Shown here: positions 1-64,000 of the stretch, one piece after another | Numbering within the stretch: position 1 is the stretch's first letter | How the letters are laid out: each line of letters begins with the position of its first letter | Source: an uncultured Chthonomonadaceae bacterium | GTDB lineage: Bacteria > Armatimonadota > Chthonomonadetes > Chthonomonadales > Chthonomonadaceae | DNA: 64,000 bases | NCBI GenBank assembly: GCA_963817895.1 | Contig: CAWFQB010000004.1 | Location: forward strand, 512,001-576,000 | Reading direction: 5' to 3' | Made by a program: the position numbers and the translations under genes | Notes under the pieces: model-generated | What the model was told of the DNA's origin: nothing | The model's database searches: none | What the model saw: the letters and a program-made list of their open reading frames with translations, nothing else

Positions 1-2326
1 CGATAAGCCACCAGAGGAGCAGGAACAGCAGGGACAGGGGGGTGGTATGAAAGGTTCGCAGGGGGTTCAGGGCCACGCTCTGGATGGCAATTCCAGCGCG
101 CACGATACGCCGCAGGCAAGCGGCGTCCGAGAACCGGGACAGGAAATCCCACGCGACGAAACGCTGCAAGACCCGAATTGCGTGATGCAGTTATTGCGCA
201 AGCACTTTGCCCGCTACACGCCCGAAACGGCTGCGCAAATTTGCGGCTGCTCACCCGAACAGATTATTCACACGGCCCAACTGCTGTGCGACAATTCAGG
301 ACGGGAACGCACAAGCGCGATCTGCTACGCGGTCGGCTGGACGCAACATTCCACGGGCGTACAGATAATTCGCGCGGCTGGTATTCTACAACTGCTGCTC
401 GGCAACATCGGGCGTCCCGGCGGCGGAATTCTCGCGTTGCGCGGTCACGCCAGTATTCAAGGTTCAACGGATGTTCCCACGTTGTATGACCTGCTGCCCG
501 GTTATCTGCCGCAGCCGGTTTCCGCGCCCACTCACGCTACGCTGGACGGCTATTGCGAGTATGAGAGTATGCCGACGGGTTACTGGGTGAACTTCCGCAA
601 GTTCACGGTCAGCCTGCTCAAAGCGTGGTATGGCGACGCGGCGCAGCCGGAAAACGAGTTCCGGTTCGGCTGGCTGCCCCGTCTGGACGACGATTATTCG
701 ATGGTTCCGTTTTTCGATAAAATGGCGAAGGGCGAAGTGGAGGGCTATCTCATTTTCGGGCAGAACCCCGCCGCCGGCACGTCCAACGGCAAGCGGGCGC
801 GGCAGGGTTTGCGCAATTTGAAGTGGCTCGTGGTTGCCGACTGGTTTGAAACGGAAACCGCCGCGTTCTGGCGCGACGATCCGAACGCCCCGCCGCCTTC
901 AGAAATCGGAACCGAAGTGTTTTTCATGCCCGCCGCAACTTCGCCGGAAAAAGAGGGTAGTTTTACGAATACGCAGCGCCTGCTTCAGTGGCACGACAAA
1001 GCCCTCGACCCGCCACAAGACTGCCGTTCCGATGCGTGGTTCATGTACAATCTGGGCAAAAAACTCAAGGAGTTGTATCGCGACAGCATTGATGCCAAAG
1101 ACGCGGCTTTGCTGAATCTGACGTGGGATTATGACCCGGACGAACCGCCGCGTCTGCCGGATGGTTCGTTGAGCCGCATTGAGGGCGAACCGGACGGACA
1201 CAAAATCCTTCAGGAGATGAACGGCTACCACGTTGGCGAAATAGACCCACGCAGCGGCAAGCCCAGACTGCTTTTAGATTTTTCTGAGTGCAAAGACGAC
1301 GGCAGCACGGCCTGCGGCGTGTGGATTTACAGCGGCGTGTTTCCCGAACCTGGACGCAACCGCGCCCGCGAACGGGAGGGACACGACAGCAACCCCATCC
1401 ATCCGAACTGGGGCTTTGCCTGGCCGCACAACCGCCATATTCTGTACAACCGGGCAAGCGCGGACCCCGAAGGCAACCCCTGGTCGGAGCGTAAAAAATA
1501 CCTGTGGTGGGACAAAAACGCGCAGAAATGGATGGGCAACGATGAGCCGGATTTCGAGCCGAACAAACCGCCCGATTACAAACCGACTGCCGACTGCAAG
1601 GGCATGGACGCGATTGGCGGCGCGGACCCGTTCATTATGAAGCCGGACGGCAAGGGATGGCTGTTTGCGCCCGGTGGAACCAAAGACGGTCCGTTCCCCG
1701 CGCATTACGAACCCATTGAATCGCCCGTCCGTAACCTGCTGTACCCGAAACACGTAGATAGCCCAACGGTACGCTATCTGGAATCGCCCGGCAATCCGAT
1801 TGCCCACGCGCCCACGCAGCAGTTCCCCATTGTGGCCTGCACGTTCCGCATGACCGAGCATTACCTGAGCGGGCCAATGAGCCGCTTCAACAGTTGGCTC
1901 AACGAACTGATGCCCGCCATGTTCGTGGAACTCAGCCCGGAACTGGCGGCAGAAAAAGGTATTGCGAACGGCGACTGGTTGACCGTTTTCAGCCCGCGCG
2001 GCGAAATCGAAGCCCGCGCCCTCGTCACGCGGCGTATCCATCCGCTGCATGTCGAGGGACAGACCATTCACCAGATCGGCATCCCGTTCCAGTGGGGCTA
2101 CGCGGGTGAAACAGTCGGCAGCAGCGTCAACGATCTAATCGCCATGTCTGCCGACGCCAATGTGTCCATGCACGAAACCAAAGTATTCGCGTGTCAAATC
2201 CATGCGGGACGCGCCCAAAACCAGCCCACCAAACCAACGGTAGAAGTCGCGCCCTGGGCCAACCGCGAAGCCATTCCCGACACGCCACAATCGGCACAAC
2301 CGGAAGGCCACATGCGGCGAGAATAA
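1..2326 (+). CDS. fdnG: Molybdopterin formate dehydrogenase alpha subunit (FdnG/FdhA-like), 5' end outside window
   Basis: Frame open from the window start; motifs YAVGWTQH, LRGHASIQGSTD, EKEGSFTNTQR, WPHNRHILYNRAS and C-terminal molydopterin dinucleotide-binding domain (TFRMTEHY...FVELSPELA). Confidence 0.93.
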   Translation, partial: DKPPEEQEQQGQGGGMKGSQGVQGHALDGNSSAHDTPQASGVREPGQEIPRDETLQDPNCVMQLLRKHFARYTPETAAQICGCSPEQIIHTAQLLCDNSGRERTSAICYAVGWTQHSTGVQIIRAAGILQLLLGNIGRPGGGILALRGHASIQGSTDVPTLYDLLPGYLPQPVSAPTHATLDGYCEYESMPTGYWVNFRKFTVSLLKAWYGDAAQPENEFRFGWLPRLDDDYSMVPFFDKMAKGEVEGYLIFGQNPAAGTSNGKRARQGLRNLKWLVVADWFETETAAFWRDDPNAPPPSEIGTEVFFMPAATSPEKEGSFTNTQRLLQWHDKALDPPQDCRSDAWFMYNLGKKLKELYRDSIDAKDAALLNLTWDYDPDEPPRLPDGSLSRIEGEPDGHKILQEMNGYHVGEIDPRSGKPRLLLDFSECKDDGSTACGVWIYSGVFPEPGRNRAREREGHDSNPIHPNWGFAWPHNRHILYNRASADPEGNPWSERKKYLWWDKNAQKWMGNDEPDFEPNKPPDYKPTADCKGMDAIGGADPFIMKPDGKGWLFAPGGTKDGPFPAHYEPIESPVRNLLYPKHVDSPTVRYLESPGNPIAHAPTQQFPIVACTFRMTEHYLSGPMSRFNSWLNELMPAMFVELSPELAAEKGIANGDWLTVFSPRGEIEARALVTRRIHPLHVEGQTIHQIGIPFQWGYAGETVGSSVNDLIAMSADANVSMHETKVFACQIHAGRAQNQPTKPTVEVAPWANREAIPDTPQSAQPEGHMRRE

Positions 2327-2331
2327 ACAGA

Positions 2332-2477
2332 GGAATATTTCACCACCAAGACACCAAGTACACCAAGAGGGAGAAGAGAAGAGGAGAAATAAACTGCTTT
2401 GCGACCTTTGCCTCTTTGCGGTTTTCTTTGTATTCTCTTATCTTGGTGTACTTGGTGTCTTGGTGGTGAAATATTCC
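2332..2477. repeat. 37-bp perfect inverted repeat built from 9-mer units (hairpin element)
   Basis: Arms 2332-2368 ggaatatttcaccaccaagacaccaagtacaccaaga and 2441-2477 are exact reverse complements. Confidence 0.95.
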
Positions 2478-2493
2478 CCAATGTTGATGAGGA

Positions 2494-3351
2494 GTGTTGA
2501 AAATGCTGGAGCCTGTACGGGATATATTGAAGTTGGTGCGGCCTGAAGAGATCGCGCTGATTGAGCGGGGAGGGGAGGGCAACAAGCCCGCAATGGGGTT
2601 TTTCACGGACACCACGCTTTGCATCGGGTGTAAGGCGTGTGAAGTGGCCTGCAAGCAGTGGAACCAACTGCCTTCGGACGGCTTCCACTTTACGGGCAAC
2701 AGCTACGACAACACCAGTCAACTCTCGGAAACGACATGGCGGCACGTCGCGTTTGTGGAGCAGATGGATCGGAAACGGGACGACGGCGGGCGATGGCTGA
2801 TGATGAGCGATGTGTGCAAGCACTGCGTGGAAGCGCCCTGTCAGGAATCGTGTCCCACCGGCAGCATCATTTACAACGAGTTCGGGAACGTGTACGTGCA
2901 GCCCGACATTTGCAACGGCTGCGGGTACTGCGTGATTGCGTGTCCGTTCGGCGTATTGGGGCGCAGCCACCACGACGGCCATGTTCACAAATGCACCCTT
3001 TGCTATGACCGGCAAAAAGGCGACATGACTCCCGCCTGCGCCAAAGCCTGCCCCACCGCCAGTATTCAGTTCGGCGAAGTGGAAACGCTGAAAGTTCACG
3101 CGCAGGCGCGGGTCGAGGAATTGAAAGCGCAGGGAGAAGCCGGAGCATACCTGTACGGCGCGGACGCCACCGAAGAATACAGTTCCCTCAACGCCTTCTT
3201 TCTATTGACGGACTCCCCCAACACCTACAACCTGCCCGAAGCCCCGAAAAAACCCACCACCGGCATGAAGCAGCGCTACGCCTGGAGCTTGCTTACCGGC
3301 ATCGCCCTGACCGCCGCTTCCGCCCTCATCTTCGCCCGCAACAAAAGTTAA
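2494..3351 (+). CDS. fdnH: Formate dehydrogenase beta (4x[4Fe-4S]) subunit with C-terminal TM helix
   Basis: CIGCKACEVAC, CKHCVEAPC...CP, CNGCGYCVIACP, KCTLCYDR...PACAKACP; hydrophobic C-terminus. Confidence 0.92.
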   Translation: MLKMLEPVRDILKLVRPEEIALIERGGEGNKPAMGFFTDTTLCIGCKACEVACKQWNQLPSDGFHFTGNSYDNTSQLSETTWRHVAFVEQMDRKRDDGGRWLMMSDVCKHCVEAPCQESCPTGSIIYNEFGNVYVQPDICNGCGYCVIACPFGVLGRSHHDGHVHKCTLCYDRQKGDMTPACAKACPTASIQFGEVETLKVHAQARVEELKAQGEAGAYLYGADATEEYSSLNAFFLLTDSPNTYNLPEAPKKPTTGMKQRYAWSLLTGIALTAASALIFARNKS

Positions 3352-3641
3352 GCCCTGTCCCTGAGTTGGCTTCTTCCTTCATGCTGATGCAGGGCAGCAC
3401 GGTGTACTCTCCAATCAGTCTACCAAGAACGCATCAACTTAGCGGCAGAGAAGGCAGATGAGCAGGCGATGCCCGGAAAACAAATGTCGCAGGGAAAGCA
3501 GGAATAACCCGGAAAATTGGTCAATAATGGTGTATACATCAACGTTGAGGAGTTGACGAATACGAACATCGGCGGATTTCTGTAGCGACCGCAATCTTTG
3601 CAGATATTCCGTGCAGTTATTCTGTCTGTTTCCGTACCCGA

Positions 3642-4214
3642 TTGGAGTTTCTAATGCTGAATATGCAAGAACCTGTCACTATCTATCCCGCCACCTCCAA
3701 AGCCCTTCACGGAGTGCGTAAGCGGCTGCTATGTATCGCCCTGCCTGTCAACTTGATGATGTTTATCCTGTTGAGCATGTCGCCGGTTCCTCTTGACGGG
3801 TTTACCAATCTGCTGCGCTGGATGCTGCTGGCGGAACTCCCTCTCCTCTACTTTTTGATGGCTCGAAAACTCGCGAAACAAACCAGCCCAATCGTATCTT
3901 TGTCCTCGCAGGGCATTACGGTCAACGCGCTTTGGAGTCGGGTCGGTTTCCTGCGGTGGGACGAAATCAAGGATGTACACGCCTACAGCCTGGGCTACCG
4001 TTTTGTCGGCATCACGCTCAACGATCCTAAAACCGTGTATCGGCGTCTCGGCCTGAAGCGTAGTTGGATACTGCGAATGAACGGGGCTGTCGTACCCCTG
4101 TACAAACTGTTCAGGATGCGCGTCGCGCCCATCAACATTCCGCATGAGTTCCTGCCGATGAGCGCCGATGAGCTGACAGCGCAGATACAAGCGTACCGCG
4201 CCACCTATGCGTAG
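3642..4214 (+). CDS. Hypothetical membrane protein (two N-terminal TM helices, PH-like soluble domain)
   Basis: 190-aa ORF with two hydrophobic segments, then GITV...GFLRWDEIKDV. Confidence 0.55.
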   Translation: MEFLMLNMQEPVTIYPATSKALHGVRKRLLCIALPVNLMMFILLSMSPVPLDGFTNLLRWMLLAELPLLYFLMARKLAKQTSPIVSLSSQGITVNALWSRVGFLRWDEIKDVHAYSLGYRFVGITLNDPKTVYRRLGLKRSWILRMNGAVVPLYKLFRMRVAPINIPHEFLPMSADELTAQIQAYRATYA

Positions 4215-4247
4215 GCCGCATAAACAACAACAGTGCATTAAGTAAAT

Positions 4248-5538
4248 ATGAAGCAAGAGAACATGAAGCAAGTCAACTGGGCGGGAAATCTGGAATACCG
4301 GGCGGCAAGGTGGCATTGCCCGGAAACGGTTGCGGAAGCGCAGGAGTTGGTGGCGAAAAGCCGCAAGGTGAAAGTCCTCGGTTCGCGCCACTCCTTCAAC
4401 GCCATTGCCGACACAACCGAAGATATGCTCGACCTGTCGCGTTTCGATCAGGTTGTAGGTCTGGACAGGGAACGGCATCAGGTAACGGTCGAAGCCGGTA
4501 TTCGGTACGGGACGCTGTGTAAGTTTCTGCACGGTGAAGGCTACGCGCTGCACAATCTGGCTTCCCTGCCGCATATTTCGGTTGCGGGCGCTTGCGCGAC
4601 GGCTACGCACGGTTCGGGAAACGGAAACGGCAATCTGGCGACGATTGTTTCCGGGCTGGAACTGATTACCGCAACCGGGCAAGTCAAGACATTCTCGCGT
4701 GAACAGGATGAGGAACAGTTTCCGGGCATGGTTGTTGGATTGGGCGCGTTGGGGATGGTTACAAAACTCACGCTGGATGTGCTTCCCGCCTTTGTCATGC
4801 GACAGGACGTGTACGAAAATTTGCCCCTGAGCCAACTGGAAGCGCATTTCGACGAAATTACGAACAGCGCGTACAGCGTGAGCCTGTTCACGGAATGGAA
4901 AACCGCCAGTTTCAATCAGGTGTGGCGCAAAAGCCGCGTGGACGCCGACGCGAATGTGGAAACGTTTGCTGAAATGACTGCCGAATGGTTCGGGGCCACT
5001 CTCGCTCAACGTCCGCTGCATCCTATTCCCGGCGTGTCGGCGGAAAACTGTACCGAACAAAGGGGCGTTGTCGGCGCGTGGCACGAGCGCCTTCCCCACT
5101 TCCGCATGGAATTCACGCCAAGCTGCGGCGAGGAACTGCAAACCGAATACCTTGTACCTCGCCAACACGCGCTGGATGCTTTACGCGCCATTTATGAACT
5201 GCGGGAACAGATCGCGCCCCTGCTCTTAATCTCTGAAATCCGAACGGTTGCGGCGGATGATTTGTGGATGAGTCCCTGTTACCATCAGCCGTGCGTCGCC
5301 ATTCATTTCACATGGAGACTGGATTGGCCCGCCGTCCGCGAATTGCTGCCGCGTATCGAAGCCGCGCTTGCGCCCTTTCAGGCCCGCCCTCACTGGGGCA
5401 AATTGTTCACTATGCGCGGGGAATCCCTGAAATCGCTATATCCACGCCTGCCGGATTTTCAGCGTCTTTGCCGCGCCTTCTGATCCACAGGGCAAATTCC
5501 GCAACGCGTTTCTGGATGTGAATTTGTTTGCCGTTTAA
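4248..5538 (+). CDS. FAD-linked alditol/xylitol oxidase (ALO/VAO family), frameshift near 5481
   Basis: NWAGN, GSRHSFN, NLASLPHISVAGACATATHGSG, RPHWGK; expected tail DPQGKFRNAFLD continues in another frame to TAA 5538. Confidence 0.9.
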
Positions 5539-5590
5539 CAGCTTCAGGTATTCGTATTTTGCCTGCTTCCATACCGCTTCAGGAGTTTCA

Positions 5591-6731
5591 ATGGTGACAC
5601 TGCGACGAGTATCTGAACACATAACGCGCCGTTGTCAAGGCGCAATCGCTGTCTGCGCGGGCATTGCCGCCCTGCTTGCATTGCCCGCTCTGGGTTTGCG
5701 TCCCGGCCAGGCTCCCCGGACGGGCAAACCTGCTGCTTCTCTGGCCAGTTCCGCCTGGGTTCCCATTTCCGGCTACCTGCTCAAAAAACTCGCGGACGAG
5801 GGGAAAAAAGTCAGTTCTCCCAATGGCACTGCGGGAGTGAGCGTGGATCGTAAGACGGGCGATGTCATTGTTGTTGTGCCGAATCAGGGACTTTGGAGAA
5901 GCAAGAACAAAGGGAGGACCTTTGAGCGCATGGATGGGGGCAGTATCGGGGGCTTCTGTCAAACCGGATATGCGCTGAATGCCGACCCTGCGGGAAGTCG
6001 GCTGGCCTGTTTCATGCTGGATGGGCCGAGCGGAATCACTCTGGATGATGGCAAGACCTGGGATGTGTTTGCGATAAGTGGGCGTGACGCGCGTGGATGG
6101 GATTACGGCGTTGTGGATTGGAGTCGAAGCGCTCCGCAGGAGATGCTTGCCGTCCGCCATGAGTTCGGGCGGCGAACTCAACCGCAGCGCGGATGGCGGT
6201 AAAACTTGGAATGTGTTGGGAAAAGGTTTTACCGCTATCGGCATTATTGGCCCCCGTACCTATGTCGCAAGCAAGGGGGATGGGACATTGCGCAGCGTGG
6301 ATGGCGGCGCGACGTGGACGAAGGTTTCCAAAATAACCCCGACTGGCCGAACCCTGTGCATGTTCAATCAGGTCGCCTATTGGATTGCCCCGGAAGGCTT
6401 GCTCTTCAGCCTGGATCGGGGCTATAGCTGGCACTATTCAGGCAGTCCGATGGAAGCCGTATGGGGACCCTTTTTTGGTGTGGACGAGACGCAGATAGCG
6501 GTTGTAGGGCGTAAGGGGAAAGACCTGGGTATCTGGCGAACGGACAACTCGACAAAAACCTGGAAATTCGCCGCGTCCTTTCCGGGTTACGCATTGAACG
6601 CGAGTCCCAATTTAACTCCTTATGTAGACGGAGGAGCCGGATGGGGATATTGCTTCGGCTGGGATTGGAAGAGCCATGTCTTTTATACCTCGAACCTGAA
6701 TTTCCCAACACTTGCTGTTATATCAAAATGA
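5591..6731 (+). CDS. Secreted BNR/Asp-box beta-propeller protein, frameshift near 6170
   Basis: AGGAG at 5581 before ATG 5591; signal-like hydrophobic stretch; Asp-boxes SKNKGRTF, TLDDGKTW, SADGGKTW, SVDGGATW, SLDRGYSW across two frames. Confidence 0.75.
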
Positions 6732-6765
6732 CCGATGCCCGCAACTTTTGAGATTGGAAGCCTGA

Positions 6766-8989
6766 ATGAGACGCCGTGATTTTCTCGTTCGCTTATCCTG
6801 CGCAGCCGGGGCTATGGAAGCCGCGCGGCGCGGATCGTTCGCGTTCGCCGCAAAGCGGACGCGGATCGGGGAGGGGGACGCTTACGCCCACTACGTCCGC
6901 TCGTCGCGCGATTTTCAGCGCGTGAAGCAGGATCGCGGCTGGCTGGACAAAGCCTATCCCGGCTGGATTTATATGCCCTGGACGTATCAATGGACGCTCG
7001 GTTATACGGAAGCGTCCGGCAAGTGGAGTCAGGCGCATGGGTATAATGGCGCGTTTCTGGACGGAAATGGCGGCGACCCCGATTCACCCAGAGGCAAACT
7101 GGATTGGATCAACCGTTTTGGCCTGCGCTTCTACATGGACCATACCGCCCGTAAAGGCTACCTGCACCTGTGGGACGGCGACAAAAAGCAGGCGCATTTA
7201 GCCGAACTGCACGGAACCGGGGTTCGCCCCGTTCCGCTCAACGACACCCTGCAAACCAAATTGCGCGGGTTCATTCAGGAAAACGTAACCAGAGTAAAAT
7301 CGTCGCCCTTCCGGGCCGCCTATGCGCTGGATGATGAAGCGTCGTGGGGGCATTTTGTGCATCCGACCATGTGGCGCGTTACGGACGACGAGGCCGCGTA
7401 TCCCAACTGGTTACGGGAAGTATACGGCGCAGGCAACGCGCCCACGCGAAGCAAATGGGTGGGGTATGAGGACATTCGCCCCAATCTCGAAACGTGGTCC
7501 ATCCGTGATTTCGACGCAAGCCCGCTCATGGATCAGTGGAGTTTCAACGACTCGCATTGGTGCAATTTCGTGGGCGATCTGGTGACGTATGCGAATACGG
7601 TTGACCCGGATACGCCCTGCGGACTTGTCGGCGGGCAGGCTCCCAATGCGTTCGGCGGTTACGATTACGCCAAATTAATGCGCAAGATTCAGTACATCGA
7701 GGCGTACAACCTCGGCTCCTCGCAGGCCATCATCCGCTCATTCAATCCTCACAACGCCGTTCCCGCCGTGACAAGCCACTTTCACCAGAAGGCGGAAGAC
7801 GACATCTGGCAGACGTGGTACTATCTCGCGCATGGCAACCGGGGACATATCGGCTGGGTGGAAAACTGGTTCGAGGGGCAAACCCCCAAAGGATGGCAAG
7901 AGCAGGTAGCCCCGCACTATCTGGAAGCGGGCAAAAAGATCGGCCCACTGCTGCGCGACGCGGAATGGAAGCATGACGGGGTTGCCCTGTACTACAGCCA
8001 CGCTTCCATTCAATTAGGCTGGATACTGGACGCGCAGGCGCACGGCAAAACATGGGTCAACCGGGACGGCGACCACCGATTGGGCGCGTCGCATCACGTC
8101 CGGCAGGCATGGGAAAACATGCTGCGCGATTCCGGCCTGCAATACAGTTTCCTCAGTTACGCGGACGCGATTCAGAACAACATTCCCGCCGACATAAAGG
8201 TACTGATTCTGCCCGCGTGTTTGTGCCTGTCGGACGTGGAGGCGCAAATCATCGAAGCGTTTTGCAGACGGGGAGGAACGGTCATTGCCGACTATCTGCC
8301 CGGCGTGTGGGATCAGCATGGCAAGGGACGGGCGGGCGGCGGCGCGTTGGACAAGCTGTTCGGCGTTCGGCACGACCCGGCTATGACCGCGAAAGATGTG
8401 TTCAATGGCGGCAAATTGTGGTGCGAAGTGGATCAGGACGCCAATTTCGGCTGGAAGACCTACAAGGAGTTCCTGACCAATGCCAATACCTGCCTGAAAG
8501 ACGCAAGCGGATTTCAACAAAGCCGTCCGCAACATGAAAACGGAAACCGTCAGCCATGTCGGAAATGGAACCGCCGTGCTGCTGAACCTGTCGCCGCAAT
8601 GGTTCAACGCTTACCGCGTGGAGGGTTACGAGGCCGCGAAAAAACGCGAAGTGTTTATGAAGCACGTCCATGCAGGGGGTGCAGAGCGGTGGGTAGAGAT
8701 TGAAAACGCGGGCGAGGCCGAGTTCGGCTACGAGATCACCTATTTCCACAGACCGGACGGCAGAACCGTCCTTTTCGTCTGCTCCAACCCGGAAACGGTC
8801 GGAACCGAATTGGGCGGCGGCAACGCTGTAGGATTGAAAACCGGTGTTCGGAAAGTTGTGTTGAAGTTCCATAAGCCTGTCCGCAACGTCCGTGACGAAC
8901 GAAAAGGAACCGATTTTGGTAACGGAGAGCGGTTCTCGTTTACATGGGCGCAGAATGAAGCGGTTGTGTTGTCTTTCAATCAAATGTAA
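6766..8989 (+). CDS. Tat-exported GH42-like protein with beta-galactosidase trimerisation-type domain, frameshift near 8515
   Basis: MRRRDFL twin-arginine signal; VALYYSHAS, KVLILPACLCLSD...GGTVIADYLPG; continues in ORF 8534-8989. Confidence 0.7.
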
Positions 8990-8994
8990 CGTTC

Positions 8995-9102
8995 GTAGGG
9001 ACACAACATGTTGTGTCCGCATGGGCAATGTTGTGTCCCTATCCTTCACTACTGGAGGAACATAACGCTGCCAGCAGAGGACACAACATGTTGTGTCCCT
9101 AC
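8995..9102. repeat. GTAG-family REP doublet (REPIN-like)
   Basis: GTAG+ggacacaacatgttgtgtcc ... ggacacaacatgttgtgtcc+CTAC between convergent genes. Confidence 0.88.
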
Positions 9103-9147
9103 GGATGTTTGTTTGCGCAGTATTGGTTTCAACCCGGCGTATAATGT

Positions 9148-10512
9148 TCAAACCGTAACCAAAACGTCTTTGAATTCAATTTCGCCGCCTTCGCAGAACC
9201 AGAACAGGCGAGCGCCGCTTTTTTCGGGCAGGCGATTGATGAGGCAGCGGCTGTCAGCGACGCAAACATCTATAATATCGCCCCGGCAAATTACAACAAG
9301 GTCGAACGGTTCGGTGATTTCACTCACGCCCACAATGGATTGGTCGGCAAGGGTGACAGTTTGGGTTCCCGGTTCAAAGGCAAGCGCGTAAAAGGATTCA
9401 TAATCGCCACTACCGCGCAATCCCAACCCGAAACGGGCATTGTCGCCGCGTGGATGGATGCGGCAGCGCAGTTGAAAATCGCGGGGTAGATCGTCGAAAG
9501 CGGCTACGGACTGTCCGTTCAGGGCTTCCAGATAGATGTTTTCAGCATCGCCTTCCACGTTCGGGGTGAGCGGCTGCAAAGTGGGTTCGAGGCGCGTCGC
9601 GCCGGGGCGGGAGAGTTCGGGTACAAACCGGGTGGAAAGCATATCGTCGTCGCGCTGAACCAACTCGCGCAGCACAAGATTGCCGCCCCACACTATGCCC
9701 TCGTTATCCTTATCGGCTTTGCGCGAACCAATCCACGCCGCGCCGATGCGCCGATTGTCGCCGAACGGGGCTGTTTTCATTACGGCAATCAGGCGGCTGT
9801 CTAAAAGCGGGTTGGGGGGCGTATGCCACAATCCCAGCGGATAATCGCTGACGCGATAGTGCGTTTCCAGTCCATTCCCGAACACAAGATAATGCCGGTC
9901 GTTCCACTCAAAAACATCGGGACATTCGGGGATGCCCGCGTAATCCTTTGCGTTGCCCGGTATCAGAAGGGGTTCTTCTACATTCCAGTCGGTTAAGTTC
10001 GGGGAACTCAGGCGCAGCAGGCAGCCGCCGCGTTTGGGTAGGGGATAATCGGCCTGCCGCGCCGTAATGACCATCTGGAAAATGCCGTTTTCGTCCTGAA
10101 ACACAAACGGATCGCGGAAGTGCAGCGGATCGTAACCCGGCGGAACCGGCAGTACGGGAACCGGGCGCGTTTTTACAAAGGTGATGCCGTCGTCGCTTTG
10201 CGCGTGGCTGAGATGCTGCGTCCAATCCGGCTTGCGCGTAGCGTAAAAGGCGTGGAAAACGCCCTCGTGCCAGAATACCGATCCGGTACAAATGGACGCT
10301 TCCCAATCCTCCTCAACGGGCAGGGCGAGCGGATGGTGTTCCCACTGTATAAGGTCGGTTGAGGAAGCATGCGCCCACTGATGCCCGCCCAATCCATTCA
10401 GCCCCTGATGGTGGTTCTCGTCCCGCAGATAAAACAGGTGAAACACGCCGTCGTGAAAAAACGGCATACAGTCGCCCACAAAATAGTCGCCTTCCGGCTT
10501 GAAGTATTGCAT
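9148..10512 (-). CDS. Glycoside hydrolase family 32-like (five-bladed beta-propeller)
   Basis: VGDCMPF nucleophile region, WAHASSTDL, CTGSV, FRDP, ECPD motifs. Confidence 0.85.
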   Translation of the reverse strand: MQYFKPEGDYFVGDCMPFFHDGVFHLFYLRDENHHQGLNGLGGHQWAHASSTDLIQWEHHPLALPVEEDWEASICTGSVFWHEGVFHAFYATRKPDWTQHLSHAQSDDGITFVKTRPVPVLPVPPGYDPLHFRDPFVFQDENGIFQMVITARQADYPLPKRGGCLLRLSSPNLTDWNVEEPLLIPGNAKDYAGIPECPDVFEWNDRHYLVFGNGLETHYRVSDYPLGLWHTPPNPLLDSRLIAVMKTAPFGDNRRIGAAWIGSRKADKDNEGIVWGGNLVLRELVQRDDDMLSTRFVPELSRPGATRLEPTLQPLTPNVEGDAENIYLEALNGQSVAAFDDLPRDFQLRCRIHPRGDNARFGLGLRGSGDYESFYALAFEPGTQTVTLADQSIVGVSEITEPFDLVVICRGDIIDVCVADSRCLINRLPEKSGARLFWFCEGGEIEFKDVLVTV

Positions 10513-10610
10513 TTCGATTTTTGGCCTGTCGGTTGAGATAGAAAAAGTGTACCAGAAACACGCGCATGGTCGCGCAATGTTCACAATCCCCAATGATGAG
10601 AGGAACGATT

Positions 10611-11597
10611 ATGATTGATCTGGAAGAACTGCCAATGCGGGTCGCGGTCGGGCAGATGAACGAACTGACGGACGAGCAACTCGCGTTCGCGCAACAGTGC
10701 GGCGTTGAAGATATTCAACTGAATACGCCCACGCTTCCGGGTGAAGAGCGGTGGGAACGGGAAGACCTTTGCGCCTTGCAGGAACGGGCGCAGGCGCATA
10801 ACCTGCGCCTGATCGCGCTGGAAAACGTTCCTGTCCGCTTTTACGACAAAATCATGCTCGGTTTGGAGGGACGCGAACGGCAGTTGGAGAATATGAGCGC
10901 GACGATCCGCAATATGGGGCAGGCGGGAATTCCCATTCTTGGCTACCACTGGATGCCCAACGGCGTATGGCGCACGGATTTCGCCACGCCGGTACGCGGC
11001 GGGGCCATTTCCAACTCGTTCAAATACGCGCTGGCGAAAGACCTGCTCCTGACGCACGGCGAAGAGTTTTCCGAAGCCGTGATGTGGGCCAACTACGACT
11101 GGTATCTGGAACGCATTTTGCCCGTGTGCGAGGAGGCCGGGGTACGGTTTGCCCTGCATCCCGACGATCCACCCGTACCCACGCTTGGCGGCGTCGCCCG
11201 ATTGTTTCACAGTTTCGACAACTTCAGGCGGGCGATAGAAACGCATCCCAGCCCCATGCACGGACTGGATTTTTGTCACGGCTGCTGGTCGGAAATGCGC
11301 GGCGGCGCGGGCATTCTGGAAGCTATCGAATGGTTCGGCAGCCGCAACCGCATTTTGTACGTTCATTTGCGCGACGTGCAGGGCTGCGCCGAAGACTTTA
11401 CGGAGTGTTTCATAGACGAGGGGAACAGCGACATTGTTGCGGTTGTGCAGAAATTGAAGGACGTGGGCTTTCGTGGCTTCATTCTCGATGACCACGTTCC
11501 GCATCTGGTGAACGATTCGACATGGGGGCATCGCGGGCGGGCGTTCGCCACCGGCTATCTGCTCGGCATCCTCCACTCCGTTGTGGGGCGTAAATAA
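10611..11597 (+). CDS. uxuA: Mannonate dehydratase family protein
   Basis: FALHPDDPP, GLDFCHGCWSEM, YVHLRDV, DDHVP, GRAFATGY. Confidence 0.85.
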   Translation: MIDLEELPMRVAVGQMNELTDEQLAFAQQCGVEDIQLNTPTLPGEERWEREDLCALQERAQAHNLRLIALENVPVRFYDKIMLGLEGRERQLENMSATIRNMGQAGIPILGYHWMPNGVWRTDFATPVRGGAISNSFKYALAKDLLLTHGEEFSEAVMWANYDWYLERILPVCEEAGVRFALHPDDPPVPTLGGVARLFHSFDNFRRAIETHPSPMHGLDFCHGCWSEMRGGAGILEAIEWFGSRNRILYVHLRDVQGCAEDFTECFIDEGNSDIVAVVQKLKDVGFRGFILDDHVPHLVNDSTWGHRGRAFATGYLLGILHSVVGRK

Positions 11598-11624
11598 GGG
11601 TCTGTAAATCTATAACGTTCCGGC

Positions 11625-11648
11625 GGACACAACATGTTGTGTCCCTAC
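11625..11648. repeat. Single GTAG-family REP
   Basis: ggacacaacatgttgtgtccctac, identical to the 8995-9102 arm. Confidence 0.85.
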
Positions 11649-13705
11649 GTTCGGAACCTTACACTGTCTCAGATTCTAAAGGGAGATCATTACTGTTGAA
11701 AACATCGGCCCTGTTTGCTTCTCGTTTTCTCATCCTTTTGGCGTTATTGGCTTCAGGCGTTGGTTCCGCTTTGGCGCAGGGCAAGCCCAGACAGGCAACG
11801 CCGAAACAGGCTGCGTCAAAGCCGCCCGCAGCAAAACCCGTCGCGTCGAAAGCGGCGTGGACGCTGATGATTTATGAGGATGCCGATAATTCGCTCGAAA
11901 CTCCGCAAATGGCGAACGTCAAGGAGATGCTGCAAGTGGGCAGCAGCGAACAGGTACAGATCGTGATGCTGTGCGACCGCAGCCCGAAAAGCGTCCCGAA
12001 AGACCAGTACACGGACGAGGCTATTGGCGAATTGCCCGATTGGGCCGGGGCGAAACTGCTGCATGTGGAAAAAGGCAAACTGAAAGAACTGGCGGATTGG
12101 CACGAAACCAACATGGCGGATTCAGCCACCCTGCGCCGGTTTCTGGAAGCGGGCGCGAAAGCGTACCCTGCAGACCATTACGGCCTGATTATCGCCGATC
12201 ACGGTTCAGGATGGGAAGCGCTGTGCGTGGACGAGAGCAGCGGCGATAAGGTCATGAGCCTGCGCGATCTGCGGGCGGGATTGGAAGCGTTTACAGCCGC
12301 GCATGGCAAACTGGAAATGGTAGGATTGGATGCCTGCCTGATGGCGAGTTTTGAAACGGCGCAGGCTCTACAGCCGGTCGCGCATTACATGGTAGCGTCG
12401 GAAGAACTGGCTCCGGGGCGGGGCTGGAACTACGACGCGCTACTGAAAAAACTTGTTGAAACGCCAACAATGACGGGTTACGATCTGGGACGAACCATTG
12501 TAGATGCGTACACCATCCATTTTCGCGAATCCAAAGACCCCCTTGCGCAGTTTGAAGCGATGGGTACAACCCTTTCCGTGCTCGATTTGGAACAACTCCC
12601 CCTGCTTGTCAGCGCGATGAACGTGGCGGGAGATCGCTGTTCCAACGCGCTACGGGGCGGGCGTCCGGGCTGGATTAAAGTGGCGCGTTCGCGGGCGGCT
12701 TCCGAAGAATACGGCGCGTCGGGAGTGCGGGGCGAAGGCAGCGAGGAGGAGATGCACGACCTGATGGGCATCGCGCAATCGCTGGAAGCGTCGGGCGATC
12801 CCGCTGTGGCCGACGCGGGACGGCAGGTGGATGAGGCCATTCGCAAGGTAGTGCGTTATCTCATGCGCGGCCTTTGCCGTCCCCACGCGGGCGGCATCTC
12901 GGTGTATTTCCCCACAGATGGTATCACGCTGCAAGACGCGACGGGCGCGGCGTATCTGCATCGCACGTATGCCGGGGAGTGCCGCTGGATCAATTTTCTG
13001 AGTCTGTACTCCGTCGCCATCAACGACTTCGCGGAAAAACCCGTTCTGTTCCCCCTGAAATTTACCGGGAAAACAGCCTCGCTCAACAAACCCATTGAAA
13101 TTCTTTCTAAGACGGCTGATAAAGATGTAGACAAAGTCCACTTCCTGATGCTTGCCCATGACGGCCCGGATTTGCTTGTGATTGGACGCCTGCCCACCTT
13201 CGCCACGCCCGACGGCACGTTAGGGCAGCAGTTCAAGGGCTTATGGTTCATGTTGAGCGACAAGAAGCGGATTGTGACGTGTCCGATTACCTCGTTCGAG
13301 TCGCTGGACAGCAAGGGGACGCGCTATCTGGCCTACGTTCCCGCGCAAATCCGGCGGCGCGATACCGCCAAATGGATAGACGTGGAATTCACTTTTCTGA
13401 TAGACTCTCAGGGCAAAGCGCCGCACGGACAACTGCTGTATGCGTTTGCCGAAACCCCGCAGGGGCCACTGCAAATTCCGCTTTTGCCCGGTGATTCAAT
13501 TTTGCCCGTGTACACCCGTCTGACCGCCGAGGGCGGCATAAAGGACTGGACGGGCGGAGAAAAGGCCGCGATACATCTGGAGAATCCGGGCGATTTTACA
13601 CTGGGATGGGGCCAGATCAGCAAGGGCGCGTACCAACTCGGCTTTGAGGTAATTAATCTAGCGGGACTGCCTGCCGTGAAACTGGAAGATTTTATATTGG
13701 AGTAA
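11639..13705 (+). CDS. Secreted clostripain-family (C11) cysteine peptidase; true start probably near 11696
   Basis: Signal peptide; WTLMIYEDADNSLE, YPADHYGLIIADHGSGW (His), GLDACLM (Cys), YMVASEE. Confidence 0.85.
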   Translation: MSLRSEPYTVSDSKGRSLLLKTSALFASRFLILLALLASGVGSALAQGKPRQATPKQAASKPPAAKPVASKAAWTLMIYEDADNSLETPQMANVKEMLQVGSSEQVQIVMLCDRSPKSVPKDQYTDEAIGELPDWAGAKLLHVEKGKLKELADWHETNMADSATLRRFLEAGAKAYPADHYGLIIADHGSGWEALCVDESSGDKVMSLRDLRAGLEAFTAAHGKLEMVGLDACLMASFETAQALQPVAHYMVASEELAPGRGWNYDALLKKLVETPTMTGYDLGRTIVDAYTIHFRESKDPLAQFEAMGTTLSVLDLEQLPLLVSAMNVAGDRCSNALRGGRPGWIKVARSRAASEEYGASGVRGEGSEEEMHDLMGIAQSLEASGDPAVADAGRQVDEAIRKVVRYLMRGLCRPHAGGISVYFPTDGITLQDATGAAYLHRTYAGECRWINFLSLYSVAINDFAEKPVLFPLKFTGKTASLNKPIEILSKTADKDVDKVHFLMLAHDGPDLLVIGRLPTFATPDGTLGQQFKGLWFMLSDKKRIVTCPITSFESLDSKGTRYLAYVPAQIRRRDTAKWIDVEFTFLIDSQGKAPHGQLLYAFAETPQGPLQIPLLPGDSILPVYTRLTAEGGIKDWTGGEKAAIHLENPGDFTLGWGQISKGAYQLGFEVINLAGLPAVKLEDFILE

Positions 13706-13745
13706 ATCTACGGACGTAGATTTTCACAAGATGCAAAGGAGCAAC

Positions 13746-14543
13746 ATGAAACTGGGAGCGAATTCCGTGCTGTTTGGCGGGCATGATCTGGAAACGGCCT
13801 TCAAATATCTGAAACTGTCGGGCTATGACGGACTGGAACTGTCCGCCATTGACGGCATGAGCGAGCATCTGGTACTGGACAACTGGCGCGAACTGGCCCC
13901 GGAAATCAAGCGGCTGTCAATGGAATATGGGCTGGAACTGCTGGCAATGGAGCAGCCGAACCAGAACCCCGAAAAGATGGAACTGGCGTTTCAAGCTGCT
14001 GCGGAGATCGGTATTCCCATCGTCAACTGCGGCCCGGGCGGCAAATCGGATGATGAAAGCAGTTTGCAGGAAAGCATCAACTCGCTTGGAGCGCTTGCGG
14101 ACAGGGCGCAAACATACGGCGTCATTCTGTGTGTGAAGGCGCACGTCGGCGCAAGCATTTACAACACGCCCACAACATTACGGGCAATGGAAGCGATAAC
14201 GTCTTCGGCATTCGGCATTGACATGGACCCTTCGCACATCTGGCGGGCGGGCGAAAACCCCGTTGACGCCATTACCGCCGTCCTTTCCCGCGTGAAACAC
14301 GTCCATATCCGCGACTGCAAAGGCCGCCAGCAAAACCCCGGCAAGCCGGAAGACCAGGCGAACGGCAGGGGCGACATTGATCTCGTCGGCTACATTCGCG
14401 CCCTGCATACGGGCGGCTATGATGGCCCGGTGAACCTTGAAATCATCGGCGCGAAAACTTACGGAGTAGAACAATGCTGCATCATCGCCGCTAAATCGCG
14501 TGGTCACATGCAGGCGTGTTTGCAGGCTTGCGGAGCGCGTTAA
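13746..14543 (+). CDS. Sugar phosphate isomerase/epimerase (xylose isomerase-like TIM barrel)
   Basis: GYDGLEL, IDMDPSH, HVHIRD, GRGDID, GYDGPVNLE. Confidence 0.85.
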   Translation: MKLGANSVLFGGHDLETAFKYLKLSGYDGLELSAIDGMSEHLVLDNWRELAPEIKRLSMEYGLELLAMEQPNQNPEKMELAFQAAAEIGIPIVNCGPGGKSDDESSLQESINSLGALADRAQTYGVILCVKAHVGASIYNTPTTLRAMEAITSSAFGIDMDPSHIWRAGENPVDAITAVLSRVKHVHIRDCKGRQQNPGKPEDQANGRGDIDLVGYIRALHTGGYDGPVNLEIIGAKTYGVEQCCIIAAKSRGHMQACLQACGAR

Positions 14544-14811
14544 GCCTTGCCGGGTCTTTATCAGGAGGAGACGAAACGGTTAGTACGACTATGCTGTCAC
14601 TGAAAAAGCAATAGCATAAGAATGTATATGCAAACTGCTCCAGTTGCGGTATAATAAAACCCTGCTCGCTTCCTGATTGTTACCGGTGGATGTAGTCGTT
14701 CCTTGCTTATACAGATGGATTTCCCAATGTCACGACGCGGCAGAGACGTACTCCAATCATCTGCGGATGATTAAATCTTTGCGCGAAATCGCGCTGACAA
14801 GGAACAACCAC

Positions 14812-15829
14812 ATGTCTCTTGCTTTCCGTTCTCTGCTGTGCGACTGCCGTAAATTTGTCCGTCCGGTTCAACCAGAAAACCTGACTCGCGGCCTGCGAAC
14901 CGGCATGGCCTGTTTTGCGCTGGCGTTTCTGATTGTCGGAACCTGCCCGCTAACCGCCGGGGCGCAACTGACGATTGACAATCCCAATGGCGTGGGAAGC
15001 ACGGTCTTTTCGGGTATGGACGGCAACAACGTCGTGGGCGGGTATGTAGACAGCATGATGCGCGACCATGGCTTCCTCTACAATGGTCAAACCTTCACAC
15101 CAATAGACGTCCCTAACGCCCTGTTAACCGATCCCTTCGCAGTTTCAGGAAACAACATCGTGGGTTCCTATACGGATAGCATGATGCGCGATCATGGCTT
15201 CCTCTACAATGGCGCTACTTTCACAACGCTTGATGTTGCCGGGAGTATCGGAACACAGGCGCACGGCATTTCGGGCAATCATATCGTCGGCGAATACGTG
15301 GACAGCTCGTTTAATGTTCTCGGTTTTCTGTACGACGGCGCTAACTTCACCACGCTGAACGGCCCGATTGGAGCAACGCAAACTGTCGCCTACGGTATTG
15401 AGGGCAACAACATCGTGGGAACCTATGCGGACGCCACCGGCACGGATCACGGTTTCCTGTACGACGGCGCGACCTATACAACGTTCACCGACCCGAACGC
15501 GGGAACCGGTTTCGACATCGGCACGTACGCCAGCGCGATTTCAAGGCAGCACAATCCTGGGTTCCTATACCGATGCAGGTGGAACCAATCACGGCTTCCT
15601 GTACGACGGCTTCCACTTCACTGCGATAGACAATCCGCTTGCCGGACCGAGGGGAACATTTGCCTTCGGACTTTCCAATGGCAGAATCTCCGGCACCTAC
15701 TACGACGCGCTCGGAAACACGCATGGCTATATCGTTCCCGAACCCGGCAGTCTCGCCCTGCTCGGCGGGCTTGTTCTGTCCCTGCTTCCGCTCAAACGCC
15801 GCCGACACAGGAAACAGACTGCGCCGTAA
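14812..15829 (+). CDS. PEP-CTERM protein with ~41-aa HGFLY(N/D)G repeats, frameshift near 15545
   Basis: Signal peptide ending AGAQ; five xGFLY(N/D)G repeats; C-terminal VPEPGSLALLGGLVLSLLPLKRRR in second frame. Confidence 0.85.
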
Positions 15830-15868
15830 ATCATTCCGTACCATCGGCGCGTGAAACGTTCGTGTCTG

Positions 15869-15877
15869 TGTTATAAT
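15869..15877 (+). promoter_or_regulatory. Putative extended -10 promoter of the TA operon
   Basis: TGtTATAAT about 30 bp upstream of GGAGG and ATG 15909. Confidence 0.5.
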
Positions 15878-15908
15878 TTGGTAAGAATAGGAATGGAGGC
15901 AGAGAAAA

Positions 15909-16127
15909 ATGGCACAAGCACAAACTTATGAAGGAACCCCTGAGCAACTTGTGAAGCAGTTGAGCAAATTGCCGGGTACGCGCAAATACAAGATTACGGT
16001 TACGCCTGACGAGTCGCCCACAGCCACAACGTCAAAGATGATTACCTTCGGTATGTTTCCTCAACTCCAATCGCTGACGGAAGAGGATTTCAAAAGCGCA
16101 GAATGGCGAGAGGACGTTGAGTTTTAG
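15909..16127 (+). CDS. Putative antitoxin (VapB-like position)
   Basis: 72 aa, acidic tail (LTEEDFKSAEW), stop overlaps start of PIN gene. Confidence 0.65.
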   Translation: MAQAQTYEGTPEQLVKQLSKLPGTRKYKITVTPDESPTATTSKMITFGMFPQLQSLTEEDFKSAEWREDVEF

Positions 16128-16477
16128 TGGAAACCAAGCACTTTGTAGATACTCACGCCTTCCTCTGGTATCTGGCGGGAAGTCCCTTGCTTGGCGAGAA
16201 CGCAAAAGCGATTTTGCAGGAACCTGCTAGCGCATTACTTCTTCCCGCCACCGCTCTGGCAGAAGCCTGCTGGATTGTGCAGCGAGGCCGCGTGGCGCTT
16301 ACCATCTCAGATATATTGACGGCTATTGATAATGACCCTCGTATTGTCATTGTTCCTCTTGACCGAACGATCATTGAGCGAAGTAATACGCTGACTGCCA
16401 TCGGAGAAATGCACGACCGGCAGATCGTAGCCACAGCCCTTGTTTTTCAGGATCAGGGCGAGACAGTTGATTTGCTA
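16127..16477 (+). pseudogene. vapC: VapC/PIN-domain toxin truncated at C-terminus by insertion
   Basis: FVDTHAFLWY, LAEA, MHDRQIVATA; reading runs into foreign/IS sequence after ETVDLL. Confidence 0.8.
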
Positions 16478-16496
16478 GACGTGTACCCTGTTTTCT

Positions 16497-18220
16497 GGTT
16501 CACCGCTGCTTTTGGTGAGCGGGAGGCAGGCTCTGTTGTCCGTACAATTTTGCCGTCTGTTTCAGGTGGCTTGCACCCTCGGCAGCACCCGCGCCCGCAG
16601 CAGATCGAAACTTGGCGCGTCCGTACATGGAACGCTTCACCAGTTTGAGACGGTTCACCTGCCCTCAATCTGACCATTGCTCCATGGCAGCGACAAACCG
16701 GCTTCGACCGCTGCCAAGTCCTGCTTGAGACTGGCAGCAAAACGGGCCAACACCGTATTGCCGCTGTCGGTGGCGGCTTGCATCCAGGCGGGCAGCGCCG
16801 CTTTATTGCGCTTACGTACCATGCCCAGGAACTGCTGCGCCAGATCATAGGCGCTCTGCAAGGCGGGACATTGCTGCCACAAAGCCGTGAGAAATGCTTG
16901 TTGCTTGGCGTCTAAGTCTTGCGTTCGGCACAGGAACCAGGCCGCAATTTGCCGTGTCGCGGGTACTTTGGGCATAGGGGCTTTCTCCTGCGCCTGACGC
17001 AGAGCGGTGACATAGCGGCATACCCACGAGGCGACGCCCGTGTAGCCCTGCTCTTTGAGTTCACGCGCCAGTTGGCAGGCATTGCGGCAGCCTTCCTGCC
17101 AGCGTTTATGCAGATACGGCTTGAACGGGTCTAACGAGGTTGGCTCAGGCGAACGCGGGGCGCGCTCCGGGAACGTCCCTGCCCGTATATAGTGAGCGAC
17201 CGTCGCCCGCGCTACATCCAGTCGGCGCGCAATCTCGCGTTGCTCGATGCCTTGCTGGTGCAGTTGCACCACCTGTTCATAGCGTTCCAAGCGTTTGCGA
17301 CGGCGCTCCTGGCTTTCTTCCTCCGCCATCTTGCCCTTCGTAGGCGGCCAAGCAACGGCGATAGGTTCTTGCAAGGCAGGCGCGGCCTGTTTCAACGCGG
17401 CCCGGTTCTGGTCGAGAACCCGCTCCAGCGTTTCAGACAGGTTCTTGAGCAAGTGCCAGCGATCCGCCACCTGAACGGCGTTGGGAGCGCCTTGCCTGGC
17501 TCCGTCAGCATACGCGCCTGCGCGGTCACGGCTGAGTATCTCCACGCCGGGATGCGCTTGCAGCCAGGTTGTCAGGCTCTGCGAAGTGGCATCGGGGAGC
17601 AGGTCAACGACGCGATGCTGCTCCAGGTCCACCAGAATGGTTCCATAACGGCGGCCTTTGCGGAACGCCCAATCGTCTACACCCAACACCCGCACGGGGG
17701 CAGCGCCTCGTTGCGGCGCCGACACTGGCCTGCCGAAGACGGCGCAGGAGGGTGTTGGGACTGACGAGCAGCCCTAAACTGACGGCCAACCGCGCTCCGG
17801 CTTCGCCGCCCAGAGCGTAGCCGAGCAGATACAAAGCATGGTGCAGGCGGTTTGTCTTGCGCGCATAGCGGGCCGCGAGATCAGGAAGCGGCTCGGTGAA
17901 GATGCGGCGTGAGCATCCAGGCTGGTCGCAGAAGAACTTGCGCGCCTGCACATTGATCTGCACGGCAACGCGGTTCCAGGGCATGTCGGCCAGAGTACGC
18001 GCGTAGCGGCTATGCACTCGCGCCGAAGCGTGTTGGCACACAGGGGCAGGTCGCCGAAGTCGCCACGACAGCCAGGTCAATGACGATCTTGTCGGCCGTG
18101 CTGGTGACTTGCACAACGCGCAGGCCGTCGCCTGTGGGCAGCAAAGTAGAAGTAGACATACTTCTTTTTACTGGCTGCCATTTACCCGCAGTTCCTTTTC
18201 ACCAAAAGCGGCGGTGAACC
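16497..18220 (-). mobile_element. ISL3-family insertion sequence (~1.72 kb)
   Basis: 22-bp terminal IRs beginning GG with one mismatch: 16497-16518 ggttcaccgctgcttttggtga and 18199-18220; encloses transposase. Confidence 0.92.
16562..18159 (-). CDS. ISL3 transposase, several frameshifts
   Basis: Zn-finger CPVC-like/CDQPGC region, GVDDWAFRKGRRYGTILVDLE, SRDR, QVADRWHL, SNGQIEG, VNRLKLVKRSMYGRA. Confidence 0.9.
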
Positions 18221-18243
18221 AATTTATCGGGGGACAGGTCAAA

Positions 18244-18892
18244 TTACGCATGGCTGCCACCCGTACGCTTGTACAAAATAAAGGAGTAGGCGGCGGGAAT
18301 CAACAGGGCCACCATCAGGAAGATTGTACTCGCCGCTACCGGCGCGCCCAACCAGATGGCAATGGCCCCGATAATGCCTGCGCCCGTCAGCAAATAGCCC
18401 CCCAGACGATGCGTTGCCACCCATACCTCATCGCTCGCCAGTGTCCAGGGGGTGCGTATGCCCATCCACAAATTGCGCTTTACGCGCCCAAGCACGTTGC
18501 CCATCAGCGCCAGAAGCAGAAACAGGCCAACCAGCAGGCTGCGTCCGAATTCCAGAGTGGGATGCAGCGCCGCCTGTAGCATAATGATGTGGATATAGCC
18601 CATTAGCGCCGTACATATCAGCATCAGGTAATCGAACGTTTTGCGGAACGATGTTACGCTGAAATTGTCGGGCGACCGCAGCGGCAGCGTCACCTGCATC
18701 CCGATCAATGCCAGCATCACGCTCGGCATCAGCCACACCGCCAGACTTTTTCTCGGCCCAGCCATCTACCTGCCCGCGCAGGTTCCAGTGGATCGGGATG
18801 CTGTCCGGCAATTGCGGGTAAAGCGCCAGGGAATATACGATTGCGGCGGCGAGTAATCCGCCCGCGATAAACAATGCCTGTCTGGATTTCAT
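18244..18892 (-). CDS. sdpI: SdpI-family immunity membrane protein (DUF1648 N-terminus), frameshift near 18755
   Basis: LPDSIPIHWNLRGQVDGW; NLWMGIRTPWTLASDEVWVATHRLGG. Confidence 0.88.
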
Positions 18893-19236
18893 AGGTCTGA
18901 CCTCGCTGCGCTGGAAACGGCGTCACATGCGATCGTTGTTGGGAATGGATCCTCGCCCGGCTGAAGTGTTTCGCCAGGTTCCGGCGCGAACACATTCAGC
19001 AGAACGCTCATTACGTCCTGAAAAACCGTTGTATTGAGGGCATACACGATCTGCTGCCCTTTGCGCGTGGCCGTCACCAGTTCCGCCTGCTTGAGCAGAT
19101 TGAAATGGTGCGACATGGAAGGGGCAGAAATACCGAAATGCGCCGCCAACTCCCCGGCAGGCATCTCGCGCTGCCGCAGCAGTTTGAGAATGTGCCGACG
19201 GGTAGGGTCCGCCAATGCTTTGAACACCAAATCCAT
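18889..19236 (-). CDS. sdpR: ArsR-family autorepressor SdpR-like
   Basis: FKALADPTRRHIL...AGELA...SMSHHFNLLKQAELV...GQQIVYALNTTVFQ; 4-bp overlap with sdpI. Confidence 0.88.
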   Translation of the reverse strand: MDLVFKALADPTRRHILKLLRQREMPAGELAAHFGISAPSMSHHFNLLKQAELVTATRKGQQIVYALNTTVFQDVMSVLLNVFAPEPGETLQPGEDPFPTTIACDAVSSAARSDL

Positions 19237-19254
19237 AGGCTGCCGTCCTCTTCG

Positions 19255-19292
19255 CTGTATATTAGATGATTAGTCAATTGTCTAATATACAG
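19255..19292. promoter_or_regulatory. Putative SdpR operator (12-14-12 inverted repeat)
   Basis: ctgtatattaga-N14-tctaatatacag perfect IR, 19 bp upstream of sdpR start. Confidence 0.75.
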
Positions 19293-19582
19293 TGTACTGA
19301 CAAGACTCTCGTTTGTCAAGGGTGGGAAGGAGTAAATTGAACATGCGCGAACCGAAAATGGCGAACCTGAGTTATATTGACAATTTGCCGCGTTCTGTAC
19401 GCCGCCACACATGGAGAATCAGGTAGGAAGTGAGCATCCACACACAACTGCGCGTGACAACAATGCAGATTCCCGCAGGCAAGTAGAACGAAGCGCCACT
19501 ACTCTTGCCGGGAAACTCGTTCTACAGGCGCAAAGAGTTTGCGCCTGCTCCCGTATCATCTCCGCTATACTTCACGCAGCCA

Positions 19583-19855
19583 TCAATCTTCGCTGATTTC
19601 TACGCCATGTGTTCTGGCGGCTTGTTTGATACGATTCTTGATCTTGGTTACGTCAGCCGCCTCGTACCTGGCGGCATTGTCCTTATGGTTGATGTATTGC
19701 CAGGCGGCGCGCACATGTTCGGGCGTATCAATGGGGTATTTCTTGTTCGTTGTATCCGCGAACTCCACATCTCCGTAGCGATGTTCGCCCTCGTCGGGGT
19801 TTACATCGTCTCGTTTTTCCACCTTGCTGCCGGACTGACTTTTCGTATCGCTCAT
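19583..19855 (-). CDS. Small conserved protein (DUF6582-like)
   Basis: YGDVEFADTTNKKYPIDTPEHVRAAWQYI; AAAGGAG RBS. Confidence 0.7.
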   Translation of the reverse strand: MSDTKSQSGSKVEKRDDVNPDEGEHRYGDVEFADTTNKKYPIDTPEHVRAAWQYINHKDNAARYEAADVTKIKNRIKQAARTHGVEISED

Positions 19856-20222
19856 CGTTGATCTCCTTTGCACTGATCACCGCATCGTGACAGTCTCTAT
19901 TCTTCATGACTGTATATCTGTTTCAAGCCATTTAGGCAGGAGAATGACTTCTGCCGTTTTCAACAAAGAGACTGTGCCAATAACTTACGATGTTCCAAAA
20001 AGTCCGCGTGTCCATGTGCCGAAGCGCAATGAGAAACACGCGGATTCCTCTACTCCTGGCAGGATTTCCGCAACCCCGTCTGTAATCATTAGTGAAATGG
20101 GAAACATAGCTATGGCGGTTTCCATTGAAGGGCGACACCTTTACCGTCTCATGTCGGAACAGTTGGAATACTATAACCGCAACAGGCGTCTCGTCCACTT
20201 GCCCTGATAGAAAGGCCTCCTG

Positions 20223-20738
20223 ATGCGACATTCTTCTGACCAGGTTGCTATTGACCTGATTGCCCTTGCTATTGTGCGTCACGAAGACAAAATTGTGCTT
20301 GTCCAGCAGCGATTGAGCGATGGCGTTGCGCCTACGTGGGTGATTCCAGGTGGCCTGGTAGAAGCGGGAGAACTCGTTAGCGAAGCCCTGGTTCGGGAAG
20401 TACGGGAAGAAGCGGGCGTACATGTTGAGGAAGTGGGACATCTCGCCTGTGTGATGCAGATTGATCGTCCCGTCCATCACGCGCAAACTCTTGCCTACTT
20501 CTTCGAGGTCGCGAAATGGCACGGAGAGTTGGGCGTCCATGATCCTGATAACGAAGTGCTGGCGGTGGAACTCGTGTCGCTCGTTGATGTTATTACAAGG
20601 CTACAGAGCAATGGCGGCTGGCCCTGTATTCAAACGCCTCTAATCGCCTATCTGAAGCGCGAAATGGCAGCAGGGGCCTTCTGGCTCTATCGAGAAGACG
20701 TAAAGGGGCAGCATCTTATCGCCCGGATGCCAAAGTAA
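20223..20738 (+). CDS. NUDIX hydrolase
   Basis: Nudix box PGGLVEAGELVSEALVREVREEAG. Confidence 0.88.
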   Translation: MRHSSDQVAIDLIALAIVRHEDKIVLVQQRLSDGVAPTWVIPGGLVEAGELVSEALVREVREEAGVHVEEVGHLACVMQIDRPVHHAQTLAYFFEVAKWHGELGVHDPDNEVLAVELVSLVDVITRLQSNGGWPCIQTPLIAYLKREMAAGAFWLYREDVKGQHLIARMPK

Positions 20739-20797
20739 CATGAAAAACTTCGCGCCCAAAATGCCGCTTTGTAGAACTTAACCGCTCACGCGCCATT

Positions 20798-21037
20798 GTG
20801 AACCGACAACCTCAACCGGTGCGTCGCATCCACATCATCGGCATGGCAGGCAGTGACAAAACCACGCTGGCTCGTCAAGTTGCCGCTCGTTTGAAGGCAT
20901 CCTGCTACGAATTGGATGTGATCGGTTATGAAAACGGTTCGGGCGCGAAACGCTCACGGGAACAACGTCAGGCCGACATTCAGAGCATTCTCGCGCAACC
21001 CTGTTGGCAAGGTCGTACATTGTCGCCGTCCTGCTGA
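20798..21037 (+). pseudogene. Truncated P-loop kinase/topology-modulation (FlaR-like) fragment
   Basis: RIHIIGMAGSDKTTLA (degenerate Walker A), YELD, ends after ~79 aa. Confidence 0.6.
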
Positions 21038-21116
21038 TGTCAAAGTGTTCTTGAAGCAGATCGCATAAGGACATTCAGATACATCATCAATCAACATGAT
21101 CTCCGCCCTTTTCCAC

Positions 21117-22154
21117 TTATGGCGCCTTGTTCTCCCCTGACCTGTTTGCATCTTGTGGCTTGCGATAGCGGGGAAACGCTTTACGAACGTGAAATCCCAC
21201 GCTGCCATACAGGTTTTTGGCCTGCGTTGGAAACTCCGAAACGGTGTGCAGCCGAACCACGCTGACGCCCTGCCCTTGCAAAGCGCGTAATCCGAAAGCC
21301 AGCAGACCGCGCGCCAGACCGCGCCGTCGCCACTGTGGACCTACACTCACTTCGTACACTTCCCCACGCCCGCGCTCGATCTTGCACAACACCTGTCCGG
21401 CGACTTCCTCACCATCCCAGGCGACCTGCCACAAAGCCGGATCATGCCCGGATGCCTCAAAGTAGGCGCGGAACCGTTCCTCGGTGGGGTCTTCTGCGTA
21501 GCGCCCTTTCGCATACGATTCTTGAATGCTGCCCCAAACGGCGCGGTAGTGTAGGGGTGTCAGCGGACGCAGTTCCAGGCTGGCGGGCAAGTTCGGTTCC
21601 GGCATACGCGAGAAGTCGGTGAGTTCCATATCCAGAACCGTGTACGCTGCATAGTAGCCGTTTTCACATAACAAGGCGGTGGCTTCGACTTCCGTGTTGG
21701 TGGCGTTAGAGGCATATTCCCATTGACCCTGTGTGGGATGCTCGAAGGCCAGTTTTTGGATGCGCGTTTCGGCCCAGTATAGCATGGCGGTTCCAATGCC
21801 TTTGCCACGCCAAGTGGGAACCACCCAGCCAGTCGTCAGATACACCCACATGCCATCCGTCTCTGTCCACCAGTTGATCCGGCTGTACCCGATAACTTCC
21901 CCGTTGACCTCTGCGATCAGCCAATTGGAGTTGTGTCCTTCTTGAACGACTTGCGCGATCCAGCGAGCAAGGTCTTCTTGCGTCGGCGTATGTTCTATTG
22001 AGGACAGCCGATCTGTCTGGTCGTGGTCGGCGCGCTGCTCATGGACGCGAAACAACGCTTCGGCATCCCTCGCATCAGAGACATGGCGAAAGCGCAGTCC
22101 CGCGATAGCAGGAGCCTTTTCGAGAACAGGGTTCATGGCTTGAGATTGGTTCAT
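21117..22154 (-). CDS. Tandem-GNAT acetyltransferase
   Basis: Two acetyl-CoA motifs VVPTWRGKGIG and VGPQWRRRGLA; ATGA-coupled to upstream gene. Confidence 0.85.
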   Translation of the reverse strand: MNQSQAMNPVLEKAPAIAGLRFRHVSDARDAEALFRVHEQRADHDQTDRLSSIEHTPTQEDLARWIAQVVQEGHNSNWLIAEVNGEVIGYSRINWWTETDGMWVYLTTGWVVPTWRGKGIGTAMLYWAETRIQKLAFEHPTQGQWEYASNATNTEVEATALLCENGYYAAYTVLDMELTDFSRMPEPNLPASLELRPLTPLHYRAVWGSIQESYAKGRYAEDPTEERFRAYFEASGHDPALWQVAWDGEEVAGQVLCKIERGRGEVYEVSVGPQWRRRGLARGLLAFGLRALQGQGVSVVRLHTVSEFPTQAKNLYGSVGFHVRKAFPRYRKPQDANRSGENKAP

Positions 22155-22714
22155 ATCGCGTCTCCTGGGGTAGAACACTGCGCCTGCCACTCATGGTCAA
22201 GAATTGCATACAGAAGACCGTCCCACCACCTGCCCTTAAAAAACTCTTTCTCTCGAAAATACCCTTCGCGCTGCATCCCAATCTTTTCCAGAACGCGCGC
22301 GGAGACGACATTCTCCGCTACGCAGCCCGCCCATATGCGATGTAGATTGTGTTCTTCAAAGCCCACGCGCAGCATTTCGCGGGCCGCTTCAGTGGCATAG
22401 CCACGTCCCCAATATCGGCTGTCGAGTTCGTAGCCAATATTGCCTTCACGTAAAGAAATATCATTGACGCGCAGACCACAATTGCCAATCAGCTTTCCGC
22501 TTGTTGGAAGGATAATGGCGAGTTGAAATTTCGCGCGCGGCTGTTCATGTTGCTGAGACACAAACCTGCCGACGAACTCACGCGCTTCCGTTTCGGTAGG
22601 TTGTTCCCAGGCGTGATAGCGTGTGTAAAGGGGATCAGACTGGTACGCCTGAACGGCTTTCCAATCCTCTGCCACAAACTCGCGCAACAGCAGTCGGGAG
22701 GTTGTCAATTGCAT
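22151..22714 (-). CDS. RimJ/RimL-type GNAT acetyltransferase
   Basis: LTTSRLLLR, IGYEL...WGRGYATEA, NVVSARVLEKIGM. Confidence 0.9.
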   Translation of the reverse strand: MQLTTSRLLLREFVAEDWKAVQAYQSDPLYTRYHAWEQPTETEAREFVGRFVSQQHEQPRAKFQLAIILPTSGKLIGNCGLRVNDISLREGNIGYELDSRYWGRGYATEAAREMLRVGFEEHNLHRIWAGCVAENVVSARVLEKIGMQREGYFREKEFFKGRWWDGLLYAILDHEWQAQCSTPGDAI

Positions 22715-22906
22715 GGCTTACCGCTCTCCTTCCAATTCTCCAACAACTCCTCTGGATTTAAGGGTTTCTTTTTTGTCGCGCGCTTGTGGATAGATGCTAA
22801 AGGGATATACAATCAGAGGTGACTATCGAGATGCAGGCACAGGCGATAAGATTCTCGCCTGTGACTGCGAACAAAATGAGAAGCGGGCCTTGTGGAAGCC
22901 TTGCTG

Positions 22907-23905
22907 TCAGGGCCGTTTGGGAACAAGGCTGTCAATGCGCTTGAGTTCTTCCTCTGTGAAAGTAATGTTGCTCAGGGCAGCGACGTTTTCCTCGATCTGC
23001 TGCACACTGGATGCGCCGATCAGCGCGCTGGTGATACTCGGCAGGCGCAAAATCCAGGCCAGCGCCATCTGCGCCAGGGTTTGGCCGCGCTCTTTCGCAA
23101 GGCCGTTCAAACCGTTGAGCGCGGTTTTCTTTTCCGCGTTGAGGTTCTTCTCCACCCACTCCGCGCCCCATTTCTGCGCCGCGCGGCTTTCGGCAGGGAT
23201 GTCGCCGCCCAGATACTTATCCGTGAGCAGACCCGATGCGAGAGGACAAAAGGGAATGACACCCGTTCCCGCCCGCTGTGTCTGCGGCAGCAAATCCCAC
23301 TCGATCCCGCGTCCGAGCATGTTGTAGTAGGGCTGATGAATGGTGATAGGCGCAAGGTTCATGCGTTCGCAAACACGAACGGCCTCCGCAAATTGCGTGC
23401 CGCTGTAGCTGCTGACGCCGATGTAGAGCGCTTTGCCCTGCTTCACCAGATGGTCGAGGGCTGCCATCGTCTCTTCGAGGGGCGTATCCGGGTCAGGACG
23501 ATGCGAGTAGAAAATGTCGAAATAGTCCACGCCCATGCGCTTGAGGGACTGGTCGCAACTGGCAATCAGGTACTTTCGGCTACCCCACTCTCCATAAGGG
23601 CCAGGCCACATGCGGTAGCCTGCCTTGCTGGAGAGAATGAGTTCGTCGCGGGGCATCTCCTGGATGATCCTGCCGCAGACGATTTCTGCGTTTCCAGGTG
23701 GAGTGCCGTAGTTATTCGCCAGGTCAAAATGCGTAATGCCCAGGTCGAAAGCGCGATACAGGCACTCTTTCGCCACCTCCGCGTCCCGGTACCCGCCGAA
23801 CGTTTCCCAGGCTCCGAGGGAAATGGCGGGCAGCAACAAGCCGCTCCTGCCGCACCGCCGATACTGCATCGTGTCGTACCGATCCGCCGCCCATTGCTCT
23901 GTCAT
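22907..23905 (-). CDS. Aldo/keto reductase (YghZ/Gpr-like)
   Basis: GITHFDLANNYG, SKAGY, DIFYSHRPD, IHQPYY, LAQMALAW, LIGASS. Confidence 0.92.
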   Translation of the reverse strand: MTEQWAADRYDTMQYRRCGRSGLLLPAISLGAWETFGGYRDAEVAKECLYRAFDLGITHFDLANNYGTPPGNAEIVCGRIIQEMPRDELILSSKAGYRMWPGPYGEWGSRKYLIASCDQSLKRMGVDYFDIFYSHRPDPDTPLEETMAALDHLVKQGKALYIGVSSYSGTQFAEAVRVCERMNLAPITIHQPYYNMLGRGIEWDLLPQTQRAGTGVIPFCPLASGLLTDKYLGGDIPAESRAAQKWGAEWVEKNLNAEKKTALNGLNGLAKERGQTLAQMALAWILRLPSITSALIGASSVQQIEENVAALSNITFTEEELKRIDSLVPKRP

Positions 23906-24216
23906 AATCTCACTTCCTTTGCGCGCTTGCCGATTCGTCCCCTGCCTGTATTGCTCGAAGGGATCACCAGCCTATTTTGCGCTCGATTTTTATTTTCCTT
24001 CTGTCTGTTAGAGATGGGGATGCAAAAGTCCTCCACTTTCAGACCTCTATCTTAACAGCCTGGTTCTCTTTGTGCCGGGCAGTGACGCCATTAAAATTAA
24101 GATGCGGGGACTGTGGCCTGCAGGCGACATGGGGAAGCGTTCAATTGGCCCAAGGTTCCATCTGGCGGCACTCGCTGACAGAGGGGGACAAGCCGTTCGC
24201 CTTTAGGCGACGGTAG

Positions 24217-24456
24217 TTGACTCTTTTGTTACTGTTCTTTATCCTGTTCTACCGGTTTATGCCAGCGCAGGCGCAGGAAGCGCCTGTTTATACAGAGCCA
24301 TTGGGTATCGCGCTGGAATCCTATCCCTATCCATACTCTGTCCACTCCCTACTCTTGACGATTGAGGGGCAATCTGTCCGCATGGCCTACATGGATGTCG
24401 CCGCCACAGGAGCGGGCAATGGACAGGCTGTTTGGGCAACTATCCGCTTATCATAG
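24217..24456 (+). pseudogene. N-terminal remnant of a secreted alpha/beta hydrolase
   Basis: Signal peptide plus YPYPYSV...GQSVRMAYMDVAATGAGNGQAV, ending just before the expected catalytic-domain start. Confidence 0.6.
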
Positions 24457-24466
24457 AAGGAGAAAT

Positions 24467-24501
24467 ACAACGCGCCGGAGAAATGTTCTCCGGCGCGTTG
24501 T
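24467..24501. terminator. 16-bp perfect GC-rich hairpin
   Basis: acaacgcgccggagaa-atg-ttctccggcgcgttgt; no clear U-tract. Confidence 0.5.
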
Positions 24502-24562
24502 GCTATGCGGCGAGTTGATGAACACAGGACGAGGAGGGGCGAGAGCGACTCCATAATTGAAT

Positions 24563-24662
24563 CAGCAGATCGAAGAAAACGTCGCTGCCTTGAGCAATCT
24601 TGCCTTCACAGCAGAACTCAAACGCATTGACAGCCTTGTTCCAAAACGGCCCTGACAGCAAG
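24563..24662 (+). repeat. Inverted, diverged copy of the 3' end of the aldo/keto reductase gene
   Basis: Encodes QQIEENVAALSNLAFTAELKRIDSLVPKRP* versus QQIEENVAALSNITFTEEELKRIDSLVPKRP* at 22907-23002 (-). Confidence 0.92.
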
Positions 24663-24689
24663 CCGTCGCGCTGAAAGTTTATAGAGGAA

Positions 24690-26465
24690 GTGCCTGTGAG
24701 CGATGAACGATTCCGCCTTTTATTTGAGAACAGCCTGGATGCGATGGTGCTTGCCGACGATCACGGCAGGTATCTGGATGTGAATCAGGCCGCCTGTGAC
24801 CTGTTTGGATACTCGCGGAAGCAGATGCTTGCTATGAGCGTTGGCGACTTGATGACCCTGCAATCCCCCGAAGCCGCAGAGCGCTATCAGGCGTATCTCC
24901 AGTCCGGCCGCGAAGTCGGAGAGTTCCCCTTCAGGCGAGCGGGCGGCGAAGCGCGTATCGCCTCCTATTCTGCCTGCCGCCTCGATCAAGGCCAACACCT
25001 CAGTATGCTGCGCGACATTACACAGGCCAGGCGCGCCGAACAGAGACTCAGGGACACGGAGCAGGAACGCGCGCATGTGCTTTCCAGCGCGCGTTGTCAG
25101 TTGTGGTATGCCGACATCACAGACAGCGACCATCCCGATCAACTTTTTTGGGACGCCCACTTTGTGGATGTGGAGGCCGCGCAGCGCTTCTTACCCCTGA
25201 ATATGCAGCCAGGCGAGTCGTACCAGGATGCTCGCCGCCGCGCAAGGCTGCCGGAAGATCGGGAAACGAGCGACCGCGCGGGAACCGCCTCCATTCGCGC
25301 CGGACGCAGTTACGAACAGGAGTTCCGTTGCTATGCGGCGGATGGAACCATTCACTGGCTGCACGAAGACATTCGCGTGGAAACGGTCGTGGAGGGCAGA
25401 CAGTGGACAGCCGTAGGCGTCTGCACCGACATCACGGCGCGTAAGCAGGCGGAACAAGCCTTACAGCAAAGCGAAGCGCGATTCCGCTCCTTAATCGAGA
25501 ACGCGCTGGACATTATTAGCATCATGGATGCCGAGGGGATCATCCGCTATCAGAGTCCGGCTCTGGAACAGGTACTGGGTTACACTCCCGATGAGTTGAC
25601 CGGCAAGTCTGCTTTTGGTTTCGTTCATCCTGACGATCTGCCCACGCTGGTAGCCGCCTTTTTACGCATCCTTTCCAATCCCGGCGTCACCGTTGCGACA
25701 GAGTACCGTTTCCGCCACACAGACGGCTCATGGAGGTTGCTGGAATCACGGGGCAGAAATGCCTTTGACAATCCTGCCGTATCCGGCGTGATTATCAATT
25801 CCCGCGACATCACCGAACGAGCGCAGTACCTTCAAGAGATCGAGAGCCTGAATTCCCGCTTGCGGCGCTCCATTCAAGAAACGCACCATCGGGTCAAGAA
25901 CAACCTGCAAATCATCTCCGCGCTGGCAGAATTGCAAACCGAAGAGGGCGAGGATACCGTTCCCGCAACAGCGATGAAGCGTATCGGGCAGCATACCCGT
26001 TCGCTGGCGGCGATTCACGATCTGCTCACCCATGAAACCAAAACCGACGCGCACGCCGACAGCATTTCCATCAAAGCGGCTCTGGATAAACTTATGCCTC
26101 TGCTGCAAGTCACCACCGGCGGGCGGCGCATCCAGCGCGTGGTTGAGGATTTCCGCCTGCCCGTGCGGGAAGGAGCCTCGCTTGCTCTGTTGGTATCGGA
26201 ACTTGTCAGCAATGCCGTCAAGCACGGGCATAACGAAATCGAAGTGTCGCTGACGGTAAAGAGAGACAGCGCCTGCCTGCAAGTAAGTGATGATGGGCCG
26301 GGATTTCCCCCGAACTTCGATTGGCGTAAGGCCGCGAATACCGGACTTGGATTGATTGACAGCACAGGTCGGCACGACCTTCGCGGCAGTATCTCATATC
26401 AGAATCGCCCGGAAGGCGGCGCGCGCGTCGTTGTAAATTTCCCCATCCCTCAACAGGCAGGCTGA
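24690..26465 (+). CDS. Cytoplasmic multi-PAS sensor histidine kinase (HisKA_2 type)
   Basis: Three PAS/PAC domains; ETHHRVKNNLQII; ELVSNAVKHG, VSDDGPGF, TGLGLI. Confidence 0.92.
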   Translation: MPVSDERFRLLFENSLDAMVLADDHGRYLDVNQAACDLFGYSRKQMLAMSVGDLMTLQSPEAAERYQAYLQSGREVGEFPFRRAGGEARIASYSACRLDQGQHLSMLRDITQARRAEQRLRDTEQERAHVLSSARCQLWYADITDSDHPDQLFWDAHFVDVEAAQRFLPLNMQPGESYQDARRRARLPEDRETSDRAGTASIRAGRSYEQEFRCYAADGTIHWLHEDIRVETVVEGRQWTAVGVCTDITARKQAEQALQQSEARFRSLIENALDIISIMDAEGIIRYQSPALEQVLGYTPDELTGKSAFGFVHPDDLPTLVAAFLRILSNPGVTVATEYRFRHTDGSWRLLESRGRNAFDNPAVSGVIINSRDITERAQYLQEIESLNSRLRRSIQETHHRVKNNLQIISALAELQTEEGEDTVPATAMKRIGQHTRSLAAIHDLLTHETKTDAHADSISIKAALDKLMPLLQVTTGGRRIQRVVEDFRLPVREGASLALLVSELVSNAVKHGHNEIEVSLTVKRDSACLQVSDDGPGFPPNFDWRKAANTGLGLIDSTGRHDLRGSISYQNRPEGGARVVVNFPIPQQAG

Positions 26466-26473
26466 TCTCTAAC

Positions 26474-26503
26474 GTGGCAGGCAGGGAACTCCCTGCCTGC
26501 CAC
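26474..26503. terminator. Hairpin between convergent genes
   Basis: gtggcaggcaggga-ac-tccctgcctgccac. Confidence 0.65.
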
Positions 26504-26525
26504 ACATGAATCGCGGCCAGATTTT

Positions 26526-27886
26526 CTATTCGGCAGCCGCCAGCGATCCCATGGGATGCCAGGGCGGAAGGCCAATCGGTTCCGTGTCCAGCAGGGCCAG
26601 CAGTTCAGGCGCGACGTACTGCTTTTCCACCACAACCTCATAGTTGAACTGATCGAACCAGGCGTCGGTCATCAGCATAAAGCCCTTGTCGCCGTTCTTG
26701 TCGCCCCAACTGTTTTCCACGCGCCATTTGCGGGGCTGTTCGCTGTCATCCAAATCTACGCCCGTGAACACCATCGCGTGGGTCATCAGGCTTGCGCCGT
26801 AATCCAGCCGCTCGGCTTTGGTCATGTGGAAGGGAACGCCGTACACGCCCTCGAAATCGTACAACTCCGTATCCATCAGGCCCAGGTCGCGGTCGAACAT
26901 CTTGCCCACATCGCAGCCGAACCAGACAGGCTTGCCGTCCTTAATCATGGCGACACTGGCCTTTTTCAGCACGTCCATCTCGACATTCAGATAACGAACC
27001 CCATGCCCGCCGACCACATTGCCCAGATAGTTGACCGTGTACATGGTGTTGTAAGGGGTTTCCTGCGTGGGGCAGTGGATCAGGCAGACCATCGAATCGA
27101 GGTCAATCGGCACGTATTTTTCGCGGAACTGCTGCGGCGTCAGGGTTCCGTCGCGATGGAACTCTTTGTCCTTGTCGCGCCACTGCCACTGGAAGTCGGT
27201 CGGCGGCTCGCCTAGATGGATGCACAGCATGCGGTACACTTCCGAAAGCATCTGCGTTTTCTGCGCGCGCAGTTCGTCCAGATCCAGCCCCTCCCGATGC
27301 GCCCCCGCAGCCGCGCCGCGTATTCGCGCAGTTTGTTGGTGATGCGGTCGTTCATGATATGGCTGGCGCTGCTGCTTTCGGTTTCCGGCATGGCCTCTTT
27401 GGGAACTACGCCGTACTTCTTCACCAGATTGACGAACATATCCCACTGCCCGCCGTCCTGTATGGGCGACTGCATCAGCCACGCGATCAGGCGGCTGTCC
27501 GCGTCCTCATGCAGCGTACCCAGAATGCTTTCCAGAAAGAAATTGGATTTTTCCAGTTTATCCCACAGAAAAAGATAGTTCTGCGACAGCTCGAAGTCTT
27601 CCAGATTCATGATTTCCGCCGCTTTCATGCGGAACAGGTTCAGTCCGGCGAACATCCAGCAGCGCCCGCTTTTGTTCTGGCTCGTCGCCGCGCCCGCTTT
27701 GACCAGATGCGAATACGTGTGGTTGGCGCGAACCACAGCCTTCCGATTCATGGCAATCTGCTTCAGCGGGGTTTTCGTCACCGCGTTGAGCGCGGCCTGA
27801 TGCTGCGGCTCGGCGGCAAACGCCGCCTGAAACTGCGCCAGTTCTTCCGTTCCAATCCCATGCGTGGCTCTGACAAGAGTATCCAA
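26526..27886 (-). CDS. pepC: Aminopeptidase C / bleomycin hydrolase (C1B), frameshift near 27290
   Basis: QNKSGRCWMFA, DGGQWDM, THAMVFTG, WRVENSWG, C-terminal PMGSLA. Confidence 0.92.
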
Positions 27887-28142
27887 AACGTTCTCCTTTT
27901 TTGCGTGCAACGATGATTGTTGTAATTCGACGCGCAGGTACTGGATTCCTTACATTATGCGGTTCGCGCAAAGAATATACTGCCGAAGTTTGGAAAGTTC
28001 TCCCCTGTATCGCTGGAATCGCCGCAAAATTCCCCTGAGCAACCCTCTGCAAACTGCCACAATTACCGGTGTAGGCAGTCGCCGACTGTCCCACAGACGT
28101 ACACCCTGAACCCTCGTTATTTCCCGCTTCTGGAGATTTGCT

Positions 28143-31100
28143 ATGCGAAGTCCCTTCCCGCTGTCCGGCTGCGCCCTGTCGGTTGCCGTTCTTCTTACCG
28201 CGACCCCGGCGCAATCAAAGCGCGTATCGCCGTCCGCCCACATCGCGTCGCGCAATGCGTCCGTCAGCGCGGACGGACAAACGGACGCGCCGGACGATGA
28301 AACCCCCGAAGAGCGAACCGCCCGGTTAAAAAGAAGGGCTGCGCAAAATCAGAAACAACAGCCCGATAAAAAGACGCTGCCGGAACGCGACCCACTGCCC
28401 AACGAGCAGCCGGAAGATGTGCCGGAGGATACAACCGATTCTCCCGACGCGCCCAAATCCCACACTCGCCGCAATTCCGATGCTGATAAATCCGGCAAAA
28501 AGAAGAAGATGGATACGACTGTGGAAGCGAACGATGTGGACGAGGAAGACAACACGCCCCTGCGCAACGCTCCTGGCGCATTGCGCAAAAAAGCGCAGCC
28601 CCTTGAACTGTTCGGCTACTCCTACTTTACGCAGGCGCGGGAAACCATTCAAATACGCCGCAACACGCTGCGCCAGTACGCAGGGAATGGGCAGGCGGGC
28701 GTTGCCGGCATGAGTGGGAAACGCGACAGCGGCAAAGAAATTTCCACTTCAAACTCAAGGGGCGAGGAAGCCACTCAGAACCGCAATTCAGGCGAACGTA
28801 ACGGGCGCGAGTTGGGACAGGACAGAAGCGGTCAGGAAAAATCCGGGCGGGACGGAATTGGACAGGACAAAACCGGTCAGGAAACGGACGAGCAGGGCAA
28901 GGAAAACGCCTCCAATCGGAAACATTCCAATTCCATTGATGCCCGCCAGAGTATTCTTGGCCCGGACGATATGCAGGCATTGAATGTGTTCGCGCCTGCC
29001 CCCGAACGCTACCAATTGGGCGCGGGCGATACCGTCACCATACGCTACTGGAGCCGAACGCTGGAAGCGACCGAAGCAACCCTGACGGTAGACGCGGGCG
29101 GAACGCTGGCCCTGCCGAGCGGCGACCGCATTGTCGCGCGCGGCCAAACGGCGTCACAGGCGCAGGAGGCCATTCGCGCTCATCTTGCCCGCAAATTCCG
29201 CCAGATACAGGTGACGCTTGCCCTGAAGGAGCTGCGGACGATTACGGTTCTGGTGACGGGCGAGGCGTATGCCCCCGGTTCGTACCAGATGCCAGCAACG
29301 GTTACGCTGTTCAACATGCTGTACGCCTGTGGCGGCGCGAGCGAGCGGGGAACGTTGCGCAACATTCAGGTGCGCCGCACAGACGGAACCACGCGCCCCT
29401 TCGACTTTTACCATTTTCTGCTGCGCGGCGACAGCAGCCAGGACACGCCCCTGCAACCCGGCGATGTGATCTTTATTCCCCCCTCAGAAACCCGCGTTTC
29501 CGTGACGGGTGAAGTATTCCGTCCCGCCATTTTTGAACTGCTGAAAAATGAAAAATTGCGCGACGCGGTTGGCTTCGCGGGCGGCGTGAAACCGTCCGGT
29601 ATCGCGCAGCGCGTGTCCGTGCAATCGGTACAACCCGGCAGCGAGCATCGGCTGGTAGACGCCAACCTGAATTTGCAGGATGCCACCAACAACCCCACTC
29701 TCTATGATGGCGACATTGTGGAATTGCTGAGTATCCGCTCGCAAATCGCCAATCTGGTCAGCGTGGAGGGCGCGGTAGACCAGCCGAGCCGCTACGCCCT
29801 TGCGCCCAACATGACCGCCGCCGACCTGATAGACCGGGCGCGCGGCCTGCGCGATGATGTGTATATGCTTCGCGCCGACCTGTTTCGCGCCAATCCCGAC
29901 AACACGCAAAAACTGGTGTCGCTTGACCTGACCAAAGTTCAGAAACGCGAACCCGGCGCGAACCCTGTTTTGCAGCCCCGCGACCGGCTGGTTGTGTACA
30001 GCGCGAGTGACGTGCAGTTTATGGGCTTTCGCCGCGTGACCGTGAAGGGCGCGATCCGCAAACCGGGCGCGTACTACCGCGCCGACAACATGCGGGTTGG
30101 CGACCTGCTCTTGCAGGCGGGCGGGCCGCAGCCGGACGCTTCGCTCCGACAGGCGTTTTTGCAGCGGCGCAACGACGACGGCACGTATGGCCCCCTTGTC
30201 AAAGTGGATGTCGGCAAGGCGCTTGCGGGCGACGGCGCGGAAAACATCGAGGTGCAGGATAGGGATACGCTCACGCTCTTCACGCTCAAGGACGCGCAGT
30301 TCACGCCCGAATCCAGCGTGGAAATTTCCGGCCCGGTGCAGCGCGAAGGCAAGTACACGCTTGCCGCAGGCATGAAGTTGAGTGACCTGCTTCAATTATC
30401 GGGCGGCGCGTTGCCAAAAGCGGGGGAACGTATCGAAATCGCCCACGCCCACGCCGAGTCCGGTATGAAACCGCTTGTAGTTGCCTTAGATATGCGAACG
30501 AAGCAGTGCAGCGATGATCCGGTTTTACTGCCGGGCGACATCGTGATTTTGAAAGCGCGGGGCGAGTACGAGGACAAACCTCGCATCGTGCGGGTGTACG
30601 GCGCGGTGGATCGTCCCGGCCCTGTGATATTGCACACCCGCTCCATGCGCCTGAGCGATGTTATTAAGGAAGCGGGCGGCTTGACGACAGATGCGTACAT
30701 GCCGGGAAGCGAATTTACGCGCAATTCCGAAATGCTGGAAACGGGGACGCAGAAACAATACGCCCTGCTCATCAGCCATTTAATGGACGGCCAGAATCAA
30801 GCCGAGTACAAGCGAGAAATGGCAAAGGCGGATATGGAACGATTGAAATCCGTCAACAGCGCGTCCAAAAGCGACTTTCCCATCAGTATCCCCGGATTAA
30901 CCGGCGGCGCGGGAGACGGGGCCACAACCGCCGCCGCTAGTTCCAAAACGCTGGACAAACTGCTCAGTCAGGATTTGGTTTCCACGCCCCGCGTCCTATC
31001 CGCGCAGGATTTGGAGCCGAAGGGCAACGTGTTTGTCAACCTGACGGGCGCGATGCAGAAACCGGGCGGAAACGATGATCTGGTGATGATGGACGGCGAC

Positions 31101-31448
31101 GTGATTACCGTTCCCACCAAACCCTCGACCATTCAGGTTGTCGGCGGCGTCACCCAATCCCGCGCCGTTCCGTTCCAGCAGGGCGCGACTGCCGAGTATT
31201 ACGTCACTTCAGCGGGCGGTTTCGCCCCCGATGCCGCCAGAGACCACATCATCGTCATCCGGTTGGGCGGTGGCCTGATGCCGCTCAACAAAGTCCATGC
31301 CCTGCTGCCGGGTGACGTGATTATGGTTCCCACAAAGGTACAGGCCGAGCAGTTGAGCAAGCGTTCCAACGGCGTAGACAGCTTCTTCAAGTCGCTCACC
31401 TCCTCGTCGCTGTTGTTCTTCGGCGCGAAGAAATTGTTGGGGTTTTAG
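28143..31448 (+). CDS. Multi-SLBB polysaccharide export protein (KpsD/Wza-like) with long disordered N-terminus
   Basis: Signal peptide; LELFGYSYF, YQLGAGD Poly_export domain, repeated VxGxVxxPGxY SLBB units, LxPGD motifs. Confidence 0.9.
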   Translation: MRSPFPLSGCALSVAVLLTATPAQSKRVSPSAHIASRNASVSADGQTDAPDDETPEERTARLKRRAAQNQKQQPDKKTLPERDPLPNEQPEDVPEDTTDSPDAPKSHTRRNSDADKSGKKKKMDTTVEANDVDEEDNTPLRNAPGALRKKAQPLELFGYSYFTQARETIQIRRNTLRQYAGNGQAGVAGMSGKRDSGKEISTSNSRGEEATQNRNSGERNGRELGQDRSGQEKSGRDGIGQDKTGQETDEQGKENASNRKHSNSIDARQSILGPDDMQALNVFAPAPERYQLGAGDTVTIRYWSRTLEATEATLTVDAGGTLALPSGDRIVARGQTASQAQEAIRAHLARKFRQIQVTLALKELRTITVLVTGEAYAPGSYQMPATVTLFNMLYACGGASERGTLRNIQVRRTDGTTRPFDFYHFLLRGDSSQDTPLQPGDVIFIPPSETRVSVTGEVFRPAIFELLKNEKLRDAVGFAGGVKPSGIAQRVSVQSVQPGSEHRLVDANLNLQDATNNPTLYDGDIVELLSIRSQIANLVSVEGAVDQPSRYALAPNMTAADLIDRARGLRDDVYMLRADLFRANPDNTQKLVSLDLTKVQKREPGANPVLQPRDRLVVYSASDVQFMGFRRVTVKGAIRKPGAYYRADNMRVGDLLLQAGGPQPDASLRQAFLQRRNDDGTYGPLVKVDVGKALAGDGAENIEVQDRDTLTLFTLKDAQFTPESSVEISGPVQREGKYTLAAGMKLSDLLQLSGGALPKAGERIEIAHAHAESGMKPLVVALDMRTKQCSDDPVLLPGDIVILKARGEYEDKPRIVRVYGAVDRPGPVILHTRSMRLSDVIKEAGGLTTDAYMPGSEFTRNSEMLETGTQKQYALLISHLMDGQNQAEYKREMAKADMERLKSVNSASKSDFPISIPGLTGGAGDGATTAAASSKTLDKLLSQDLVSTPRVLSAQDLEPKGNVFVNLTGAMQKPGGNDDLVMMDGDVITVPTKPSTIQVVGGVTQSRAVPFQQGATAEYYVTSAGGFAPDAARDHIIVIRLGGGLMPLNKVHALLPGDVIMVPTKVQAEQLSKRSNGVDSFFKSLTSSSLLFFGAKKLLGF

Positions 31449-31459
31449 AACAATATCCG

Positions 31460-31577
31460 GCCCGTAGGGACACAACTTGTTGTGTCCGCATTGGCGGATT
31501 GTGTCCGCGTTGCTCTCTGCCGGAGGAGGACACAACCTCTGCCGGAGGAGGACACAACAAGTTGTGTCCCTACGGGC
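31460..31577. repeat. GTAG-family REP doublet with internal 22-bp tandem duplication
   Basis: gcccgtagggacacaacttgttgtgtcc ... ggacacaacaagttgtgtccctacgggc; ctctgccggaggaggacacaac x2. Confidence 0.88.
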
Positions 31578-31589
31578 GTGTTTTGAAGG

Positions 31590-33232
31590 ATGTTCACCGT
31601 GACGCATAACGAAGTCGAAGAACCTATCATAGATGTACAGCGCGTGGGGCAGATTGCGCGGCGACGCTGGAAAGTCTGGGCGTTGTTGGGGACGGGATTG
31701 TTCGGGGCGGGAATGGCGGGCGGGCTGTGCCTGCTGCCGCAAACGTTCACGTCTGTAGTCTCCATTTCCGTGCAGCGTCCGGGCGGGAGCAGTTCGCCGC
31801 TTGGCGGGCTGATAGGATTGGGCGGCGGGCAGAAAAGTTACGGCGGCGTGGTGAAGAGCCTGCGCATGGCGGGTGAAGTCGAGTCCGAAGTCGGCCTGCG
31901 ACAGTTGTACCGGCTGCCCTCCCCGGAAGAGGCCGCGCGCAGGTTGTCGAAGAGCGTCGGGCTGGACGACAACGCGGCGGAGGGCCTGCTGTACATCACG
32001 GTTGCCCTGCCCGCGCCGCCCCGCTATGCCGGTCACGCGAACGTGTTGCGAGACGGCGCGCGGCAGGCATCGGCGCGAGCGGCCAATGCGTATGCGGAAG
32101 CCCTGCGCCGGTATACGGTGGAAACCGACAACGACAAAGAGGCCGTGATGCTGCGCATGGCCGAAAACCAGATTCGGGAAGCGCGGGCAGGGTACGACAG
32201 CGCGATTGACCGCCTGCAAATGTTCGTGCATGAGCATCGCGGCGGGAATATAGCAACGGCGCAGCCCGCCGGGGATGAGAAAGTGGGGGGCGCGTCCACG
32301 CTTGCCGCCGCCGGGGGATTGGGCGGGCTGTACAGCGAGCGGGCGCAGTTGGAACAGGAGATTCAGACGCGGGAAGCGACCCGAACGGCGCGAATCGCCA
32401 TGCTGGACAGCCAACTCCATTCGCTGGCGACGCTGCCGGGAGAAGACCCGCTTCTGGCCGGGGCCAGAGCCGGGGAGCGCAGGGCGGATGAGGAACTGCA
32501 AGCCCTGCGCATCCAGTTTGAGGCCGAACATCCACAGGTGATCGCCGCGCAGGAGAAACTGCGGATCGCGCGGAGAGCGGGTTCGCCGGGAAGCGGACGG
32601 CCTGAAAAACGGCCTGACCAGTGACCGCGCCACCAATCTGGCGGAAACAAGCGGCCTGCGCAGCCGACTGGAAAAGGTTCGCGCGCAGATCGCCCTTGCC
32701 GAAGGGCAGGCGCAAACCGGGCGCGAACAAACGGCGGAACTGGAAAAACTGCGCAATGAAGCCATTCTCCGTCTGGAAGTGCTGAAAACCACGTCCACGC
32801 AGGTTGCCACGCTGCGGGTGCAAACGGCATCGAGCCAGAGCCGCATCCTGGTGATAGATCAGGCGCGGCCCGCAGAAGTGAGCAGTCCCGGCCTGATGCT
32901 TATCAGCCTGTTCAGCGGGTTTGCGAGCCTAGCGATTCTGCTTTTATGGTTGATAGCGGAATACGCCTTCGGCAAGCGCGAACCAATGCTTGTCGTTACG
33001 CCTCTTGCGCGGACTGCCCAACGATTTCGGCGCCACTGCGGTTATCAACATCCACGCGAACGGCGCTTACGGCAGCGGGGTGCATGTCAACACGGTTCAC
33101 GCCAACAACGGCGGGAGCGCGCGGAAGGAAACCGCAAGTGTCGCGTATGCCAACGGCACAAACGGGCATGGGACACATGCGGAACCCATGATGATTATCT
33201 CTGATTTAGACGCGGAAGGAACGAACGGATGA
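31590..33232 (+). CDS. Polysaccharide co-polymerase (Wzz/GumC-like), frameshifts near 32580 and 33000
   Basis: N-terminal TM, coiled coil, EHPQVIAAQ, ILVIDQARPAE plus second TM; no kinase domain. Confidence 0.75.
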
Positions 33233-34161
33233 AAGTTCTGGTGACGGGCGCGGCCGGGTACATCGGCAGTATTTTATGTGAGCATCTGCTTGCCGCAGGG
33301 CATGACGTGATCGCCCTTGACAGCCTGCTGTACGGCCAGGCGTCCCTGTTCCACCTGTGCGCCAATCCCCGTTTTGAATTTGTGCGGGGCGACGCGCGCG
33401 ACGAGAGCCTGCTGCGCCAACTGGTACGCAAAGCCGACGTTATTATTCCCCTTGCCGCCATTGTGGGCGCGCCCGCCTGCAAGCAGGACCCATACCTCAC
33501 CACGTCTATCAATCTCGACGCGGTACGCCTGCTCAACCGTCTGCGCTGCCCCGACCAACTGATGATCTATCCCACGACCAACAGCGGCTACGGCACACAG
33601 TCCGGCGACGAATATTGTACAGAGGAGACTCCCCTACAGCCAATATCACTGTATGGGCAGACCAAATCCGATGCCGAGGCCGACGTGCTGGCGTCCGAAA
33701 ACGCGATCACGCTGCGATTGGCAACCGTGTTCGGAACTTCGCCCCGGATGCGGCTGGATTTGCTGGTAAACCACTTCACGTATGCCGCTGTGACGGACAG
33801 CTACCTCGTCCTGTTCGAGAAAGATTTCAAGCGCAACTTCGTGCATGTCCGCGACGTGGCGGATTGCTTCCTGTATTGCATGACACACGCCGACAGCATG
33901 ACCGGCAGGCCGTACAACCTCGGTCTGGACGCGGCCAACCTGTCCAAAGAACAACTCGCGTTGAAGGTACAGGAACACGTTCCGCATTTCTACCTGCACT
34001 ACTCCGAAGTGGGCAGCGACCCTGACAAGCGCAACTACATCGTCTCCAACCAGCGCCTGCGCGAAGCCGGATTTGAAGCGCGGCACTCCCTCGACGACGG
34101 CATCCGCGAACTGCTCAAAGGCTACGCGATGCTGGGTAGAGGGACGTTTAAGAATATTTAG
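33229..34161 (+). CDS. Extended SDR, Cj1427-like GDP-D-glycero-D-manno-heptose C4-dehydrogenase
   Basis: GAAGYIGS, ADVIIPLAAIVGAP, YPTTNSGYG, RLATVFGTSPRMRLDLLVN, DPDKRNY match the Cj1427 motifs as I recall them; adjacent to hddA. Confidence 0.8.
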   Translation: MKVLVTGAAGYIGSILCEHLLAAGHDVIALDSLLYGQASLFHLCANPRFEFVRGDARDESLLRQLVRKADVIIPLAAIVGAPACKQDPYLTTSINLDAVRLLNRLRCPDQLMIYPTTNSGYGTQSGDEYCTEETPLQPISLYGQTKSDAEADVLASENAITLRLATVFGTSPRMRLDLLVNHFTYAAVTDSYLVLFEKDFKRNFVHVRDVADCFLYCMTHADSMTGRPYNLGLDAANLSKEQLALKVQEHVPHFYLHYSEVGSDPDKRNYIVSNQRLREAGFEARHSLDDGIRELLKGYAMLGRGTFKNI

Positions 34162-34166
34162 TTACA

Positions 34167-34261
34167 GGGAGTAGGTTGTAGGGAGTAGGCAAATACTATC
34201 TCGTTCGCGTTGCCATCTTACAACAAGAGGGCATTGCCCCTACTCCCTACAACCTACTCCC
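34167..34261. repeat. Heptamer-built 23-bp inverted repeat element
   Basis: gggagtaggttgtagggagtagg (34167-34189) and cctactccctacaacctactccc (34239-34261). Confidence 0.92.
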
Positions 34262-34276
34262 CAGGATGTACTTCTT

Positions 34277-35314
34277 ATGATTATCACCAGAACCCCCCTG
34301 CGCATCAGTTTCTTTGGCGGGGGTACGGATTATCCTGACCACTTTCGCGAACATGGCGGCCAGACATTAGGCGTCGCCATCAACTACTACTCCTACATTA
34401 CTGTGAAGTCGTTGGCTCCCCTGTTTGATTACGCGATCCGGGTTGGTTATCGGCGCACGGAACTCGTGCAGCGATTGGACGAAGTAGAGCATCCTTCGGT
34501 GCGGGAGTGTATGCGCTATATGGGCGTTGAGGGCAATGTGGAAGTGGATTACATCGGCGATTTGCCCGCCCGCAGCGGGCTGGGATCGTCGTCCTCGTTC
34601 ACGGTCGGCCTGCTTCACGCGCTTCACGCCTACAAGGGCGAACTGACCACGCGGGACCAGCTTGCGCGGGAAGCCGTGTATGTGGAACAGCAGATGATCG
34701 GGGAGCGCGTCGGCGTTCAGGATCAGTACCTGTGCGCTCATGGCGGCCTGACGCATCTCAAAATGCGCCGGGACGGGCAAATCAAGGCGCAGGCCGTACC
34801 CTTGCGTTCAAGCCGATTGGAAGATTTCCATTCGCATCTGATGCTGTTTTATACGGGCTTGCAGCGCAACGCGCACGACGTGTTGGACGAGCAGATCGCG
34901 AACACGCGGCAGGGAACCGTAACGGCTGACCTGCATCAAATGTCCGATCTGGTGGATCAGGGCATCGAGGTATTGACGAGTGAGCGGCCCCTGTCCGTCT
35001 TCGGCGAATTGCTGCACGATGCGTGGGAAATCAAGCGCGGCCTGTCCAGTAAAATCAGCAACGCGGATATTGACCGGCATTACGCCGAGGCGCGGCGGGC
35101 GGGCGCGGTGGGCGGCAAATTGCTGGGGGCGGGGGGCGGCGGGTTCCTGCTGTTTGTGGCTCCTCCCGAACGTCAGGCAGGCATTGCCCGCGCCCTGTGG
35201 CCGCTAAAGCAGGTTCCATTCCAGTTCGATTTTACGGGTTCCGACATCGCGTTCTATCATCCCGAAGGCCATCTGGTCACGCCGCAGGCCGTCACGCTGG
35301 AACGCGCCGCGTAA
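34277..35314 (+). CDS. hddA: D-glycero-alpha-D-manno-heptose-7-phosphate kinase (GHMP)
   Basis: MIITRTPLRISFFGGGTD, LPARSGLGSSS, GVQDQY, GGKLLGAGGGG. Confidence 0.9.
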   Translation: MIITRTPLRISFFGGGTDYPDHFREHGGQTLGVAINYYSYITVKSLAPLFDYAIRVGYRRTELVQRLDEVEHPSVRECMRYMGVEGNVEVDYIGDLPARSGLGSSSSFTVGLLHALHAYKGELTTRDQLAREAVYVEQQMIGERVGVQDQYLCAHGGLTHLKMRRDGQIKAQAVPLRSSRLEDFHSHLMLFYTGLQRNAHDVLDEQIANTRQGTVTADLHQMSDLVDQGIEVLTSERPLSVFGELLHDAWEIKRGLSSKISNADIDRHYAEARRAGAVGGKLLGAGGGGFLLFVAPPERQAGIARALWPLKQVPFQFDFTGSDIAFYHPEGHLVTPQAVTLERAA

Positions 35315-35351
35315 TCTCTGATTCACTTCAAAAAGATCAAAGGCTAACAAA

Positions 35352-36257
35352 ATGAGCAATCAGATTGCTGACATGGTGGGAAAGACGCCCCGGCGAGTGG
35401 CGGGGGCGGCGAAACGGAAACTGGTCACGTCGCTGTGGCATGTGGAGCACTCGCTGGCGCGGCGAAAGGGCGGGGCGGAAATGGACGGGCGGCAAGCCTC
35501 GTGGGTGGCGACATTGGAAAATAAGCTGCCCAACAGCGGGCCGATTCCGGTTGACGCCGACGCCAACCCCGACACCATTATTCAGGCCGCGCAGGATGTG
35601 ACGAAGCGGCAAACGGCGGCTGAAGGCTTTGAGGGATTGGCGCTGGATGACGCGCTTGTGTACACCAACGCCTACAAGGACATGAGTTTCTTTCCGCTCA
35701 CACAGGCTATCGCGCAGATTTGCCGCGCGGCTCGGAACGCGCCCCTGACTTCCGTGCTGGAATTGGGCTGCGGCAGCGGACACATGCGCCGGTTCTTCGA
35801 GTCCTTCGGCGCGAACGATTATCTGGGCGTGGACGCCAATCCTATCGCGTTCCGGCATAGCTGCCATATCGTCGGGTACGAGGAACACTATCGCCTGCTG
35901 AACTTGCAGGAGGAGATAGATTTCGCCGCCGAATTCGATCTTGTCTGCACGTTCGAGGTTCTGGAACACATTCACGAGGCGAAACTGGACGGGATGCTGG
36001 CGACGATTCGCAATCATATACGCCCCAACTCGCTGTTCATCGGAACCGCGTCGCTGGTGGCGGATTTCGACGTGCATATCACGGTTCATCCCCGCGAATG
36101 GTGGCTGGAACGGTTCGCCAAACATGGCCTTGTGCCGCACCCCGATCAGGAGGGGGCGATCCGCCTGCTGGCGCGGAACCATCCCTTCAACTGGAACGGC
36201 AACAACACCAATCTGTTCGTGTTGAAATTGGCGGAGGGCGGCAATGGTCATGCGTGA
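35352..36257 (+). CDS. Class I SAM-dependent methyltransferase
   Basis: VLELGCGSG, YLGVD, FDLVCTFEVLEHI. Confidence 0.85.
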   Translation: MSNQIADMVGKTPRRVAGAAKRKLVTSLWHVEHSLARRKGGAEMDGRQASWVATLENKLPNSGPIPVDADANPDTIIQAAQDVTKRQTAAEGFEGLALDDALVYTNAYKDMSFFPLTQAIAQICRAARNAPLTSVLELGCGSGHMRRFFESFGANDYLGVDANPIAFRHSCHIVGYEEHYRLLNLQEEIDFAAEFDLVCTFEVLEHIHEAKLDGMLATIRNHIRPNSLFIGTASLVADFDVHITVHPREWWLERFAKHGLVPHPDQEGAIRLLARNHPFNWNGNNTNLFVLKLAEGGNGHA

Positions 36258-37218
36258 GGTTCGCGAATTCTTACAGGGGAAGCGGGTTCTCGTCACGGGC
36301 GCGAGCGGGTTTGTCGGGCGCAATCTGGTTCCCATGCTGGAACGGGTTGACTGCGAACTGCTCACGCCCACGCGCCGACAATATGACCTGCTGGAACAGG
36401 AGCAAATACGCGCCCTGCTTGCGGACACGCGCCCGGATGTGGTTCTGCACCTTGCCGGTTTAATCGGGGGCATCATGGCGAACAAGCAGCGGCCCGCCGA
36501 CTTTTGTACTCAAAACCTGCTGATGGGAACCCTGATGCTGCACGAATCCTATCAGGCGGGCGTCAGCAAATACATTACGCTGATGGGGGGATGCAGCTAT
36601 CCGGCCCACGCGCCCTCGCCAATTCGCGAAACCGAACTGTGGAACGGCTACCCGCAGCCGGAAAGCGCGCCGTACTCGCTGGCGAAAGCCATGAGCGCGG
36701 TGCAGGCGCAATCGTACCGTCGTCAATATGGATTCAATGCGGTCGTATTGGTTCCCGGCAACATCTACGGCCCACACGACAACTTTGACCTGACGAACTC
36801 GCACGTCATTCCCGCCCTGATACGCAAGTTTTCGGAAGCGCGGCGGGACGGACAGCGCGAAATCGTGTCGTGGGGAACGGGCCGGGCAACCCGCGACTTT
36901 ATCTACATCAAAGACGCCTGCGAAGCCATTCTGCTCGGCGCGGCCACGTACAGCGGCAGTGACATCATCAACCTGTCGTCCGGCAACGCGACCACGATAC
37001 GAACCCTTGTGGAAACCATTGCCGACCTGACCGGCTACCGGGGCGCAATCGTGTGGGACGCGAGCAAGCCTGAAGGCCAGTTGGAAAAAGGCTTCGACGT
37101 AACGCGGATGCGCGACATTTTGGGTTACGAGTGTCCCACATCCCTGCGCGAAGGTTTGAAACGCTCGATAGAGTGGTACGAGTGTAATCACGGAACGGCG
37201 CGTTTGATAGCCGCCTGA
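36250..37218 (+). CDS. GDP-L-fucose synthase-like epimerase/reductase
   Basis: GASGFVG, HLAGLIGGIMAN, GGCSYP, YSLAK, NIYGPHDNF, SHVIPALIRK, WGTG. Confidence 0.88.
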   Translation: MREVREFLQGKRVLVTGASGFVGRNLVPMLERVDCELLTPTRRQYDLLEQEQIRALLADTRPDVVLHLAGLIGGIMANKQRPADFCTQNLLMGTLMLHESYQAGVSKYITLMGGCSYPAHAPSPIRETELWNGYPQPESAPYSLAKAMSAVQAQSYRRQYGFNAVVLVPGNIYGPHDNFDLTNSHVIPALIRKFSEARRDGQREIVSWGTGRATRDFIYIKDACEAILLGAATYSGSDIINLSSGNATTIRTLVETIADLTGYRGAIVWDASKPEGQLEKGFDVTRMRDILGYECPTSLREGLKRSIEWYECNHGTARLIAA

Positions 37219-37233
37219 TCCGTTTCTAATTGG

Positions 37234-37279
37234 CCCTCAACCCCTAACCCCTTCTCCCAAAAAAGCCTGGGAGAAGGGG
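37234..37279 (+). repeat. CCCTCACCCC-type hairpin repeat
   Basis: ccctcaacccctaaccccttctcccaaaaaagcctgggagaagggg. Confidence 0.8.
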
Positions 37280-37303
37280 AACCTGAGAGTAAGAAAAATC
37301 ATC

Positions 37304-38431
37304 ATGCCCCAAACTGCCACCCAAACACAACCCATCTCCTTCTTCCAGAGCCACATTGCGCCCGAAGCCATCGAACTCGTCAACGAAGTATTGCGTTCCG
37401 GGTGGGTCAATGAGGGCGAAATGGTCAAGCGGTTCGAGCGTTCCCTGACGGCAACGCTTGGGATGCGCCATCCCGTCACCGTGAACAGCGGAACCGCCGC
37501 GCTGCATCTCGCGCTTGCGACCGCCAATGTCGGGCCGGGGGATGAGGTGATTTTGCCCGCGCAAACGTTTATGGCGACGGGACTGGCGATTCTGATGCAG
37601 CGGGCCACGCCGGTTTTTGCCGATATTGACCCGCATACCGGCAATATCGCGCCCGCTTCGATTGCATCCCGCATTACGTCCAAAACTCGCGCCATTATGC
37701 CCGTGCATTGGGGCGGCTATCCGTGCGAACTGGACGAAATAAACGCCCTTGCCGAACAGCATCATTTGACGGTTATCGAAGACGCCGCCCACGCGCTCGG
37801 CGCGACCTATAAAGGGCAGGTTGTCGGCAACATTTCGCGCTTTACGGCCTTCTCGTTTCAGGCTATCAAGCACCTGACGACGGGGGACGGCGGCATGTTG
37901 TGCTGCGCTTCGGAAGAGGACGAGAAGCAGGCGGTTATCGGCAGGTGGTTCGGCATTGACCGCGCCAACATGCAGAAAACCCCGGAGGGCGCGCGGGGCT
38001 ACGACGTGTCCACACTGGGTTACAAGTACCACATGAACAACATCGCCGCTGCCGTAGGGTTGGGCAATCTGGTAGATTTCCCTGCCCGCTTGGCCCGCCG
38101 CCGCCAAGTCGGGGCCATGTACCGGGAGCAATTGAACAACATACCCGGAGTCGAACTGCTGGAATGTAAGCCCGACCGCGAACACGCCTACTGGCTGTTC
38201 ACCCTGCTTGTGGAACGCCGCGAAGATTTCGCGCGCAAACTGGCGTCGCGGGGCATCCCGTGTTCCGTCGTGGATTTCGGCATTGACCGCAACTCGGTCT
38301 TCAGCGTAACCCGCCACAACCTGCCCGGTCAGGACGCGTTCGACGCCCACCAGATTTCCCTGCCCGTCCACGAGGGGTTGAGCGACGCGGATGTCCATCA
38401 TATCGTGGAAACGATTTGTTCGGGCTGGTAG
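37304..38431 (+). CDS. DegT/DnrJ/EryC1/StrS PLP sugar aminotransferase
   Basis: NSGTAALHLA, IEDAAHALG, FSFQAIKHLTTGDGG, GYKYHM. Confidence 0.92.
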   Translation: MPQTATQTQPISFFQSHIAPEAIELVNEVLRSGWVNEGEMVKRFERSLTATLGMRHPVTVNSGTAALHLALATANVGPGDEVILPAQTFMATGLAILMQRATPVFADIDPHTGNIAPASIASRITSKTRAIMPVHWGGYPCELDEINALAEQHHLTVIEDAAHALGATYKGQVVGNISRFTAFSFQAIKHLTTGDGGMLCCASEEDEKQAVIGRWFGIDRANMQKTPEGARGYDVSTLGYKYHMNNIAAAVGLGNLVDFPARLARRRQVGAMYREQLNNIPGVELLECKPDREHAYWLFTLLVERREDFARKLASRGIPCSVVDFGIDRNSVFSVTRHNLPGQDAFDAHQISLPVHEGLSDADVHHIVETICSGW

Positions 38432-38444
38432 GGGAGAATTGATT

Positions 38445-39458
38445 ATGACGGCAACCGAAATAGTACGCGAAACCAAAAGCGAAGAATTTACGCTGCGCTG
38501 CGCCCGCAACGATGCCGACGACGGCGCAGCGTTTCTGCGAACTTTCCAATTCGCTGTATGCGCGAAAAGTGAATCTGGACTATTACCGCTGGCAGTTTTT
38601 CGGCGGGCCGTTTCCGAGCGCGTTGAGCATGGTGTACGCGCCGAACGGTGATCTGGCGGGTTGCTACGGATTTCACCTGCGACGGCTGGCCGGTTCCGAC
38701 GCGCATATCAGCATGGCGCTGGAAGCGATGATTGCGCCCGCGTATCAGGCGAAAGGGCTGCTGAAACAACTCATAGAACACGGCAGCGAACAGTTCGCTG
38801 CAGACCATCCCATCGGCATCATGGGCATGGCGAACGCGCGGGCGGGACGTTTGTACAAACTGAAAATGGGCTGGTCGGAAGTGGCCGGCTTGCAGGACTG
38901 GAACTCTTGCCGCCGACGCGCTGCCGCCTTCCGAACTCTGCCGAACTCCGGCTCATCCCCTTGACGGCATTGGGCGCGGAAGAAGACGCCTGTTTGCGCG
39001 CGGCTTCTGAGCGCCGGGGCAAAGTCGGGATCGGGTTGGCGCGTGACGCCGCGTTGTGGCAATGGCGGTTTCTGGACAATCCCCGCTACCGTTACGAACT
39101 GTTCCGGGCGGAGAAGCAGGGCGTTTTAGTCGGGCTGCTGGCGCTGAAAATGTTCGTTGATCCGGTAACAGATGAACGCTACGGAGACATTGTAGACATT
39201 GCATGGCGCACGGAAGACGCCGCTATTCTGCCCCATTTGCTGACCGGCGCGGCGAACCATTTGCGCGATCAGGGGGCGCAACAGATTTCCACATGGCTGC
39301 AAACCAACACGGAACTGGATGAAGCGGGGTGTAAATTAGGATTTCAGCCAACAAGCCGCCAACGAAATCTGGTATGCAAAGTTCTGGACACGAATTGCGC
39401 GTGGCTGGAAGACCCGCTGCGCTGGTGTACCACAATGGCCGATACAGAAATGTACTGA
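38445..39458 (+). CDS. Two-domain GNAT-fold acyltransferase, frameshifts near 38510 and 38900
   Basis: YYRWQF, MIAPAYQAKGL, RDAALWQWRFLDNPRYRY across three frames. Confidence 0.7.
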
Positions 39459-39459
39459 A

Positions 39460-39522
39460 GTCAGGTTGTCAGGTTGTTAGGAATTTATCTACTGTCTACC
39501 GTCTACAGTCTACCGTCTACCG
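39460..39522. repeat. Short tandem repeats (gtcaggtt x2-3; tctacNg x5)
   Basis: gtcaggttgtcaggttgttagg, then tctactg tctaccg tctacag tctaccg tctaccg. Confidence 0.8.
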
Positions 39523-39537
39523 TTGTGAGGATTTTTC

Positions 39538-41006
39538 TTGTCAATCGCTGCTGTTAATCAGGCCGGAAGGACGCGCTTTTTCGGGGGGCGTTCTTCCGGC
39601 TTTGTGGTAAATCTGGTGTCCGTTGGCGGCGCGACGGTGCTGATACGCCTGCTGAATCTGGTCATTCTCAGCTACGCGGGGCGCAAGCGCTTGGGCCGGA
39701 GAGTTTCGGCAAAATGGGGTTTGCGGCTGCCGTAATCGCATACGCCTCCATGCTGCTGTCGCCGGGAATGGGGCAGTGGGGAACGCGCAGCATTGCGCAG
39801 GATCGGGAACGCGCAGGCCGTACCCTGATTGAAATCAACGGAATTCAGTGTGTGCTGGCCTGCGCTGCTTATACGGGATTGGTTGTTTTGAGCGCCGGTT
39901 TGTGGCATGACGCTGTTTTGCGCCCGCTGATTTTGATACAGGGATTGTCGCTGTTTGTAGTCGCGCTGTCCGTAGATTGGGTGTTCAACGGCTTCGAGCA
40001 GATGCGCGTTCCCGCCCTGCTCAACCTGCTCAACTACGCGCTGCAAGTGTTGGGATATGGTTTGTGGGTGCATCGTCCCGAAGATTTGCTGCGGTTCGCG
40101 CTGATTGGATTGCTATGCAGCCTGTGTACAACCCTGCTCGGTTATGCCGCGCTGTTTCGCCGCCTGCGCCTGAAGCTTGTGCTGCCACAAATAAAAGAGT
40201 TGCGGCACACGCTGCGCCAATCCCTGCCGCTTGGCGCGACAATGGCCCTTGCCCTAGCCCTGCGCCACGCCACGACGCTGGGCGTGGAGCATGTCTGCGC
40301 CGCCGCCATGCTGGGCTGCTTCCTCGCCGCCTTCCGCATCTTTGAACTGACCACCACCCTGCCGAATACGCTTGTCGCCGTGTTTCTGCCGCGTCTGGCC
40401 CGACTGGTGGCGCAGGACAGGGCCGGGGCGCAACGGCAGGCGCAATGGTTCGCGCAAATCAACATGCTTCTCGGCTTCGGATTGGCGGCGATTGTGGCGG
40501 GGGAAGCGCCCGCCATCATTCAGCTTATCTATGGGGCGCGGTATGCCGATGCCGCGTTGCTGCTGCGCCTGATGGCGGTCGGGATCGTCTTTAATCATGC
40601 CGTGTTCGGCTACACCAACTGTCTGATTCCGTTCGGCAAGGATCGCGCCCTGCTGCGCTGTGTGGCGGTTTCCGCCTGTCTTGCGTTTGCCGGCAGCCTG
40701 TTTCTGGTTCCCCACTGGGGCGCAAAAGGAGCCGCGCTGACGATTGCCGGGCTGGACCTGCTGGCATGGGCCGCCACCCTGCGCGACTACCGCAAAACTA
40801 TCGGCCCGCTGAACCTGAGCGGCTGGACGGCGCCCCTGTGCGCCGGTTTACTTCTGCTTTTCGCGGCCCTCGCGTTGCAGCAAATGCGCGTCCCTCTGTT
40901 TGCGCGCCTGCCTGTATACTTGCTCTTCTATTTGCCTGTATTGAGTCGTTACAGGCGTGGATACGCCGGGTATCAACCTACAAGTGTTGAAAGCCCGCCT
41001 GCTTAA
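39538..41006 (+). CDS. wzx: Wzx-type polysaccharide flippase, frameshift near 39690
   Basis: LGPESFG-like motif, many TM helices, VFLPRLARL, LIYGARY, LVPHWGAKGAA. Confidence 0.85.
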
Positions 41007-41131
41007 ACGCCATATAGTCACAAAGGAATTTATTCAGTTGCAGCAAGCGAAATTTCAACAGGCATAGTTTTCAATTCGGTGTGAGCCTCGAATGTTATAT
41101 AGCAGGAATCCTCCCCTGAGTACGCGAATAC

Positions 41132-42142
41132 ATGCGTATGAAGATTATCGCGAACATTTCCTTCCAAATATTGCCGGTGTTGAGTCTTGCCTGCCTGCTC
41201 ACCATTTCTTCCCGCGCCCAGAATACAACGCCTGCCCGGAAGCAACCTTCTCCGGCGGGTAAGTCTGCCACCGCCAAACCAACGGTCGCCAGTGCTTCGG
41301 AAGCATCCGTGAAACTAATCGCTACGCTCACGGATACGCGCATCACGGAGAGTTCCGGGCTGGCGGTTTCCCGCGTCAACAACGGGATTTTCTGGACGCA
41401 TAATGACAGCGGCGACGGACCGTATCTTTACGCGCTCGACCGGAGCGGCAAAACCGTTGCCCGCGTGACGATTCCCGGCGCGACGAATGTGGATTGGGAG
41501 GACATGGCGAGCGGGCCGGGAGAGGACGCGCGCCCCGCGCTGTATGTAGCCGACTTTGGCGACAACAACCACAACCGGGATAATCTGGTTCTTTACCGTA
41601 TTCCCGAACCCGTTTTCGATCCCAAACAGCCCCAACCGGAACTGAAGTCGGAACTGCCCGACAAGTTTTTCTTCCGCTTCCCCGACGGGGCGCATGACAC
41701 GGAAACCCTGCTCGTCCATCCCCAAACCGGAGAAATGGTCGTTGTCACCAAAGAGGGCAGCGGACAGAGCGGCGTGTACGCCTTTCCGATCCCGCTCACT
41801 CCGGGCGGCAAAACAACGCTGCAAAAGGTGGGAACGCTCACCTTCGCGGGGCAACTGCTTTCCGGGTTCAGCAAGCGGTTCTCCGAAGGCGAGCGCATGG
41901 CAACCGGCGGCGCGGTATCCCCGGATGGCAAGCGCGTATTCATCCGCACCTATCTGGAGGGGTACGAGTGGACCATTGCGTCGGGGCAGTCCATTGCGCA
42001 GGCGCTGAAAGGCAAGCCGCAGCAGATGCTTTTGCCCCTGATGAAGCAGGGCGAATCCGTCTGCTACCGGGCCGACAGCAAAGCCATTTACCTGACAACA
42101 GAGGGCGCTCACTCCCCGCTTTATGAAGTAACGTTGCGGTAG
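41132..42142 (+). CDS. Secreted beta-propeller protein of unknown function
   Basis: Signal peptide; ITESSGLA, WTHNDSGD, DWEDMA, ADFGDNN, HDTETL, QGESV. Confidence 0.75.
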   Translation: MRMKIIANISFQILPVLSLACLLTISSRAQNTTPARKQPSPAGKSATAKPTVASASEASVKLIATLTDTRITESSGLAVSRVNNGIFWTHNDSGDGPYLYALDRSGKTVARVTIPGATNVDWEDMASGPGEDARPALYVADFGDNNHNRDNLVLYRIPEPVFDPKQPQPELKSELPDKFFFRFPDGAHDTETLLVHPQTGEMVVVTKEGSGQSGVYAFPIPLTPGGKTTLQKVGTLTFAGQLLSGFSKRFSEGERMATGGAVSPDGKRVFIRTYLEGYEWTIASGQSIAQALKGKPQQMLLPLMKQGESVCYRADSKAIYLTTEGAHSPLYEVTLR

Positions 42143-42195
42143 GTTATTGGGTTGTTAGTCGGTAACTATTCAGCCTCTTCTTTTCATTCAAGAAT

Positions 42196-42240
42196 AGCCC
42201 CTCTCCCAGGCTTTTTGGGAGAGGGGTTGGGGTGAGGGCT
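42196..42240 (-). repeat. CCCTCACCCC-type hairpin repeat
   Basis: Reverse complement agccctcaccccaacccctctcccaaaaagcctgggagaggggct; same loop as 37234 copy. Confidence 0.85.
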
Positions 42241-42261
42241 ATTCATTACTGAGGAGGCGCT

Positions 42262-43534
42262 ATGCAGGCGACAATTTTAGAAGCGAGCGTAGAATTTGTG
42301 CCGCAAACATTGCGCGTTCCGATGCGCCTGAGTTCCGGCGTGATTACCGAAATCACGGAAGCGCAAGCGGCAGTCACGGTGGAAGTGGATGGCAGGCGCG
42401 GGGTGGGGCGAGGAAGCATTTATCTCAGCGACGTGTGGGCGTGGCCCGACCCGATCCTCTCTCACGCGCAACGGGATGCCGAACTGCGCGGTTTGTGTAC
42501 GCGCATAGCACACGAATTGAAAGAACTTTGCGGAGATGAGGCCGCTCACCCGACGGAATTGGGATTGCGCCTGCATGACCGTCTTCAGCAGGAGACAGGT
42601 TCGTCCGTTCCGACCGTTCTGGCGCGAATAATGTGCGGCAGTCCGTTCGACGCCGCCATTCACGACGCGGTTGGAGTCGCTTTGGACCGTTCTGCCTTCT
42701 CCTTTTATAACGATCCTGTTCCGCTTCCTTCCGCCGACGCGTATTTTCCCGAAACCGGCGCGTGTGGGGCGGTTGCCCGAACGTTGCGCCCGAACCCGTT
42801 AAAGCAGTTCGACGCATGGCTGTGCGTGAGCAAGGATGATACGCTGGAACGCGACATCGCGCCCTGGATTCGGGAACGGAATTATCGCAGTTTCAAATTG
42901 AAACTGATGGGCAAGGACAGCGTAGCGGATGCCGCCCGCACCGTTGAAATTTATCGGGGCGTACAGGAATGGGGAGCCGTTCGCCCGCGCCTCTCCGTTG
43001 ACAGCAACGAGGGCAACCCCGATGCCGCAAGCGTCCTGGAGTATCTGCTGCGCCTGCAAGCCGACGCCCCGGACGTATTCGCCGCGCTGGAATATCTCGA
43101 ACAGCCCACAAGCCGCGACATTCTCGGTTCGCCGCAAAACTGGCGTGACGTTACCAAACTTAAACCCGTGATACTGGATGAGGGACTAACGGGAATGGAA
43201 CTGCTTCACGCGGTTCAGGAACAGGGCTGGAGCGGTATCGCGATTAAAACCTGCAAGGGACACAGTTTCTCGCTTGTCGCTGCTGCATGGGCGCGACAAA
43301 AGGGGCTTGAAGTCTGCTTGCAGGACTTGACCAATCCGGGCCTGTCCGCCATTCATTCCGCCCTTGTCGCCGCGCTGTGTTCCCACCCTGAACGGCATAG
43401 AACTCAATTCGCCACAATATACGCCGGACGCCAACGCCGATTGGCTGCCCCGTCTCAGCGGACTGTTCGCGCCCACGGATGGCCTGCACCGCCTGCCCGA
43501 TACCATCCCTGCCGGACTTGGTTCACAACTATGA
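42262..43534 (+). CDS. Enolase-superfamily (mandelate racemase/MLE-like) enzyme, frameshift near 43385
   Basis: FKLKL, SVDSNE, YLEQP, ILDE, AIKTCKG; tail in another frame ends with ATGA overlap. Confidence 0.82.
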
Positions 43535-44565
43535 GCGACGCTATGATACCCAACGAGGAGACGCTGGAAGACCTGCTCAGTACGCCCACGCCCGCCGTCA
43601 TCGAAATGATGCGGCAGATTGCAGGGCGATATTCTGGTGTTAGGCGTTGGCGGGAAAATGGGGCCGACGCTGGCGCGGATGGCGAAACGGGCGTCGGAGC
43701 AGGCGGGAACAAATCGGCGCGTTATCGGCGTGTCGCGGTTCAACAGTGGGGGTATGGAAGCGAAGTTGAACGCGCATGGCGTGGAAACCAAGCGCTGTGA
43801 CCTGCTTGATACCGATGCTCTCGCCGCCCTGCCGGACGCGCCCAATATTGTGTACATGGCGGGAATGAAGTTCGGCGCGACGGACAACGAGCCGCTGACG
43901 TGGGCCATGAACAGTTACCTGCCCGGTATGGTGTGCCAGAAGTTCAGACATAGCCGCATTGTGGCGTTTTCAACGGGCAACGTGTATGGCCTGACTGCCC
44001 CTCCAGACAGGCGGCTCGGTGGAAACGGATATTTGCGCGCCGGTCGGGGATTACGCGATGAGTTGTCTGGGGCGCGAACGCATTTTCGCGCATTTCAGCC
44101 GGACGCTCCAAATTCCCGTTGCCCTGATACGCCTGAACTACGCGGTGGAAATGCGCTACGGCGTATTGCTGGATGTCGCGCGGCGCGTCTGGTCAGGCGA
44201 ACCCGTCAATCTGAATATGGCAATGGCGAATGTGATCTGGCAGGCGGACGCCAACGCGCACAGCCTGCTTGCGTTCGCGCATTGCGCCCATCCGCCCTTT
44301 GTCGTCAACGTCACCGGCCCGGAAACCTTGAGCATCCGCCGCGTTGCGGAACAGTTCGGGCAGATGTTCGGCAAGCCTCCCCGTTTTGAAGGGCGAGGAA
44401 GCGACGCAGGCATTGTTAAGCAACGCCCAACTGTCTCACCATTTGTTCGGCTATCCCACTGTACCTGTGCAGCAGATCATGCAATGGACTGCCGATTGGG
44501 TACAGCGCGGCGGCCCTACGCTCAACAAACCAACGCATTTTGAAACGCGTGATGGCAAGTTTTAG
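43531..44565 (+). CDS. NAD-dependent epimerase/dehydratase-family protein, frameshifts near 43620, 44005, 44395
   Basis: ILVLGVGGKMGPTLA, MAGMKFG, FSTGNVY, YAMSCLGRER, KPTHFETRDGKF. Confidence 0.8.
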
Positions 44566-45631
44566 TCAGGAGCGAACATTGCGCCTTGATCCGAACATTC
44601 ATACCGCGTTGCAGCAGGGGCTTGTCATTCCGGCCAGTCCGCTGGCGTTGAACGCGGCCCGGAAATGGGATGAGCGGCGGCAGCAAGCGTTGTGGCGGTA
44701 TTATGCGGCGGCGGGAGTGGGCGGAATCGCGTTCGCGGTTCATACCACGCAGTTTGCCATCCGCGACTCGCGTATCGGGCTGTTTGAACCTTTGCTGTCC
44801 CTGGCGCGGGAGGAGATGACGCGACTGGATGCGGGCCGGGAAACGCCCCTTGTTCGCATCGCAGGCATTTGCGGCGCAATGCGGCAGGCGGCTGCGGAAG
44901 CCACCATCCTGCGCGAACACGGGTTTCATGCCGGATTGCTCAGTCTCGCCGCCCTATCCGATGTAAACGAAGAAGACTTGATTGCCCATTGCCAAACCGT
45001 TGCCGACATCGTTCCCATCATCGGCTTTTACTTGCAGCCATCCGTTGGCGGAAGGCTGCTTTCGTACCGGTTCTGGCGGCGTTTCGCGGAAATTGAAAAT
45101 GTTGCCGCCATCAAGATCGCGCCGTTCAACCGTTATCAGACGCTGGATGTGGTTCGCGCCATTGCGGAATCGGGGCGGGACGATATTGCCCTGTACACCG
45201 GCAACGACGACAACATCGTGCTGGATTTAATCACGCCGTACCGTTTTCAGGTGAACGGTAAACCGGTAGAACGGCGCATCGTTGGCGGTTTGCTCGGACA
45301 CTGGGCCGTGTGGACGCGCCGCGCTGTGGAACTGCTCAACGATTGTCACCACATAATAAAGGACGACGAGGCAATACCATCAGAGTTGCTTCGCCGGGGT
45401 GTGGAAATTACGGACTGCAACGCGGCCTTTTTCGATGCCGCAAACGGCTTCCGGGGCTGCATTGCCGGACTGCATGAGGTTCTGCGCCGTCAGGGATTGC
45501 TGGAGGGGATCTGGTGTCTGAACCCCTCAGAAACCCTCAGTCCCGGCCAACAGGATGAAATTGACCGCGTATACCGGGCGTACCCCCATTTGCATGACGA
45601 CGAATTTATAAACCGACATCGGGCCGAGTAA
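44552..45631 (+). CDS. Dihydrodipicolinate synthase-family (DapA-like) aldolase/dehydratase
   Basis: VIPASPLAL, AVHTTQF, GFYLQPSVGG, AIKIAPFNRY, LYTGNDD. Confidence 0.82.
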   Translation: MASFSQERTLRLDPNIHTALQQGLVIPASPLALNAARKWDERRQQALWRYYAAAGVGGIAFAVHTTQFAIRDSRIGLFEPLLSLAREEMTRLDAGRETPLVRIAGICGAMRQAAAEATILREHGFHAGLLSLAALSDVNEEDLIAHCQTVADIVPIIGFYLQPSVGGRLLSYRFWRRFAEIENVAAIKIAPFNRYQTLDVVRAIAESGRDDIALYTGNDDNIVLDLITPYRFQVNGKPVERRIVGGLLGHWAVWTRRAVELLNDCHHIIKDDEAIPSELLRRGVEITDCNAAFFDAANGFRGCIAGLHEVLRRQGLLEGIWCLNPSETLSPGQQDEIDRVYRAYPHLHDDEFINRHRAE

Positions 45632-45706
45632 CTTTGCAAGTTAGATTGTATCTACAGAAACGGAAGCCATACAGATAAACTGCTTCTTTTTCAGGAGATT
45701 ACACCC

Positions 45707-46339
45707 ATGAACCGCAAACAATTCCTTTGTTCAGTCGCGGGGGCAAGCCTGACTGAAGCAATCCCTTCTCTAGCAAGCGGCATACCGAAATCGCCTCTGG
45801 CTCTCACCATTCTCTCAACATCCATACGCCTCAATGCTTACATGAGTCCTCATGGGGAGACGCCGACGCGCTGCCTGAAAATGTCTCCGACTACTCCTCA
45901 CTTCAATGTCGCTATCCAGAACATTTCACAAAATCCCATCAGACTTTGGAATGAGGATAGCAGTTGGGGTTCGGGCAACCTGACGCTGGAAATCAGTGCT
46001 GTAGGCGCAAAGTGGTTCGGGGCGCCGATCAGAGTGGAACGCAAACGAGATGTTTGGTACTCAAATATGGCTCAGTTCTCGATTTTGTATCCCGGTGAAA
46101 TGATTATGCGGGAAGTGACGCTGGAGGTTCCTGACGCCCAGGCTGGCGGTCATGCTCAAAAGGGTCGCTGGCCTTACAAAGGTTTCCCCCTTGCCGCCGT
46201 TGGCCTGGTTAATTCTGTACAAATGCGCGCTGTTTATGAAATTCTGCCGGATAAATTGTCAGCGCAAGAGAATGTCTGGACCGGCAAAATTATTTCCCCG
46301 GAGAACACCTACGTTCTTTACATGACTGAATTCGATTAA
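45707..46339 (+). CDS. Hypothetical exported protein (Tat-like MNRKQFL leader)
   Basis: AGGAG RBS; 210-aa ORF; no recognised domain. Confidence 0.6.
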   Translation: MNRKQFLCSVAGASLTEAIPSLASGIPKSPLALTILSTSIRLNAYMSPHGETPTRCLKMSPTTPHFNVAIQNISQNPIRLWNEDSSWGSGNLTLEISAVGAKWFGAPIRVERKRDVWYSNMAQFSILYPGEMIMREVTLEVPDAQAGGHAQKGRWPYKGFPLAAVGLVNSVQMRAVYEILPDKLSAQENVWTGKIISPENTYVLYMTEFD

Positions 46340-46494
46340 AATGATAGATTTGACGCTCCTGTAATTTCAAGGCTCTGGTTTGAACGGCCTTTGATTTTAG
46401 GTATACTCTTGGAAGCGTGTTCGGCATGGAGTAGATTTTGACAGACTTCGCCGTCCGCCACGCGCCACTATTTTGAAAAGGAATCACAATCGTT

Positions 46495-47577
46495 ATGGCC
46501 GAGAAAGTACGGATCGGGATCGTCGGATGCGGCGGTATCGCCAACGGAAAGCATTTCCCCAGCCTTTCCAAACTCTCCAATGTAGAACTGGTCGCATTCT
46601 GCGACATTGTGCCGGAGCGCGCGGAACTGGGCATGGCGAAGTACGGCGCGAAAGACGCCAAAACCTACACGGATTATCGCAAGCTGCTGGAAGACAAGAC
46701 TATTGATGTTGTCCACGTCCTGACGCCCAACGACGCCCACGCGGAAGTTTCTATCGCCGCAATGGAAGCGGGCAAGCACTGCATGTCCGAAAAACCGATG
46801 GCGAAAACGGCGGAGGGCGCGCGGCGCATGGTGGAAGCAGCCAAGCGCACGGGCAAGAAATTGACGATTGGCTACAACAACCGCTTCCGGCCCGATAGCC
46901 AGTATCTGCACAACATCTGCGAAGCGGGCGACCTGGGCGAGATTTACTTTGCCAAAGCCCACGCCATTCGACGGCGCGCGGTTCCCACCTGGGGCGTGTT
47001 TCTGGACGAAGAGAAACAGGGCGGCGGGCCGCTGATTGATATTGGAACCCACGCGCTCGACCTGACCTTGTGGATGATGAACAACTACGAGCCGAAAACG
47101 GTAGTCGGCACGACCTACCACAAACTGGCGCACAAAGAAAACGCCGCCAATGCCTTCGGCCCCTGGGACCCGAAAAAGTTCACGGTAGAAGATTCGGCGT
47201 TCGGTTTCATCACGATGAAGAACGGCGCGACTGTAGTGCTGGAATCCTCGTGGGCGCTCAACACGCTGCAAGTGGACGAGGCGAAATGTACCCTGTGCGG
47301 CACAGAAGGCGGCGCGGACATGATCGGCGGCCTGCGCTTGAACGGCGAAAATCTCGGACGCATGTACCAGACGCAGGTAGACGTAAAATCCGGCGGCGTG
47401 GCGTTTTATGAGGGTAAGACCGAAAGCGACGCTGATCTGGAAGCCCGTTTGTGGATCGAGGCCATCCTCAACGATACGCAGCCTGTGACCACGCCCGAAC
47501 AGGCTTGTGTCGTGTCCGAGATTCTGGAAGCCATCTACACCTCGGCCCGTACCGGTCAGGCTGTCACTTTCCCGTAA
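46495..47577 (+). CDS. Gfo/Idh/MocA oxidoreductase
   Basis: IGIVGCGGIA, HCMSEKPM, GGGPLIDIGTHALD. Confidence 0.92.
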   Translation: MAEKVRIGIVGCGGIANGKHFPSLSKLSNVELVAFCDIVPERAELGMAKYGAKDAKTYTDYRKLLEDKTIDVVHVLTPNDAHAEVSIAAMEAGKHCMSEKPMAKTAEGARRMVEAAKRTGKKLTIGYNNRFRPDSQYLHNICEAGDLGEIYFAKAHAIRRRAVPTWGVFLDEEKQGGGPLIDIGTHALDLTLWMMNNYEPKTVVGTTYHKLAHKENAANAFGPWDPKKFTVEDSAFGFITMKNGATVVLESSWALNTLQVDEAKCTLCGTEGGADMIGGLRLNGENLGRMYQTQVDVKSGGVAFYEGKTESDADLEARLWIEAILNDTQPVTTPEQACVVSEILEAIYTSARTGQAVTFP

Positions 47578-47619
47578 AACATTAGCCGATACCTTTCACA
47601 GGTTACAGCGTTATCAACA

Positions 47620-47663
47620 TTCAGCGCCCGCCACAGGCTTCCGGGCTTGTGGCGGGCGCTGAA
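47620..47663. terminator. Hairpin between convergent genes
   Basis: ttcagcgcccgccaca...tgtggcgggcgctgaa. Confidence 0.65.
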
Positions 47664-47715
47664 CTGCTTTGCCTGCGCTCAGGGCGCATCGGCAAGCGCG
47701 TCTTTACGGCTTGTT

Positions 47716-48216
47716 TCAGTAGGGATTGTCAATGTCGTAGTCGTTGTTAGTTTCGATGAACTCCGGCACCTGATTGAGCGCGTCCACGGTGAAGCGCAGA
47801 TATTTATGCGGCGCGTGGATATTGACCGGCGTGGCGATCAGCACGTATACGGACTGTCCGGGCGCAATCGCAGGAACGTTGGCGTCGCCGATTTGCAGAT
47901 AGTTGATGCCCTCATACAGATTGTACGTCAGCTTGCACGGCGTCGAGGCGAGCGTACCCTGATTGTTGACAAGTACGCGGGCGTAGTTCGGGTTGTATTT
48001 GTTGCTGCGGTCGAAGTAGTCAGCCACGCCCGTAATACGCAGTTCCGCCAGATGCAGGCCGTCCGCCTGCGCCTGCGTCGGTCGCGCCAATGGCATCGCT
48101 AGCGGCAATGCCGCCAATCCACAAAGCAGGGCGCGTTTCACGCCGAGCCACATTTTGCCGACAGTGGTACGGGTTGGCGCGTTCATTGTCGCGCTGATAT
48201 TTGAAGTGTTTTTCAT
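47716..48216 (-). CDS. Secreted CARDB-like (Ig-fold) protein A
   Basis: Signal peptide; VNNQG, VPAIAPGQS, VDALNQVPEFIETNN. Confidence 0.75.
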   Translation of the reverse strand: MKNTSNISATMNAPTRTTVGKMWLGVKRALLCGLAALPLAMPLARPTQAQADGLHLAELRITGVADYFDRSNKYNPNYARVLVNNQGTLASTPCKLTYNLYEGINYLQIGDANVPAIAPGQSVYVLIATPVNIHAPHKYLRFTVDALNQVPEFIETNNDYDIDNPY

Positions 48217-48285
48217 CGTTAAAGATTCCTTTTCTTGTTCTGGAAAGTGGTTTCGCTCTGTCATTGAGCGTATTCAGGCTGCAAT

Positions 48286-48792
48286 TCAGGGAATAACAAC
48301 CGAGTAAGTGTTGTTGAATTCGTTCTTTTCGTCCACGTCGTTGTAGGTGTCCGCCTCGAACAGCGTGGTCGTGCCAGGCGCGAAGATCGGTGTGGACATA
48401 CTCACGGTCACATTGGCCGCTTCCCCCGGATGCAGCGCGGGTACAGGGTAGTAAAGCGAGTAGCTTCCAGCCCCCTTTGTGAACTGCACCCGCAGCGTGC
48501 AGGGTTTGGACGCGGTCATTCTCTGGTTCAGGATTTTAGGCCAGACATGGTAGGGGTCTGCCTGCCCGCCCGGCTTTGCCAGAACGATAACACCGAGGAT
48601 GGTCAGGTCAGGCCGCGTATCCTGCCTGATAATGGGCGGGGGCGCGGCGGTTTCGGCGACAGCGGCGGAGTGTAATGATGGGATCATCAGGGTCAATCCG
48701 GCTAGGCCGCACAGCAAGGCGCGTTTCATCGGCATTTTCAGGCCGGAGGTTGTCGCGTTCGTTTTCACAGTCACACTCTTCGTCGTATACAT
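48286..48792 (-). CDS. Secreted CARDB-like (Ig-fold) protein B
   Basis: Signal peptide; PDLTI, VPALHPGE, ADTYNDVDEKNEFNN. Confidence 0.78.
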   Translation of the reverse strand: MYTTKSVTVKTNATTSGLKMPMKRALLCGLAGLTLMIPSLHSAAVAETAAPPPIIRQDTRPDLTILGVIVLAKPGGQADPYHVWPKILNQRMTASKPCTLRVQFTKGAGSYSLYYPVPALHPGEAANVTVSMSTPIFAPGTTTLFEADTYNDVDEKNEFNNTYSVVIP

Positions 48793-49124
48793 GGTTAAAG
48801 CTTCCTTCCAGGGAATAGTGTTCCGCTCTGGACTGCCGCGCTCGTTTGCGTCAGAAACGTCCGGCGGGTCATTTGTCATGTCGCGCGTTCGCGTTGTTTT
48901 AGCATGGTAATCGTGTACTCCTTTGCCTTGCCTGTCGTTGTTCCGTCTGCCTTATCGAACTGCATTGGGTACAGGATACAAGCCTTGCGTCAGCGTAATG
49001 TCAGATTACCGTGATAACAGCGTTATATTTGGCGATTTTTATTTTTGATGCCAAGTGACACCAGAAAACCCCTGACCTGACGCATTAAGCGACCGGAAAG
49101 GGGTTGGGGTGAGGTTAAAACCTG

Positions 49125-51367
49125 CTATTCTTCCGAAGAGGAAAGCGAGAAAGGCAGAGCATCGGGGGGGAGTTGCGGCGTAATAAACGCCGTATCCGAC
49201 ATTTGGAATTTCAGCGTACCGCCCTGCGCGACTTCGGCATGGGACAGCCAGCATCGCTCCTGCTTTGCGCTATTCAACGTGACTTGCTGAACATAGCGGC
49301 GTTCGTCGGAAACATCCCCGCCTTCAATGGTCAGTTCACTGCCGTTTTCGAAGTGGAGAACGGCGCGGGGAAAGAGGGGCGCGCTCAGTGTCCATGAGGG
49401 ATGGCCGGGACATAGCGGATACAAACCCAATGCGCTCAGAATATACCACGCGGACATTTCGCCGTTGTCTTCGTCGCCGGGAAACACATCGGGCGTGTAC
49501 AACTCGTTCAGGACGCGGCGTACCCAATGCTGCGTGAGATCGGGACGCCCTGCCGCCGTGAACAGATACAAAGCGTGGTGTACGGGCTGATTGGAGTGCG
49601 CATACTGCCCGAAACCCGGCGCAGGCCATTTCGGTCATTTCGTGTATCTCAAAACCGTAATGCCCCACTTCAAAGCGCGGCGGCAGGGACAGCATCTGTT
49701 CCAGTTTGGCGACGAACGCTTCCGCGCCACCCATTAAAGCAATCAGTCCAGCAGGGTCGTGCGGAACCGCCCATGTAGACTGCCACGGCCCGCCCTCCAC
49801 GTAAGGGTCGCCCCACTGCCACTCATTGTACGCGGCCCATTCGCCACTTGCCTTACGCCCACGCATAAAACCAACGGACAAGTCATACAAATGCTTGTAG
49901 TTTTGGGAACGAGCGAGGAAAAGCTGCGCATCCTCATTCTTTCCAAGCGCGTGGGCAATCTGCGCGAGGCAGAAATCATCGTAAGCGTAATCCAGCGAAC
50001 GGGCAACGGATTCGTGATGATTATCTGAGGCGACATACCCTTTTTCAAGATAATCCGCGATGCCTATCCGCCCAAAGTTGCCTGCCGCGTCGCCGGCTTC
50101 AAAGGCGTGTTTGCGCATCCCGGCATACGCCGTTTCCAGATCGAACCCGCGTATGCCCCGCGACGGCATCGGCAAACACAGCGTCAATGTGCGTTCCCAC
50201 CATGCAGGCGCGATAACCCGGACTGGCCCACTGCGGAAACCAGCCGCCCTCGCGGTACGCCTGCGTCCAGCCCTCCAGTATTTCGTTTAATTGCGCGGGC
50301 ATCAGCAGGGCGAACAGCGGATAAACCGTTCGGTACGTGTCCCAAAAGCCGTTATCCGCGTACAACACGCCGTCATGCGCCTGCCCGTCGTAGGGGCTGA
50401 AGTGAACGGGCCTGTCGTTCGCGTCAAACTCGTGCCACCGGCGCGGAAACAGATGAACGCGGTACAGGCAGGAATAAAATACGCGGCGCTGCGCGTCCGT
50501 GCCGCCCTCGATCTGTATTCGGTTCAGCGCGTTTTCCCAAACCTCCTGCGCCTGCGCCCGGATTTCGTCAAAACCTACGCTCCCAATCTCGCGCTCCAAA
50601 TTACGTTCCGCCTGCTCGATGCTCAGAAACGATGTGGCGATCTTCATTTCCACACTTGCGCCGGTTTCCAGCGCGAACGTAACCGCCGCGCCCGCCCGCG
50701 TTCCCCTGCGCTCGCCTCCCTCATCACCCTCCTGAACAATGTCCCTGCTGGCGGCAAACGTCGCCTGTTCCGAAAACGGGCGGTCAAACGTCGCCACAAA
50801 ATAGCAGGCGAAGTTGTCCGGCGCGCCGCCCGTTTTCCCGCGCGTGTAGCCAACCACGCGATTACGTTCCGGCTCAATCCGTACCCACAACTCGCCATGA
50901 CACGGCTCAATCAACACGCGCGCCTGTCGGGTTGCGGGAAACTGAAACCGGAATACGGCGCAGCGCTCGGTGGGCGTGATTTCCAGCCGCGTGTCATACC
51001 GCAGCAAATCGGCGCAGAAATAATCGGGACGAAACTGGCTTGTTTCCGGCTGATACCCTGAAGACCGCGCCTCATTTCCCGGCAGCAGCGCGCCCACCTG
51101 CGGCATGACGACGAAATGGCCGTAATCTCCGATCCACGGACTGGGCTGGTGTGTGGCGCGAACGCCCTGCAATTTGCGCGCCCGCGCATCGAAGAACCAG
51201 TTGCCTTCCGCCGTTTGCGGACTCCAGTGCGTCATGCCAAAAGGTCGGGCAACGAGGGGAAAACAGTTACCCTGCGAAAATCCGAAGTGCGAATTGGCTC
51301 CCTGCCGCAAATTGACAAGGTTCAGCGGATCTGTTTCAGAGTTGGTTTGGGGGTTTGATGTAGACAT
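49125..51367 (-). CDS. GH92 alpha-mannosidase family, frameshifts near 50160 and 49615
   Basis: PFGMTHWSPQT, THQPSPWIGDYG, GFWDTYRT, MVGTH, SLDYAYDD, PGDEDNGEMSAWY. Confidence 0.9.
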
Positions 51368-51391
51368 GCCGTGTTGTTCCACACGGGCGTA

Positions 51392-51961
51392 TCAGGAACC
51401 TGCTTCATTTTCGCGCAAACAGATCATGTCGGCAGCCGCAGATAAATCGGGGAGGATGTAGTCAGGATGCGGGGCGGGAAACTCAGCAGCGTCAAACGCG
51501 GAAGTATGTCCCGTCAATACCAGAATGGCGCGGCATCCGGCAGCATGGGCGGCATGAATATCGCGGGGCGTATCGCCAATCGCATAGCACTGCGCCAGAT
51601 CGAAATGGTGTTCCCGCGCCGCTTGCAGCAACATTCCGGGCAGGGGCTTGCGGCACTCGCAGCCGTCATCGGGATGGTGCGGGCAAAAATAAATGGCGCG
51701 GATTTCGCCGCCCGCAACGGCAATCTCCGCCCGCAGTTTCGCGTGAATCAAATCCAGCGTTTCCGCCGTGAAGCGCCCGCGCCCGATGCCCGCCTGATTG
51801 GTGAACACAATCATCGGCCAGCCCGCCCGATGCAACCGCGCAAGGGCGTCCGCCACACCAGGCAGCAGTTCCAAATCTTCCGGGCGCGTGACATACCCGC
51901 CCAATTCCCGGTTCAGCACCCCGTCCCGATCCACAAACACCGCTCGCCCCAACTCGCTCAC
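51392..51961 (-). CDS. gmhB: D-glycero-D-manno-heptose-1,7-bisphosphate phosphatase
   Basis: FVDRDGVL, TNQAG, CPHHPDDGCECRKP, IGD. Confidence 0.92.
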   Translation of the reverse strand: MSELGRAVFVDRDGVLNRELGGYVTRPEDLELLPGVADALARLHRAGWPMIVFTNQAGIGRGRFTAETLDLIHAKLRAEIAVAGGEIRAIYFCPHHPDDGCECRKPLPGMLLQAAREHHFDLAQCYAIGDTPRDIHAAHAAGCRAILVLTGHTSAFDAAEFPAPHPDYILPDLSAAADMICLRENEAGS

Positions 51962-51981
51962 GTTCAGCCTCCAACACAGAA

Positions 51982-52117
51982 TAAACCACGGGGAACACGG
52001 GGGACACGGGGGAGAAAAACCGGGGAATCAAGAATCGAGAGCAACTGCTAAATACACGAAGTTCTTCCCCTGTCTTTCCCCTCTCCTCCCCGTGTCCCCC
52101 GTGTTCCCCGTGGTTTA
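51982..52117. repeat. 30-bp perfect inverted repeat built from 9-mer units
   Basis: taaaccacggggaacacgggggacacgggg (51982-52011) and complement 52088-52117, which includes the gmhA stop. Confidence 0.93.
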
Positions 52118-52700
52118 GCCTCTTTGCGTTTCCAGTTTGGCGCGTTCTTGCAGGGTGGAGAAGATCAGGTGCAGGAGGATCATGTGAACGTCTTCGATGC
52201 GCTGCATGTTGTCGCTTGCCACCACGATGCACTGCTGCGCGGCCTGCTTGAGTTTGCCGCCCGCAAAGCCCGCCAGTCCGAGCGTGGTGCGCTCCCGCTT
52301 CATTGGCGGCGACAATGCCGTTGATGATGTTCATGCTGTTGCCGCTGCCGCTGACGCCGAGAACCACATCGCCCGGTTCGGCCCAGCACTGTACCTGCGG
52401 CGTGAAAACGTTGTCCCAACTGGTGTCATTGGCCCACGCCATCATCAGCGGGGTGCAGTCGGACAGACAAAGGGTGCGCAGGGGCTTGCCGGCTTCCAGA
52501 TGAATGTTCTTCTGCATGTCGTTGACGATGTGGCTTACGCTGCTGCTGCTGCCGCCGTTGCCCATCAACAGCACGCGCTTGCCATCCCGCCACGCCGTCA
52601 GCAGCACATCCACCATCGGCTCCACCTGCGCCGCGTCAATCTCCTGAATGAGATTTTGCACATCCGCCAGATAATCACAAACAAACTTTTTCGTGTCCAT
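52115..52700 (-). CDS. gmhA: Sedoheptulose-7-phosphate isomerase (SIS), frameshift near 52290
   Basis: GNGGS, AWAND, GVSGSGNSMN, GFAGGKL, IEDVH. Confidence 0.88.
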
Positions 52701-52721
52701 ATTCTTCCTTTTGTTGAGATA

Positions 52722-52827
52722 CCTCACCCCAACCCCTCTCCTTGCCGCTCCTACGTCGCTAGGAGAGGGGCTAATGTATGTTGTAACTCCTCTCCTTGCC
52801 GCTCGTTCCTCACTTGGAGAGGGGCTA
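52722..52827 (+). repeat. Two tandem CCCTCACCCC-type hairpins
   Basis: cctcaccccaacccctctcctt...aggagaggggcta, then cctctccttgccgctc...ggagaggggcta. Confidence 0.82.
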
Positions 52828-52866
52828 TTCTTGAATGAGGGAAAGAGGCTGAATGGTTACTCTTTT

Positions 52867-52916
52867 CTCTGCATCCCTCTGTGAAACCTCTGTGTCTCTG
52901 TGCCTCTGTGGTGAAA
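52867..52916 (-). repeat. Orphan arm of 9-mer repeat family
   Basis: Reverse complement tttcaccacagaggcacagagacacagagg... Confidence 0.75.
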
Positions 52917-52919
52917 GTT

Positions 52920-54116
52920 TCACATTGCCGCCGCGCGTTCCACAATGGTTCGGGCGACGCTGAGGGACGCGGTTGCCGCCGGGGAGGGCGCATTGACCAC
53001 ATCCAGAATGTGCGGGCGCTCCACAATGGCGAAATCGTCCACCAGTTTGCCGTCCGGCGCAATCGCCTGCGCGCGCACTCCGGCGGGCGCGGGAACAAGA
53101 TGCCGCGCTTCAATTTCGGGAATCAGTTTTTGCAGGGCGCGGACAAACGCGGCTTTGCTGACCGAGCGGTGAAATTCGCCCATGCCCACTTTGCCGTACT
53201 TTCGCGCCAGTCGCAAAAATCCGCTATACGTCAGAGTTTGCCAGGCGTCTCGCAGATTCACATCGGTTTTGCGGTAGCCTTCCCGCGCAAGGGCGAGAAC
53301 CGCATTAGGTCCACACTCCACCCCACCGGCAATCATGCGCGTAAAGTGGACACCGAGAAAGGGGAAGCGGGGATCAGGCACGGGATAAATCAGGGCGCGG
53401 CACAGGTGTTGCGCAGTCGGTGTCAGCTCGAAATACTCGCCCCGAAACGGCACGATCTGCGCGTTCGGCTTGCCGCCGCCGAATTTCGCGACCCGGTCCG
53501 AGTGCAGACCGGCGCAGTTGATAACCAGACTGGCCTCGAAGTCCCCGGCTGTGCTTTGTACGACAACGCCCCGTTCACGGCGTTCGCATACTCCAGTACG
53601 CGCGTTCCGAGCAGGATACGATTGCCCGCCTCCTGTATACGCCGCGCAAGGCTCTGGCACACCGCCATGTAGTCCACAATTCCGGCTTCCGGCACATGCA
53701 CGGCCTGTATGCCCGCGCAATGCGGTTCCAATTCACGCAGACGTTCCGGGCCGATCATTTCACAGGCGATGCCGTTGGCCTGCCCCCGCGCATAAATATC
53801 GTTGAGACGGGGCAGTTCGTCCTCGCTGCGTGGCGACAATCACCTTGCCGCAGCGGTCGAAGGGAACATTTTCCTGTTCGCAAAACGCCTCCATTCGCGC
53901 TTTGCCCTCGCGGCATGTCGTCGCCTTCAGGGAACCGGGCTTGTAATAAATGCCCGAATGGAGAACGCCGGAATTGCGCCCCGTCTGGTGTTGCGCCAGT
54001 CCCGTCTCTTTTTCCAGAACCGTAATGCACCGGTCGGGATACTGTTGCGACAATTCATACGCCGTCGCCAACCCGACAATGCCGCCGCCGATGATAAGGG
54101 TGTGTGTGGTCGTCAT
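52920..54116 (-). CDS. lhgO: L-2-hydroxyglutarate oxidase (FAD), frameshifts near 53830 and 53575
   Basis: [77 protein letters not shown]. Confidence 0.9.
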
Positions 54117-55723
54117 TTACGCTGCTTTCGCAAGCTGTCGCACAGTTGCCAATTCCGGCTCCACGTTGAGGAATCTATCCTGTTGCAGGGCGTGGAACGA
54201 CGTGTTTTCTTCATTGAGCAGGGACAGGCACTCTTCGCGCAGGAATTTCACGTTGCTGTAACGGGCGTCGCGATAGTCCTGCACAAGCCCGCTGTTCAGG
54301 GCGGAAATTACTTGCCCAAGCCCGCGTTCCAGCGTCCATTCCGGCTGAAAGTTCAGTTGGCGGCGGATACGGGCGAAACTGACGCGGTAGTTGCGATGGT
54401 CGTTGCCACAGTCGGAATCGCTGATCTGCGCGGTGGGAACCATGCTGCGTATCAACTCGCCCACTTGCAGCAGGGTATAATTCTGATGATCCGCGCCCAC
54501 ATTGAGCGTCTGGTTTTCCACGCTGTGCGCCGGGCGCTTCTACGGCCAGGCACACGGCGCGGGCGGCATCCTGCACATGCACGAAGGGACGCCACTGGTC
54601 GCCGCCGAACAGCGTGATCTGGTTTTCCACAACGGCTTTCGCCGCCAGCAGGTTGACGACAAGATCAAAGCGCGTCCGCCCCGAAAACCCGAAAATGGTT
54701 CCGAAGCGCAAAATAACCGGCTTGAAATGGGCGTCCGCCATCTCTTTAAGAACCCTCTCGGAGGCGATTTTACTGTGCGCGTACAGGGAGAGGGGGTTCA
54801 GACTGGAATTTTCGTCCAGAACTTCTTCGCTTGCGCCGTATACGGAACATGTGCTGGCGAACACGAACCGCTTCACCTGACAGCCTTTGGCGATCTCCGC
54901 AATCATGCGCGTCGCCATCAGGTTGATTTCAATCGTCAGGTTCTCATCCAGCGCGCAGGCGGGATCGCCCACAATCGCGCCCAGATGGACAACGGTATCC
55001 ACGTCCTGCATGGCTTCCACCACTTTATGCACCTGACGAAAATCGCCGCGTATCAGTTCCAGCGCGGGATGGTTCCGCACATCGCTCAATGGCTCTTCAC
55101 CGAACATAAACAAGTCCAGAATGCGAACCTGATACCCGGCTTTCAGCAATTGGGGAACCAGCGCGGAACCGATGTAGCCCGCGCCGCCGATAACTAAGAC
55201 GCGCGGCTTGGCCGGAACCTGCATGGCAAGGGCAGGGGCGGGTTCTCCTGTCTGGCGCGTTTTCCTGCTTTTGCCAGGAACGCCATACATGCGACCAGAC
55301 GCGCCCGCCGACGACAAAACACAGCGTCCACGCCCACGCCTGCGCTTCCACGCTGCGCGGCAGGGAAATCAAGTTGGGGCAGCATAAAATTCAGCGCGGC
55401 TGTCAGTAAATATACCAGAGAAACCGCCTGTGCGACAACAATGGCTTTGTAGCGCCCCCGATAACTGCGGCCATGCGTGTAAAATCCGCTGGCATAAAAC
55501 ACGCCGAGACTGAGAATCGTGATCAATCCGGCATTGGAAACGTAGGCGTCCGCAAACCGCTGGCCGAGAATGGGAAGGACGGCCGCATGAGGCGCGGCAG
55601 ACACCTGCCACAGATAGCGCGTCAGCAGCGCCAAGGCAAGCGCGGCATTGACCAGAGCCCGTCCGCGCCCATGCGAACCAGCCGTTCCAGCAAAGCGCTG
55701 TGGGAAACACGTTGTTTTTGCAC
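54117..55723 (-). CDS. Membrane-anchored extended SDR (N-terminal TM domain fused to Cj1427-related nucleotide-sugar oxidoreductase), several frameshifts
   Basis: AAGGAG+GTG 55723; TM helices; GGAGYIGS, LGAIVGDPAC, ASTCSVYG, YAHSK, RTRFDLVVN, DHRNYRVSF. Confidence 0.78.
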
Positions 55724-55739
55724 GATGGGAAAACTCCTT

Positions 55740-55832
55740 GTAGGGAGTAGGAAGTAGGTTGTAGGGAGTAGGCTAATGCGCGAGTTGAACAAGGCTTTTC
55801 CTAACTCCCTACTCCCTACAACCTACTCCCTA
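55740..55832. repeat. Heptamer-built inverted repeat element (same family as 34167)
   Basis: gtagggagtaggaagtaggttgtagggagtagg ... cctactccctacaacctactcccta. Confidence 0.9.
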
Positions 55833-57035
55833 TTTCCGGTACTTGCCAACCAATGACATGACGGCTGCAATCACGTCCTGAACGTCCGCGTCGGATAAGC
55901 GGGGCGCGAGGGGCAGGCTCAACATGCGCTCATAGTTGCCATGGGTGACGGGGAAATCGTTGGGCTGATAGCCGTATTTGTCGCGGTAGAACGGGTGCAG
56001 GTGAATGGGAATGTAGTGTACGGACGTGCCGATGTTGCGGGCTTTGAGTTCTTCGATCACCTGATTGCGGTCTATGCGCCAGGCTTCGGAGTTCAGGCGC
56101 AGCACGTACAGATGCCAGGTATGCTCCACATCATCGCGCTCGACGGGACATTCCAGCATCTCTTCATTTCCGAAAGCGTTCTGGTACATGGCTACGATTT
56201 CGCGCCGCCGCTGCTGAAACCCGGCCAGTTTGCGCAGTTGCCACATCCCGATACTGGCCTCGATGTCCGTCATGTTGCACTTGAAACCGGGCGCGGTCAC
56301 TTCGTAATACCAGCTTCCGGTTTTGTCGAAGCGTTTCCAGGCGTCTTTGTTCATGCCGTGCAGCGACAGGACTTTGGCGCGGGCGATCAATTCCGGGTCG
56401 CCGGTCAGCATCCCGCCCTCGCCAGTCGTTAAATTTTTGGTAGCGTAAAAACTGAACGCGGCGAAGTTGGAACCGGAGCCGATAGGACGGCCTTTGTATT
56501 TGCCCGAAACTCCATGCGCCGCGTCTTCAATGACATGCAGGTTATGCGCCTGTGCAATGGCATGGATGGCATCCAGGTCAACCGGATGGCCCGCGTAATG
56601 CACGGGGATAATGGCTTTTGTGCGCGGCGTAATGGCGGCGGCAACGCGGGAGGGATCAATGTTGAGCGTGTCGGGTTCCACATCTACGAGAACCGGACGC
56701 GCGCCGACGTGTTCAATCACGTTGACAGTGGCGCAAAATGTGAGGGCTGTGGTAATCACCTCATCCCCCGGCCCGATACCCAGTGCGGCAAGCGCGATAT
56801 GCAGGCCCGCCGTGCAGGAACTGAGCGCGAGCGCGCCCGGAGCCTGCGCGTAATCGGCGAACTGCGTTTCAAAAGCCCGCGTCTTTGGCCCGGTCGTAAT
56901 CCAGTCCGAGCGCAGGGTGTCAATCACTTCGCAAACCTCTTCATCGCCAATCAGCGGCGGCGAAAATGGCAGAAAGGTGGCGCGGGGCGCGGGTTCAAGG
57001 ACGGATGGCATGGCGGATTGCATGATGGGTGGCAT
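55830..57035 (-). CDS. DegT-family PLP sugar aminotransferase (ArnB/PglE-like)
   Basis: FLPFSPP, SSCTAGLH, IEDAAH, FSFYATKNLTTGEGG, GFKCNM. Confidence 0.92.
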   Translation of the reverse strand: MPPIMQSAMPSVLEPAPRATFLPFSPPLIGDEEVCEVIDTLRSDWITTGPKTRAFETQFADYAQAPGALALSSCTAGLHIALAALGIGPGDEVITTALTFCATVNVIEHVGARPVLVDVEPDTLNIDPSRVAAAITPRTKAIIPVHYAGHPVDLDAIHAIAQAHNLHVIEDAAHGVSGKYKGRPIGSGSNFAAFSFYATKNLTTGEGGMLTGDPELIARAKVLSLHGMNKDAWKRFDKTGSWYYEVTAPGFKCNMTDIEASIGMWQLRKLAGFQQRRREIVAMYQNAFGNEEMLECPVERDDVEHTWHLYVLRLNSEAWRIDRNQVIEELKARNIGTSVHYIPIHLHPFYRDKYGYQPNDFPVTHGNYERMLSLPLAPRLSDADVQDVIAAVMSLVGKYRK

Positions 57036-57250
57036 GGCGGAAACTTTCGTTGGCAGCGGGGTTCGGTTCCGGCTTGTGCTGCAAGGGATTGGGATTCAAC
57101 ACGCCGAATGTTGGCAGTGTCGAACGATTTCAGTAGCAAACGTTGGCAGTGTCGAAGGCGTCACACGGAGGCATCAAGTGTCTCACCCATAATATTGACA
57201 GGTTGCGAGACAATCTTCAGGCAAATTTGAGTGACTGGCGGTTGTTGAAT

Positions 57251-58234
57251 TCAGGGAAGCAGTTTGCGGAACGTGAGGCTGCTGCCGGACAGACGGAACC
57301 CGCAGTTTTCGTACAGGCGTCCGGCGGCGATGTTGCGGATTTGCGTCCCCACTTCTACAAATTGAACGCCCTGCCCGCGCATCCAGCGCAAAGCCGCCAG
57401 TGTCGCCTGTTTCCCGACGCCGCGCCCCCGCGCCGCTTCCGCCGTCGCGACAAGAACGATGGTTCCTGTGGGAGCGCCGAAATGCGCGGTGGTATCCCGG
57501 TTCAATTTGCAGGTGACGAAACCGAGCAGTTCTTGTCCCTCTTCGGCAATGATTACAGCATCCGCCGCCTGTCCCGCGCATGAGTTGCGCAGCCAGCAGG
57601 CGTGAAGGCTGTCAGCGCGTTCTCTGGAAATGGCAGGGTCGGCATGAAAACGGTCTTGCCTGTAAGCGTGTCTTGCTAATTCCGCTGTTCGTTCCGCATC
57701 GTCCGAGATTGCCAGCCGCAGATGGAACGTGTTGGGAAGTTTGCGCAGGGAAAGGTCGGTTATGTCCAGCGCAAAGGTGAGCAGGCCGTCAATGAGTTCC
57801 ATGCCCGCGTGTTCCAAAGCGTGAATCGCGGCAAGGTCGCCCGCATCCACCCGCGCGCTGAGATGCTGAATGTTTTGTTCCCCCGCCTGCGTCAGCAACC
57901 GTTCGAGAAGCGCGTCAATAAACTTGCCGCTGCTGCGCGTAACCGCCCTGCGCGATGAGGTAGTCCAGACGAGCGGCAGACAGGCCGATTTGTTCGCTGT
58001 CCCAGGGCAGGGGCGTCAATACGCCCATACCAATAGGCGTGTCCTCAACAAGCGCGGTCACAGCTTGAGCGTGAGGATTGGCAAGCGTATGCGCCATTCG
58101 TTCCAGACACAGCGCGGTGGCGGCGGGCTTGCCGTATCCGCTTTGCGCGTAAGGCAAAAATTCCCATTGCGCCAACAACCGCGCCGCGCAAGACCACATT
58201 TCCGGTTTATAAGGGGTAACAAATGTATTTGCAT
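57251..58234 (-). CDS. Two-domain GNAT, WecD/RffC-like amino-sugar N-acetyltransferase, frameshifts
   Basis: LPWDSEQIG, DRFHADP, ARGRGVG, VEVGTQIRNIAAGRLYENCGF. Confidence 0.8.
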
Positions 58235-58249
58235 CTTGATACTTCCTGA

Positions 58250-58966
58250 TTATTTTTTTGCGGCAGGCGCAGGCGCAGAAGCGTTTACGCCATGTTGAAG
58301 CAGGACATAGGGCAGGGTTCGAGCCAGAATGACAAGATCGGAGCGCAGCGACCATTGTTGCACATAGGTTATGTCCAACTGCTTGCGGGCTTCCCACGAC
58401 AGCGTATTGCGCCCGCTGATCTGCGCAAGTCCCGTAATACCGGGCTTTACCGCCAATCGCAGCTTTTCCGCTTCCGTATAATACGCGAGTTGATCCGCCT
58501 GATCGGGGCGCGGGCCGACCAGACTCATGCTGCCGCCCAGCACATTCAGGAATTGCGGCAGTTCGTCCAGACTGGTTTTGCGCAGCCATTTTCCAACCGG
58601 AGTGACGCGCGGATCGTTTTCGCTGCTGAACGCCGAGCCGTCCGCGTTGCGAATATCCGGCGCATCCACGCGCATCGTGCGGAATTTGCAAATGGCGAAC
58701 ACTTTCCCGTTGCGCCCTAACCGCTTTTGCCGAAACAGTACGGGGCCGGGTGAAGTCAGGCGAACCATCAGCCCGGTTAAAATCAGAAGCGGACTGAGCA
58801 GGACAAGCAACAGCAGGGATACGCCTATATCCATAGCGCGCTTGATGCCCCGCTTCCATAAAGGAAGGCGCAAGTTGCCATTCGTCAGTATTCCTGTTAC
58901 ATCAGAGGCCGCGTATGTCAGTGCAGTAACATCAGGTTGTTTGCGTGGTGTGAACGGGTACGCCAT
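58250..58966 (-). CDS. Initiating phosphoglycosyl transferase (Bac_transf, PglC/WcaJ C-domain type)
   Basis: KRAMDI, FRQKRLG, KFRTM, DPRVT, SLDELPQ, MSLVGPRP, KPGITGLAQ. Confidence 0.93.
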   Translation of the reverse strand: MAYPFTPRKQPDVTALTYAASDVTGILTNGNLRLPLWKRGIKRAMDIGVSLLLLVLLSPLLILTGLMVRLTSPGPVLFRQKRLGRNGKVFAICKFRTMRVDAPDIRNADGSAFSSENDPRVTPVGKWLRKTSLDELPQFLNVLGGSMSLVGPRPDQADQLAYYTEAEKLRLAVKPGITGLAQISGRNTLSWEARKQLDITYVQQWSLRSDLVILARTLPYVLLQHGVNASAPAPAAKK

Positions 58967-60147
58967 GAGGCTGCCTTTCTGCCGACAGTGTGAGGTATAA
59001 CTCCCATGTTTCCCGGCACATGCGGTCTATGGTATAGCGTTTCAGCGCGCGCTGTCGCGCATTATCGCCGCAGCGTTCCGCCAGTTCCGGGTCTGTTGGC
59101 AAACCGCGCAATCGCGTGGGCTAGGGCTTCGGGCGAATGGATGGGAACCAGCAGGCCCGTCACCTCGTGTTCGATCAGTTCCGCGTTGGGGGCAATAGAT
59201 GTGGTGACGATCGGCAGTCCCGCCGCCATCGCTTCCAGCAGGGAGATGGACAACCCTTCCCGCAGCGACGGGCTGACAAACACATCCAGCGATTGCAAAA
59301 AGCCGGGTATATCCCGCGTAAACCCGAGAAATTCCACGATTGGCGGTTAATCCCAATTCGTCGGCAAGCGCCTGCAACCGCGCCCGCTCCGGCCCATCCC
59401 CCGCCAACCGCAATGTCAACTTCGTATCCGGCAACAGAATCTGCAATATCGGCAGGGCATGCAGAAGGGTGGCATTGTCCTTTTGCGCCGCCAGCCGCCC
59501 GCTGTTACCGATGAACAAAGGATGAAGGATGAAGGATGAAGGATGAATCATCTTCTCCTCGTATCTCGTATCTCGTATCTCGTATCTTTTCTCCTTTTCT
59601 TCTCTGAAACGGCCCTGCGTCAATGCCATTGCAGATGGTGACGAGTTTGTTGAGGGGGGCGAGGCGTTCCTGCTGCGCCTGCTGCATGGTGGCGTGGCTG
59701 ACGCAGATGGCGCGGGTGGACAGCGCGGTTGCCAGATATTCGAGGCGCGAAAAGACAATGCGCTTCAGCCCGGAGGAGAACTCGTTGATCGTCCAGCCCG
59801 CTTGATGGTGCAGGATTACGGGAACACCCGCGAGACGAGCGGCGAGTCGGCCTACGAAGCCGGGTACTGCCGTATACGTATGCGCCACATCATAGCGATT
59901 GCGGCGCATGAGCGAAATCAGGCGCGTCAGGGCGCGTATATCCTGCCCCGGCGACACATCGCGCGGTATCAGAATGTCGTTGATCACGCGCACACCCGGA
60001 ATATCCTGCAAGCGTTCGCGGGTAGCCGCGTCTGTCGTCAGCACATCCACCTCGCAGCCCTGTTCGCGCAGAAACCGACACCATGCCAGCAGCAAAATCG
60101 TCGCCCCGCCAAAACTTAGAATCGCCCACAATTTGTAGTGTTTTCAT
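58932..60147 (-). CDS. GT4 glycosyltransferase, several frameshifts, repeat-derived linker
   Basis: SKFGGA, HTYT...GRLAA, ICNGID, GRLAAQKD, EGLSISLLEAMAAGLPIV. Confidence 0.85.
59516..59605. repeat. Intragenic composite tandem repeat (aaggatg)x4 + (ctcgtat)x4 + pyrimidine tract
   Basis: Read directly at 59518-59547 and 59558-59587. Confidence 0.95.
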
Positions 60148-60161
60148 CACATTTGTACCTT

Positions 60162-61458
60162 TTAAACGCTAAATGCGAATTCCTGTTGTGGTTGCGCGGC
60201 AATGCGGCGCTGTAAGGCGAGTACCTGTATGGGAACCATGACACACGCCAGTAAACAGTAGAGAAACGCCCGATGCCGCGTGTCGCCCGTACCCTGATAA
60301 ATAAAGGAGTAAGCGACGATGACGGCAAGCGAGGGCGCGGCCATGTCATAGGCGCGGCGGAGCGTGTCGCGCAGGGCGCGGGGACGCTGAAACCAGACAA
60401 CGCCGCAGATGGCAAGCGTCAGCCACCACTGAATACTGCCTTCCAGTACGGCTACATCCCCGGTTCGCGCCGAATTGACAAATACATCCCCGGTCACTAC
60501 CTGCTCTGCCGCCCGTATCGGCCCCGGCCCGGTCACAAACCGAACCACGTAAAACGGAAACGCCCCGGTTCTGCCGAACGCCTGCGTCGCGCCCTCGACT
60601 GCGGTTCCCGAAGTCGTCTGCTGCAAAGCCCCGAACGCTTCCAGCGTGCGTACCCGTTCCGCGCCGACAAGGGCCTCAAACAAATCCGGTTTCACGGTCA
60701 GCAGGAGTATGCCCATACCGGCGGCGGCGATGATGGCTTTACCCACAGAATCTTCGCTTGCGACTTCCCGATTGCAGCAGGCACAGACGCAATAAGTGCG
60801 CGGCCAGAAAAATGGACGCGAACGCGCCGCCGAACGGACGGATGTTTTCCAGCGGCCACACGGCGCAAACGGTCAGTACGGCAATGCAGCAGGTTTTGGC
60901 GGTCCGGTTCAAGCGTTCGGAATCCGTGATGGCGACAATTGCGGCAATGTAGGCCATCAGCAGCGCCAGCAGCAAATTTTCCTTGATGTTGCGTATCACC
61001 ATCCAGACCACAACGCCATTGGCGAATGAGGCCCACGTTGTCCACAGCAGCAGGCGCAGGGTTCGCGGCGTGGCGTCGGGGAATCGCCGATAAATCAGGC
61101 CGAACACGAACAAAAAGGCGTTGCACGTCAGCAGCAGGTTGCCGATTTTCACCCATATCACGGCTTCGGGCGCGGATTGGATTATCTGCGCCCCCCACCA
61201 CACGTACACCCTGCCGTCGTGGTTTGCGGCGCGGGTAAAGCCGTGCGACACGCTTTGCATACACTGCCAGTAGTAGCGCGCGTCGCTGCCATACGTGCCG
61301 TCGGGACTGTACGCGCTCAGATTAATTTGCAGCGCGCAAAGCCAGCCCGCGTAGTAGGCCAGCAGCAGCAGGGCCGCGCCCAAAACCGGACCCGCATACG
61401 GCCCGAAGCGCAGGCCATTAACGAGCAGCAACAGCAGCAGAGCGAACAGGAGTATCAT
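60162..61458 (-). CDS. Polytopic membrane protein, candidate Wzy polymerase, frameshift near 60745
   Basis: About 10 hydrophobic segments, periplasmic loop GSDARYY, KE motif, C-terminal RHR; located among glycosyltransferases. Confidence 0.62.
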
Positions 61459-62629
61459 AGGCGTTGAAGACCGAATCGTAAAGGGCAAGCAGCCGGGACT
61501 CCATCAGTTCCCAACTGAAATGCTGCGTATAAGTGTCGCGGACGCGGCAGGCAAAAGCGGTTTTCTGCGCCGTATCCCAGTTTGCTATCTCCGCCAGCGC
61601 GCTCTGTAACGCGCTCGTATCGCCATAAGGCACGACAAAGCCAAGATCGTATTGCCGGACTAGCGCGTCCATGCCCGTGCCTTCCGCCACAATCACCGGC
61701 TTGCCCAGCATCATGGCTTCGAACAGTTTGTTGGGACTGGAACAGCGGTGGTTGGGAATCGCCGGGTCGTAGGTAATCACAATCGCGTCCACTTCGGCGT
61801 AGATTTCCAGACACCGCGCATACTCCACGCGCCCCAAAAATTCCACATTGGCAACGCCTTCCGCCTGTGTCCGCAACTCCTGCTCATCTTCGCCAAACCC
61901 GCCAAGCGTCAAATGCCAGTTCGCGTTCCGCCCGATGACCTCAATCAACTGTTCCAGCCCCCGGACAACCGACAGGATACCGATAAAGCCGACAGCAAAG
62001 GATGAAGGATGAAGGATGAAGGATGAATCCTCTTCTTCTTGTATCTCCTCTTCTCCTTTTCTCCTTTTCTCCTTTTCTTTCCTCACCGGCGGCGTATTAT
62101 AAATGAACTCAAGGCGGCGGGGCTGCACGTTGCCTAACTGTTTGCGGCGGCTCTCGTCGGCGAGAATTACGGCGTCGGCGCGGCGCATCGCCCACCATTC
62201 CAGCCCGCGCGCAAAGGCTTGCAATTGCCGGGGAACATAGCGCGACTCGACGTAGAAATCGGCAATATCGTAGACCACGCGCTTGCCCATTAGCATTTTC
62301 GCCAGCAGCGCGGGAACAACCGTATCCAGATCACACGCCTGAATACCGTCATAGTCGCGGCGATTGGCGAATAGCCACTGCGTCAGCGCGAGTTGCCAGC
62401 GCAGCAGGGGAACCAGATTGCGTATGCCGCTGCCGAACACGGACGGGATCGCAAGGCGCGTCACGAGAACCGCGTTGCAGGCGGCATCCTTTCCGATCCC
62501 CGAACGATCCCATCCCACAATATGCGTCTCGTACCCTGCCTGCCGCAACGCCAGCGCGGGCTTTTCCACGCGGGGGCAGGGCGCAATCGCATTGGTGCGT
62601 AAGAAAACGATGCGCTTGTTCATGGTCAC
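61418..62629 (-). CDS. GT4 glycosyltransferase with repeat-derived linker
   Basis: PRVEK, VVYDIAD, SSPNKLFEAMMLGKPVI, FSWE. Confidence 0.9.
   Translation of the reverse strand: MTMNKRIVFLRTNAIAPCPRVEKPALALRQAGYETHIVGWDRSGIGKDAACNAVLVTRLAIPSVFGSGIRNLVPLLRWQLALTQWLFANRRDYDGIQACDLDTVVPALLAKMLMGKRVVYDIADFYVESRYVPRQLQAFARGLEWWAMRRADAVILADESRRKQLGNVQPRRLEFIYNTPPVRKEKEKRRKGEEEIQEEEDSSFILHPSSFAVGFIGILSVVRGLEQLIEVIGRNANWHLTLGGFGEDEQELRTQAEGVANVEFLGRVEYARCLEIYAEVDAIVITYDPAIPNHRCSSPNKLFEAMMLGKPVIVAEGTGMDALVRQYDLGFVVPYGDTSALQSALAEIANWDTAQKTAFACRVRDTYTQHFSWELMESRLLALYDSVFNAYDTPVRSAAVAAR
61996..62084. repeat. Intragenic composite tandem repeat (aaggatg)x4 + (ttctcctt)x3
   Basis: 34 bp identical to 59516-59549. 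Confidence 0.95.
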
Positions 62630-62634
62630 TCCAG

Positions 62635-62753
62635 AGGTTTCAGGTTTCAGGTGTCAGGAAATGCTTCTCTTAATCATACTTGATGCTGATCGAGCAAAGG
62701 GAATATAGTAGAGTTCCTAGCCCCTGACACCTGACACCTGACACCTGAAACCT
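62635..62753. repeat. Heptamer (caggtgt/caggttt) inverted repeat element overlapping GT2 3' end
   Basis: gaggtttcaggtttcaggtgtcagg ... cctgacacctgacacctgacacctgaaacctc. Confidence 0.88.
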
Positions 62754-63559
62754 CTCCTGCTTCGCCACATCCGCAGCCAGCGCAAGGGACGAAACCCCAG
62801 TTTTTTGCTGATACTGCCGACGGCATGGGAGGCGCGGACGCACAGCACGTCTTTGCGGCTGCCGTAGCGGCGCACGAACGTCAGACGGTCATCAATCAGG
62901 GCGCGTCCCCGCGTGAAGGTTCCGTTCTGTCCGGTGAAATAGTAATCGAAAATCACGTCGGGAATCAGCCCCATGCGCAGGCCGCTGTACGCCGCTCGCG
63001 TCCAGAACTCAATGTCGCCGCAGGCGCAGTCTTCCGGCAACAGGCCGATGCTATCGAACACGCTCCGGCGCACAAAGGCGGTGGGACTGGAAACGCCCTC
63101 CGTGCCGCGCAGCCAGCTTTGCAGCGACAGCCGATTGGGATCAGTGATGTTGGTTTCATAAAGAAACCGCGCGTCGCCGTCGCGCTCTTCCCAGATTGCC
63201 GCCTGCGCGAACATAATGTCAATATCCGGGTTCGACGCGAAGAAATTTGCCGCAAGGCGCAGCGCGCCCGGACGCAGGGTATCGTCGTCCGTCATGATTT
63301 TCACGATTTCGCCGGTTGCGCGGGGGATCACTTTGTTGTAAGCGTTGAATTCGCCCGTATCCGGTTCCGACAGCCAGAAAGTAATGCGATTGCCATAGGA
63401 TTTCAGCACGTCAACCGTGCCATCTTGAGAGCCTCCGTCCGCGACAATCACTTCCAGATTGGGATAATCGTCCTCGAACAGGCGATCCAACATGCGCTTC
63501 AGGTACGCGGCGCGGTTCCATGTGGCGATAACAACCGAAATTTTGGGGTTCGTGGACAT
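62717..63559 (-). CDS. GT2 glycosyltransferase
   Basis: ISVVIATWN, VADGGSQDGT, SEPDTG, MTDDD, GDIEFW. Confidence 0.92.
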   Translation of the reverse strand: MSTNPKISVVIATWNRAAYLKRMLDRLFEDDYPNLEVIVADGGSQDGTVDVLKSYGNRITFWLSEPDTGEFNAYNKVIPRATGEIVKIMTDDDTLRPGALRLAANFFASNPDIDIMFAQAAIWEERDGDARFLYETNITDPNRLSLQSWLRGTEGVSSPTAFVRRSVFDSIGLLPEDCACGDIEFWTRAAYSGLRMGLIPDVIFDYYFTGQNGTFTRGRALIDDRLTFVRRYGSRKDVLCVRASHAVGSISKKLGFRPLRWLRMWRSRRGFRCQVSGVRG

Positions 63560-63799
63560 AACACAACTCCGAAACGGGAAATGGGCGCAAAGGACACGCA
63601 AGTCAAGCATGAGGACAGAAACATCATGTCCCACCCGTAATATTGGCAGGCGCAACGCCAAACACAAGGGGAATTATGAAACTAAGAATTATATGCCAGC
63701 ACAGCGATGCAGGCAAGCAGGAACATGTTCGCTCTTCAAACTTGTCGGAATATAGCCAATAATGAAAGGAAATCACGATGAAAGTCTGTCAGGAGCGGT

Positions 63800-64000
63800 A
63801 TGAAATCAACTATTAACGTGTACGGATTGGGCTACATCGGGCTGCCTACTGCCGCCACGTTCGCGAACGTGGGGTATCAGGTTCTTGGCGTGGATATTTG
63901 CCCCGAAGTAGTTCGCAGAATCAATTTGGGCGACACGCACATTCAGGAACCGGGGCTGCATCTGCTGGTACACTCCGCCCTGCATCGCCGCGCCCTTTCC
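63800..64000 (+). CDS. wecC: Nucleotide-sugar dehydrogenase (WecC/WbpA-like), runs off window end
   Basis: AGGAG 63791; MKSTINVYGLGYIGLPTAATFA...GVDI...IQEPGL (not in the ORF track). Confidence 0.8.
   Translation, partial: MKSTINVYGLGYIGLPTAATFANVGYQVLGVDICPEVVRRINLGDTHIQEPGLHLLVHSALHRRALS

What the first reader, a model, noticed from the sequence alone, without database searches (positions are those of the whole stretch)
33229..54116. Candidate new system: L-2-hydroxyglutarate oxidase as a dedicated redox shuttle for nucleotide-sugar oxidation
Seen: lhgO lies inside polysaccharide cluster 2. Its ATG (54116) directly abuts the TAA (54117) of an extended SDR, and gmhA/gmhB follow. Cluster 1 has an SDR with the motifs I recall from Campylobacter Cj1427 (IIPLAAxVGAP, YPxTNSGYG, SPRMRLDLLVN, DPDKR) beside hddA; the cluster 2 SDR shares the RxRxDLxVN and DxRxY motifs. 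Known: Cj1427 oxidises GDP-D-glycero-D-manno-heptose at C4 using tightly bound NAD+, regenerated by reducing 2-oxoglutarate to L-2-hydroxyglutarate; LhgO oxidises L-2-HG back to 2-OG; DegT aminotransferases release 2-OG from glutamate, as in WbpB/WbpE coupling. Inference: the locus encodes a closed 2-OG/L-2-HG cycle that passes electrons from sugar oxidation to a flavoprotein, pulling keto-sugar formation and clearing L-2-HG. I know of no description of this coupling, but could not search the literature.
Basis: partly seen in the sequence, partly recalled or inferred. Interest (0 to 1): 0.85.

Follow-up and report, generated by a model that had tools for sequence, protein, structure and literature searches.

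The report
Hydroxyglutarate recycler in sugar operons
A surface-sugar gene cluster carries an enzyme that most likely removes and recycles the L-2-hydroxyglutarate thrown off by its sugar-oxidising enzymes, a pairing seen again in several bacterial groups and mirroring a known D-form coupling in Pseudomonas, but helpful rather than essential.

Summary
SDR1 (33229-34161) is a close Cj1427 homologue (52% identity, TM 0.95). SDR2 belongs to the same clade, and its stop codon abuts lhgO. SDR2 and lhgO are frameshifted here but intact in a same-genus genome. All six known 2-oxoglutarate contacts of L2HGDH are kept. The two clusters look like one broken locus: gmhA/gmhB and hddA are split between them, and a Fimbriimonas locus holds both SDRs and lhgO together.

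The pairing is conserved. lhgO follows SDR2 in 21 of 80 loci, and where a genome has both genes they lie within 7 kb in 11 of 23. lhgO also sits beside three other Cj1427-clade subtypes.

It is not obligatory: 59 of 80 SDR2 loci and 75 of 75 viral SDR1 loci lack it, Chloroflexota show no enrichment, and DegT already returns 2-oxoglutarate.

Best reading (0.68): an accessory recycler that clears L-2-HG. The concept is published for WbpB, D-2-HG and D2HGDH (PMC8651671); I found no paper on the L-form, in-operon version. This scan proposed the same idea three times on other DNA. No enzyme activity was tested.

The parts
33229..34161 (+). [quoted passage not shown]
   Evidence: phmmer vs PDB: 6VO6/6VO8 E 5.5e-105. 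AF2 model pLDDT 92; Foldseek 6VO8 TM 0.95, 52% identity. T-N-S and YxxxK motifs as in Cj1427.
34277..35314 (+). HddA-like heptose-7-phosphate kinase (GHMP family)
   Evidence: NCBIfam NF049969 E 1.2e-32, below cut-off; Pfam GHMP
35352..36257 (+). Class I SAM methyltransferase
   Evidence: Pfam Methyltransf_23
36244..37218 (+). GDP-fucose-synthase-like epimerase/reductase; candidate consumer of the 4-keto heptose
   Evidence: NF047922 287 bits, below cut-off; best PDB hits are GDP-L-fucose synthases
37304..38431 (+). DegT-family aminotransferase 1
   Evidence: PF01041; PDB hits are sugar aminotransferases
38512..39458 (+). GNAT-like acyltransferase, in two frames
   Evidence: Weak PF00583 hit; conserved in G002
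39714..41006 (+). Wzx-type flippase
   Evidence: PF01943
51392..51961 (-). GmhB heptose-bisphosphate phosphatase; single copy in G000
   Evidence: NF006506 188 bits over cut-off 178; one genome hit
52115..52700 (-). GmhA-like phosphoheptose isomerase; one frameshift near 52287; single copy in G000
   Evidence: SIS_2 and gmhA hits; in-frame re-check against the genome
52920..54116 (-). lhgO, L-2-hydroxyglutarate:acceptor oxidoreductase; broken near 53825 and 53585 in this assembly; single copy in G000
   Evidence: NF008726: 450 bits for the joined pieces, 550 for the intact G002 copy, cut-off 299. S88/H92/Y289/L299/H302/R393 equivalents present.
54117..55710 (-). SDR2: N-terminal membrane domain plus Cj1427-clade SDR; frameshifted here, 539 aa in G002; start position approximate
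   Evidence: SDR2-only profile: Cj1427 best in PDB, 194 vs 132 bits. Foldseek ranks 1-6 are Cj1427. T-C-S and YxxxK motifs.
55830..57035 (-). ArnB-like C4 aminotransferase (DegT family)
   Evidence: Best PDB hits are ArnB, E 1e-98; PF01041
57251..57898 (-). WecD-like GNAT N-acetyltransferase
   Evidence: NF008212 E 3.9e-24, below cut-off
58250..58966 (-). Initiating phosphoglycosyl transferase (Bac_transf)
   Evidence: PF02397
59042..63667 (-). Glycosyltransferases (GT4, GT4, GT2) and a membrane protein (Wzy-like by position only); co-directional with cluster 1 and about 350 bases after its flippase in G002
   Evidence: Pfam; synteny

Best explanation
The two clusters are one surface-glycan system with two Cj1427-clade C4-dehydrogenases. 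Each oxidises a nucleotide sugar with enzyme-bound NAD+ and reoxidises the bound NADH on 2-oxoglutarate, releasing L-2-HG (shown for Cj1427; inferred here, strongly for SDR1, moderately for SDR2). SDR1 acts on GDP-heptose made by GmhA, HddA and GmhB. Membrane-anchored SDR2 most likely makes a 4-keto sugar that keeps its C6-OH, which the ArnB-like DegT, the WecD-like acetyltransferase and the phosphoglycosyl transferase turn into the linker sugar (inferred from gene order). LhgO, co-transcribed after SDR2, oxidises L-2-HG back to 2-OG. This relieves product inhibition, pulls the oxidation and salvages carbon and electrons. It is an accessory recycler, recruited more than once and often lost or replaced by an L2HGDH elsewhere, not an obligatory shuttle. 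In the amino-sugar branch DegT already returns 2-OG, so LhgO's job there is removal of L-2-HG.
For: Clade membership. LhgO substrate site intact. lhgO follows SDR2 in 21 of 80 loci, as the next gene in 20 of 21, across Armatimonadota and Acidobacteriota. Three other architectures: rfbF-lhgO-SDR-rfbC in Deinococcus; SDR1-type + kinase + lhgO-SIS on a Solidesulfovibrio plasmid; lhgO beside SDR4/SDR3 types (L146, L148, L317, L324). Where both genes are in a genome they lie within 7 kb in 11 of 23, against at most 0.14 expected. In 15 lhgO-bearing Acidobacteriota genomes 2 of 8 clade SDRs but 2 of 145 other SDRs lie near lhgO. No GlcD/D2HGDH-type gene was found in 87 loci with one query. No csiD was found in G000 (81% complete). 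Published precedent for the D-form (PMC8651671).
Against: 59 of 80 SDR2 loci lack lhgO (0 of 18 Deinococcota, 0 of 11 Chloroflexota, 0 of 5 Planctomycetota labels). 0 of 75 viral SDR1 loci have it. 17 of 47 genomes without adjacent lhgO had no homologue at E<=1e-60. Chloroflexota show no genome-level association (3 of 19 vs 10 of 51). lhgO also sits in four sugar loci with no clade SDR within the stretch read: L049, L312, L329, L330. SDR2 is only 31-32% identical to Cj1427 and the 2-OG-binding residues of Cj1427 were not available to me. The window's own lhgO and SDR2 are broken as assembled.
Confidence: 0.68

Rival explanations
1. Passenger: lhgO is a housekeeping metabolite-repair gene that became linked to SDR2 once and has hitch-hiked on a mobile glycan cassette, with no special tie to the SDR chemistry.
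For: It is the only lhgO in G000. All 21 SDR2-linked copies fall in one subtree, so that pairing may be a single event. Most lhgO copies sampled are in non-sugar contexts (62 of 102 in the tree set). Some sugar loci with lhgO lack a clade SDR.
Against: lhgO beside Cj1427-clade SDRs appears at about seven separate places in the lhgO tree, with four SDR subtypes and different gene orders. In Deinococcus it lies inside the operon with overlapping codons. Other SDRs are near lhgO about as rarely as chance predicts in Acidobacteriota.
Confidence: 0.12
2. SDR2 is an epimerase or a free-NAD dehydrogenase, and the flavoprotein acts on another 2-hydroxy acid tied to glycan synthesis (or serves only SDR1-type partners).
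For: SDR2 has T-C-S where Cj1427 has T-N-S, and a single-sequence search ranked a UDP-GlcNAc 4-epimerase level with Cj1427 (113 vs 109 bits). The six contact residues are invariant in all 109 homologues, so they do not separate close substrates. lhgO occurs beside UXS/RmlB and beside a Gfo/Idh/MocA gene.
Against: Profile and fold searches put Cj1427 clearly first for SDR2. DegT is in 59 of 80 SDR2 loci, which needs a released keto sugar; an epimerase would not give one, and SDR2 lacks the acidic residue of 4,6-dehydratases.
Confidence: 0.12
3. One reading: a dedicated, required, closed 2-OG/L-2-HG shuttle without which keto-sugar formation does not run.
For: Tight adjacency; 10 of 12 Armatimonadota-labelled SDR2 loci keep lhgO; 8 of 8 Deinococcota genomes with both genes have them adjacent.
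Against: Most clade loci lack lhgO. Cj1427 turns over in vitro with 2-OG alone (PMC10680097). DegT supplies 2-OG in the amino-sugar branch.
Confidence: 0.08

Closest known systems
WbpB / D2HGDH coupling in Pseudomonas aeruginosa O-antigen synthesis (PMC8651671; passages read)
   Same: A nucleotide-sugar dehydrogenase with tightly bound NADH is recycled on 2-OG; a flavoprotein 2-HG dehydrogenase returns 2-HG to 2-OG; loss of it lowers glycan, attributed to product inhibition.
   Different: WbpB is a C3 dehydrogenase and gives D-2-HG, cleared by D2HGDH, which also serves SerA. Here the enzymes are SDR C4 dehydrogenases of the Cj1427 clade, the expected product is L-2-HG, and the recycler is encoded inside the sugar operon.
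Cj1427 (MlghA) / Cj1430 / Cj1428 pathway of Campylobacter jejuni (PMC10680097, PMC7949155; passages read)
   Same: SDR1 is 52% identical with the same fold and motifs; heptose genes gmhA, hddA, gmhB are present; a reductase follows.
   Different: No RfbC/Cj1430-type epimerase was found in G000 with the query used; a GDP-fucose-synthase-like enzyme and DegT follow instead. SDR2 is a distant, membrane-anchored member. The passages read say nothing on the fate of L-2-HG.
LhgO of E. coli / P. putida and Drosophila L2HGDH (PMC6265302, PMC8206213, PMC10726252; passages read)
   Same: Family cut-off passed; all six 2-OG contacts conserved. The E. coli enzyme is a membrane-bound quinone-linked dehydrogenase.
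   Different: Known contexts are csiD-lhgO-gabDTP or lhgR-lhgO. Here no csiD was found and the context is nucleotide-sugar synthesis. The electron acceptor is unknown.
PglF/PglE/PglD/PglC-type linker-sugar modules (recalled, not from a call)
   Same: Membrane-anchored SDR + aminotransferase + acetyltransferase + initiating phosphoglycosyl transferase.
   Different: The SDR here is Cj1427-like and lacks dehydratase residues, so the product should keep C6-OH.
SerA / D2HGDH coupling in serine synthesis (abstract of PMC9504171 and figure legend in PMC8651671)
   Same: An unfavourable oxidation is coupled to 2-OG reduction and then to a flavoprotein.
   Different: Primary metabolism, D-enantiomer.

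Membership tests
Cj1427-type ping-pong C4-dehydrogenase (SDR1) | Nearest characterised relative by sequence and fold is Cj1427 | tested here: met
   354 bits, only PDB hit at E<=1e-20; TM 0.95, 52% identity
Cj1427-type ping-pong C4-dehydrogenase (SDR2) | Nearest characterised relative by sequence and fold is Cj1427 | tested here: met
   SDR2-only profile 194 vs 132 bits; Foldseek ranks 1-6, 31-32% identity; one clade with SDR1, SH-like 0.914. A single partial sequence alone was ambiguous.
Cj1427-type ping-pong C4-dehydrogenase | Catalytic Thr/Ser and YxxxK present; no Asp/Glu pair of 4,6-dehydratases (role of that pair recalled) | tested here: met
   T-N-S in SDR1 and Cj1427, T-C-S in SDR2, against T-D-E in the RmlB-type protein of L329
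Cj1427-type ping-pong C4-dehydrogenase | Tightly bound NAD(H) reoxidised by 2-OG to give L-2-HG | not testable with these tools
   Needs an enzyme assay; the structural papers naming the 2-OG site were not held
Cj1427-type ping-pong C4-dehydrogenase | [quoted passage not shown] | tested here: inconclusive
   Context fits for SDR1 (hddA next door; single gmhA and gmhB); no clear hddC in the window. SDR2's context points to another nucleotide sugar.
Cj1427/Cj1430/Cj1428 pathway | Separate cupin 3,5-epimerase | tested here: not met
   No hit of a Deinococcus RfbC query in G000 at E<=1e-8 (one query, genome 81% complete)
LhgO / L2HGDH | NCBIfam NF008726 over cut-off | tested here: met
   450 bits for the joined G000 pieces; 550 for G002; cut-off 299
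LhgO / L2HGDH | 2-OG contacts Ser88, His92, Tyr289, Leu299, His302, Arg393 (Drosophila numbering) | tested here: met
   Mapped from PMC10726252 through the 8W75 alignment; present in the window's pieces and in 109 of 109 homologues
LhgO / L2HGDH | Intact reading frame | tested here: inconclusive
   Broken in this assembly, intact at 89% identity in G002; rpoC also split in G000; no reads laid
LhgO / L2HGDH | Oxidises L-2-HG with quinone or O2 | not testable with these tools
   Needs an assay
csiD-lhgO glutarate catabolism | csiD in the genome or operon | tested here: not met
   No PF08943 match in G000; E. coli control positive
WbpB-D2HGDH coupling | Partner is a WbpB-type C3 dehydrogenase and the recycler is a D-specific enzyme | tested here: not met
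   Partners are SDRs; recycler is LhgO family; no GlcD/D2HGDH-type hit in 87 loci with one query. It works like this system but is not a member.

The most novel reading that the evidence does not exclude
The Cj1427 clade is a broad, mostly unrecognised family of 2-OG-dependent nucleotide-sugar oxidases (at least four subtypes, one of them membrane-anchored and starting glycans with a 4-amino sugar that keeps C6-OH). It is a widespread bacterial source of L-2-HG, and operon-encoded LhgO feeds the electrons from glycan precursor synthesis into the respiratory chain, so that an adjacent lhgO can be used as a marker for new ping-pong sugar dehydrogenases, including ones outside this clade.
Probability: 0.35. 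Interest if true: 0.8.

Novelty: new variant of a known kind. Interest (0 to 1): 0.55.

Why it matters
It offers a fate for the L-2-HG made by Cj1427-type enzymes and a reason why lhgO turns up in glycan loci without csiD. It predicts the reaction of a large group of proteins now labelled only 'epimerase/dehydratase', including a membrane-anchored form found in 71 of 80 related loci. It adds nucleotide-sugar oxidation to the known bacterial sources of L-2-HG and gives a stereochemical rule to test: L-makers pair with LhgO, D-makers with D2HGDH. It could also give a simple regeneration system for enzymatic synthesis of keto and rare sugars.

Tried and rejected
Literature: ten searches found no paper linking LhgO to Cj1427-type enzymes or to glycan loci; the search needing all of L-2-hydroxyglutarate, GDP, heptose, dehydrogenase and LhgO gave 0 papers. 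The two primary Cj1427 papers were not held and may discuss gene neighbours; no supplements were read. PMC3234257 held the term only in a reference title.

Septacidin SepI was considered as a relative and rejected: it is FAD-dependent (PMC9978623).

Viral searches with lhgO gave no locus and with SDR2 one locus.

The gmhA query in the panels was out of frame; every gmhA statement rests on the corrected. The other panel queries were in frame.

True pseudogene reading of lhgO: judged unlikely because many unrelated genes in the window and rpoC are also broken, but not excluded.

No complex was predicted, since the reading does not need the proteins to bind.

The lhgO tree was not tested for monophyly or against shuffled labels.
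Full report
OBSERVATION. The sequence is as described. On the minus strand the SDR2 stop codon ends at 54117 and the lhgO ATG begins at 54116; gmhA and gmhB follow. SDR1 (33229-34161, +) precedes an HddA-like kinase, a methyltransferase, a GDP-fucose-synthase-like enzyme, a DegT, a GNAT-like gene and a flippase. Upstream of SDR2 lie an ArnB-like DegT, a WecD-like acetyltransferase, a phosphoglycosyl transferase and glycosyltransferases. lhgO, SDR2 and gmhA are frameshifted in this assembly. The same-genus genome G002 has all three intact in the same order, at 89-92% identity for lhgO and SDR2. rpoC is split in G000 and rpoB in G002, so indel errors in these assemblies are the simplest cause. 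A record titled as an uncultured Chthonomonadaceae bacterium carries the protein identical to G002's SDR2, which places the window in or near that family.

THE TWO CLUSTERS ARE ONE SYSTEM. gmhA and gmhB (cluster 2) are single-copy in G000, and hddA (cluster 1) has only a 31% paralogue, so the heptose pathway is split between the clusters. In G002, cluster 1 runs straight on, co-directionally, into the glycosyltransferase part of cluster 2, while degT-SDR2-lhgO-gmhA-gmhB lies on another contig. A Fimbriimonas locus (L135) has SDR1-type, hddA, a nucleotidyltransferase, gmhB, gmhA, PGT-WecD, degT, one more gene, SDR2 and lhgO on one strand; L137 has both SDRs and lhgO within 8 kb. Linking SDR1 to lhgO is therefore fair although they lie 19 kb apart here.

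THE SDRs. SDR1 matches Cj1427 (PDB 6VO6, 6VO8) at E 5.5e-105 and is its only PDB hit at E<=1e-20; its model superposes at TM 0.95 with 52% identity. For SDR2, one partial sequence was ambiguous, but a profile of 16 SDR2-type proteins ranks Cj1427 first (194 vs 132 bits) and the model of the G002 protein returns Cj1427 chains at ranks 1-6. In a FastTree of 291 SDR domains, SDR1, SDR2 and two more subtypes (SDR3 of Deinococcus, SDR4) form one clade of 172 (SH-like 0.914; the set was seeded with SDR1/SDR2 loci). A profile of 22 members hits Cj1427 at 372 bits and the next PDB protein at 169. The clade shares invariant R-x-D-x-x-x-N, a second Arg and D-x-R-x-Y. SDR1 and Cj1427 have T-N-S at the catalytic loop, SDR2 T-C-S; neither has the T-D-E of RmlB-type dehydratases (the role of that pair is recalled). 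Cj1427 holds NADH tightly, is reoxidised by 2-OG and releases L-2-HG (PMC10680097, passages; PMC7949155 and PMC9978623, passages). That chemistry is shown only for Cj1427.

THE FLAVOPROTEIN. It passes the NCBIfam LhgO cut-off. The six residues that contact 2-OG in Drosophila L2HGDH (PMC10726252, passages) map through the 8W75 alignment to residues present in the window's pieces and in 109 of 109 homologues, including 7 of a more distant paralogue group. [quoted passage not shown] Published contexts are csiD-gab or lhgR (PMC8206213, passages); no csiD was found in G000 (81% complete).

CO-OCCURRENCE, FOR. Of 228 SDR2-like places in the genome collection the best 80 were kept. lhgO follows SDR2 in 21 of 80 (20 of the 70 with at least 1.5 kb downstream), as the next gene in 20 of 21; one of the 21 is G002 itself. 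By record label: 10 of 12 Armatimonadota, 7 of 20 Acidobacteriota, 4 of 14 others. A generous random expectation is 0.4. degT is in 59 of 80 loci, a PGT in 36, the N-terminal domain in 71. Starting from lhgO instead: 2 of 7 metagenome loci have a clade SDR as next gene. Of the 8 best of 211 plasmid records, 4 (all Deinococcus) have rfbF-lhgO-SDR3-rfbC-oxidoreductase with overlapping codons and 4 are non-sugar. Of 4 opened among 29 SDR1 plasmid hits, one (Solidesulfovibrio pDMC1) has the SDR1 type, a kinase, degT and lhgO followed by a SIS gene. In four samples searched for both genes, with the centre genome left out, a true lhgO (about 500 bits or more) was in 23 of 65 clade-positive and 34 of 225 clade-negative genomes (pooled odds ratio 3.4). 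In 11 of the 23 genomes with both, the genes lie within 7 kb (Acidobacteriota 2 of 7, Armatimonadota 1 of 5, Deinococcota 8 of 8, Chloroflexota 0 of 3), against at most 0.14 expected. As a control, in 15 lhgO-bearing Acidobacteriota genomes 2 of 8 clade SDRs and 2 of 145 other PF01370 proteins lie near lhgO, and one of those two is the clade's immediate sister. No GlcD/D2HGDH-type gene was found in 87 loci with one query. In a tree of 109 lhgO proteins, copies beside clade SDRs appear at about seven places; the 21 SDR2-linked ones share a subtree of 28 that mixes phyla and lies apart from most family copies (no topology test). Kin are not independent, so the p-values overstate; only 23-35 candidates per genome were scored in the clade searches; the tallies include unpublished G133, G158 and G238.

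CO-OCCURRENCE, AGAINST. 59 of 80 SDR2 loci lack lhgO, including all 18 Deinococcota, 11 Chloroflexota and 5 Planctomycetota labels. I searched the genomes of 50 of the 80 loci: of the 47 without adjacent lhgO, 14 have a true lhgO elsewhere, 16 only a distant paralogue and 17 nothing at E<=1e-60 (many are incomplete). None of 75 viral SDR1-type loci has lhgO within 8 kb. Chloroflexota show no association (3 of 19 vs 10 of 51). lhgO also lies in sugar loci with no clade SDR in the stretch read: after a Gfo/Idh/MocA-acetyltransferase-DegT-epimerase set (L049), before rfbC-degT (L312), and between a UXS-like gene and rfbC (L329, L330, near-identical).

MECHANISM. Shown elsewhere: Cj1427 chemistry and LhgO chemistry. 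Shown here: clade membership, intact sites, conserved linkage. Inferred: SDR1 oxidises GDP-heptose at C4 for reduction or amination; SDR2 oxidises another nucleotide sugar at C4 without dehydration, for amination, acetylation and transfer to the lipid carrier; both release L-2-HG, which LhgO returns to 2-OG. By stoichiometry, in the DegT branch glutamate already supplies 2-OG, so the net by-product is L-2-HG and LhgO's role is to clear it; only in the reductase branch does it close a 2-OG cycle. The patchy distribution fits an accessory recycler (0.68) better than a required shuttle (0.08), a passenger (0.12) or another substrate (0.12). The electron acceptor is unknown.

NOVELTY. The logic is in print for the D-form: P. 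aeruginosa WbpB binds NADH tightly, reduces 2-OG to D-2-HG and is inhibited by it, and loss of D2HGDH lowers O-antigen (PMC8651671, passages). Ten searches found no paper on the L-form with LhgO inside the operon, but the primary Cj1427 papers were not held and no supplements were seen. Three earlier notes of this scan reach the same idea on other DNA; I wrote my reading before seeing them and count them as leads, not support. Verdict: a real, conserved, testable pairing; a new variant of a known kind; interest 0.55.

Noticed in passing
L150-L224 (viral contigs): 75 viral contigs encode Cj1427-type SDRs at 44-56% identity to SDR1, mostly beside GDP-fucose-synthase-like genes and sometimes hddA or degT, never with lhgO within 8 kb.
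   Followed up: partly
L049:5524-10446 (G029): lhgO ends a Gfo/Idh/MocA (best hit UDP-GlcNAc 3-dehydrogenase, below cut-off)-acetyltransferase-DegT-epimerase set. If this dehydrogenase is WbpB-like, a D-2-HG product would not match an L-specific recycler.
   Followed up: partly
window 55250-55710; L042:967-1479: The 170-aa N-terminal hydrophobic domain of SDR2 has no Pfam or NCBIfam hit yet is present in 71 of 80 related loci.
   Followed up: partly
window 59518, 59558, 61998, 52896: Short repeats with 157, 168 and 29 copies in the genome; two types lie inside ORFs called as glycosyltransferases and add the same short peptide.
   Followed up: partly
L230-L232, L235, L297-L304: The Deinococcus cassette rfbF-lhgO-SDR-rfbC-oxidoreductase(SAF) has the oxidise/epimerise/reduce logic of Cj1427/1430/1428 on a CDP-sugar; from memory it resembles streptomycin StrQ/StrP/StrX/StrU (recalled, not tested).
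   Followed up: partly
window 42262-45631: A frameshifted set of enolase-like, epimerase-like and DHDPS-like genes lies between the two clusters and is absent from the matching G002 stretches; probably sugar-acid catabolism.
   Followed up: no
window 47716-48879 (-): Two small paralogous proteins with signal-like N-termini and a similar C-terminal motif; not scanned against families.
   Followed up: no
window 49125-51382 (-): A GH92 glycoside hydrolase gene in three frames directly after gmhB.
   Followed up: no
L135:3703-5115: The phosphoglycosyl transferase and the WecD-like acetyltransferase are one 470-aa ORF in this Fimbriimonas locus; they are separate in the window.
   Followed up: no
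L057:5891-10741 (G022): In another family member lhgO lies about 2.5 kb from gmhA-gmhB on the opposite strand, with no SDR nearby; possibly a remnant of the same locus.
   Followed up: no
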